A DNA stretch of 64,000 nt from Auanema rhodensis (taxonomy: Eukaryota; Animalia; Nematoda). The position numbers were made by a program, and so were the translations under genes. Location of the stretch: contig OZ059900.1 of NCBI GenBank assembly GCA_964057225.1, positions 14,942,001 through 15,006,000 of the forward strand, in the 5' to 3' direction. Position 1 is the stretch's first letter. Each line of letters starts with the position of its first letter. The notes below the pieces were generated by a model. That model was not told the DNA's origin and made no database searches. It worked only from the letters and a program-made list of their open reading frames with translations. Of the stretch, positions 1 through 64,000 are shown one piece after another.

Positions 1-51
1 CCGGGTCTCGCATGTGACAGACGCGGATACTCACCACTATACTACCGAGGA
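1..51 (-). tRNA. tRNA-Asp(GTC), 5' part only (cut by window start)
   Basis: Matches nt 1-51 of the consensus gene. Confidence 0.9.
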
Positions 52-408
52 TTGAATTTGCACTTAGAAACTTTCATTCAGAGTGTGAGTTCGAATTATA
101 GTAGAAAAATGAAACACTGTCTCTAACATATCTTGATTTATGGCCTACTTTACTCAAAGAGCTAATTGAAGTTTGGTGTTAGAATGAACAATTGATTAAC
201 GCTGACGTTTCAATTTTTTTCATCGTAATTGAGATAGAACATTTAAATTAAATGGAAATGTTTAAAAATTTAGAAAAAATCACAAGCTCAAATCACTTTT
301 GAAAAAACAGAAAGTTTAAAACAACCTTTTTTCTAATAATTATCTTTTTTATCCGACTTTTGGAAGAAAACAAAAATAGCATAACATTCAATAACGATGA
401 ATCAGAAC

Positions 409-413
409 AAAAA
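409..413 (-). terminator. Pol III terminator (T5), representative of every unit
   Basis: The minus strand reads G73-AATG-TTTTT-GTTC, a T5 run 4 nt after the gene. Further T5/T7 runs lie about 40-55 nt downstream. Confidence 0.85.
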
Positions 414-417
414 CATT

Positions 418-489
418 CTCCCCGGCCGGGAATTGAACCCGGGTCTCGCATGTGACAGACGCGGATACTCACCACTATACTACCAAGGA
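418..489 (-). tRNA. tRNA-Asp(GTC), variant C5U (U5.G68 wobble)
   Basis: Full cloverleaf; + strand has 'taccaagga' (A at 485) instead of 'taccgagga'. Confidence 0.9.
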
Positions 490-855
490 TTGAATTTGCA
501 CTTAGAAACTTTCATTAAGAGTGTGAGTTTGAATTATAGTAGAAAAATGAAACACTGTCTCTAACATATCTTGATTTATGGCCTACTTTACTCAAAGAGC
601 TAATTGAAGTTTGGTGTTAGAATGAACAATTGATTAACGCTGACGTTCCATTTTTTTTCATCGTAATTGAGATAGAACATTTAAATTAAATGGAAATGTT
701 TAAAAATTTAGAAAAAATCACAAGCTCAAATCACTTTTGAAAAAACAGAAAGTTTAAAACAACCTTTTTTCTAATAATTATCTTTTTAATTCGACTTTTG
801 GAAGAAAACAAAAATAGCATAACATTCAATAACGATGAATCAGAACAAAAACATT

Positions 856-927
856 CTCCCCGGCCGGGAATTGAACCCGGGTCTCGCATGTGACAGACGC
901 GGATACTCACCACTATACTACCGAGGA
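856..927 (-). tRNA. tRNA-Asp(GTC), consensus copy (representative of about 120 copies)
   Basis: Intact cloverleaf with A box (TAGTATAGTGG) and B box (GGTTCAATTCC). Confidence 0.97.
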
Positions 928-1293
928 TTGAATTTGCACTTAGAAACTTTCATTAAGAGTGTGAGTTTGAATTATAGTAGAAAAATGAAACACTGTCTCT
1001 AACATATCTTGATTTATGGCCTACTTTACTCAAAGAGCTAATTGAAGTTTGGTGTTAAAATGAACAATTGATTAACGCTGACGTTTCAATTTTTTTCATC
1101 GTAATTGAGATAGAACATTTAAATTAAATGGAAATGTTTAAAAATTTAGAAAAAATCACAAGCTCAAATCACTTTTGAAAAAACAGAAAGTTTAAAACAA
1201 CCTTTTTTCTAATAATTATCTTTTTAATTCGACTTTTGGAAGAAAACAAAAATAGCATAACATTCAATAACGATGAATCAGAACAAAAACATT

Positions 1294-1365
1294 CTCCCCG
1301 GCCGGGAACTGAACCCGGGTCTCGCATGTGACAGACGCGGATACTCACCACTATACTACCGAGGA
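1294..1365 (-). pseudogene. tRNA-Asp(GTC) A58G (B-box invariant base altered); a 155-bp element sits upstream
   Basis: + strand 'gggaactgaacc' (C at 1309) gives T loop TTCAGTT. Confidence 0.6.
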
Positions 1366-1434
1366 TTGAATTTGCACTTAGAAACTTTCATTAAGAGTGT
1401 GAGTTTGAATTATAGTAGAAAAATGAAACACTGT

Positions 1435-1589
1435 TGTGGCGTTATACCACAAGTGTATAGTATGGTTGGAAGTAAAACACAAAGCAAATATGTAAAAAAG
1501 GGTTTATTGATGAATTAACAAGACAAGCACGGAATAAAATCACTGACTGCGAACGTTGAAAATGTAAGACCTACTCGCTTATCGCGACA
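1435..1589. mobile_element. 155-bp solo-LTR-like element A, copy 1 (TSD ACTGT at 1430-1434 and 1590-1594)
   Basis: Absent from the standard unit. Begins TGTGGCG and ends CGCGACA (TG..CA with imperfect inverted ends). Flanked by an exact 5-bp duplication of spacer sequence. AATAAA occurs on the minus strand at 1503-1508. Confidence 0.8.
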
Positions 1590-4500
1590 ACTGTCTCTAA
1601 CATATCTTGATTTATGGCCTACTTTACTCAAAGAGCTAATGGAAGTTTGGTGTTAGAATGAACAATTGATTAACGCTGACGTTTCAATTTTTTTCATCGT
1701 AATTGAGATAGAACATTTAAATTAAATGGAAATGTTTAAAAATTTAGAAAAAATCACAAGCTCAAATCACTTTTGAAAAAACAGAAAGTTTAAAACAACC
1801 TTTTTTCTAATAATTATCTTTTTAATTCGACTTTTGGAAGAAAACAAAAATAGCATAACATTCAATAACGATGAATCAGAACAAAAACATTCTCCCCGGC
1901 CGGGAATTGAACCCGGGTCTCGCATGTGACAGACGCGGATACTCACCACTATACTACCGAGGATTGAATTTGCACTTAGAAACTTTCATTAAGAGTGTGA
2001 GTTTGAATTATTTTAGAAAAATGAAACACTGTCTCTAACATATCTTGATTTATGGCCTACTTTACTCAAAGAGCTAATTGAAGTTTGGTGTTAGAATGAA
2101 CAATTGATTAACGCTGACGTTCCATTTTTTTTCATCGTAATTGAGATAGAACATTTAAATTAAATGGAAATGTTTAAAAATTTAGAAAAAATCACAAGCT
2201 CAAATGACTTTTGAAAAAACAGAAAGTTTAAAACAACCTTTTTTCTAATAATTATCTTTTTTATCCGACTTTTGTAAAAAAACAAAAATAGCATAACATT
2301 CAATAACGATGAATCAGAACAAAAACATTCTCCCCGGCCGGGAATTGAACCCGGGTCTCGCATGTGACAGACGCGGATACTCACCACTATACTACCGAGG
2401 ATTGAATTTGCACTTAGAAACTTTCATTAAGAGTGTGAGTTTGAATTATTTTAGAAAAATGAAACACTGTCTCTAACATATCTTGATTTATGGCCTACTT
2501 TACTCAAAGAGCTAATTGAAGTTTGGTGTTAGAATGAACAATTGATTAACGCTGACGTTCCATTTTTTTTCATCGTAATTGAGATAGAACATTTAAATTA
2601 AATGGAAATGTTTAAAAATTTAGAAAAAATCACAAGCTCAAATGACTTTTGAAAAAACAGAAAGTTTAAAACAACCTTTTTTCTAATAATTATCTTTTTT
2701 ATCCGACTTTTGTAAAAAAACAAAAATAGCATAACATTCAATAACGATGAATCAGAACAAAAACATTCTCCCCGGCCGGGAATTGAACCCGGGTCTCGCA
2801 TGTGACAGACGCGGATACTCACCACTATACTACCGAGGATTGAATTTGCACTTAGAAACTTTCATTCAGAGTGTGAGTTTGAATTATAGTAGAAAAATGA
2901 AACACTGTCTCTAACATATCTTGATTTATGGCCTACTTTACTCAAAGAGCTAATTGAAGTTTGGTGTTAGAATGAACAATTGATTAACGCTGACGTTCCA
3001 ATTTTTTTCATCGTATTTGAGATAGAACATTTAAATTAAATGGAAATGTTTAAAAATTTAGAAAAAATCACAAGCTCAAATCACTTTTGAAAAAACAGAA
3101 AGTTTAAAACAACCTTTTTTCTAATAATTATCTTTTTTATCCGACTTTTGTAAAAAAACAAAAATAGCATAACATTCAATAACGATGAATCAGAACAAAA
3201 ACATTCTCCCCGGCCGGGAATTGAACCCGGGTCTCGCATGTGACAGACGCGGATACTCACCACTATACTACCGAGGATTGAATTTGCACTTAGAAACTTT
3301 CATTCAGAGTGTGAGTTTGAATTATAGTAGAAAAATGAAACACTGTCTCTAACATATCTTGATTTATGGCCTACTTTACTCAAAGAGCTAATTGAAGTTT
3401 GGTGTTAGAATGAACAATTGATTAACGCTGACGTTCCAATTTTTTTCATCGTAATTGAGATAGAACATTTAAATTAAATGGAAATGTTTAAAAATTTAGA
3501 AAAAATCACAAGCTCAAATCACTTTTGAAAAAACAGAAAGTTTAAAACAACCTTTTTTCTAATAATTATCTTTTTAATTCGACTTTTGGAAGAAAACAAA
3601 AATAGCATAACATTCAATAACGATGAATCAGAACAAAAACATTCTCCCCGGCCGGGAATTGAACCCGGGTCTCGCATGTGACAGACGCGGATACTCACCA
3701 CTATACTACCGAGGATTGAATTTGCACTTAGAAACTTTCATTAAGAGTGTGAGTTTGAATTATTTTAGAAAAATGAAACACTGTCTCTAACATATCTTGA
3801 TTTATGGCCTACTTTACTCAAAGAGCTAATTGAAGTTTGGTGTTAGAATGAACAATTGATTAACGCTGACGTTCCATTTTTTTTCATCGTAATTGAGATA
3901 GAACATTTAAATTAAATGGAAATGTTTAAAAATTTAGAAAAAATCACAAGCTCAAATGACTTTTGAAAAAACAGAAAGTTTAAAACAACCTTTTTTCTAA
4001 TAATTATCTTTTTTATCCGACTTTTGTAAAAAAACAAAAATAGCATAACATTCAATAACGATGAATCAAAACAAAAACATTCTCCCCGGCCGGGAATTGA
4101 ACCCGGGTCTCGCATGTGACAGACGCGGATACTCACCACTATACTACCGAGGATTGAATTTGCACTTAGAAACTTTCATTCAGAGTGTGAGTTCGAATTA
4201 TAGTAGAAAAATGAAACACTGTCTCTAACATATCTTGATTTATGGCCTACTTTACTCAAAGAGCTAATTGAAGTTTGGTGTTAGAATGAACAATTGATTA
4301 ACGCTGACGTTTCAATTTTTTTCTTCGTAATTGAGATAGAACATTTAAATTAAATGGAAATGTTTAAAAATTTAGAAAAAATCACAAGCTCAAATCACTT
4401 TTGAAAAAACAGAAAGTTTAAAACAACCTTTTTTCTAATAATTATCTTTTTTATCCGACTTTTGGAAGAAAACAAAAATAGCATAACATTCAATAACGAT

Positions 4501-7147
4501 GAATCAGAACAAAAACATTCTCCCCGGCCGGGAATTGAACCCGGGTCTCGCATGTGACAGACGCGGATACTCACCACTATACTACCGAGGATTGAATTTG
4601 CACTTAGAAACTTTCATTAAGAGTGTGAGTTTGAATTATTTTAGAAAAATGAAACACTGTCTCTAACATATCTTGATTTATGGCCTACTTTACTCAAAGA
4701 GCTAATTGAAGTTTGGTGTTAGAATGAACAATTGATTAACGCTGACGTTCCATTTTTTTTCATCGTAATTGAGATAGAACATTTAAATTAAATGGAAATG
4801 TTTAAAAATTTAGAAAAAATCACAAGCTCAAATGACTTTTGAAAAAACAGAAAGTTTAAAACAACCTTTTTTCTAATAATTATCTTTTTTATCCGACTTT
4901 TGTAAAAAAACAAAAATAGCATAACATTCAATAACGATGAATCAGAACAAAAACATTCTCCCCGGCCGGGAATTGAACCCGGGTCTCGCATGTGACAGAC
5001 GCGGATACTCACCACTATACTACCGAGGATTGAATTTGCACTTAGAAACTTTCATTCAGAGTGTGAGTTTGAATTATAGTAGAAAAATGAAACACTGTCT
5101 CTAACATATCTTGATTTATGGCCTACTTTACTCAAAGAGCTAATTGAAGTTTGGTGTTAGAATGAACAATTGATTAACGCTGACGTTCCAATTTTTTTCA
5201 TCGTATTTGAGATAGAACATTTAAATTAAATGGAAATGTTTAAAAATTTAGAAAAAATCACAAGCTCAAATCACTTTTGAAAAAACAGAAAGTTTAAAAC
5301 AACCTTTTTTCTAATAATTATCTTTTTTATCCGACTTTTGTAAAAAAACAAAAATAGCATAACATTCAATAACGATGAATCAGAACAAAAACATTCTCCC
5401 CGGCCGGGAATTGAACCCGGGTCTCGCATGTGACAGACGCGGATACTCACCACTATACTACCGAGGATTGAATTTGCACTTAGAAACTTTCATTCAGAGT
5501 GTGAGTTTGAATTATAGTAGAAAAATGAAACACTGTCTCTAACATATCTTGATTTATGGCCTACTTTACTCAAAGAGCTAATTGAAGTTTGGTGTTAGAA
5601 TGAACAATTGATTAACGCTGACGTTCCAATTTTTTTCATCGTAATTGAGATAGAACATTTAAATTAAATGGAAATGTTTAAAAATTTAGAAAAAATCACA
5701 AGCTCAAATCACTTTTGAAAAAACAGAAAGTTTAAAACAACCTTTTTTCTAATAATTATCTTTTTAATTCGACTTTTGGAAGAAAACAAAAATAGCATAA
5801 CATTCAATAACGATGAATCAGAACAAAAACATTCTCCCCGGCCGGGAATTGAACCCGGGTCTCGCATGTGACAGACGCGGATACTCACCACTATACTACC
5901 GAGGATTGAATTTGCACTTAGAAACTTTCATTAAGAGTGTGAGTTTGAATTATTTTAGAAAAATGAAACACTGTCTCTAACATATCTTGATTTATGGCCT
6001 ACTTTACTCAAAGAGCTAATTGAAGTTTGGTGTTAGAATGAACAATTGATTAACGCTGACGTTCCATTTTTTTTCATCGTAATTGAGATAGAACATTTAA
6101 ATTAAATGGAAATGTTTAAAAATTTAGAAAAAATCACAAGCTCAAATGACTTTTGAAAAAACAGAAAGTTTAAAACAACCTTTTTTCTAATAATTATCTT
6201 TTTTATCCGACTTTTGTAAAAAAACAAAAATAGCATAACATTCAACAACGATGAATCAAAACAAAAACATTCTCCCCGGCCGGGAATTGAACCCGGGTCT
6301 CGCATGTGACAGACGCGGATACTCACCACTATACTACCGAGGATTGAATTTGCACTTAGAAACTTTCATTCAGAGTGTGAGTTCGAATTATAGTAGAAAA
6401 ATGAAACACTGTCTCTAACATATCTTGATTTATGGCCTACTTTACTCAAAGAGCTAATTGAAGTTTGGTGTTAGAATGAACAATTGATTAACGCTGACGT
6501 TTCAATTTTTTTCATCGTAATTGAGATAGAACATTTAAATTAAATGGAAATGTTTAAAAATTTAGAAAAAATCACAAGCTCAAATCACTTTTGAAAAAAC
6601 AGAAAGTTTAAAACAACCTTTTTTCTAATAATTATCTTTTTTATCCGACTTTTGGAAGAAAACAAAAATAGCATAACATTCAATAACGATGAATCAGAAC
6701 AAAAACATTCTCCCCGGCCGGGAATTGAACCCGGGTCTCGCATGTGACAGACGCGGATACTCACCACTATACTACCGAGGATTGAATTTGCACTTAGAAA
6801 CTTTCATTAAGAGTGTGAGTTTGAATTATAGTAGAAAAATGAAACACTGTCTCTAACATATCTTGATTTATGGCCTACTTTACTCAAAGAGCTAATTGAA
6901 GTTTGGTGTTAGAATGAACAATTGATTAACGCTGACGTTCCATTTTTTTTCATCGTAATTGAGATAGAACATTTAAATTAAATGGAAATGTTTAAAAATT
7001 TAGAAAAAATCACAAGCTCAAATCACTTTTGAAAAAACAGAAAGTTTAAAACAACCTTTTTTCTAATAATTATCTTTTTAATTCGACTTTTGGAAGAAAA
7101 CAAAAATAGCATAACATTCAATAACGATGAATCAGAACAAAAACATT

Positions 7148-7219
7148 CTCCCCGGCCGGGAATTGAACCCGGTTCTCGCATGTGACAGACGCGGATACTC
7201 ACCACTATACTACCGAGGA
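7148..7219 (-). tRNA. tRNA-Asp(GTC) variant C48A
   Basis: + strand 'cccggttctcg' (T at 7173); same variant at 14476-14547. Confidence 0.75.
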
Positions 7220-7726
7220 TTGAATTTGCACTTAGAAACTTTCATTAAGAGTGTGAGTTTGAATTATAGTAGAAAAATGAAACACTGTCTCTAACATATC
7301 TTGATTTATGGCCTACTTTACTCAAAGAGCTAATTGAAGTTTGGTGTTAAAATGAACAATTGATTAACGCTGACGTTTCAATTTTTTTCATCGTAATTGA
7401 GATGGAACATTTAAATTAAATGGAAATGTTTAAAAATTTAGAAAAAATCACAAGCTCAAATCACTTTTGAAAAAACAGAAAGTTTAAAACAACCTTTTTT
7501 CTAATAATTATCTTTTTATTTCGACTTTTGGAAGAAAACAAAAATAGCATAACATTCAATAACGACGAATCAGAACAAAAACATTCTCCCCGGCCGGGAA
7601 TTGAACCCGGGTCTCGCATGTGACAGACGCGGATACTCACCACTATACTACCGAGGATTGAATTTGCACTTAGAAACTTTCATTAAGAGTGTGAGTTTGA
7701 ATTATAGTAGAAAAATGAAACACTGT

Positions 7727-7881
7727 TGTGGCGTTATACCACAAGTGTATAGTATGGTTGGAAGTAAAACACAAAGCAAATATGTAAAAAAGGGTTTATT
7801 GATGAATTAACAAGACAAGCACGGAATAAAATCACTGACTGCGAACGTTGAAAATGTAAGACCTACTCGCTTATCGCGACA
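7727..7881. mobile_element. Element A copy 2 (TSD ACTGT)
   Basis: Same sequence, insertion point and TSD as copy 1. Confidence 0.8.
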
Positions 7882-9200
7882 ACTGTCTCTAACATATCTT
7901 GATTTATGGCCTACTTTACTCAAAGAGCTAATTGAAGTTTGGTGTTAGAATGAACAATTGATTAACGCTGACGTTTCAATTTTTTTCATCGTAATTGAGA
8001 TAGAACATTTAAATTAAATGGAAATGTTTAAAAATTTAGAAAAAATCACAAGCTCAAATCACTTTTGAAAAAACAGAAAGTTTAAAACAACCTTTTTTCT
8101 AATAATTATCTTTTTTATCCGACTTTTGTAAAAAAACAAAAATAGCATAACATTCAATAACGATGAATCAGAACAAAAACATTCTCCCCGGCCGGGAATT
8201 GAACCCGGGTCTCGCATGTGACAGACGCGGATACTCACCACTATACTACCGAGGATTGAATTTGCACTTAGAAACTTTCATTAAGAGTGTGAGTTTGAAT
8301 TATAGTAGAAAAATGAAACACTGTCTCTAACATATCTTGATTTATGGCCTACTTTACTCAAAGAGCTAATTGAAGTTTGGTGTTAGAATGAACAATTGAT
8401 TAACGCTGACGTTTCAATTTTTTTCATCGTAATTGAGATAGAACATTTAAATTAAATGGAAATGTTTAAAAATTTAGAAAAAATCACAAGCTCAAATCAC
8501 TTTTGAAAAAACAGAAAGTTTAAAACAACCTTTTTTCTAATAATTATCTTTTTTATCCGACTTTTGGAAGAAAACAAAAATAGCATAACATTCAATAACG
8601 ATGAATCAGAACAAAAACATTCTCCCCGGCCGGGAATTGAACCCGGGTCTCGCATGTGACAGACGCGGATACTCACCACTATACTACCGAGGATTGAATT
8701 TGCACTTAGAAACTTTCATTAAGAGTGTGAGTTTGAATTATAGTAGAAAAATGAAACACTGTCTCTAACATATCTTGATTTATGGCCTACTTTACTCAAA
8801 GAGCTAATTGAAGTTTGGTGTTAAAATGAACAATTGATTAACGCTGACGTTTCAATTTTTTTCATCGTAATTGAGATGGAACATTTAAATTAAATGGAAA
8901 TGTTTAAAAATTTAGAAAAAATCACAAGCTCAAATCACTTTTGAAAAAACAGAAAGTTTAAAACAACCTTTTTTCTAATAATTATCTTTTTATTTCGACT
9001 TTTGGAAGAAAACAAAAATAGCATAACATTCAATAACGACGAATCAGAACAAAAACATTCTCCCCGGCCGGGAATTGAACCCGGGTCTCGCATGTGACAG
9101 ACGCGGATACTCACCACTATACTACCGAGGATTGAATTTGCACTTAGAAACTTTCATTAAGAGTGTGAGTTTGAATTATAGTAGAAAAATGAAACACTGT

Positions 9201-9355
9201 TGTGGCGTTATACCACAAGTGTATAGTATGGTTGGAAGTAAAACACAAAGCAAATATGTAAAAAAGGGTTTATTGATGAATTAACAAGACAAGCACGGAA
9301 TAAAATCACTGACTGCGAACGTTGAAAATGTAAGACCTACTCGCTTATCGCGACA
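9201..9355. mobile_element. Element A copy 3 (TSD ACTGT)
   Basis: Same as copy 1; 1474 bp (three units) after copy 2. Confidence 0.8.
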
Positions 9356-12285
9356 ACTGTCTCTAACATATCTTGATTTATGGCCTACTTTACTCAAAGA
9401 GCTAATTGAAGTTTGGTGTTAGAATGAACAATTGATTAACGCTGACGTTTCAATTTTTTTCATCGTAATTGAGATAGAACATTTAAATTAAATGGAAATG
9501 TTTAAAAATTTAGAAAAAATCACAAGCTCAAATCACTTTTGAAAAAACAGAAAGTTTAAAACAACCTTTTTTCTAATAATTATCTTTTTTATCCGACTTT
9601 TGTAAAAAAACAAAAATAGCATAACATTCAATAACGATGAATCAGAACAAAAACATTCTCCCCGGCCGGGAATTGAACCCGGGTCTCGCATGTGACAGAC
9701 GCGGATACTCACCACTATACTACCGAGGATTGAATTTGCACTTAGAAACTTTCATTAAGAGTGTGAGTTTGAATTATAGTAGAAAAATGAAACACTGTCT
9801 CTAACATATCTTGATTTATGGCCTACTTTACTCAAAGAGCTAATTGAAGTTTGGTGTTAGAATGAACAATTGATTAACGCTGACGTTTCAATTTTTTTCA
9901 TCGTAATTGAGATAGAACATTTAAATTAAATGGAAATGTTTAAAAATTTAGAAAAAATCACAAGCTCAAATCACTTTTGAAAAAACAGAAAGTTTAAAAC
10001 AACCTTTTTTCTAATAATTATCTTTTTTATCCGACTTTTGTAAAAAAACAAAAATAGCATAACATTCAATAACGATGAATCAGAACAAAAACATTCTCCC
10101 CGGCCGGGAATTGAACCCGGGTCTCGCATGTGACAGACGCGGATACTCACCACTATACTACCGAGGATTGAATTTGCACTTAGAAACTTTCATTAAGAGT
10201 GTGAGTTTGAATTATAGTAGAAAAATGAAACACTGTCTCTAACATATCTTGATTTATGGCCTACTTTACTCAAAGAGCTAATTGAAGTTTGGTGTTAGAA
10301 TGAACAATTGATTAACGCTGACGTTTCAATTTTTTTCATCGTAATTGAGATAGAACATTTAAATTAAATGGAAATGTTTAAAAATTTAGAAAAAATCACA
10401 AGCTCAAATCACTTTTGAAAAAACAGAAAGTTTAAAACAACCTTTTTTCTAATAATTATCTTTTTTATCCGACTTTTGGAAGAAAACAAAAATAGCATAA
10501 CATTCAATAACGATGAATCAGAACAAAAACATTCTCCCCGGCCGGGAATTGAACCCGGGTCTCGCATGTGACAGACGCGGATACTCACCACTATACTACC
10601 GAGGATTGAATTTGCACTTAGAAACTTTCATTAAGAGTGTGAGTTTGAATTATAGTAGAAAAATGAAACACTGTCTCTAACATATCTTGATTTATGGCCT
10701 ACTTTACTCAAAGAGCTAATGGAAGTTTGGTGTTAGAATGAACAATTGATTAACGCTGACGTTTCAATTTTTTTCATCGTAATTGAGATAGAACATTTAA
10801 ATTAAATGGAAATGTTTAAAAATTTAGAAAAAATCACAAGCTCAAATCACTTTTGAAAAAACAGAAAGTTTAAAACAACCTTTTTTCTAATAATTATCTT
10901 TTTAATTCGACTTTTGGAAGAAAACAAAAATAGCATAACATTCAATAACGATGAATCAGAACAAAAACATTCTCCCCGGCCGGGAATTGAACCCGGGTCT
11001 CGCATGTGACAGACGCGGATACTCACCACTATACTACCGAGGATTGAATTTGCACTTAGAAACTTTCATTAAGAGTGTGAGTTTGAATTATTTTAGAAAA
11101 ATGAAACACTGTCTCTAACATATCTTGATTTATGGCCTACTTTACTCAAAGAGCTAATTGAAGTTTGGTGTTAGAATGAACAATTGATTAACGCTGACGT
11201 TTCAATTTTTTTCATCGTAATTGAGATAGAACATTTAAATTAAATGGAAATGTTTAAAAATTTAGAAAAAATCACAAGCTCAAATCACTTTTGAAAAAAC
11301 AGAAAGTTTAAAACAACCTTTTTTCTAATAATTATCTTTTTTATCCGACTTTTGGAAGAAAACAAAAATAGCATAACATTCAATAACGATGAATCAGAAC
11401 AAAAACATTCTCCCCGGCCGGGAATTGAACCCGGGTCTCGCATGTGACAGACGCGGATACTCACCACTATACTACCGAGGATTGAATTTGCACTTAGAAA
11501 CTTTCATTAAGAGTGTGAGTTTGAATTATAGTAGAAAAATGAAACACTGTCTCTAACATATCTTGATTTATGGCCTACTTTACTCAAAGAGCTAATGGAA
11601 GTTTGGTGTTAGAATGAACAATTGATTAACGCTGACGTTTCAATTTTTTTCATCGTAATTGAGATAGAACATTTAAATTAAATGGAAATGTTTAAAAATT
11701 TAGAAAAAATCACAAGCTCAAATCACTTTTGAAAAAACAGAAAGTTTAAAACAACCTTTTTTCTAATAATTATCTTTTTAATTCGACTTTTGGAAGAAAA
11801 CAAAAATAGCATAACATTCAATAACGATGAATCAGAACAAAAACATTCTCCCCGGCCGGGAATTGAACCCGGGTCTCGCATGTGACAGACGCGGATACTC
11901 ACCACTATACTACCGAGGATTGAGTTTGCACTTAGAAACTTTCATTAAGAGTGTGAGTTTGAATTATTTTAGAAAAATGAAACACTGTCTCTAACATATC
12001 TTGATTTATGGCCTACTTTACTCAAAGAGCTAATTGAAGTTTGGTGTTAGAATGAACAATTGATTAACGCTGACGTTCCATTTTTTTTCATCGTAATTGA
12101 GATAGAACATTTAAATTAAATGGAAATGTTTAAAAATTTAGAAAAAATCACAAGCTCAAATGACTTTTGAAAAAACAGAAAGTTTAAAACAACCTTTTTT
12201 CTAATAATTATCTTTTTTATCCGACTTTTGTAAAAAAACAAAAATAGCATAACATTCAATAACGATGAATCAGAACAAAAACATT

Positions 12286-12357
12286 CTCCCCGGCCGGCAA
12301 TTGAACCCGGGTCTCGCATGTGACAGACGCGGATACTCACCACTATACTACCGAGGA
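12286..12357 (-). pseudogene. tRNA-Asp(GTC) C61G (breaks G53-C61 pair and B box)
   Basis: + strand 'ccggcaattgaa' (C at 12298). Confidence 0.65.
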
Positions 12358-14475
12358 TTGAATTTGCACTTAGAAACTTTCATTCAGAGTGTGAGTTTGA
12401 ATTATAGTAGAAAAATGAAACACTGTCTCTAACATATCTTGATTTATGGCCTACTTTACTCAAAGAGCTAATTGAAGTTTGGTGTTAGAATGAACAATTG
12501 ATTAACGCTGACGTTCCAATTTTTTTCATCGTATTTGAGATAGAACATTTAAATTAAATGGAAATGTTTAAAAATTTAGAAAAAATCACAAGCTCAAATC
12601 ACTTTTGAAAAAACAGAAAGTTTAAAACAACCTTTTTTCTAATAATTATCTTTTTTATCCGACTTTTGTAAAAAAACAAAAATAGCATAACATTCAATAA
12701 CGATGAATCAGAACAAAAACATTCTCCCCGGCCGGGAATTGAACCCGGGTCTCGCATGTGACAGACGCGGATACTCACCACTATACTACCGAGGATTGAA
12801 TTTGCACTTAGAAACTTTCATTCAGAGTGTGAGTTTGAATTATAGTAGAAAAATGAAACACTGTCTCTAACATATCTTGATTTATGGCCTACTTTACTCA
12901 AAGAGCTAATTGAAGTTTGGTGTTAGAATGAACAATTGATTAACGCTGACGTTCCAATTTTTTTCATCGTAATTGAGATAGAACATTTAAATTAAATGGA
13001 AATGTTTAAAAATTTAGAAAAAATCACAAGCTCAAATCACTTTTGAAAAAACAGAAAGTTTAAAACAACCTTTTTTCTAATAATTATCTTTTTAATTCGA
13101 CTTTTGGAAGAAAACAAAAATAGCATAACATTCAATAACGATGAATCAGAACAAAAACATTCTCCCCGGCCGGGAATTGAACCCGGGTCTCGCATGTGAC
13201 AGACGCGGATACTCACCACTATACTACCGAGGATTGAATTTGCACTTAGAAACTTTCATTAAGAGTGTGAGTTTGAATTATTTTAGAAAAATGAAACACT
13301 GTCTCTAACATATCTTGATTTATGGCCTACTTTACTCAAAGAGCTAATTGAAGTTTGGTGTTAGAATGAACAATTGATTAACGCTGACGTTCCATTTTTT
13401 TTCATCGTAATTGAGATAGAACATTTAAATTAAATGGAAATGTTTAAAAATTTAGAAAAAATCACAAGCTCAAATGACTTTTGAAAAAACAGAAAGTTTA
13501 AAACAACCTTTTTTCTAATAATTATCTTTTTTATCCGACTTTTGTAAAAAAACAAAAATAGCATAACATTCAATAACGATGAATCAAAACAAAAACATTC
13601 TCCCCGGCCGGGAATTGAACCCGGGTCTCGCATGTGACAGACGCGGATACTCACCACTATACTACCGAGGATTGAATTTGCACTTAGAAACTTTCATTCA
13701 GAGTGTGAGTTCGAATTATAGTAGAAAAATGAAACACTGTCTCTAACATATCTTGATTTATGGCCTACTTTACTCAAAGAGCTAATTGAAGTTTGGTGTT
13801 AGAATGAACAATTGATTAACGCTGACGTTTCAATTTTTTTCATCGTAATTGAGATAGAACATTTAAATTAAATGGAAATGTTTAAAAATTTAGAAAAAAT
13901 CACAAGCTCAAATCACTTTTGAAAAAACAGAAAGTTTAAAACAACCTTTTTTCTAATAATTATCTTTTTTATCCGACTTTTGGAAGAAAACAAAAATAGC
14001 ATAACATTCAATAACGATGAATCAGAACAAAAACATTCTCCCCGGCCGGGAATTGAACCCGGGTCTCGCATGTGACAGACGCGGATACTCACCACTATAC
14101 TACCGAGGATTGAATTTGCACTTAGAAACTTTCATTAAGAGTGTGAGTTTGAATTATAGTAGAAAAATGAAACACTGTCTCTAACATATCTTGATTTATG
14201 GCCTACTTTACTCAAAGAGCTAATTGAAGTTTGGTGTTAGAATGAACAATTGATTAACGCTGACGTTCCATTTTTTTTCATCGTAATTGAGATAGAACAT
14301 TTAAATTAAATGGAAATGTTTAAAAATTTAGAAAAAATCACAAGCTCAAATCACTTTTGAAAAAACAGAAAGTTTAAAACAACCTTTTTTTTAATAATTA
14401 TCTTTTTAATTCGACTTTTGGAAGAAAACAAAAATAGCATAACATTCAATAACGATGAATCAGAACAAAAACATT

Positions 14476-14547
14476 CTCCCCGGCCGGGAATTGAACCCGG
14501 TTCTCGCATGTGACAGACGCGGATACTCACCACTATACTACCGAGGA
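14476..14547 (-). tRNA. tRNA-Asp(GTC) variant C48A
   Basis: Same variant as 7148-7219, 7328 bp away. Confidence 0.75.
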
Positions 14548-14913
14548 TTGAATTTGCACTTAGAAACTTTCATTAAGAGTGTGAGTTTGAATTATAGTAG
14601 AAAAATGAAACACTGTCTCTAACATATCTTGATTTATGGCCTACTTTACTCAAAGAGCTAATTGAAGTTTGGTGTTAAAATGAACAATTGATTAACGCTG
14701 ACGTTTCAATTTTTTTCATCGTAATTGAGATAGAACATTTAAATTAAATGGAAATGTTTAAAAATTTAGAAAAAATCACAAGCTCAAATCACTTTTGAAA
14801 AAACAGAAAGTTTAAAACAACCTTTTTTCTAATAATTATCTTTTTATTTCGACTTTTGGAAGAAAACAAAAATAGCATAACATTCAATAACGACGAATCA
14901 GAACAAAAACATT

Positions 14914-14985
14914 CTCCCCGGCCGGGAATTGAACCCGGGTCTCACATGTGACAGACGCGGATACTCACCACTATACTACCGAGGA
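14914..14985 (-). tRNA. tRNA-Asp(GTC) variant C42U (G28.U42 wobble)
   Basis: + strand 'ctcacatgtg' (A at 14944). Confidence 0.8.
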
Positions 14986-15054
14986 TTGAATTTGCACTTA
15001 GAAACTTTCATTAAGAGTGTGAGTTTGAATTATAGTAGAAAAATGAAACACTGT

Positions 15055-15209
15055 TGTGGCGTTATACCACAAGTGTATAGTATGGTTGGAAGTAAAACAC
15101 AAAGCAAATATGTAAAAAAGGGTTTATTGATGAATTAACAAGACAAGCACGGAATAAAATCACTGACTGCGAACGTTGAAAATGTAAGACCTACTCGCTT
15201 ATCGCGACA
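15055..15209. mobile_element. Element A copy 4 (TSD ACTGT)
   Basis: Same as copy 1; 7328 bp after copy 2. Confidence 0.8.
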
Positions 15210-15511
15210 ACTGTCTCTAACATATCTTGATTTATGGCCTACTTTACTCAAAGAGCTAATGGAAGTTTGGTGTTAGAATGAACAATTGATTAACGCTGAC
15301 GTTTCAATTTTTTTCATCGTAATTGAGATAGAACATTTAAATTAAATGGAAATGTTTAAAAATTTAGAAAAAATCACAAGCTCAAATCACTTTTGAAAAA
15401 ACAGAAAGTTTAAAACAACCTTTTTTCTAATAATTATCTTTTTTATCCGACTTTTGTAAAAAAACAAAAATAGCATAACATTCAATAACGATGAATCAGA
15501 ACAAAAACATT

Positions 15512-15583
15512 CTCCCCGGCCGGGAATTGAGCCCGGGTCTCGCATGTGACAGACGCGGATACTCACCACTATACTACCGAGGA
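15512..15583 (-). pseudogene. tRNA-Asp(GTC) T54C (B-box invariant base altered)
   Basis: + strand 'attgagcccggg' (G at 15531). Confidence 0.6.
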
Positions 15584-15949
15584 TTGAATTTGCACTTAGA
15601 AACTTTCATTAAGAGTGTGAGTTTGAATTATAGTAGAAAAATGAAACACTGTCTCTAACATATCTTGATTTATGGCCTACTTTACTCAAAGAGCTAATTG
15701 AAGTTTGGTGTTAGAATGAACAATTGATTAACGCTGACGTTTCAATTTTTTTCATCGTAATTGAGATAGAACATTTAAATTAAATGGAAAGGTTTAAAAA
15801 TTTAGAAAAAATCACAAGCTCAAATCACTTTTGAAAAAACAGAAAGTTTAAAACAACCTTTTTTCTAATAATTATCTTTTTATTTCGACTTTTGGAAGAA
15901 AACAAAAATAGCATAACATTCAATAACGATGAATCAGAACAAAAACATT

Positions 15950-16020
15950 CTCCCCGGCCGGGAATTGAACCCGGTCTCGCATGTGACAGACGCGGATACT
16001 CACCACTATACTACCGAGGA
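15950..16020 (-). pseudogene. tRNA-Asp(GTC) with 1-nt deletion in C48-C50
   Basis: + strand 'gaacccggtctcg'; gene is 71 nt and the unit is 437 bp. Confidence 0.6.
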
Positions 16021-16527
16021 TTGAATTTGCACTTAGAAACTTTCATTAAGAGTGTGAGTTTGAATTATAGTAGAAAAATGAAACACTGTCTCTAACATAT
16101 CTTGATTTATGGCCTACTTTACTCAAAGAGCTAATTGAAGTTTGGTGTTAGAATGAACAATTGATTAACGCTGACGTTTCAATTTTTTTCATCGTAATTG
16201 AGATAGAACATTTAAATTAAATGGAAATGTTTAAAAATTTAGAAAAAATCACAAGCTCAAATCACTTTTGAAAAAACAGAAAGTTTAAAACAACCTTTTT
16301 TCTAATAATTATCTTTTTTATCCGACTTTTGTAAAAAAACAAAAATAGCATAACATTCAATAACGATGAATCAGAACAAAAACATTCTCCCCGGCCGGGA
16401 ATTGAACCCGGGTCTCGCATGTGACAGACGCGGATACTCACCACTATACTACCGAGGATTGAATTTGCACTTAGAAACTTTCATTAAGAGTGTGAGTTTG
16501 AATTATAGTAGAAAAATGAAACACTGT

Positions 16528-16682
16528 TGTGGCGTTATACCACAAGTGTATAGTATGGTTGGAAGTAAAACACAAAGCAAATATGTAAAAAAGGGTTTAT
16601 TGATGAATTAACAAGACAAGCACGGAATAAAATCACTGACTGCGAACGTTGAAAATGTAAGACCTACTCGCTTATCGCGACA
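16528..16682. mobile_element. Element A copy 5 (TSD ACTGT)
   Basis: Same as copy 1; 1473 bp after copy 4. Confidence 0.8.
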
Positions 16683-16984
16683 ACTGTCTCTAACATATCT
16701 TGATTTATGGCCTACTTTACTCAAAGAGCTAATGGAAGTTTGGTGTTAGAATGAACAATTGATTAACGCTGACGTTTCAATTTTTTTCATCGTAATTGAG
16801 ATAGAACATTTAAATTAAATGGAAATGTTTAAAAATTTAGAAAAAATCACAAGCTCAAATCACTTTTGAAAAAACAGAAAGTTTAAAACAACCTTTTTTC
16901 TAATAATTATCTTTTTTATCCGACTTTTGTAAAAAAACAAAAATAGCATAACATTCAATAACGATGAATCAGAACAAAAACATT

Positions 16985-17056
16985 CTCCCCGGCCGGGAAT
17001 TGAGCCCGGGTCTCGCATGTGACAGACGCGGATACTCACCACTATACTACCGAGGA
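16985..17056 (-). pseudogene. tRNA-Asp(GTC) T54C
   Basis: Duplicate of 15512-15583 (G at 17005). Confidence 0.6.
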
Positions 17057-17422
17057 TTGAATTTGCACTTAGAAACTTTCATTAAGAGTGTGAGTTTGAA
17101 TTATAGTAGAAAAATGAAACACTGTCTCTAACATATCTTGATTTATGGCCTACTTTACTCAAAGAGCTAATTGAAGTTTGGTGTTAGAATGAACAATTGA
17201 TTAACGCTGACGTTTCAATTTTTTTCATCGTAATTGAGATAGAACATTTAAATTAAATGGAAAGGTTTAAAAATTTAGAAAAAATCACAAGCTCAAATCA
17301 CTTTTGAAAAAACAGAAAGTTTAAAACAACCTTTTTTCTAATAATTATCTTTTTATTTCGACTTTTGGAAGAAAACAAAAATAGCATAACATTCAATAAC
17401 GATGAATCAGAACAAAAACATT

Positions 17423-17493
17423 CTCCCCGGCCGGGAATTGAACCCGGTCTCGCATGTGACAGACGCGGATACTCACCACTATACTACCGAGGA
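17423..17493 (-). pseudogene. tRNA-Asp(GTC) with 1-nt deletion in C48-C50
   Basis: Duplicate of 15950-16020. Confidence 0.6.
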
Positions 17494-20400
17494 TTGAATT
17501 TGCACTTAGAAACTTTCATTAAGAGTGTGAGTTTGAATTATAGTAGAAAAATGAAACACTGTCTCTAACATATCTTGATTTATGGCCTACTTTACTCAAA
17601 GAGCTAATTGAAGTTTGGTGTTAGAATGAACAATTGATTAACGCTGACGTTTCAATTTTTTTCATCGTAATTGAGATAGAACATTTAAATTAAATGGAAA
17701 TGTTTAAAAATTTAGAAAAAATCACAAGCTCAAATCACTTTTGAAAAAACAGAAAGTTTAAAACAACCTTTTTTCTAATAATTATCTTTTTTATCCGACT
17801 TTTGTAAAAAAACAAAAATAGCATAACATTCAATAACGATGAATCAGAACAAAAACATTCTCCCCGGCCGGGAATTGAACCCGGGTCTCGCATGTGACAG
17901 ACGCGGATACTCACCACTATACTACCGAGGATTGAATTTGCACTTAGAAACTTTCATTAAGAGTGTGAGTTTGAATTATAGTAGAAAAATGAAACACTGT
18001 CTCTATTATATCTTGATTTATGGCCTACTTTACTCAAAGAGCTAATTGAAGTTTGGTGTTAGAATGAACAATTGATTAAAGCTGACGTTTCAATTTTTTT
18101 CATCGTAATTGAGATAGAACATTTAAATTAAATGGAAATGTTTAAAAATTTAGAAAAAATCACAAGCTCAAATCACTTTTGAAAAAACAGAAAGTTTAAA
18201 ACAACCTTTTTTCTAATAATTATCTTTTTTATCCGACTTTTGTAAAAAAACAAAAATAGCATAACATTCAATAACGATGAATCAGAACAAAAACATTCTC
18301 CCCGGCCGGGAATTGAACCCGGGTCTCGCATGTGACAGACGCGGATACTCACCACTATACTACCGAGGATTGAATTTGCACTTAGAAACTTTCATTCAGA
18401 GTGTGAGTTCGAATTATAGTAGAAAAATGAAACACTGTCTCTAACATATCTTGATTTATGGCCTACTTTACTCAAAGAGCTAATTGAAGTTTGGTGTTAA
18501 AATAAACAATTGATTAACGCTGACGTTTCAATTTTTTTCATCGTAATTGAGATAGAACATTTAAATTAAATGGAAATGTTTAAAAATTTAGAAAAAATCA
18601 CAAGCTCAAATCACTTTTGAAAAAACAGAAAGTTTAAAACAACCTTTTTTCTAATAATTATCTTTTTATTTCGACTTTTGGAAGAAAACAAAAATAGCAT
18701 AACATTCAATAACGATGAATCAGAACAAAAACATTCTCCCCGGCCGGGAATTGAACCCGGGTCTCGCATGTGACAGACGCGGATACTCACCACTATACTA
18801 CCGAGGATTGAATTTGCACTTAGAAACTTTCATTAAGAGTGTGAGTTTGAATTATAGTAGAAAAATGAAACACTGTCTCTAACATATCTTGATTTATGGC
18901 CTACTTTACTCAAAGAGCTAATTGAAGTTTGGTGTTAGAATGAACAATTGATTAACGCTGACGTTTCAATTTTTTTCATCGTAATTGAGATAGAACATTT
19001 AAATTAAATGGAAAGGTTTAAAAATTTAGAAAAAATCACAAGCTCAAATCACTTTTGAAAAAACAGAAAGTTTAAAACAACCTTTTTTCTAATAATTATC
19101 TTTTTATTTCGACTTTTGGAAGAAAACAAAAATAGCATAACATTCAATAACGATGAATCAGAACAAAAACATTCTCCCCGGCCGGGAATTGAACCCGGGT
19201 CTCGCATGTGACAGACGCGGATACTCACCACTATACTACCGAGGATTGAATTTGCACTTAGAAACTTTCATTAAGAGTGTGAGTTTGAATTATAGTAGAA
19301 AAATGAAACACTGTCTCTAACATATCTTGATTTATGGCCTACTTTACTCAAAGAGCTAATTGAAGTTTGGTGTTAGAATGAACAATTGATTAACGCTGAC
19401 GTTTCAATTTTTTTCATCGTAATTGAGATAGAACATTTAAATTAAATGGAAAGGTTTAAAAATTTAGAAAAAATCACAAGCTCAAATCACTTTTGAAAAA
19501 ACAGAAAGTTTAAAACAACCTTTTTTCTAATAATTATCTTTTTATTTCGACTTTTGGAAGAAAACAAAAATAGCATAACATTCAATAACGATGAATCAGA
19601 ACAAAAACATTCTCCCCGGCCGGGAATTGAACCCGGGTCTCGCATGTGACAGACGCGGATACTCACCACTATACTACCGAGGATTGAATTTGCACTTAGA
19701 AACTTTCATTCAGAGTGTGAGTTCGAATTATAGTAGAAAAATGAAACACTGTCTCTAACATATCTTGATTTATGGCCTACTTTACTCAAAGAGCTAATTG
19801 AAGTTTGGTGTTAAAATAAACAATTGATTAACGCTGACGTTTCAATTTTTTTCATCGTAATTGAGATAGAACATTTAAATTAAATGGAAATGTTTAAAAA
19901 TTTAGAAAAAATCACAAGCTCAAATCACTTTTGAAAAAACAGAAAGTTTAAAACAACCTTTTTTCTAATAATTATCTTTTTATTTCGACTTTTGGAAGAA
20001 AACAAAAATAGCATAACATTCAATAACGATGAATCAGAACAAAAACATTCTCCCCGGCCGGGAATTGAACCCGGGTCTCGCATGTGACAGACGCGGATAC
20101 TCACCACTATACTACCGAGGATTGAATTTGCACTTAGAAACTTTCATTAAGAGTGTGAGTTTGAATTATAGTAGAAAAATGAAACACTGTCTCTAACATA
20201 TCTTGATTTATGGCCTACTTTACTCAAAGAGCTAATTGAAGTTTGGTGTTAGAATGAACAATTGATTAACGCTGACGTTTCAATTTTTTTCATCGTAATT
20301 GAGATAGAACATTTAAATTAAATGGAAAGGTTTAAAAATTTAGAAAAAATCACAAGCTCAAATCACTTTTGAAAAAACAGAAAGTTTAAAACAACCTTTT

Positions 20401-23400
20401 TTCTAATAATTATCTTTTTATTTCGACTTTTGGAAGAAAACAAAAATAGCATAACATTCAATAACGATGAATCAGAACAAAAACATTCTCCCCGGCCGGG
20501 AATTGAACCCGGGTCTCGCATGTGACAGACGCGGATACTCACCACTATACTACCGAGGATTGAATTTGCACTTAGAAACTTTCATTAAGAGTGTGAGTTT
20601 GAATTATAGTAGAAAAATGAAACACTGTCTCTAACATATCTTGATTTATGGCCTACTTTACTCAAAGAGCTAATTGAAGTTTGGTGTTAGAATGAACAAT
20701 TGATTAACGCTGACGTTTCAATTTTTTTCATCGTAATTGAGATAGAACATTTAAATTAAATGGAAAGGTTTAAAAATTTAGAAAAAATCACAAGCTCAAA
20801 TCACTTTTGAAAAAACAGAAAGTTTAAAACAACCTTTTTTCTAATAATTATCTTTTTATTTCGACTTTTGGAAGAAAACAAAAATAGCATAACATTCAAT
20901 AACGATGAATCAGAACAAAAACATTCTCCCCGGCCGGGAATTGAACCCGGGTCTCGCATGTGACAGACGCGGATACTCACCACTATACTACCGAGGATTG
21001 AATTTGCACTTAGAAACTTTCATTAAGAGTGTGAGTTTGAATTATAGTAGAAAAATGAAACACTGTCTCTAACATATCTTGATTTATGGCCTACTTTACT
21101 CAAAGAGCTAATTGAAGTTTGGTGTTAGAATGAACAATTGATTAAAGCTGACGTTTCAATTTTTTTCATCGTAATTGAGATAGAACATTTAAATTAAATG
21201 GAAAGGTTTAAAAATTTAGAAAAAATCACAAGCTCAAATCACTTTTGAAAAAACAGAAAGTTTAAAACAACCTTTTTTCTAATAATTATCTTTTTATTTC
21301 GACTTTTGGAAGAAAACAAAAATAGCATAACATTCAATAACGATGAATCAGAACAAAAACATTCTCCCCGGCCGGGAATTGAACCCGGGTCTCGCATGTG
21401 ACAGACGCGGATACTCACCACTATACTACCGAGGATTGAATTTGCACTTAGAAACTTTCATTAAGAGTGTGAGTTTGAATTATAGTAGAAAAATGAAACA
21501 CTGTCTCTAACATATCTTGATTTATGGCCTACTTTACTCAAAGAGCTAATTGAAGTTTGGTGTTAGAATGAACAATTGATTAACGCTGACGTTTCAATTT
21601 TTTTCATCGTAATTGAGATAGAACATTTAAATTAAATGGAAAGGTTTAAAAATTTAGAAAAAATCACAAGCTCAAATCACTTTTGAAAAAACAGAAAGTT
21701 TAAAACAACCTTTTTTCTAATAATTATCTTTTTATTTCGACTTTTGGAAGAAAACAAAAATAGCATAACATTCAATAACGATGAATCAGAACAAAAACAT
21801 TCTCCCCGGCCGGGAATTGAACCCGGGTCTCGCATGTGACAGACGCGGATACTCACCACTATACTACCGAGGATTGAATTTGCACTTAGAAACTTTCATT
21901 AAGAGTGTGAGTTTGAATTATAGTAGAAAAATGAAACACTGTCTCTAACATATCTTGATTTATGGCCTACTTTACTCAAAGAGCTAATTGAAGTTTGGTG
22001 TTAAAATGAACAATTGATTAACGCTGACGTTTCAATTTTTTTCATCGTAATTGAGATAGAACATTTAAATTAAATGGAAATGTTTAAAAATTTAGAAAAA
22101 ATCACAAGCTCAAATCACTTTTGAAAAAACAGAAAGTTTAAAACAACCTTTTTTCTAATAATTATCTTTTTAATTCGACTTTTGGAAGAAAACAAAAATA
22201 GCATAACATTCAATAACGATGAATCAGAACAAAAACATTCTCCCCGGCCGGGAATTGAACCCGGGTCTCGCATGTGACAGACGCGGATACTCACCACTAT
22301 ACTACCGAGGATTGAATTTGCACTTAGAAACTTTCATTAAGAGTGTGAGTTTGAATTATAGTAGAAAAATGAAACACTGTCTCTAACATATCTTGATTTA
22401 TGGCCTACTTTACTCAAAGAGCTAATTGAAGTTTGGTGTTAGAATGAACAATTGATTAACGCTGACGTTTCAATTTTTTTCATCGTAATTGAGATAGAAC
22501 ATTTAAATTAAATGGAAAGGTTTAAAAATTTAGAAAAAATCACAAGCTCAAATCACTTTTGAAAAAACAGAAAGTTTAAAACAACCTTTTTTCTAATAAT
22601 TATCTTTTTTATCCGACTTTTGTAAAAAAACAAAAATAGCATAACATTCAATAACGATGAATCAGAACAAAAACATTCTCCCCGGCCGGGAATTGAACCC
22701 GGGTCTCGCATGTGACAGACGCGGATACTCACCACTATACTACCGAGGATTGAATTTGCACTTAGAAACTTTCATTAAGAGTGTGAGTTTGAATTATAGT
22801 AGAAAAATGAAACACTGTCTCTAACATATCTTGATTTATGGCCTACTTTACTCAAAGAGCTAATTGAAGTTTGGTGTTAGAATGAACAATTGATTAACGC
22901 TGACGTTTCAATTTTTTTCATCGTAATTGAGATAGAACATTTAAATTAAATGGAAAGGTTTAAAAATTTAGAAAAAATCACAAGCTCAAATCACTTTTGA
23001 AAAAACAGAAAGTTTAAAACAACCTTTTTTCTAATAATTATCTTTTTATTTCGACTTTTGGAAGAAAACAAAAATAGCATAACATTCAATAACGATGAAT
23101 CAGAACAAAAACATTCTCCCCGGCCGGGAATTGAACCCGGGTCTCGCATGTGACAGACGCGGATACTCACCACTATACTACCGAGGATTGAATTTGCACT
23201 TAGAAACTTTCATTAAGAGTGTGAGTTTGAATTATAGTAGAAAAATGAAACACTGTCTCTAACATATCTTGATTTATGGCCTACTTTACTCAAAGAGCTA
23301 ATTGAAGTTTGGTGTTAGAATGAACAATTGATTAACGCTGACGTTTCAATTTTTTTCATCGTAATTGAGATAGAACATTTAAATTAAATGGAAATGTTTA

Positions 23401-26181
23401 AAAATTTAGAAAAAATCACAAGCTCAAATCACTTTTGAAAAAACAGAAAGTTTAAAACAACCTTTTTTCTAATAATTATCTTTTTTATCCGACTTTTGTA
23501 AAAAAACAAAAATAGCATAACATTCAATAACGATGAATCAGAACAAAAACATTCTCCCCGGCCGGGAATTGAACCCGGGTCTCGCATGTGACAGACGCGG
23601 ATACTCACCACTATACTACCGAGGATTGAATTTGCACTTAGAAACTTTCATTAAGAGTGTGAGTTTGAATTATAGTAGAAAAATGAAACACTGTCTCTAA
23701 CATATCTTGATTTATGGCCTACTTTACTCAAAGAGCTAATTGAAGTTTGGTGTTAGAATGAACAATTGATTAACGCTGACGTTTCAATTTTTTTCATCGT
23801 AATTGAGATAGAACATTTAAATTAAATGGAAAGGTTTAAAAATTTAGAAAAAATCACAAGCTCAAATCACTTTTGAAAAAACAGAAAGTTTAAAACAACC
23901 TTTTTTCTAATAATTATCTTTTTTATCCGACTTTTGTAAAAAAACAAAAATAGCATAACATTCAATAACGATGAATCAGAACAAAAACATTCTCCCCGGC
24001 CGGGAATTGAACCCGGGTCTCGCATGTGACAGACGCGGATACTCACCACTATACTACCGAGGATTGAATTTGCACTTAGAAACTTTCATTAAGAGTGTGA
24101 GTTTGAATTATAGTAGAAAAATGAAACACTGTCTCTAACATATCTTGATTTATGGCCTACTTTACTCAAAGAGCTAATTGAAGTTTGGTGTTAAAATGAA
24201 CAATTGATTAACGCTGACGTTTCAATTTTTTTCATCGTAATTGAGATAGAACATTTAAATTAAATGGAAATGTTTAAAAATTTAGAAAAAATCACAAGCT
24301 CAAATCACTTTTGAAAAAACAGAAAGTTTAAAACAACCTTTTTTCTAATAATTATCTTTTTAATTCGACTTTTGGAAGAAAACAAAAATAGCATAACATT
24401 CAATAACGATGAATCAGAACAAAAACATTCTCCCCGGCCGGGAATTGAACCCGGGTCTCGCATGTGACAGACGCGGATACTCACCACTATACTACCGAGG
24501 ATTGAATTTGCACTTAGAAACTTTCATTAAGAGTGTGAGTTTGAATTATAGTAGAAAAATGAAACACTGTCTCTAACATATCTTGATTTATGGCCTACTT
24601 TACTCAAAGAGCTAATTGAAGTTTGGTGTTAGAATGAACAATTGATTAACGCTGACGTTTCAATTTTTTTCATCGTAATTGAGATAGAACATTTAAATTA
24701 AATGGAAAGGTTTAAAAATTTAGAAAAAATCACAAGCTCAAATCACTTTTGAAAAAACAGAAAGTTTAAAACAACCTTTTTTCTAATAATTATCTTTTTA
24801 TTTCGACTTTTGGAAGAAAACAAAAATAGCATAACATTCAATAACGATGAATCAGAACAAAAACATTCTCCCCGGCCGGGAATTGAACCCGGGTCTCGCA
24901 TGTGACAGACGCGGATACTCACCACTATACTACCGAGGATTGAATTTGCACTTAGAAACTTTCATTAAGAGTGTGAGTTTGAATTATAGTAGAAAAATGA
25001 AACACTGTCTCTAACATATCTTGATTTATGGCCTACTTTACTCAAAGAGCTAATTGAAGTTTGGTGTTAAAATGAACAATTGATTAACGCTGACGTTTCA
25101 ATTTTTTTCATCGTATTTGAGATAGAACATTTAAATTAAATGGAAATGTTTAAAAATTTAGAAAAAATCACAAGCTCAAATCACTTTTGAAAAAACAGAA
25201 AGTTTAAAACAACCTTTTTTCTAATAATTATCTTTTTAATTCGACTTTTGGAAGAAAACAAAAATAGCATAACATTCAATAACGATGAATCAGAACAAAA
25301 ACATTCTCCCCGGCCGGGAATTGAACCCGGGTCTCGCATGTGACAGACGCGGATACTCACCACTATACTACCGAGGATTGAATTTGCACTTAGAAACTTT
25401 CATTAAGAGTGTGAGTTTGAATTATAGTAGAAAAATGAAACACTGTCTCTAACATATCTTGATTTATGGCCTACTTTACTCAAAGAGCTAATTGAAGTTT
25501 GGTGTTAGAATGAATAATTGATTAACGCTGACGTTTCAATTTTTTTCATCGTAATTGAGATAGAACATTCAAATTAAATAGAAATGTTTAAAAATTTAGA
25601 AAAAATCACAAGCTCAAATCACTTTTGAAAAAACAGAAAGTTTAAAACAACCTTTTTTCTAATAATTATCTTTTTTATCCGACTTTTGTAAAAAAACAAA
25701 AATAGCATAACATTCAATAACGATGAATCAGAACAAAAACATTCTCCCCGGCCGGGAATTGAACCCGGGTCTCGCATGTGACAGACGCGGATACTCACCA
25801 CTATACTACCGAGGATTGAATTTGCACTTAGAAACTTTCATTAAGAGTGTGAGTTTGAATTATAGTAGAAAAATGAAACACTGTCTCTAACATATCTTGA
25901 TTTATGGCCTACTTTACTCAAAGAGCTAATTGAAGTTTGGTGTTAAAATGAACAATTGATTAACGCTGACGTTTCAATTTTTTTCATCGTAATTGAGATA
26001 GAACATTTAAATTAAATGGAAATGTTTAAAAATTTAGAAAAAATCACAAGCTCAAATCACTTTTGAAAAAACAGAAAGTTTAAAACAACCTTTTTTCTAA
26101 TAATTATCTTTTTAATTCGACTTTTGGAAGAAAACAAAAATAGCATAACATTCAATAACGATGAATCAGAACAAAAACATT

Positions 26182-26252
26182 CTCCCCGGCCGGGATTGAA
26201 CCCGGGTCTCGCATGTGACAGACGCGGATACTCACCACTATACTACCGAGGA
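26182..26252 (-). pseudogene. tRNA-Asp(GTC) with 1-nt T-loop deletion (T59/T60)
   Basis: + strand 'cgggattgaa'; 6-nt T loop. Confidence 0.6.
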
Positions 26253-29200
26253 TTGAATTTGCACTTAGAAACTTTCATTAAGAGTGTGAGTTTGAATTAT
26301 AGTAGAAAAATGAAACACTGTCTCTAACATATCTTGATTTATGGCCTACTTTACTCAAAGAGCTAATGGAAGTTTGGTGTTAGAATGAACAATTGATTAA
26401 CGCTGACGTTTCAATTTTTTTCATCGTAATTGAGATAGAACATTTAAATTAAATGGAAATGTTTAAAAATTTAGAAAAAATCACAAGCTCAAATCACTTT
26501 TGAAAAAACAGAAAGTTTAAAACAACTTTTTTTCTAATAATTATCTTTTTTATCCGACTTTTGTAAAAAAACAAAAATAGCATAACATTCAATAACGATG
26601 AATCAGAACAAAAACATTCTCCCCGGCCGGGAATTGAACCCGGGTCTCGCATGTGACAGACGCGGATACTCACCACTATACTACCGAGGATTGAATTTGC
26701 ACTTAGAAACTTTCATTAAGAGTGTGAGTTTGAATTATAGTAGAAAAATGAAACACTGTCTCTAACATATCTTGATTTATGGCCTACTTTACTCAAAGAG
26801 CTAATTGAAGTTTGGTGTTAGAATGAACAATTGATTAACGCTGACGTTCCATTTTTTTTCATCGTAATTGAGATAGAACATTTAAATTAAATGGAAATGT
26901 TTAAAAATTTAGAAAAAATCACAAGCTCAAATCACTTTTGAAAAAACAGAAAGTTTAAAACAACCTTTTTTCTAATAATTATCTTTTTAATTCGACTTTT
27001 GGAAGAAAACAAAAATAGCATAACATTCAATAACGATGAATCAGAACAAAAACATTCTCCCCGGCCGGGAATTGAACCCGGGTCTCGCATGTGACAGACG
27101 CGGATACTCACCACTATACTACCGAGGATTGAATTTGCACTTAGAAACTTTCATTAAGAGTGTGAGTTTGAATTATAGTAGAAAAATGAAACACTGTCTC
27201 TAACATATCTTGATTTATGGCCTACTTTACTCAAAGAGCTAATGGAAGTTTGGTGTTAGAATGAACAATTGATTAACGCTGACGTTTCAATTTTTTTCAT
27301 CGTAATTGAGATAGAACATTTAAATTAAATGGAAAAGTTTAAAAATTTAGAAAAAATCACAAGCTCAAATCACTTTTGGAAAAACAGAAAGTTTAAAACA
27401 ACCTTTTTTCTAATAATTATCTTTTTTATCCGACTTTTGTAAAAAAACAAAAATAGCATAACATTCAATAACGATGAATCAGAACGAAAACATTCTCCCC
27501 GGCCGGGAATTGAACCCGGGTCTCGCATGTGACAGACGCGGATACTCACCACTATACTACCGAGGATTGAATTTGCACTTAGAAACTTTCATTAAGAGTG
27601 TGAGTTTGAATTATAGTAGAAAAATGAAACACTGTCTCTAACATATCTTGATTTATGGCCTACTTTACTCAAAGAGCTAATTGAAGTTTGGTGTTAGAAT
27701 GAACAATTGATTAACGCTGACGTTTCAATTTTTTTCATCGTAATTGAGATAGAACATTTAAATTAAATGGAAATGTTTAAAAATTTAGAAAAAATCACAA
27801 GCTCAAATCACTTTTGAAAAAACAGAAAGTTTAAAACAACCTCTTTTCTAATAATTATCTTTTTTATCCGACTTTTGTAAAAAAACAAAAATAGCATAAC
27901 ATTCAATAACGATGAATCAGAACAAAAACATTCTCCCCGGCCGGGAATTGAACCCGGGTCTCGCATGTGACAGACGCGGATACTCACCACTATACTACCG
28001 AGGATTGAATTTGCATTTAGAAACTTTCATTCAGAGTGTGAGTTCGAATTATAGTAGAAAAATGAAACACTGTCTCTAACATATCTTGATTTATGGCCTA
28101 CTTTACTCAAAGAGCTAATTGAAGTTTGGTGTTAAAATGAACAATTGATTAACGCTGACGTTCCATTTTTTTTCATCGTAATTGAGATAGAACATTTAAA
28201 TTAAATGGAAATGTTTAAAAATTTAGAAAAAATCACAAGCTCAAATCACTTTTGAAAAAACAGAAAGTTTAAAACAACCTTTTTTCTAATAATTATCTTT
28301 TTAATTCGACTTTTGGAAGAAAACAAAAATAGCATAACATTCAATAACGATGAATCAGAACAAAAACATTCTCCCCGGCCGGGAATTGAACCCGGGTCTC
28401 GCATGTGACAGACGCGGATACTCACCACTATACTACCGAGGATTGAATTTGCACTTAGAAACTTTCATTAAGAGTGTGAGTTTGAATTATAGTAGAAAAA
28501 TGAAACACTGTCTCTAACATATCTTGATTTATGGCCTACTTTACTCAAAGAGCTAATGGAAGTTTGGTGTTAGAATGAACAATTGATTAACGCTGACGTT
28601 TCAATTTTTTTCATCGTAATTGAGATAGAACATTTAAATTAAATGGAAAAGTTTAAAAATTTAGAAAAAATCACAAGCTCAAATCACTTTTGGAAAAACA
28701 GAAAGTTTAAAACAACCTTTTTTCTAATAATTATCTTTTTTATCCGACTTTTGTAAAAAAACAAAAATAGCATAACATTCAATAACGATGAATCAGAACG
28801 AAAACATTCTCCCCGGCCGGGAATTGAACCCGGGTCTCGCATGTGACAGACGCGGATACTCACCACTATACTACCGAGGATTGAATTTGCACTTAGAAAC
28901 TTTCATTAAGAGTGTGAGTTTGAATTATAGTAGAAAAATGAAACACTGTCTCTAACATATCTTGATTTATGGCCTACTTTACTCAAAGAGCTAATTGAAG
29001 TTTGGTGTTAGAATGAACAATTGATTAACGCTGACGTTTCAATTTTTTTCATCGTAATTGAGATAGAACATTTAAATTAAATGGAAATGTTTAAAAATTT
29101 AGAAAAAATCACAAGCTCAAATCACTTTTGAAAAAACAGAAAGTTTAAAACAACCTCTTTTCTAATAATTATCTTTTTTATCCGACTTTTGTAAAAAAAC

Positions 29201-31874
29201 AAAAATAGCATAACATTCAATAACGATGAATCAGAACAAAAACATTCTCCCCGGCCGGGAATTGAACCCGGGTCTCGCATGTGACAGACGCGGATACTCA
29301 CCACTATACTACCGAGGATTGAATTTGCATTTAGAAACTTTCATTCAGAGTGTGAGTTCGAATTATAGTAGAAAAATGAAACACTGTCTCTAACATATCT
29401 TGATTTATGGCCTACTTTACTCAAAGAGCTAATTGAAGTTTGGTGTTAAAATGAACAATTGATTAACGCTGACGTTCCATTTTTTTTCATCGTAATTGAG
29501 ATAGAACATTTAAATTAAATGGAAATGTTTAAAAATTTAGAAAAAATCACAAGCTCAAATCACTTTTGAAAAAACAGAAAGTTTAAAACAACCTTTTTTC
29601 TAATAATTATCTTTTTAATTCGACTTTTGGAAGAAAACAAAAATAGCATAACATTCAATAACGATGAATCAGAACAAAAACATTCTCCCCGGCCGGGAAT
29701 TGAACCCGGGTCTCGCATGTGACAGACGCGGATACTCACCACTATACTACCGAGGATTGAATTTGCACTTAGAAACTTTCATTAAGAGTGTGAGTTTGAA
29801 TTATAGTAGAAAAATGAAACACTGTCTCTAACATATCTTGATTTATGGCCTACTTTACTCAAAGAGCTAATGGAAGTTTGGTGTTAGAATGAACAATTGA
29901 TTAACGCTGACGTTTCAATTTTTTTCATCGTAATTGAGATAGAACATTTAAATTAAATGGAAAAGTTTAAAAATTTAGAAAAAATCACAAGCTCAAATCA
30001 CTTTTGGAAAAACAGAAAGTTTAAAACAACCTTTTTTCTAATAATTATCTTTTTTATCCGACTTTTGTAAAAAAACAAAAATAGCATAACATTCAATAAC
30101 GATGAATCAGAACGAAAACATTCTCCCCGGCCGGGAATTGAACCCGGGTCTCGCATGTGACAGACGCGGATACTCACCACTATACTACCGAGGATTGAAT
30201 TTGCACTTAGAAACTTTCATTAAGAGTGTGAGTTTGAATTATAGTAGAAAAATGAAACACTGTCTCTAACATATCTTGATTTATGGCCTACTTTACTCAA
30301 AGAGCTAATTGAAGTTTGGTGTTAGAATGAACAATTGATTAACGCTGACGTTTCAATTTTTTTCATCGTAATTGAGATAGAACATTTAAATTAAATGGAA
30401 ATGTTTAAAAATTTAGAAAAAATCACAAGCTCAAATCACTTTTGAAAAAACAGAAAGTTTAAAACAACCTCTTTTCTAATAATTATCTTTTTTATCCGAC
30501 TTTTGTAAAAAAACAAAAATAGCATAACATTCAATAACGATGAATCAGAACAAAAACATTCTCCCCGGCCGGGAATTGAACCCGGGTCTCGCATGTGACA
30601 GACGCGGATACTCACCACTATACTACCGAGGATTGAATTTGCATTTAGAAACTTTCATTCAGAGTGTGAGTTCGAATTATAGTAGAAAAATGAAACACTG
30701 TCTCTAACATATCTTGATTTATGGCCTACTTTACTCAAAGAGCTAATTGAAGTTTGGTGTTAAAATGAACAATTGATTAACGCTGACGTTTCAATTTTTT
30801 TCATCGTAATTGAGATAGAACATTTAAATTAAATGGAAATGTTTAAAAATTTAGAAAAAATCACAAGCTCAAATCACTTTTGAAAAAACAGAAAGTTTAA
30901 AACAACCTTCTTTCTAATAATTATCTTTTTAATTCGACTTTTGGAAGAAAACAAAAATAGCATAACATTCAATAACGATGAATCAGAACAAAAACATTCT
31001 CCCCGGCCGGGAATTGAACCCGGGTCTCGCATGTGACAGACGCGGATACTCACCACTATACTACCGAGGATTGAATTTGCACTTAGAAACTTTCATTCAG
31101 AGTGTGAGTTCGAATTATAGTAGAAAAATGAAACACTGTCTCTAACATATCTTGATTTATGGCCTACTTTACTCAAAGAGCTAATTGAAGTTTGGTGTTA
31201 AAATGAACAATTGATTAACGCTGACGTTTCAATTTTTTTCATCGTAATTGAGATAGAACATTTAAATTAAATGGAAATGTTTAAAAATTTAGAAAAAATC
31301 ACAAGCTCAAATCACTTTTGAAAAAACAGAAAGTTTAAAACAACCTTTTTTCTAATAATTATCTTTTTAATTCGACTTTTGGAAGAAAACAAAAATAGCA
31401 TAACATTCAATAACGATGAATCAGAACAAAAACATTCTCCCCGGCCGGGAATTGAACCCGGGTCTCGCATGTGACAGACGCGGATACTCACCACTATACT
31501 ACCGAGGATTGAATTTGCACTTAGAAACTTTCATTAAGAGTGTGAGTTTGAATTATAGTAGAAAAATGAAACACTGTCTCTAACATATCTTGATTTATGG
31601 CCTACTTTACTCAAAGAGCTAATTGAAGTTTGGTGTTAAAATGAACAATTGATTAACGCTGACGTTTCAATTTTTTTCATCGTAATTGAGATAGAACATT
31701 TAAATTAAATGGAAATGTTTAAAAATTTAGAAAAAATCACAAGCTCAAATCACTTTTGAAAAAACAGAAAGTTTAAAACAACCTTTTTTCTAATAATTAT
31801 CTTTTTAATTCGACTTTTGGAAGAAAACAAAAATAGCATAACATTCAATAACGATGAATCAGAACAAAAACATT

Positions 31875-31945
31875 CTCCCCGGCCGGGATTGAACCCGGGT
31901 CTCGCATGTGACAGACGCGGATACTCACCACTATACTACCGAGGA
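31875..31945 (-). pseudogene. tRNA-Asp(GTC) with 1-nt T-loop deletion
   Basis: Same deletion as 26182-26252. Confidence 0.6.
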
Positions 31946-32311
31946 TTGAATTTGCACTTAGAAACTTTCATTAAGAGTGTGAGTTTGAATTATAGTAGAA
32001 AAATGAAACACTGTCTCTAACATATCTTGATTTATGGCCTACTTTACTCAAAGAGCTAATGGAAGTTTGGTGTTAGAATGAACAATTGATTAACGCTGAC
32101 GTTTCAATTTTTTTCATCGTAATTGAGATAGAACATTTAAATTAAATGGAAATGTTTAAAAATTTAGAAAAAATCACAAGCTCAAATCACTTTTGAAAAA
32201 ACAGAAAGTTTAAAACAACCTTTTTTCTAATAATTATCTTTTTAATTCGACTTTTGGAAGAAAACAAAAATAGCATAACATTCAATAACGATGAATCAGA
32301 ACAAAAACATT

Positions 32312-32382
32312 CTCCCCGGCCGGGATTGAACCCGGGTCTCGCATGTGACAGACGCGGATACTCACCACTATACTACCGAGGA
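32312..32382 (-). pseudogene. tRNA-Asp(GTC) with 1-nt T-loop deletion
   Basis: Same deletion as 26182-26252. Confidence 0.6.
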
Positions 32383-35376
32383 TTGAATTTGCACTTAGAA
32401 ACTTTCATTAAGAGTGTGAGTTTGAATTATAGTAGAAAAATGAAACACTGTCTCTAACATATCTTGATTTATGGCCTACTTTACTCAAAGAGCTAATGGA
32501 AGTTTGGTGTTAGAATGAACAATTGATTAACGCTGACGTTTCAATTTTTTTCATCGTAATTGAGATAGAACATTTAAATTAAATGGAAATGTTTAAAAAT
32601 TTAGAAAAAATCACAAGCTCAAATCACTTTTGAAAAAACAGAAAGTTTAAAACAACTTTTTTTCTAATAATTATCTTTTTTATCCGACTTTTGTAAAAAA
32701 ACAAAAATAGCATAACATTCAATAACGATGAATCAGAACAAAAACATTCTCCCCGGCCGGGAATTGAACCCGGGTCTCGCATGTGACAGACGCGGATACT
32801 CACCACTATACTACCGAGGATTGAATTTGCACTTAGAAACTTTCATTAAGAGTGTGAGTTTGAATTATAGTAGAAAAATGAAACACTGTCTCTAACATAT
32901 CTTGATTTATGGCCTACTTTACTCAAAGAGCTAATTGAAGTTTGGTGTTAGAATGAACAATTGATTAACGCTGACGTTCCATTTTTTTTCATCGTAATTG
33001 AGATAGAACATTTAAATTAAATGGAAATGTTTAAAAATTTAGAAAAAATCACAAGCTCAAATCACTTTTGAAAAAACAGAAAGTTTAAAACAACCTTTTT
33101 TCTAATAATTATCTTTTTAATTCGACTTTTGGAAGAAAACAAAAATAGCATAACATTCAATAACGATGAATCAGAACAAAAACATTCTCCCCGGCCGGGA
33201 ATTGAACCCGGGTCTCGCATGTGACAGACGCGGATACTCACCACTATACTACCGAGGATTGAATTTGCACTTAGAAACTTTCATTAAGAGTGTGAGTTTG
33301 AATTATAGTAGAAAAATGAAACACTGTCTCTAACATATCTTGATTTATGGCCTACTTTACTCAAAGAGCTAATGGAAGTTTGGTGTTAGAATGAACAATT
33401 GATTAACGCTGACGTTTCAATTTTTTTCATCGTAATTGAGATAGAACATTTAAATTAAATGGAAAAGTTTAAAAATTTAGAAAAAATCACAAGCTCAAAT
33501 CACTTTTGGAAAAACAGAAAGTTTAAAACAACCTTTTTTCTAATAATTATCTTTTTTATCCGACTTTTGTAAAAAAACAAAAATAGCATAACATTCAATA
33601 ACGATGAATCAGAACGAAAACATTCTCCCCGGCCGGGAATTGAACCCGGGTCTCGCATGTGACAGACGCGGATACTCACCACTATACTACCGAGGATTGA
33701 ATTTGCACTTAGAAACTTTCATTAAGAGTGTGAGTTTGAATTATAGTAGAAAAATGAAACACTGTCTCTAACATATCTTGATTTATGGCCTACTTTACTC
33801 AAAGAGCTAATTGAAGTTTGGTGTTAGAATGAACAATTGATTAACGCTGACGTTTCAATTTTTTTCATCGTAATTGAGATAGAACATTTAAATTAAATGG
33901 AAATGTTTAAAAATTTAGAAAAAATCACAAGCTCAAATCACTTTTGAAAAAACAGAAAGTTTAAAACAACCTCTTTTCTAATAATTATCTTTTTTATCCG
34001 ACTTTTGTAAAAAAACAAAAATAGCATAACATTCAATAACGATGAATCAGAACAAAAACATTCTCCCCGGCCGGGAATTGAACCCGGGTCTCGCATGTGA
34101 CAGACGCGGATACTCACCACTATACTACCGAGGATTGAATTTGCATTTAGAAACTTTCATTCAGAGTGTGAGTTCGAATTATAGTAGAAAAATGAAACAC
34201 TGTCTCTAACATATCTTGATTTATGGCCTACTTTACTCAAAGAGCTAATTGAAGTTTGGTGTTAAAATGAACAATTGATTAACGCTGACGTTTCAATTTT
34301 TTTCATCGTAATTGAGATAGAACATTTAAATTAAATGGAAATGTTTAAAAATTTAGAAAAAATCACAAGCTCAAATCACTTTTGAAAAAACAGAAAGTTT
34401 AAAACAACCTTCTTTCTAATAATTATCTTTTTAATTCGACTTTTGGAAGAAAACAAAAATAGCATAACATTCAATAACGATGAATCAGAACAAAAACATT
34501 CTCCCCGGCCGGGAATTGAACCCGGGTCTCGCATGTGACAGACGCGGATACTCACCACTATACTACCGAGGATTGAATTTGCACTTAGAAACTTTCATTC
34601 AGAGTGTGAGTTCGAATTATAGTAGAAAAATGAAACACTGTCTCTAACATATCTTGATTTATGGCCTACTTTACTCAAAGAGCTAATTGAAGTTTGGTGT
34701 TAAAATGAACAATTGATTAACGCTGACGTTTCAATTTTTTTCATCGTAATTGAGATAGAACATTTAAATTAAATGGAAATGTTTAAAAATTTAGAAAAAA
34801 TCACAAGCTCAAATCACTTTTGAAAAAACAGAAAGTTTAAAACAACCTTTTTTCTAATAATTATCTTTTTAATTCGACTTTTGGAAGAAAACAAAAATAG
34901 CATAACATTCAATAACGATGAATCAGAACAAAAACATTCTCCCCGGCCGGGAATTGAACCCGGGTCTCGCATGTGACAGACGCGGATACTCACCACTATA
35001 CTACCGAGGATTGAATTTGCACTTAGAAACTTTCATTAAGAGTGTGAGTTTGAATTATAGTAGAAAAATGAAACACTGTCTCTAACATATCTTGATTTAT
35101 GGCCTACTTTACTCAAAGAGCTAATTGAAGTTTGGTGTTAAAATGAACAATTGATTAACGCTGACGTTTCAATTTTTTTCATCGTAATTGAGATAGAACA
35201 TTTAAATTAAATGGAAATGTTTAAAAATTTAGAAAAAATCACAAGCTCAAATCACTTTTGAAAAAACAGAAAGTTTAAAACAACCTTTTTTCTAATAATT
35301 ATCTTTTTAATTCGACTTTTGGAAGAAAACAAAAATAGCATAACATTCAATAACGATGAATCAGAACAAAAACATT

Positions 35377-35447
35377 CTCCCCGGCCGGGATTGAACCCGG
35401 GTCTCGCATGTGACAGACGCGGATACTCACCACTATACTACCGAGGA
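35377..35447 (-). pseudogene. tRNA-Asp(GTC) with 1-nt T-loop deletion
   Basis: Same deletion as 26182-26252. Confidence 0.6.
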
Positions 35448-38400
35448 TTGAATTTGCACTTAGAAACTTTCATTAAGAGTGTGAGTTTGAATTATAGTAG
35501 AAAAATGAAACACTGTCTCTAACATATCTTGATTTATGGCCTACTTTACTCAAAGAGCTAATGGAAGTTTGGTGTTAGAATGAACAATTGATTAACGCTG
35601 ACGTTTCAATTTTTTTCATCGTAATTGAGATAGAACATTTAAATTAAATGGAAATGTTTAAAAATTTAGAAAAAATCACAAGCTCAAATCACTTTTGAAA
35701 AAACAGAAAGTTTAAAACAACTTTTTTTCTAATAATTATCTTTTTTATCCGACTTTTGTAAAAAAACAAAAATAGCATAACATTCAATAACGATGAATCA
35801 GAACAAAAACATTCTCCCCGGCCGGGAATTGAACCCGGGTCTCGCATGTGACAGACGCGGATACTCACCACTATACTACCGAGGATTGAATTTGCACTTA
35901 GAAACTTTCATTAAGAGTGTGAGTTTGAATTATAGTAGAAAAATGAAACACTGTCTCTAACATATCTTGATTTATGGCCTACTTTACTCAAAGAGCTAAT
36001 TGAAGTTTGGTGTTAGAATGAACAATTGATTAACGCTGACGTTCCATTTTTTTTCATCGTAATTGAGATAGAACATTTAAATTAAATGGAAATGTTTAAA
36101 AATTTAGAAAAAATCACAAGCTCAAATCACTTTTGAAAAAACAGAAAGTTTAAAACAACCTCTTTTCTAATAATTATCTTTTTTATCCGACTTTTGTAAA
36201 AAAACAAAAATAGCATAACATTCAATAACGATGAATCAGAACAAAAACATTCTCCCCGGCCGGGAATTGAACCCGGGTCTCGCATGTGACAGACGCGGAT
36301 ACTCACCACTATACTACCGAGGATTGAATTTGCATTTAGAAACTTTCATTCAGAGTGTGAGTTCGAATTATAGTAGAAAAATGAAACACTGTCTCTAACA
36401 TATCTTGATTTATGGCCTACTTTACTCAAAGAGCTAATTGAAGTTTGGTGTTAAAATGAACAATTGATTAACGCTGACGTTCCATTTTTTTTCATCGTAA
36501 TTGAGATAGAACATTTAAATTAAATGGAAATGTTTAAAAATTTAGAAAAAATCACAAGCTCAAATCACTTTTGAAAAAACAGAAAGTTTAAAACAACCTT
36601 TTTTCTAATAATTATCTTTTTAATTCGACTTTTGGAAGAAAACAAAAATAGCATAACATTCAATAACGATGAATCAGAACAAAAACATTCTCCCCGGCCG
36701 GGAATTGAACCCGGGTCTCGCATGTGACAGACGCGGATACTCACCACTATACTACCGAGGATTGAATTTGCACTTAGAAACTTTCATTAAGAGTGTGAGT
36801 TTGAATTATAGTAGAAAAATGAAACACTGTCTCTAACATATCTTGATTTATGGCCTACTTTACTCAAAGAGCTAATGGAAGTTTGGTGTTAGAATGAACA
36901 ATTGATTAACGCTGACGTTTCAATTTTTTTCATCGTAATTGAGATAGAACATTTAAATTAAATGGAAAAGTTTAAAAATTTAGAAAAAATCACAAGCTCA
37001 AATCACTTTTGGAAAAACAGAAAGTTTAAAACAACCTTTTTTCTAATAATTATCTTTTTTATCCGACTTTTGTAAAAAAACAAAAATAGCATAACATTCA
37101 ATAACGATGAATCAGAACGAAAACATTCTCCCCGGCCGGGAATTGAACCCGGGTCTCGCATGTGACAGACGCGGATACTCACCACTATACTACCGAGGAT
37201 TGAATTTGCACTTAGAAACTTTCATTAAGAGTGTGAGTTTGAATTATAGTAGAAAAATGAAACACTGTCTCTAACATATCTTGATTTATGGCCTACTTTA
37301 CTCAAAGAGCTAATTGAAGTTTGGTGTTAGAATGAACAATTGATTAACGCTGACGTTTCAATTTTTTTCATCGTAATTGAGATAGAACATTTAAATTAAA
37401 TGGAAATGTTTAAAAATTTAGAAAAAATCACAAGCTCAAATCACTTTTGAAAAAACAGAAAGTTTAAAACAACCTCTTTTCTAATAATTATCTTTTTTAT
37501 CCGACTTTTGTAAAAAAACAAAAATAGCATAACATTCAATAACGATGAATCAGAACAAAAACATTCTCCCCGGCCGGGAATTGAACCCGGGTCTCGCATG
37601 TGACAGACGCGGATACTCACCACTATACTACCGAGGATTGAATTTGCATTTAGAAACTTTCATTCAGAGTGTGAGTTCGAATTATAGTAGAAAAATGAAA
37701 CACTGTCTCTAACATATCTTGATTTATGGCCTACTTTACTCAAAGAGCTAATTGAAGTTTGGTGTTAAAATGAACAATTGATTAACGCTGACGTTTCAAT
37801 TTTTTTCATCGTAATTGAGATAGAACATTTAAATTAAATGGAAATGTTTAAAAATTTAGAAAAAATCACAAGCTCAAATCACTTTTGAAAAAACAGAAAG
37901 TTTAAAACAACCTTCTTTCTAATAATTATCTTTTTAATTCGACTTTTGGAAGAAAACAAAAATAGCATAACATTCAATAACGATGAATCAGAACAAAAAC
38001 ATTCTCCCCGGCCGGGAATTGAACCCGGGTCTCGCATGTGACAGACGCGGATACTCACCACTATACTACCGAGGATTGAAGTTGCACTTAGAAACTTTCA
38101 TTAAGAGTGTGAGTTTGAATTATAGTAGAAAAATGAAACACTGTCTCTAACATATCTTGATTTATGGCCTACTTTACTCAAAGAGCTAATGGAAGTTTGG
38201 TGTTAGAATGAACAATTGATTAACGCTGACGTTTCAATTTTTTTCATCGTACTTGAGATAGAACATTTAAATTAAATGGAAATGTTTAAAAATTTAGAAA
38301 AAATCACAAGCTCAAATCACTTTTGAAAAAACAGAAAGTTTAAAACAACTTTTTTTCTAATAATTATCTTTTTTATCCGACTTTTGTAAAAAAACAAAAA

Positions 38401-38879
38401 TAGCATAACATTCAATAACGATGAATCAGAACAAAAACATTCTCCCCGGCCGGGAATTGAACCCGGGTCTCGCATGTGACAGACGCGGATACTCACCACT
38501 ATACTACCGAGGATTGAATTTGCACTTAGAAACTTTCATTAAGAGTGTGAGTTTGAATTATAGTAGAAAAATGAAACACTGTCTCTAACATATCTTGATT
38601 TATGGCCTACTTTACTCAAAGAGCTAATTGAAGTTTGGTGTTAGAATGAACAATTGATTAACGCTGACGTTTCAATTTTTTTCATCGTAATTGAGATAGA
38701 ACATTTAAATTAAATGGAAATGTTTAAAAATTTAGAAAAAATCACAAGCTCAAATCACTTTTGAAAAAACAGAAAGTTTAAAACAACCTTTTTTCTAATA
38801 ATTATCTTTTTTATCCGACTTTTGTAAAAAAACAAAAATAGCATAACATTCAATAACGATGAATCAGAACAATAACATT

Positions 38880-38951
38880 CTCCCCGGCCGGGAATTGAAC
38901 CCGGGTCTCGCATGTGACAGACGCGGATACTCACCACTATACTACCGAGGA
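38880..38951 (-). tRNA. tRNA-Asp(GTC), intact gene with broken proximal terminator
   Basis: T at 38873 turns minus-strand TTTTT into TTATT. Confidence 0.85.
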
Positions 38952-40193
38952 TTGAATTTGCACTTAGAAACTTTCATTAAGAGTGTGAGTTTGAATTATA
39001 GTAGAAAAATGAAACACTGTCTCTAACATATCTTGATTTATGGCCTACTTTACTCAAAGAGCTAATTGAAGTTTGGTGTTAAAATGAACAATTGATTAAC
39101 GCTGACGTTTCAATTTTTTTCATCGTAATTGAGATAGAACATTTAAATTAAATGGAAGTGTTTAAAAATTTAGAAAAAATCACAAGCTCAAATCACTTTT
39201 GAAAAAACAGAAAGTTTAAAACAACCTTTTTTCTAATAATTATCTTTTTAATTCGACTTTTGGAAGAAAACAAAAATAGCATAACATTCAATAACGATGA
39301 ATCAGAACAAAAACATTCTCCCCGGCCGGGAATTGAACCCGGGTCTCGCATGTGACAGACGCGGATACTCACCACTATACTACCGAGGATTGAATTTGCA
39401 CTTAGAAACTTTCATGAAGAGTGTGAGTTTGAATTATAGTAGAAAAATGAAACACTGTCTCTAACATATCTTGATTTATGGCCTACTTTACTCAAAGAGC
39501 TAATTGAAGTTTGGTGTTAGAATGAACAATTGATTAACGCTGACGTTCCATTTTTTTTCATCGTAATTGAGATAGAACATTTAAATTAAATGGAAATGTT
39601 TAAAAATTTAGAAAAAATCACAAGCTCAAATCACTTTTGAAAAAACAGAAAGTTTAAAACAACCTTTTTTCTAATAATTATCTTTTTTATCCGACTTTTG
39701 TAAAAAAACAAAAATAGCATAACATTCAATAACGATGAATCAGAACAAAAACATTCTCCCCGGCCGGGAATTGAACCCGGGTCTCGCATGTGACAGACGC
39801 GGATACTCACCACTATACTACCGAGGATTGAATTTGCACTTAGAAACTTTCATTCAGAGTGTGAGTTCGAATTATAGTAGAAAAATGAAACACTGTCTCT
39901 AACATATCTTGATTTATGGCCTACTTTACTCAAAGAGCTAATGGAAGTTTGGTGTTAGAATGAACAATTGATTAACGCTGACGTTTCAATTTTTTTTATC
40001 GTAATTGAGATAGAACATTTAAATTAAATGGAAAAGTTTAAAAATTTAGAAAAAATCACAAGCTCAAATCACTTTTGGAAAAACAGAAAGTTTAAAACAA
40101 CCTTTTTTCTAATAATTATCTTTTTTATCCGACTTTTGTAAAAAAACAAAAATAGCATAACATTCAATAACGATGAATCAGAACGAAAACATT

Positions 40194-40265
40194 CTCCCCG
40201 GCCGGGAATTGAACCCGGGTCTCGCATGTGACAGACGCGGATACTCTCCACTATACTACCGAGGA
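40194..40265 (-). tRNA. tRNA-Asp(GTC) D-loop variant (U20A)
   Basis: + strand 'atactctcca' (T at 40247). Confidence 0.8.
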
Positions 40266-40631
40266 TTGAATTTGCACTTAGAAACTTTCATTAAGAGTGT
40301 GAGTTTGAATTATAGTAGAAAAATGAAACACTGTCTCTAACATATCTTGATTTATGGCCTACTTTACTCAAAGAGCTAATTGAAGTTTGGTGTTAGAATG
40401 AACAATTGATTAACGCTGACGTTTCAATTTTTTTCATCGTAATTGAGATAGAACATTTAAATTAAATGGAAATGTTTAAAAATTTAGAAAAAATCACAAG
40501 CTCAAATCACTTTTGAAAAAACAGAAAGTTTAAAACAACCTTTTTTCTAATAATTATCTTTTTTATCCGACTTTTGTAAAAAAACAAAAATAGCATAACA
40601 TTCAATAACGATGAATCAGAACAAAAACATT

Positions 40632-40703
40632 ATCCCCGGCCGGGAATTGAACCCGGGTCTCGCATGTGACAGACGCGGATACTCACCACTATACTACCGA
40701 GGA
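40632..40703 (-). tRNA. tRNA-Asp(GTC) discriminator variant G73U
   Basis: + strand 'cattatcccc' (A at 40632). Confidence 0.75.
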
Positions 40704-43259
40704 TTGAATTTGCACTTAGAAACTTTCATTAAGAGTGTGAGTTTGAATTATAGTAGAAAAATGAAACACTGTCTCTAACATATCTTGATTTATGGCCTAC
40801 TTTACTCAAAGAGCTAATTGAAGTTTGGTGTTAAAATGAACAATTGATTAACGCTGACGTTTCAATTTTTTTCATCGTAATTGAGATAGAACATTTAAAT
40901 TAAATGGAAGTGTTTAAAAATTTAGAAAAAATCACAAGCTCAAATCACTTTTGAAAAAACAGAAAGTTTAAAACAACCTTTTTTCTAATAATTATCTTTT
41001 TAATTCGACTTTTGGAAGAAAACAAAAATAGCATAACATTCAATAACGATGAATCAGAACAAAAACATTCTCCCCGGCCGGGAATTGAACCCGGGTCTCG
41101 CATGTGACAGACGCGGATACTCACCACTATACTACCGAGGATTGAATTTGCACTTAGAAACTTTCATTAAGAGTGTGAGTTTGAATTATAGTAGAAAAAT
41201 GAAACACTGTCTCTAACATATCTTGATTTATGGCCTACTTTACTCAAAGAGCTAATTGAAGTTTGGTGTTAGAATGAACAATTGATTAACGCTGACGTTC
41301 CATTTTTTTTCATCGTAATTGAGATAGAACATTTAAATTAAATGGAAATGTTTAAAAATTTAGAAAAAATCACAAGCTCAAATCACTTTTGAAAAAACAG
41401 AAAGTTTAAAACAACCTTTTTTCTAATAATTATCTTTTTAATTCGACTTTTGGAAGAAAACAAAAATAGCATAACATTCAATAACGATGAATCAGAACAA
41501 AAACATTCTCCCCGGCCGGGAATTGAACCCGGGTCTCGCATGTGACAGACGCGGATACTCACCACTATACTACCGAGGATTGAATTTGCACTTAGAAACT
41601 TTCATTAAGAGTGTGAGTTTGAATTATAGTAGAAAAATGAAACACTGTCTCTAACATATCTTGATTTATGGCCTACTTTACTCAAAGAGCTAATGGAAGT
41701 TTGGTGTTAGAATGAACAATTGATTAACGCTGACGTTTCAATTTTTTTTATCGTAATTGAGATAGAACATTTAAATTAAATGGAAAAGTTTAAAAATTTA
41801 GAAAAAATCACAAGCTCAAATCACTTTTGGAAAAACAGAAAGTTTAAAACAACCTTTTTTCTAATAATTATCTTTTTTATCCGACTTTTGTAAAAAAACA
41901 AAAATAGCATAACATTCAATAACGATGAATCAGAACGAAAACATTCTCCCCGGCCGGGAATTGAACCCGGGTCTCGCATGTGACAGACGCGGATACTCAC
42001 CACTATACTACCGAGGATTGAATTTGCACTTAGAAACTTTCATTAAGAGTGTGAGTTTGAATTATAGTAGAAAAATGAAACACTGTCTCTAACATATCTT
42101 GATTTATGGCCTACTTTACTCAAAGAGCTAATTGAAGTTTGGTGTTAGAATGAACAATTGATTAACGCTGACGTTTCAATTTTTTTCATCGTAATTGAGA
42201 TAGAACATTTAAATTAAATGGAAATGTTTAAAAATTTAGAAAAAATCACAAGCTCAAATCACTTTTGAAAAAACAGAAAGTTTAAAACAACCTTTTTTCT
42301 AATAATTATCTTTTTTATCCGACTTTTGTAAAAAAACAAAAATAGCATAACATTCAATAACGATGAATCAGAACAAAAACATTCTCCCCGGCCGGGAATT
42401 GAACCCGGGTCTCGCATGTGACAGACGCGGATACTCACCACTATACTACCGAGGATTGAATTTGCACTTAGAAACTTTCATTCAGAGTGTGAGTTCGAAT
42501 TATAGTAGAAAAATGAAACACTGTCTCTAACATATCTTGATTTATGGCCTACTTTACTCAAAGAGCTAATTGAAGTTTGGTGTTAGAATGAACAATTGAT
42601 TAACGCTGACGTTTCAATTTTTTTCATCGTAATTGAGATAGAACATTTAAATTAAATGGAAATGTTTAAAAATTTAGAAAAAATCACAAGCTCAAATCAC
42701 TTTTGAAAAAACAGAAAGTTTAAAACAACCTTCTTTCTAATAATTATCTTTTTAATTCGACTTTTGGAAGAAAACAAAAATAGCATAACATTCAATAACG
42801 ATGAATCAGAACAAAAACATTCTCCCCGGCCGGGAATTGAACCCGGGTCTCGCATGTGACAGACGCGGATACTCACCACTATACTACCGAGGATTGAATT
42901 TGCACTTAGAAACTTTCATTCAGAGTGTGAGTTCGAATTATAGTAGAAAAATGAAACACTGTCTCTAACATATCTTGATTTATGGCCTACTTTACTCAAA
43001 GAGCTAATTGAAGTTTGGTGTTAAAATGAACAATTGATTAACGCTGACGTTTCAATTTTTTTCATCGTAATTGAGATAGAACATTTAAATTAAATGGAAA
43101 TGTTTAAAAATTTAGAAAAAATCACAAGCTCAAATCACTTTTGAAAAAACAGAAAGTTTAAAACAACCTTCTTTCTAATAATTATCTTTTTAATTCGACT
43201 TTTGGAAGAAAACAAAAATAGCATAACATTCAATAACGATGAATCAGAACAAAAACATT

Positions 43260-43331
43260 CTCCCCGGCCGGGAATTGAACCCGGGTCTTGCATGTGACAG
43301 ACGCGGATACTCACCACTATACTACCGAGGA
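43260..43331 (-). tRNA. tRNA-Asp(GTC) variant G43A (C27:A43 mismatch); also at 46326-46397
   Basis: + strand 'gggtcttgcatg'. Confidence 0.75.
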
Positions 43332-44135
43332 TTGAATTTGCACTTAGAAACTTTCATTAAGAGTGTGAGTTTGAATTATAGTAGAAAAATGAAACACTGT
43401 CTCTAACATATCTTGATTTATGGCCTACTTTACTCAAAGAGCTAATTGAAGTTTGGTGTTAAAATGAACAATTGATTAACGCTGACGTTTCAATTTTTTT
43501 CATCGTAATTGAGATAGAACATTTAAATTAAATGGAAGTGTTTAAAAATTTAGAAAAAATCACAAGCTCAAATCACTTTTGAAAAAACAGAAAGTTTAAA
43601 ACAACCTTTTTTCTAATAATTATCTTTTTAATTCGACTTTTGGAAGAAAACAAAAATAGCATAACATTCAATAACGATGAATCAGAACAAAAACATTCTC
43701 CCCGGCCGGGAATTGAACCCGGGTCTCGCATGTGACAGACGCGGATACTCACCACTATACTACCGAGGATTGAATTTGCACTTAGAAACTTTCATTCAGA
43801 GTGTGAGTTTGAATTATAGTAGAAAAATGAAACACTGTCTCTAACATATCTTGATTTATGGCCTACTTTACTCAAAGAGCTAATTGAAGTTTGGTGTTAG
43901 AATGAACAATTGATTAACGCTGACGTTTCAATTTTTTTCATCGTAATTGAGATAGAACATTTAAATTAAATGGAAATGTTTAAAAATTTAGAAAAAATCA
44001 CAAGCTCAAATCACTTTTGAAAAAACAGAAAGTTTAAAACAACCTTTTTTCTAATAATTATCTTTTTTATCCGACTTTTGTAAAAAAACAAAAATAGCAT
44101 AACATTCAATAACGATGAATCAGAACGAAAACATT

Positions 44136-44207
44136 CTCCCCGGCCGGGAATTGAACCTGGGTCTCGCATGTGACAGACGCGGATACTCACCACTATACTA
44201 CCGAGGA
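44136..44207 (-). tRNA. tRNA-Asp(GTC) variant G51A (T-stem mismatch); also at 47202-47273
   Basis: + strand 'gaacctggg'. Confidence 0.7.
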
Positions 44208-45011
44208 TTGAATTTGCACTTAGAAACTTTCATTAAGAGTGTGAGTTTGAATTATAGTAGAAAAATGAAACACTGTCTCTAACATATCTTGATTTATGGC
44301 CTACTTTACTCAAAGAGCTAATTGAAGTTTGGTGTTAGAATGAACAATTGATTAACGCTGACGTTTCAATTTTTTTCATCGTAATTGAGATAGAACATTT
44401 AAATTAAATGGAAATGTTTAAAAATTTAGAAAAAATCACAAGCTCAAATCACTTTTGAAAAAACAGAAAGTTTAAAACAACCTTTTTTCTAATAATTATC
44501 TTTTTTATCCGACTTTTGTAAAAAAACAAAAATAGCATAACATTCAATAACGATGAATCAGAACAAAAACATTCTCCCCGGCCGGGAATTGAACCCGGGT
44601 CTCGCATGTGACAGACGCGGATACTCACCACTATACTACCGAGGATTGAATTTGCACTTAGAAACTTTCATTCAGAGTGTGAGTTCGAATTATAGTAGAA
44701 AAATGAAACACTGTCTCTAACATATCTTGATTTATGGCCTACTTTACTCAAAGAGCTAATTGAAGTTTGGTGTTAAAATGAACAATTGATTAACGCTGAC
44801 GTTTCAATTTTTTTCATCGTAATTGAGATAGAACATTTAAATTAAATGGAAATGTTTAAAAATTTAGAAAAAATCACAAGCTCAAATCACTTTTGAAAAA
44901 ACAGAAAGTTTAAAACAACCTTCTTTCTAATAATTATCTTTTTAATTCGACTTTTGGAAGAAAACAAAAATAGCATAACATTCAATAACGATGAATCAGA
45001 ACAAAAACATT

Positions 45012-45083
45012 CTCCCCGGCCGGGAATTGAACCCGGGTCTCGCATGTGACAGACGCGGAAACTCACCACTATACTACCGAGGA
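45012..45083 (-). tRNA. tRNA-Asp(GTC) variant A24U (D-stem mismatch); also at 47640-47711
   Basis: + strand 'gcggaaactc'. Confidence 0.7.
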
Positions 45084-45887
45084 TTGAATTTGCACTTAGA
45101 AACTTTCATTCAGAGTGTGAGTTCGAATTATAGTAGAAAAATGAAACACTGTCTCTAACATATCTTGATTTATGGCCTACTTTACTCAAAGAGCTAATTG
45201 AAGTTTGGTGTTAAAATGAACAATTGATTAACGCTGACGTTTCAATTTTTTTCATCGTAATTGAGATAGAACATTTAAATTAAATGGAAATGTTTAAAAA
45301 TTTAGAAAAAATCACAAGCTCAAATCACTTTTGAAAAAACAGAAAGTTTAAAACAACCTTTTTTCTAATAATTATCTTTTTTATCCGACTTTTGTAAAAA
45401 AACAAAAATAGCATAACATTCAATAACGATGAATCAGAACAAAAACATTCTCCCCGGCCGGGAATTGAACCCGGGTCTCGCATGTGACAGACGCGGATAC
45501 TCACCACTATACTACCGAGGATTGAATTTGCACTTAGAAACTTTCATTAAGAGTGTGAGTTTGAATTATAGTAGAAAAATGAAACACTGTCTCTAACATA
45601 TCTTGATTTATGGCCTACTTTACTCAAAGAGCTAATTGAAGTTTGGTGTTAAAATGAACAATTGATTAACGCTGACGTTTCAATTTTTTTCATCGTAATT
45701 GAGATAGAACATTTAAATTAAATGGAAGTGTTTAAAAATTTAGAAAAAATCACAAGCTCAAATCACTTTTGAAAAAACAGAAAGTTTAAAACAACCTTTT
45801 TTCTAATAATTATCTTTTTAATTCGACTTTTGGAAGAAAACAAAAATAGCATAACATTCAATAACGATGAATCAGAACAAAAACATT

Positions 45888-45959
45888 CTCCCCGGCCGGG
45901 AATTGAACCCGGGTCTCGCATGTGACAGACGCGGATATTCACCACTATACTACCGAGGA
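45888..45959 (-). tRNA. tRNA-Asp(GTC) variant G22A
   Basis: + strand 'ggatattcacc'. Confidence 0.8.
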
Positions 45960-48900
45960 TTGAATTTGCACTTAGAAACTTTCATTCAGAGTGTGAGTTC
46001 GAATTATAGTAGAAAAATGAAACACTGTCTCTAACATATCTTGATTTATGGCCTACTTTACTCAAAGAGCTAATTGAAGTTTGGTGTTAAAATGAACAAT
46101 TGATTAACGCTGACGTTTCAATTTTTTTCATCGTAATTGAGATAGAACATTTAAATTAAATGGAAATGTTTAAAAATTTAGAAAAAATCACAAGCTCAAA
46201 TCACTTTTGAAAAAACAGAAAGTTTAAAACAACCTTTTTTCTAATAATTATCTTTTTTATCCGACTTTTGTAAAAAAACAAAAATAGCATAACATTCAAT
46301 AACGATGAATCAGAACAAAAACATTCTCCCCGGCCGGGAATTGAACCCGGGTCTTGCATGTGACAGACGCGGATACTCACCACTATACTACCGAGGATTG
46401 AATTTGCACTTAGAAACTTTCATTAAGAGTGTGAGTTTGAATTATAGTAGAAAAATGAAACACTGTCTCTAACATATCTTGATTTATGGCCTACTTTACT
46501 CAAAGAGCTAATTGAAGTTTGGTGTTAAAATGAACAATTGATTAACGCTGACGTTTCAATTTTTTTCATCGTAATTGAGATAGAACATTTAAATTAAATG
46601 GAAGTGTTTAAAAATTTAGAAAAAATCACAAGCTCAAATCACTTTTGAAAAAACAGAAAGTTTAAAACAACCTTTTTTCTAATAATTATCTTTTTAATTC
46701 GACTTTTGGAAGAAAACAAAAATAGCATAACATTCAATAACGATGAATCAGAACAAAAACATTCTCCCCGGCCGGGAATTGAACCCGGGTCTCGCATGTG
46801 ACAGACGCGGATACTCACCACTATACTACCGAGGATTGAATTTGCACTTAGAAACTTTCATTCAGAGTGTGAGTTTGAATTATAGTAGAAAAATGAAACA
46901 CTGTCTCTAACATATCTTGATTTATGGCCTACTTTACTCAAAGAGCTAATTGAAGTTTGGTGTTAGAATGAACAATTGATTAACGCTGACGTTTCAATTT
47001 TTTTCATCGTAATTGAGATAGAACATTTAAATTAAATGGAAATGTTTAAAAATTTAGAAAAAATCACAAGCTCAAATCACTTTTGAAAAAACAGAAAGTT
47101 TAAAACAACCTTTTTTCTAATAATTATCTTTTTTATCCGACTTTTGTAAAAAAACAAAAATAGCATAACATTCAATAACGATGAATCAGAACGAAAACAT
47201 TCTCCCCGGCCGGGAATTGAACCTGGGTCTCGCATGTGACAGACGCGGATACTCACCACTATACTACCGAGGATTGAATTTGCACTTAGAAACTTTCATT
47301 CAGAGTGTGAGTTCGAATTATAGTAGAAAAATGAAACACTGTCTCTAACATATCTTGATTTATGGCCTACTTTACTCAAAGAGCTAATTGAAGTTTGGTG
47401 TTAAAATGAACAATTGATTAACGCTGACGTTTCAATTTTTTTCATCGTAATTGAGATAGAACATTTAAATTAAATGGAAATGTTTAAAAATTTAGAAAAA
47501 ATCACAAGCTCAAATCACTTTTGAAAAAACAGAAAGTTTAAAACAACCTTCTTTCTAATAATTATCTTTTTAATTCGACTTTTGGAAGAAAACAAAAATA
47601 GCATAACATTCAATAACGATGAATCAGAACAAAAACATTCTCCCCGGCCGGGAATTGAACCCGGGTCTCGCATGTGACAGACGCGGAAACTCACCACTAT
47701 ACTACCGAGGATTGAATTTGCACTTAGAAACTTTCATTCAGAGTGTGAGTTCGAATTATAGTAGAAAAATGAAACACTGTCTCTAACATATCTTGATTTA
47801 TGGCCTACTTTACTCAAAGAGCTAATTGAAGTTTGGTGTTAAAATGAACAATTGATTAACGCTGACGTTTCAATTTTTTTCATCGTAATTGAGATAGAAC
47901 ATTTAAATTAAATGGAAATGTTTAAAAATTTAGAAAAAATCACAAGCTCAAATCACTTTTGAAAAAACAGAAAGTTTAAAACAACCTTTTTTCTAATAAT
48001 TATCTTTTTTATCCGACTTTTGTAAAAAAACAAAAATAGCATAACATTCAATAACGATGAATCAGAACAAAAACATTCTCCCCGGCCGGGAATTGAACCC
48101 GGGTCTCGCATGTGACAGACGCGGATACTCACCACTATACTACCGAGGATTGAATTTGCACTTAGAAACTTTCATTAAGAGTGTGAGTTTGAATTATAGT
48201 AGAAAAATGAAACACTGTCTCTAACATATCTTGATTTATGGCCTACTTTACTCAAAGAGCTAATTGAAGTTTGGTGTTAAAATGAACAATTGATTAACGC
48301 TGACGTTTCAATTTTTTTCATCGTAATTGAGATAGAACATTTAAATTAAATGGAAGTGTTTAAAAATTTAGAAAAAATCACAAGCTCAAATCACTTTTGA
48401 AAAAACAGAAAGTTTAAAACAACCTTTTTTCTAATAATTATCTTTTTAATTCGACTTTTGGAAGAAAACAAAAATAGCATAACATTCAATAACGATGAAT
48501 CAGAACAAAAACATTCTCCCCGGCCGGGAATTGAACCCGGGTCTCGCATGTGACAGACGCGGATACTCACCACTATACTACCGAGGATTGAATTTGCACT
48601 TAGAAACTTTCATTCAGAGTGTGAGTTCGAATTATAGTAGAAAAATGAAACACTGTCTCTAACATATCTTGATTTATGGCCTACTTTACTCAAAGAGCTA
48701 ATTGAAGTTTGGTGTTAAAATGAACAATTGATTAACGCTGACGTTTCAATTTTTTTCATCGTAATTGAGATAGAACATTTAAATTAAATGGAAATGTTTA
48801 AAAATTTAGAAAAAATCACAAGCTCAAATCACTTTTGAAAAAACAGAATGTTTAAAACAACCTTTTTTCTAATAATTATCTTTTTTATCCGACTTTTGTA

Positions 48901-51900
48901 AAAAAACAAAAATAGCATAACATTCAATAACGATGAATCAGAACAAAAACATTCTCCCCGGCCGGGAATTGAACCCGGGTCTCGCATGTGACAGACGCGG
49001 ATACTCACCACTATACTACCGAGGATTGAATTTGCACTTAGAAACTTTCATTAAGAGTGTGAGTTTGAATTATAGTAGAAAAATGAAACACTGTCTCTAA
49101 CATATCTTGATTTATGGCCTACTTTACTCAAAGAGCTAATTGAAGTTTGGTGTTAAAATGAACAATTGATTAACGCTGACGTTTCAATTTTTTTCATCGT
49201 AATTGAGATAGAACATTTAAATTAAATGGAAGTGTTTGAAAATTTAGAAAAAATCACAAGCTCAAATCACTTTTGAAAAAACAGAAAGTTTAAAACAACC
49301 TTTTTTCTAATAATTATCTTTTTAATTCGACTTTTGGAAGAAAACAAAAATAGCATAACATTCAATAACGATGAATCAGAACAAAAACATTCTCCCCGGC
49401 CGGGAATTGAACCCGGGTCTCGCATGTGACAGACGCGGATACTCACCACTATACTACCGAGGATTGAATTTGCACTTAGAAACTTTCATTAAGAGTGTGA
49501 GTTTGAATTATAGTAGAAAAATGAAACACTGTCTCTAACATATCTTGATTTATGGCCTACTTTACTCAAAGAGCTAATTGAAGTTTGGTGTTAAAATGAA
49601 CAATTGATTAACGCTGACGTTTCAATTTTTTTCATCGTAATTGAGATAGAACATTTAAATTAAATGGAAGTGTTTAAAAATTTAGAAAAAATCACAAGCT
49701 CAAATCACTTTTGAAAAAACAGAAAGTTTAAAACAACCTTTTTTCTAATAATTATCTTTTTAATTCGACTTTTGGAAGAAAACAAAAATAGTATAACATT
49801 CAATAACGATGAATCAGAACAAAAACATTCTCCCCGGCCGGGAATTGAACCCGGGTCTCGCATGTGACAGACGCGGATACTCACCACTATACTACCGAGG
49901 ATTGAATTTGCACTTAGAAACTTTCACTAAGAGTGTGAGTTTGAATTATAGTAGAAAAATGAAACACTGTCTCTAACATATCTTGATTTATGGCCTACTT
50001 TACTCAAAGAGCTAATTGAAGTTTGGTGTTAGAATGAACAATTGATTAACGCTGACGTTTCAATTTTTTTCATCGTAATTGAGATAGAACATTTAAATTA
50101 AATGGAAATGTTTAACGACTTAGAAAAAAAACACAAGCTCAAATCACTTTTGAAAAAACAGAAAGTTTAAAACAACCTTTTTTCTAATAATTATCTTTTT
50201 TATCGGACTTTTGGAAGAAAACAAAAATAGCATAACATTCAATAACGATGAATCAGAACAAAAACATTCTCCCCGGCCGGGAATTGAACCCGGGTCTCGC
50301 ATGTGACAGACGCGGATACTCACCACTATACTACCGAGGATTGAATTTGCACTTAGAAACTTTCATTAAGAGTGTGAGTTTGAATTATAGTAGAAAAATG
50401 AAACACTGTCTCTAACATATCTTGATTTATGGCCTACTTTACTCAAAGAGCTAATGGAAGTTTGGTGTTAGAATGAACAATTGATTAACGCTGACGTTTC
50501 AATTTTTTTCATCGTACTTGAGATAGAACATTTAAATTAAATGGAAATGTTTAAAAATTTAGAAAAAATCACAAGCTCAAATCACTTTTGAAAAAACAGA
50601 AAGTTTAAAACAACTTTTTTTCTAATAATTATCTTTTTTATCCAACTTTTGTAAAAAAACAAAAATAGCATAACATTCAATAACGATGAATCAGAACAAA
50701 AACATTCTCCCCGGCCGGGAATTGAACCCGGGTCTCGCATGTGACAGACGCGGATACTCACCACTATACTACCGAGGATTGAATTTGCACTTAGAAACTT
50801 TCATTAAGAGTGTGAGTTTGAATTATAGTAGAAAAATGAAACACTGTCTCTAACATATCTTGATTTATGGCCTACTTTACTCAAAGAGCTAATTGAAGTT
50901 TGGTGTTAGAATGAACAATTGATTAACGCTGACGTTTCAATTTTTTTCATCGTAATTGAGATAGAACATTTAAATTAAATGGAAATGTTTAAAAATTTAG
51001 AAAAAATCACAAGCTCAAATCACTTTTGAAAAAACAGAAAGTTTAAAACAACCTTTTTTCTAATAATTATCTTTTTTATCCGACTTTTGTAAAAAAACAA
51101 AAATAGCATAACATTCAATAACGATGAATCAGAACAAAAACATTCTCCCCGGCCGGGAATTGAACCCGGGTCTCGCATGTGACAGACGCGGATACTCACC
51201 ACTATACTACCGAGGATTGAATTTGCACTTAGAAACTTTCATTAAGAGTGTGAGTTTGAATTATAGTAGAAAAATGAAACACTGTCTCTAACATATCTTG
51301 ATTTATGGCCTACTTTACTCAAAGAGCTAATTGAAGTTTGGTGTTAAAATGAACAATTGATTAACGCTGACGTTTCAATTTTTTTCATCGTAATTGAGAT
51401 AGAACATTTAAATTAAATGGAAGTGTTTAAAAATTTAGAAAAAATCACAAGCTCAAATCACTTTTGAAAAAACAGAAAGTTTAAAACAACCTTTTTTCTA
51501 ATAATTATCTTTTTTATCCGACTTTTGGAAGTAAACAAAAATAGCATAACATTCAATAACGATGAATCAGAACAAAAACATTCTCCCCGGCCGGGAATTG
51601 AACCCGGGTCTCGCATGTGACAGACGCGGATACTCACCACTATACTACCGAGGATTGAATTTGCACTTAGAAACTTTCATTAAGAGTGTGAGTTTGAATT
51701 ATAGTAGAAAAATGAAACACTGTCTCTAACATATCTTGATTTATGGCCTACTTTACTCAAAGAGCTAATGGAAGTTTGGTGTTAGAATGAAGAATTGATT
51801 AACGCTGACGTTTCAATTTTTTTCATCGTACTTGAGATAGAACATTTAAATTAAATGGAAATGTTTAAAAATTTAGAAAAAATCACAAGCTCAAATCACT

Positions 51901-54900
51901 TTTGAAAAAACAGAAAGTTTAAAACAACTTTTTTTCTAATAATTATCTTTTTTATCCGACTTTTGTAAAAAAACAAAAATAGCATAACATTCAATAACGA
52001 TGAATCAGAACAAAAACATTCTCCCCGGCCGGGAATTGAACCCGGGTCTCGCATGTGACAGACGCGGATACTCACCACTATACTACCGAGGATTGAATTT
52101 GCACTTAGAAACTTTCATTAAGAGTGTGAGTTTGAATTATAGTAGAAAAATGAAACACTGTCTCTAACATATCTTGATTTATGGCCTACTTTACTCAAAG
52201 AGCTAATGGAAGTTTGGTGTTAGAATGAACAATTGATTAACGCTGACGTTTCAATTTTTTTCATCGTACTTGAGATAGAACATTTAAATTAAATGGAAAT
52301 GTTTAAAAATTTAGAAAAAATCACAAGCTCAAATCACTTTTGAAAAAACAGAAAGTTTAAAACAACTTTTTTTCTAATAATTATCTTTTTTATCCAACTT
52401 TTGTAAAAAAACAAAAATAGCATAACATTCAATAACGATGAATCAGAACAAAAACATTCTCCCCGGCCGGGAATTGAACCCGGGTCTCGCATGTGACAGA
52501 CGCGGATACTCACCACTATACTACCGAGGATTGAATTTGCACTTAGAAACTTTCATTAAGAGTGTGAGTTTGAATTATAGTAGAAAAATGAAACACTGTC
52601 TCTAACATATCTTGATTTATGGCCTACTTTACTCAAAGAGCTAATTGAAGTTTGGTGTTAGAATGAACAATTGATTAACGCTGACGTTTCAATTTTTTTC
52701 ATCGTAATTGAGATAGAACATTTAAATTAAATGGAAATGTTTAAAAATTTAGAAAAAATCACAAGCTCAAATCACTTTTGAAAAAACAGAAAGTTTAAAA
52801 CAACCTTTTTTCTAATAATTATCTTTTTTATCCGACTTTTGTAAAAAAACAAAAATAGCATAACATTCAATAACGATGAATCAGAACAAAAACATTCTCC
52901 CCGGCCGGGAATTGAACCCGGGTCTCGCATGTGACAGACGCGGATACTCACCACTATACTACCGAGGATTGAATTTGCACTTAGAAACTTTCATTAAGAG
53001 TGTGAGTTTGAATTATAGTAGAAAAATGAAACACTGTCTCTAACATATCTTGATTTATGGCCTACTTTACTCAAAGAGCTAATTGAAGTTTGGTGTTAAA
53101 ATGAACAATTGATTAACGCTGACGTTTCAATTTTTTTCATCGTAATTGAGATAGAACATTTAAATTAAATGGAAGTGTTTAAAAATTTAGAAAAAATCAC
53201 AAGCTCAAATCACTTTTGAAAAAACAGAAAGTTTAAAACAACCTTTTTTCTAATAATTATCTTTTTTATCCGACTTTTGGAAGTAAACAAAAATAGCATA
53301 ACATTCAATAACGATGAATCAGAACAAAAACATTCTCCCCGGCCGGGAATTGAACCCGGGTCTCGCATGTGACAGACGCGGATACTCACCACTATACTAC
53401 CGAGGATTGAATTTGCACTTAGAAACTTTCATTAAGAGTGTGAGTTTGAATTATAGTAGAAAAATGAAACACTGTCTCTAACATATCTTGATTTATGGCC
53501 TACTTTACTCAAAGAGCTAATGGAAGTTTGGTGTTAGAATGAAGAATTGATTAACGCTGACGTTTCAATTTTTTTCATCGTACTTGAGATAGAACATTTA
53601 AATTAAATGGAAATGTTTAAAAATTTAGAAAAAATCACAAGCTCAAATCACTTTTGAAAAAACAGAAAGTTTAAAACAACTTTTTTTCTAATAATTATCT
53701 TTTTTATCCGACTTTTGTAAAAAAACAAAAATAGCATAACATTCAATAACGATGAATCAGAACAAAAACATTCTCCCCGGCCGGGAATTGAACCCGGGTC
53801 TCGCATGTGACAGACGCGGATACTCACCACTATACTACCGAGGATTGAATTTGCACTTAGAAACTTTCATTAAGAGTGTGAGTTTGAATTATAGTAGAAA
53901 AATGAAACACTGTCTCTAACATATCTTGATTTATGGCCTACTTTACTCAAAGAGCTAATTGAAGTTTGGTGTTAGAATGAACAATTGATTAACGCTGACG
54001 TTTCAATTTTTTTCATCGTAATTGAGATAGAACATTCAAATTAAATAGAAATGTTTAAAAATTTAGAAAAAATCACAAGCTCAAATCACTTTTGAAAAAA
54101 CAGAAAGTTTAAAACAACCTTTTTTCTAATAATTATCTTTTTTATCCGACTTTTGTAAAAAAACAAAAATAGCATAACATTCAATAACGATGAATCAGAA
54201 CAAAAACATTCTCCCCGGCCGGGAATTGAACCCGGGTCTCGCATGTGACAGACGCGGATACTCACCACTATACTACCGAGGATTGAATTTGCACTTAGAA
54301 ACTTTCACTAAGAGTGTGAGTTTGAATTATAGTAGAAAAATGAAACACTGTCTCTAACATATCTTGATTTATGGCCTACTTTACTCAAAGAGCTAATTGA
54401 AGTTTGGTGTTAAAATGAACAATTGATTAACGCTGACGTTTCAATTTTTTTCATCGTAATTGAGATAGAACATTTAAATTAAATGGAAATGTTTAAAAAT
54501 TTAGAAAAAATCACAAGCTCAAATCACTTTTGAAAAAACAGAAAGTTTAAAACAACCTTTTTTCTAATAATTATCTTTTTAATTCGACTTTTGGAAGAAA
54601 ACAAAAATAGCATAACATTCAATAACGATGAATCAGAACAAAAACATTCTCCCCGGCCGGGAATTGAACCCGGGTCTCGCATGTGACAGACGCGGATACT
54701 CACCACTATACTACCGAGGATTGAATTTGCACTTAGAAACTTTCATTAAGAGTGTGAGTTTGAATTATAGTAGAAAAATGAAACACTGTCTCTAACATAT
54801 CTTGATTTATGGCCTACTTTACTCAAAGAGCTAATTGAAGTTTGGTGTTAAAATGAACAATTGATTAACGCTGACGTTTCAATTTTTTTCATCGTTATTG

Positions 54901-57900
54901 AGATAGAACATTTAAATTAAATGGAAGTGTTTAAAAATTTAGAAAAAATCACAAGCTCAAATCACTTTTGAAAAAACAGAAAGTTTAAAACAACCTTTTT
55001 TCTAATAATTATCTTTTTAATTCGACTTTTGGAAGAAAACAAAAATAGCATAACATTCAATAACGATGAATCAGAACAAAAACATTCTCCCCGGCCGGGA
55101 ATTGAACCCGGGTCTCGCATGTGACAGACGCGGATACTCACCACTATACTACCGAGGATTGAATTTGCACTTAGAAACTTTCATTAAGAGTGTGAGTTCG
55201 AATTATAGTAGAAAAATGAAACACTGTCTCTAACATATCTTGATTTATGGCCTACTTTACTCAAAGAGCTAATTGAAGTTTGGTGTTAAAATGAACAATT
55301 GATTAACGCTGACGTTTCAATTTTTTTCATCGTAATTGAGATAGAACATTTAAATTAAATGGAAGTGTTTAAAAATTTAGAAAAAATCACAAGCTCAAAT
55401 CACTTTTGAAAAAACAGAAAGTTTAAAACAACCTTTTTTCTAATAATTATCTTTTTTATCCGACTTTTGTAAAAAAACAAAAATAGCATAACATTCAATA
55501 ACGATGAATCAGAACAAAAACATTCTCCCCGGCCGGGAATTGAACCCGGGTCTCGCATGTGACAGACGCGGATACTCACCACTATACTACCGAGGATTGA
55601 ATTTGCACTTAGAAACTTTCATTAAGAGTGTGAGTTTGAATTATAGTAGAAAAATGAAACACTGTCTCTAACATATCTTGATTTATGGCCTACTTTACTC
55701 AAAGAGCTAATTGAAGTTTGGTGTTAAAATGAACAATTGATTAACGCTGACGTTTCAATTTTTTTCATCGTAATTGAGATAGAACATTTAAATTAAATGG
55801 AAGTGTTTAAAAATTTAGAAAAAATCACAAGCTCAAATCACTTTTGAAAAAACAGAAAGTTTAAAACAACCTTTTTTCTAATAATTATCTTTTTAATTCG
55901 ACTTTTGGAAGAAAACAAAAATAGCATAACATTCAATAACGATGAATCAGAACAAAAACATTCTCCCCGGCCGGGAATTGAACCCGGGTCTCGCATGTGA
56001 CAGACGCGGATACTCACCACTATACTACCGAGGATTGAATTTGCACTTAGAAACTTTCACTAAGAGTGTGAGTTTGAATTATAGTAGAAAAATGAAACAC
56101 TGTCTCTAACATATCTTGATTTATGGCCTACTTTACTCAAAGAGCTAATTGAAGTTTGGTGTTAGAATGAACAATTGATTAACGCTGACGTTTCAATTTT
56201 TTTCATCGTAATTGAGATAGAACATTTAAATTAAATGGAAATGTTTAACGACTTAGAAAAAAAACACAAGCTCAAATCACTTTTGAAAAAACAGAAAGTT
56301 TAAAACAACTTTTTTTCTAATAATTATCTTTTTTATCCGACTTTTGTAAAAAAACAAAAATAGCATAACATTCAATAACGATGAATCAGAACAAAAACAT
56401 TCTCCCCGGCCGGGAATTGAACCCGGGTCTCGCATGTGACAGACGCGGATACTCACCACTATACTACCGAGGATTGAATTTGCACTTAGAAACTTTCACT
56501 AAGAGTGTGAGTTTGAATTATAGTAGAAAAATGAAACACTGTCTCTAACATATCTTGATTTATGGCCTACTTTACTCAAAGAGCTAATTGAAGTTTGGTG
56601 TTAGAATGAACAATTGATTAACGCTGACGTTTCAATTTTTTTCATCGTAATTGAGATAGAACATTTAAATTAAATGGAAATGTTTAACGACTTAGAAAAA
56701 AAACACAAGCTCAAATCACTTTTGAAAAAACAGAAAGTTTAAAACAACTTTTTTTCTAATAATTATCTTTTTTATCCGACTTTTGTAAAAAAACAAAAAT
56801 AGCATAACATTCAATAACGATGAATCAGAACAAAAACATTCTCCCCGGCCGGGAATTGAACCCGGGTCTCGCATGTGACAGACGCGGATACTCACCACTA
56901 TACTACCGAGGATTGAATTTGCACTTAGAAACTTTCATTAAGAGTGTGAGTTTGAATTATAGTAGAAAAATGAAACACTGTCTCTAACATATCTTGATTT
57001 ATGGCCTACTTTACTCAAAGAGCTAATTGAAGTTTGGTGTTAAAATGAACAATTGATTAACGCTGACGTTTCAATTTTTTTCATCGTAATTGAGATAGAA
57101 CATTTAAATTAAATGGAAGTGTTTAAAAATTTAGAAAAAATCACAAGCTCAAATCACTTTTGAAAAAACAGAAAGTTTAAAACAACCTTTTTTCTAATAA
57201 TTATCTTTTTAATTCGACTTTTGGAAGAAAACAAAAATAGTATAACATTCAATAACGATGAATCAGAACAAAAACATTCTCCCCGGCCGGGAATTGAACC
57301 CGGGTCTCGCATGTGACAGACGCGGATACTCACCACTATACTACCGAGGATTGAATTTGCACTTAGAAACTTTCACTAAGAGTGTGAGTTTGAATTATAG
57401 TAGAAAAATGAAACACTGTCTCTAACATATCTTGATTTATGGCCTACTTTACTCAAAGAGCTAATTGAAGTTTGGTGTTAGAATGAACAATTGATTAACG
57501 CTGACGTTTCAATTTTTTTCATCGTAATTGAGATAGAACATTTAAATTAAATGGAAATGTTTAACGACTTAGAAAAAAAACACAAGCTCAAATCACTTTT
57601 GAAAAAACAGAAAGTTTAAAACAACCTTTTTTCTAATAATTATCTTTTTTATCCGACTTTTGGAAGTAAACAAAAATAGCATAACATTCAATAACGATGA
57701 ATCAGAACAAAAACATTCTCCCCGGCCGGGAATTGAACCCGGGTCTCGCATGTGACAGACGCGGATACTCACCACTATACTACCGAGGATTGAATTTGCA
57801 CTTAGAAACTTTCATTAAGAGTGTGAGTTTGAATTATAGTAGAAAAATGAAACACTGTCTCTAACATATCTTGATTTATGGCCTACTTTACTCAAAGAGC

Positions 57901-60900
57901 TAATGGAAGTTTGGTGTTAGAATGAACAATTGATTAACGCTGACGTTTCAATTTTTTTCATCGTACTTGAGATAGAACATTTAAATTAAATGGAAATGTT
58001 TAAAAATTTAGAAAAAATCACAAGCTCAAATCACTTTTGAAAAAACAGAAAGTTTAAAACAACTTTTTTTCTAATAATTATCTTTTTTATCCAACTTTTG
58101 TAAAAAAACAAAAATAGCATAACATTCAATAACGATGAATCAGAACAAAAACATTCTCCCCGGCCGGGAATTGAACCCGGGTCTCGCATGTGACAGACGC
58201 GGATACTCACCACTATACTACCGAGGATTGAATTTGCACTTAGAAACTTTCACTAAGAGTGTGAGTTTGAATTATAGTAGAAAAATGAAACACTGTCTCT
58301 AACATATCTTGATTTATGGCCTACTTTACTCAAAGAGCTAATTGAAGTTTGGTGTTAGAATGAACAATTGATTAACGCTGACGTTTCAATTTTTTTCATC
58401 GTAATTGAGATAGAACATTTAAATTAAATGGAAATGTTTAACGACTTAGAAAAAAAACACAAGCTCAAATCACTTTTGAAAAAACAGAAAGTTTAAAACA
58501 ACCTTTTTTCTAATAATTATCTTTTTTATCCGACTTTTGGAAGAAAACAAAAATAGCATAACATTCAATAACGATGAATCAGAACAAAAACATTCTCCCC
58601 GGCCGGGAATTGAACCCGGGTCTCGCATGTGACAGACGCGGATACTCACCACTATACTACCGAGGATTGAATTTGCACTTAGAAACTTTCATTAAGAGTG
58701 TGAGTTTGAATTATAGTAGAAAAATGAAACACTGTCTCTAACATATCTTGATTTATGGCCTACTTTACTCAAAGAGCTAATGGAAGTTTGGTGTTAGAAT
58801 GAACAATTGATTAACGCTGACGTTTCAATTTTTTTCATCGTACTTGAGATAGAACATTTAAATTAAATGGAAATGTTTAAAAATTTAGAAAAAATCACAA
58901 GCTCAAATCACTTTTGAAAAAACAGAAAGTTTAAAACAACTTTTTTTCTAATAATTATCTTTTTTATCCAACTTTTGTAAAAAAACAAAAATAGCATAAC
59001 ATTCAATAACGATGAATCAGAACAAAAACATTCTCCCCGGCCGGGAATTGAACCCGGGTCTCGCATGTGACAGACGCGGATACTCACCACTATACTACCG
59101 AGGATTGAATTTGCACTTAGAAACTTTCACTAAGAGTGTGAGTTTGAATTATAGTAGAAAAATGAAACACTGTCTCTAACATATCTTGATTTATGGCCTA
59201 CTTTACTCAAAGAGCTAATTGAAGTTTGGTGTTAGAATGAACAATTGATTAACGCTGACGTTTCAATTTTTTTCATCGTAATTGAGATAGAACATTTAAA
59301 TTAAATGGAAATGTTTAACGACTTAGAAAAAAAACACAAGCTCAAATCACTTTTGAAAAAACAGAAAGTTTAAAACAACCTTTTTTCTAATAATTATCTT
59401 TTTTATCCGACTTTTGGAAGAAAACAAAAATAGCATAACATTCAATAACGATGAATCAGAACAAAAACATTCTCCCCGGCCGGGAATTGAACCCGGGTCT
59501 CGCATGTGACAGACGCGGATACTCACCACTATACTACCGAGGATTGAATTTGCACTTAGAAACTTTCATTAAGAGTGTGAGTTTGAATTATAGTAGAAAA
59601 ATGAAACACTGTCTCTAACATATCTTGATTTATGGCCTACTTTACTCAAAGAGCTAATGGAAGTTTGGTGTTAGAATGAACAATTGATTAACGCTGACGT
59701 TTCAATTTTTTTCATCGTACTTGAGATAGAACATTTAAATTAAATGGAAATGTTTAAAAATTTAGAAAAAATCACAAGCTCAAATCACTTTTGAAAAAAC
59801 AGAAAGTTTAAAACAACTTTTTTTCTAATAATTATCTTTTTTATCCAACTTTTGTAAAAAAACAAAAATAGCATAACATTCAATAACGATGAATCAGAAC
59901 AAAAACATTCTCCCCGGCCGGGAATTGAACCCGGGTCTCGCATGTGACAGACGCGGATACTCACCACTATACTACCGAGGATTGAATTTGCACTTAGAAA
60001 CTTTCATTAAGAGTGTGAGTTTGAATTATAGTAGAAAAATGAAACACTGTCTCTAACATATCTTGATTTATGGCCTACTTTACTCAAAGAGCTAATTGAA
60101 GTTTGGTGTTAAAATGAACAATTGATTAACGCTGACGTTTCAATTTTTTTCATCGTAATTGAGATAGAACATTTAAATTAAATGGAAGTGTTTAAAAATT
60201 TAGAAAAAATCACAAGCTCAAATCACTTTTGAAAAAACAGAAAGTTTAAAACAACCTTTTTTCTAATAATTATCTTTTTAATTCGACTTTTGGAAGAAAA
60301 CAAAAATAGCATAACATTCAATAACGATGAATCAGAACAAAAACATTCTCCCCGGCCGGGAATTGAACCCGGGTCTCGCATGTGACAGACGCGGATACTC
60401 ACCACTATACTACCGAGGATTGAATTTGCACTTAGAAACTTTCACTAAGAGTGTGAGTTTGAATTATAGTAGAAAAATGAAACACTGTCTCTAACATATC
60501 TTGATTTATGGCCTACTTTACTCAAAGAGCTAATTGAAGTTTGGTGTTAGAATGAACAATTGATTAACGCTGACGTTTCAATTTTTTTCATCGTAATTGA
60601 GATAGAACATTTAAATTAAATGGAAATGTTTAACGACTTAGAAAAAAAACACAAGCTCAAATCACTTTTGAAAAAACAGAAAGTTTAAAACAACCTTTTT
60701 TCTAATAATTATCTTTTTTATCCGACTTTTGGAAGAAAACAAAAATAGCATAACATTCAATAACGATGAATCAGAACAAAAACATTCTCCCCGGCCGGGA
60801 ATTGAACCCGGGTCTCGCATGTGACAGACGCGGATACTCACCACTATACTACCGAGGATTGAATTTGCACTTAGAAACTTTCATTAAGAGTGTGAGTTTG

Positions 60901-63414
60901 AATTATAGTAGAAAAATGAAACACTGTCTCTAACATAGCTTGATTTATGGCCTACTTTACTCAAAGAGCTAATGGAAGTTTGGTGTTAGAATGAACAATT
61001 GATTAACGCTGACGTTTCAATTTTTTTCATCGTACTTGAGATAGAACATTTAAATTAAATGGAAATGTTTAAAAATTTAGAAAAAATCACAAGCTCAAAT
61101 CACTTTTGAAAAAACAGAAAGTTTAAAACAACTTTTTTTCTAATAATTATCTTTTTTATCCGACTTTTGTAAAAAAACAAAAATAGCATAACATTCAATA
61201 ACGATGAATCAGAACAAAAACATTCTCCCCGGCCGGGAATTGAACCCGGGTCTCGCATGTGACAGACGCGGATACTCACCACTATACTACCGAGGATTGA
61301 ATTTGCACTTAGAAACTTTCTTTAAGAGTGTGAGTTTGAATTATAGTAGAAAAATGAAACACTGTCTCTAACATATCTTGATTTATGGCCTACTTTACTC
61401 AAAGAGCTAATTGAAGTTTGGTGTTAAAATGAACAATTGATTAACGCTGACGTTTCAATTTTTTTCATCGTACTTGAGATAGAACATTTAAATTAAATGG
61501 AAGTGTTTAAAAATTTAGAAAAAATCACAAGCTCAAATCACTTTTGAAAAAACAGAAAGTTTAAAACAACTTTTTTTCTAATAATTATCTTTTTTATCCA
61601 ACTTTTGTAAAAAAACAAAAATAGCATAACACTCAATAACGATGAATCAGAACAAAAACATTCTCCCCGGCCGGGAATTGAACCCGGGTCTCGCATGTGA
61701 CAGACGCGGATACTCACCACTATACTACCGAGGATTGAATTTGCACTTAGAAACTTTCATTAAGAGTGTGAGTTTGAATTATAGTAGAAAAATGAAACAC
61801 TGTCTCTAACATATCTTGATTTATGGCCTACTTTACTCAAAGAGCTAATTGAAGTTTGGTGTTAGAATGAACAATTGATTAACGCTGACGTTTCAATTTT
61901 TTTCATCGTAATTGAGATAGAACATTTAAATTAAATGGAAATGTTTAAAAATTTAGAAAAAATCACAAGCTCAAATCACTTTTGAAAAAACAGAAAGTTT
62001 AAAACAACCTTTTTTCTAATAATTATCTTTTTTATCCGACTTTTGTAAAAAAACAAAAATAGCATAACATTCAATAACGATGAATCAGAACAAAAACATT
62101 CTCCCCGGCCGGGAATTGAACCCGGGTCTCGCATGTGACAGACGCGGATACTCACCACTATACTACCGAGGATTGAATTTGCACTTAGAAACTTTCACTA
62201 AGAGTGTGAGTTTGAATTATAGTAGAAAAATGAAACACTGTCTCTAACATATCTTGATTTATGGCCTACTTTACTCAAAGAGCTAATTGAAGTTTGGTGT
62301 TAGAATGAACAATTGATTAACGCTGACGTTTCAATTTTTTTCATCGTAATTGAGATAGAACATTTAAATTAAATGGAAATGTTTAACGACTTAGAAAAAA
62401 AACACAAGCTCAAATCACTTTTGAAAAAACAGAAAGTTTAAAACAACCTTTTTTCTAATAATTATCTTTTTTATCCGACTTTTGGAAGAAAAAAAAATAG
62501 CATAACATTCAATAACGATGAATCAGAACAAAAACATTCTCCCCGGCCGGGAATTGAACCCGGGTCTCGCATGTGACAGACGCGGATACTCACCACTATA
62601 CTACCGAGGATTGAATTTGCACTTAGAAACTTTCATTAAGAGTGTGAGTTTGAATTATAGTAGAAAAATGAAACACTGTCTCTAACATATCTTGATTTAT
62701 GGCCTACTTTACTCAAAGAGCTAATGGAAGTTTGGTGTTAGAATGAACAATTGATTAACGCTGACGTTTCAATTTTTTTCATCGTACTTGAGATAGAACA
62801 TTTAAATTAAATGGAAATGTTTAAAAATTTAGAAAAAATCACAAGCTCAAATCACTTTTGAAAAAACAGAAAGTTTAAAACAACTTTTTTTCTAATAATT
62901 ATCTTTTTTATCCGACTTTTGTAAAAAAACAAAAATAGCATAACATTCAATAACGATGAATCAGAACAAAAACATTCTCCCCGGCCGGGAATTGAACCCG
63001 GGTCTCGCATGTGACAGACGCGGATACTCACCACTATACTACCGAGGATTGAATTTGCACTTAGAAACTTTCTTTAAGAGTGTGAGTTTGAATTATAGTA
63101 GAAAAATGAAACACTGTCTCTAACATATCTTGATTTATGGCCTACTTTACTCAAAGAGCTAATTGAAGTTTGGTGTTAAAATGAACAATTGATTAACGCT
63201 GACGTTTCAATTTTTTTCATCGTAATTGAGATAGAACATTTAAATTAAATGGAAATGTTTAAAAATTTAGAAAAAATCACAAGCTCAAATCACTTTTGAA
63301 AAAACAGAAAGTTTAAAACAACCTTTTTTCTAATAATTATCTTTTTAATTCGACTTTTGGAAGAAAACAAAAATAGCATAACATTCAATAACGATGAATC
63401 AGAACAAAAACATT

Positions 63415-63486
63415 CTCCCCGGCCGGGAATTGAACCCGGGTCTCGCATGTGACAGACGCGGATACTCACCACTATACTACCGAGGA
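63415..63486 (-). tRNA. tRNA-Asp(GTC), consensus; last complete copy, with element B upstream
   Basis: Intact cloverleaf. Confidence 0.96.
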
Positions 63487-63549
63487 TTGAATTTGCACTT
63501 AGAAACTTTCATTAAGAGTGTGAGTTTGAATTATAGTAGAAAAATGAAA

Positions 63550-63849
63550 TGTCGCTTTGGCGAAGGTATTCGGTTGTCGGTATTCCGCTGAGAATTAATA
63601 GAACAGATAGTCAGTGGTAGAATGCTTTATTAAAGAGAAAGTTAACAATATCAACAAAATATAGATCGTCTATACTCCGTTGAAGTAAGTTGAGGTATAT
63701 CGTATTTTCCGATCCCAAAGATGAAGATATGGGAAGGCGGGCCGAAAAGTACAATCTGAAATAGACAAAGTAAAGGAAAACGATAAAAACAAAACTGAAA
63801 TGGAACAAAACATAGAAAAAAGAATAAAAAATAATCGCTAACCGCGACA
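63550..63849. mobile_element. 300-bp solo-LTR-like element B (TSD TGAAA at 63545-63549 and 63850-63854)
   Basis: Absent from all other units. Perfect 6-bp inverted ends TGTCGC...GCGACA and an exact 5-bp duplication of spacer sequence; the normal unit resumes (cactgtctct...) afterwards. AATAAA occurs on the minus strand at 63626-63631. Confidence 0.85.
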
Positions 63850-64000
63850 TGAAACACTGTCTCTAACATATCTTGATTTATGGCCTACTTTACTCAAAGA
63901 GCTAATTGAAGTTTGGTGTTAGAATGAACAATTGATTAACGCTGACGTTTCAATTTTTTTCATCGTAATTGAGATAGAACATTCAAATTAAATAGAAATG

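Follow-up and report, generated by a model that had tools for sequence, protein, structure and literature searches.

A tRNA-Asp array with 438-bp units

The window analysed here (the whole stretch of 64,000 nt) is a tandem array in which ARAGORN identifies 143 minus-strand tRNA-Asp(GTC) genes, spaced 438 bp apart, and TRF a repeat unit of 438 bp with 98% identity. The tRNA-Asp genes are identical in sequence in 120 of the 143 cases, and unit variants build a higher-order repeat structure within the array. An odd-looking unit at 62100 proved to contain merely offsetting 1-bp indels, and no insertion. The DNA is likely to be of nematode origin, with which a 2026 preprint describing tRNA arrays of Auanema rhodense agrees.

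1 to 64000, minus strand: tandemly repeated 438-bp unit, one tRNA-Asp(GTC) gene per unit (ARAGORN, TRF)
1294 to 1365, minus strand: tRNA-Asp gene adjoining element A copy 1, with a single T-loop change present in this copy only
63415 to 63486, minus strand: tRNA-Asp gene adjoining element B, majority sequence

Two insertions upstream of tRNA-Asp

Two different elements, A and B, interrupt units of the array:

1435 to 1589, plus strand: element A copy 1, 155 bp, TGTGGCG...CGCGACA
7727 to 7881, plus strand: element A copy 2, identical, junctions as in copy 1
9201 to 9355, plus strand: element A copy 3, identical, junctions as in copy 1
15055 to 15209, plus strand: element A copy 4, identical, junctions as in copy 1
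16528 to 16682, plus strand: element A copy 5, identical, junctions as in copy 1
63550 to 63849, plus strand: element B, 300 bp, TGTCGC...CGCGACA
1572 to 1589, plus strand: 18-nt shared end in A, 15/18 against 63832-63849
63832 to 63849, plus strand: 18-nt shared end in B, 15/18 against 1572-1589

Element A copy 1 is flanked by the TSD ACTGT (1430-1434 and 1590-1594) and element B by the TSD TGAAA (63545-63549 and 63850-63854); for B, the duplication can formally also be read as 6 bp (ATGAAA), which shortens the element by one base. Relative to the tRNA 5′ ends at 1365 and 63486, the target of A is -65..-69 and that of B is -59..-63. Each pentamer occurs only once in empty units (GAAAAATGAAACACTGTCTC), and A and B are therefore insertions with a 5-bp duplication; the empty-site joints 63543->63849 and 63544->63850 are present in read contigs from 4/4 runs. 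No further insertions, and no fragments of the shared end beyond A and B, are found in the 143 units of the window.

All four ends of A and B fit TGTNR...YNACA, and the elements have one longer end in common (TACTCGCTTATCGCGACA / TAATCGCTAACCGCGACA), which faces away from the tRNA in both. Matches to this shared end number 6 in the window where 0.06 would be expected, and they lie nowhere outside A and B; this is probably the integrase-binding end. The similarity between A and B has a z of 3.8 with the 18-nt end but only 1.6 without it, so that significance vanishes once the end is removed, and A and B are therefore two families with related ends and unrelated interiors. The same lack of significance (z 1.6) led us to reject the idea that A arose from B by deletion.

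An earlier note on this DNA had claimed two solo-LTR-like insertions, and we confirm their lengths, 5-bp TSDs, and positions relative to the tRNA; its view that these were two independent events agrees with the differences in length, TSD, and interior between A and B, and the terminus which it described as shared and pointing away from the tRNA is alike in 15 of 18 bases.

One amplified insertion and one multi-copy family

The five copies of A in the window are 100% identical, have identical junctions, and occupy a constant position in the unit; they therefore represent one event, and the total of independent events is still two. Successive copies are separated by 14, 3, 13, and 3 units and lie inside duplicated higher-order blocks. 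The five copies of A are thus a single insertion multiplied through array duplication, an amplification which is absent from the earlier note and new here.

Element B has a different history. In public read contigs from four runs, B-like contigs are numerous, with 85-100% identity, and include a variant with a 72-bp deletion; some copies carry 108-469 nt of non-array flank, and the flanks behind 63849 differ among contigs (agreement 0.58). B is a diverged multi-copy family occurring in other sequence contexts, and its abundance could reflect co-amplification with tandem repeats rather than many transpositions. One B-like flank contains an 11-mer, ACTTCCAACCA, that is also present in the reverse complement of A; we discarded this match, as one equally long turns up in 66 of 5000 shuffles even before correcting for the several ends inspected.

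Searches elsewhere were negative. Exact look-up of the chance ORFs in A, B, and the array unit gave no match, nor did a homology search with the 79-aa ORF of B; the end patterns of A and B have no exact match in the public genome collection or in the viral collection; and a 20-mer match in a metagenome (L001) was set aside as chance, the sequence having nothing else in common with B and no tRNA.

Solo LTRs or another class of element

We infer from their sequences that both elements are solo LTRs, or else very short remnants of the LTR type. Specifically, i) both have TG...CA ends with short inverted repeats (TGTGG...CGACA in A, TGTCG...CGACA in B), in keeping with the TGTNR pattern of Gypsy LTR ends (PMC2836005); ii) their TSDs, ACTGT and TGAAA, fall within the 4-6 bp of LTR elements and are accompanied by an empty site; iii) B belongs, in four runs, to a multi-copy family found in different contexts; and iv) the inverted ends of A and B are only 6-7 bp long and neither element forms an end-to-end hairpin (folding z +1.6 and -0.9), a lack of long inverted ends and of end-to-end folding which fits solo LTRs rather than Ginger-type or MITE-type transposons. 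The size of A counts against reading it as an LTR, 155 bp being small for one. As to the LTR strand, the purine- and A-rich plus strand points to plus, whereas an AATAAA on the minus strand, located 71 nt from the left end in A and 77 nt in B, points to minus; AATAAA and TATA-like motifs occur on both strands. The earlier attribution to LTR retroelements thus stands in part: ends, TSDs, and the absence of long inverted repeats fit, but no paired-LTR parent and no RT/IN sequence came to light, and the 30-nt loose-end consensus sequences of B-like read flanks show neither a clear TGG-type PBS nor a clear purine tract (PPT).

Three other classes were considered. We rejected a MITE or hairpin reading because neither element pairs end to end, and a tRNA-derived SINE because A and B contain no tRNA or other Rfam match and end in TG...CA. 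It is also conceivable, but in our judgment very improbable, that A and B are DNA transposons of the non-autonomous, cut-and-paste kind, mobilized by an integrase-like transposase of the Ginger2/TDD type, and so not LTR remnants: such elements have TGTNR ends, a 5-bp TSD is known for Dictyostelium TDD-4 and TDD-5, and A and B are small and without ORFs, B being abundant as well; but Ginger inverted ends measure 40-270 bp rather than 6-7 bp, the metazoan Ginger TSD is 4 bp rather than 5 bp, and A and B do not fold back on themselves.

Targeting, coincidence, or hotspot

The target centers of A and B, at -67 and -61, are 6 bp apart, both targets fall inside one 16-bp stretch (AAATGAAACACTGTCT), and the orientation is the same. 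Two insertions placed at random in a 438-bp unit would lie 6 bp or less apart with a probability of 13/438 = 3%, or 1.5% if the same orientation is also counted, in accord with the few percent estimated in the earlier note. Selection on insertion position should be weak in this array because it holds at least 143 redundant genes. Aiming at Pol III genes is plausible, on the basis of two events in one repeat type; that independent events number only two (n = 2), both in a single repeat type, is also what speaks against targeting. We therefore regard A and B near tRNA-Asp as a well-founded candidate for tRNA-gene targeting, and not as a demonstration of it.

Coincidence combined with tolerance, in which a large, redundant, and probably germline-only array simply keeps its insertions and two unrelated ones happened to fall 6 bp apart, seems to us unlikely. 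The two events were singled out as a pattern after the fact, from a reading of many stretches of DNA, and the array readily multiplies one insertion (A fivefold), so that a single event can mimic a pattern; but coincidence does not predict a common orientation and a related end, both of which site choice by related integrases would produce, and there are no other insertions across the 143 units. We are equally doubtful of a local hotspot without any role for Pol III, at which integrases would favor something about the 438-bp repeat itself, be it its sequence, a bend in the DNA, or its chromatin. The confinement of both sites to 16 bp of one repeat type speaks for a hotspot, and in a single repeat type a hotspot and a position set by the Pol III complex would look alike; but no motif is common to the 5-bp targets of A and B or to the bases directly beside them, and the sequence preference of retroviral-type integrases is usually weak.

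The best explanation as a whole, to which we would give slightly less than an even chance, is that two related LTR families underwent tethered integration upstream of tRNA-Asp, followed by loss and array copying. The steps would be as follows: i) two related retroelement families have retroviral-type integrases that recognize similar ends (TGTSGCG...); ii) each family integrated once, at -67 (A) and -61 (B), through a cut staggered by 5 bp and in the same orientation; iii) the integration preference is most likely for a narrow window just upstream of the expected TFIIIB site, and the integrase may be tethered to the Pol III machinery by analogy with Ty3, DGLT-A, and TRE5-A; iv) the internal parts were subsequently lost, presumably through LTR-LTR recombination, leaving solo LTRs; and v) the A-bearing unit afterwards spread to five places, presumably via unequal exchange within the array. 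What was observed directly is the two insertions (where they sit, how they are oriented, and which ends and TSDs they have), the amplification of A, and the multi-copy nature of B; to these observations the LTR class, solo-LTR formation, targeting, and tethering would add an interpretation.

Possible significance

A broader proposal is more tentative still: a nematode LTR lineage may possess a Pol III-tethered integrase that inserts in one orientation about 59-76 bp upstream of tRNA genes, using giant and probably germline-only arrays as a safe haven and being multiplied along with them. The tRNA arrays of this genome are reportedly discarded from body cells. If true, the proposal would connect the targeting of transposons with satellite-like gene amplification and with programmed DNA elimination; it would provide a new integrase-Pol III interface to study; and it would indicate that 'safe-haven' targeting evolves outside compact genomes too, and at a new distance window. 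It would also mean that LTR elements, which target tRNA genes in fungi and in social amoebae, had evolved this habit independently a third time, and for the first time in Metazoa. A published list of retrotransposons with tRNA genes as targets contains only elements from yeasts and social amoebae (Table 1, PMC5911963), and our literature search found no animal retrotransposon that does so.

Comparison with known systems

Among DNA transposons, Ginger1 and Ginger2/TDD resemble A and B in their TGTNR ends and have a Gypsy-like integrase, with a 5-bp TSD in TDD-4 and TDD-5, but their inverted ends of 40-270 bp, which A and B lack, and their 4-bp metazoan TSD set them apart (PMC2836005). Dada DNA transposons are likewise animal elements, specialized on multicopy small-RNA genes including tRNA genes (PMC3706591, PMC8869645), but they move by cut-and-paste, enter the RNA gene itself at a specific sequence, and have other ends than A and B. 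TRE5 inserts in a fixed orientation (PMC5911963), but TRE5-A (D. discoideum) and NLTR-B (P. pallidum) are non-LTR, L1-type elements that use target-primed reverse transcription and have neither TG...CA ends nor a 5-bp TSD.

Among LTR elements, the distance of A and B (-59..-69) matches that of no characterized example, which speaks against our preferred explanation: the figure is 1-4 bp from the TSS for Ty3 and 13-33 bp for DGLT-A (PMC5911963). The copia element Ty1 (S. cerevisiae) makes a 5-bp TSD and, with Pol III subunits as tether, goes in upstream of Pol III genes, past the TFIIIB footprint (PMC5911963), but it uses a broad, nucleosome-periodic window of about 1 kb, compared with 11 bp for A and B. 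DGLT-A and Skipper-2 (Dictyostelium, Ty3/gypsy) are LTR elements found at a fixed distance from tRNA genes, and survive mostly as fragments or solo LTRs (PMC5911963); both differ in their amoebozoan host, DGLT-A also in inserting in either orientation at its shorter upstream distance, and Skipper-2 in lying downstream of tRNA genes. Finally, Ty3 (S. cerevisiae), Tj1 (S. japonicus), and other fungal Ty3/gypsy elements share with A and B the TG...CA ends and the 5-bp TSD, and they integrate in a narrow window upstream of tRNA genes, where the fungal integrase contacts TFIIIB (PMC5911963); that window is 1-10 bp away from the start site of Pol III, whereas A and B have an animal host and lie farther out, at -59..-69 counted from the mature 5′ end.

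The tRNA-Asp array

A single head-to-tail array of 438-bp units fills the entire 64-kb window, its continuity broken at six places only, and carries 143 tRNA-Asp(GTC) genes, one per unit, on the minus strand. Units are about 98% identical to one another; 120 of the 143 tRNA-Asp copies are identical, the 23 that differ from the majority sequence mostly bear one single change common to duplicated blocks, and Rfam finds no match in the array unit besides the tRNA. Variant patterns of three and five units recur along the array (1-64000; for example 27056-30122 and 33186-37565) and entire multi-unit blocks are duplicated within it, which shows unequal exchange to be frequent. Every unit has a TATA-like CTATAAT on the tRNA strand (1410-1418 in the first A-bearing unit) at about -50 to -44, counting from the mature tRNA 5′ end as throughout; it is farther upstream than a Pol III TATA box usually lies, and sits between the tRNA and both insertion sites. 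A 2026 preprint on Auanema rhodense reports 19,554 tRNA loci, with tandem tRNA arrays among the germline-restricted repeats.

Two insertions upstream of tRNA-Asp genes

Two LTR-like insertions, A and B, lie upstream of tRNA-Asp genes, each flanked by a 5-bp target site duplication (TSD).

Insertions and their duplications (window coordinates, plus-strand order)
1435-1589: A copy 1, 155 bp, TGTGGCG...CGCGACA
1430-1434 and 1590-1594: TSD of A, ACTGT; a single ACTGT in empty units (those without insertion)
7727, 9201, 15055, and 16528: starts of further A copies
63550-63849: B, 300 bp, TGTCGC...CGCGACA
63545-63549 and 63850-63854: TSD of B, TGAAA

The duplicated target of A is -65 to -69 (adjoining tRNA 5′ end at 1365) and that of B is -59 to -63 (tRNA 5′ end at 63486); for B, the analogy with A and the TG...CA rule both speak for a 5-bp duplication, although a 6-bp reading, ATGAAA, is formally available. 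The tRNA adjoining A copy 1 (1294-1365) reads TTCAGTT instead of TTCAATT in its T loop, a change private to this copy, and has an Rfam score of 50.3 rather than 55.4 bits.

All five A copies are identical in sequence and junctions, successive copies are spaced by 14, 3, 13, and 3 units, and they are found in blocks with repeating unit variants; for example, 14475/14913(A)/15511/15949 matches 16386(A)/16984/17422, and a second A-bearing pair is 7147/7585(A)/8183 and 8621/9059(A)/9657. The five copies, which the earlier note did not mention, therefore trace to a single integration, subsequently copied by unequal exchange in the array, and the count of two independent events proposed in the earlier note is upheld. 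Significant similarity between A and B is limited to an 18-nt right end in which 15 of 18 bases are alike (global alignment z 3.8 with this end, 1.6 without). The shared end is present 6 times in the window (expected: 0.06), every time at A or B, and faces away from the tRNA in both, so that the two insertions have the same orientation. Our analysis confirms what had been observed earlier of the insertions, their 5-bp TSDs, their positions, and the outward-facing shared terminus.

Class of the elements

All four ends of A and B fit TGTNR, the end pattern of Gypsy-type LTRs but also of Ginger transposons (PMC2836005), and A and B might on this account be integrase-type DNA transposons; we regard this as quite improbable, however, since Ginger1 and metazoan Ginger2 end in inverted repeats of 40-270 bp and duplicate 4 bp of target (PMC2836005), whereas the inverted ends of A and B are only 6-7 bp, their duplication is 5 bp, and no end-to-end hairpin forms in either (z +1.6 and -0.9). 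A SINE is ruled out, as neither has a tRNA-like head; an Rfam search of A and B gave no match. Because inverted ends and TSD are unlike those of Ginger, and fold-back and tRNA-like head are both lacking, the best reading of the sequence is that A and B are candidate solo LTRs or very small LTR-type remnants. No other copies or full-length parents came from looking up ORFs, from searching by homology, or from scanning three collections for patterns. The plus strand of A and B is rich in A and purines, and retroelement sense strands are often A- and purine-rich; AATAAA is found on the minus strand, 71 nt (A) and 77 nt (B) from the left end.

The B family in public reads

We compared window positions 63300-64000 with Logan contigs of four public runs bearing three organism labels. 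All four contain the empty site (joint 63543 to 63849, or 63544 to 63850) as well as B-like sequence, the latter in many variants of 85-100% identity. In one variant, at a depth of about 1270, 72 bp are deleted internally (63637 to 63710) and 108 nt of non-array sequence come next; near-identical B pieces in run X4 run on into sequence unlike the array, for 469 nt on the left and 161 nt on the right; and the five flanks beyond 63849 in run X1 are mutually discordant (agreement 0.58). B is thus a member of a real, diverged multi-copy family occupying more than one context. For X1 and a further run, X3, word depth summed over B (not to be read as copy number) matches the sum for the array spacer despite a frequency in the window of one B per 143 units, and this suggests that B-like copies sit within other amplified repeats. 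No clear PBS or PPT appeared in the 30-nt flank consensus sequences of B-like contigs. The left flank of an X3 B-like contig (place 63550) contains ACTTCCAACCA, the reverse complement of TGGTTGGAAGT at 1461-1471 in A; this 11-mer match was reached in 66 of 5000 shuffles before correction and is not significant after it, leaving a weak lead to a common leader or PBS-like motif.

The tRNA-Asp core (63396-63491) is itself much deeper than the array spacer in all four read sets, about 1.7-2.9e5 versus about 18-250 in X4 and X7, two runs labeled with other organisms, and many different flanks meet it at 63403-63407 and 63484-63487; tRNA-Asp genes must therefore also occur in other, very abundant spacer contexts. 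The loose end of one X7 contig, ...CCAGATGCGACA, is joined straight to the tRNA-Asp body at 63442, and represents either a GCGACA-ending element inside a tRNA gene or a variant tRNA whose 3′ half differs.

Chance, hotspot, or targeting

Placed at random in a 438-bp unit, two insertions would fall within 6 bp of each other in 13/438 cases (3%), and with the same orientation in 1.5%. The co-location was recognized post hoc in a large scan, as would suit mere coincidence within a tolerant array; yet purifying selection on insertion position should be weak among at least 143 redundant genes, so that tolerance alone does not account for the common site, and we think coincidence unlikely. With both events in one repeat type, a hotspot in the local sequence or chromatin, unrelated to Pol III, would fit as well as a position set by the Pol III complex. 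ACTGT, TGAAA, and their immediate flanks have no motif in common, which mildly favors position over sequence; to such a hotspot, too, we assign a low probability. To judge by what is known of TFIIIB footprints, the stretch from -59 to -69 probably lies just upstream of the expected complex. We tentatively propose, as a serious possibility a little short of an even chance, that two related LTR-type families, A-type and B-type, each integrated separately in this narrow stretch upstream of tRNA-Asp, with the Pol III complex as the probable target, and that the array then multiplied one of the two insertions. The earlier suggestion of tRNA-gene targeting is supported in part: two independent integrations in the same orientation stand, and their differing targets mildly favor position.

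Comparison with known tRNA-targeting elements

Our literature search found no tRNA-directed LTR elements for nematodes or other animals, an absence from the literature searched rather than a proof. Dada DNA transposons do target small-RNA genes in animals (PMC3706591, PMC8869645), but differ from A and B in inserting inside the gene and belonging to another class. The tRNA-targeting retrotransposons in Table 1 of a 2018 review come from fungi and social amoebae only, and insert at 1-10 bp from the start site (Ty3, Tj1, and the Yarrowia lipolytica elements Tyl3, Ylt1, and Tyl6), 6-30 bp (Tca8), 13-33 bp (DGLT-A), 40-54 bp (TRE5), 39-64 bp (NLTR-B), or within a range of about 1 kb (Ty1, Ty2, and Ty4) (PMC5911963). 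In distance, the A and B insertion sites are like those of TRE5 and NLTR-B; in element type, A and B, as candidate LTR elements, are like Ty3 and DGLT-A.
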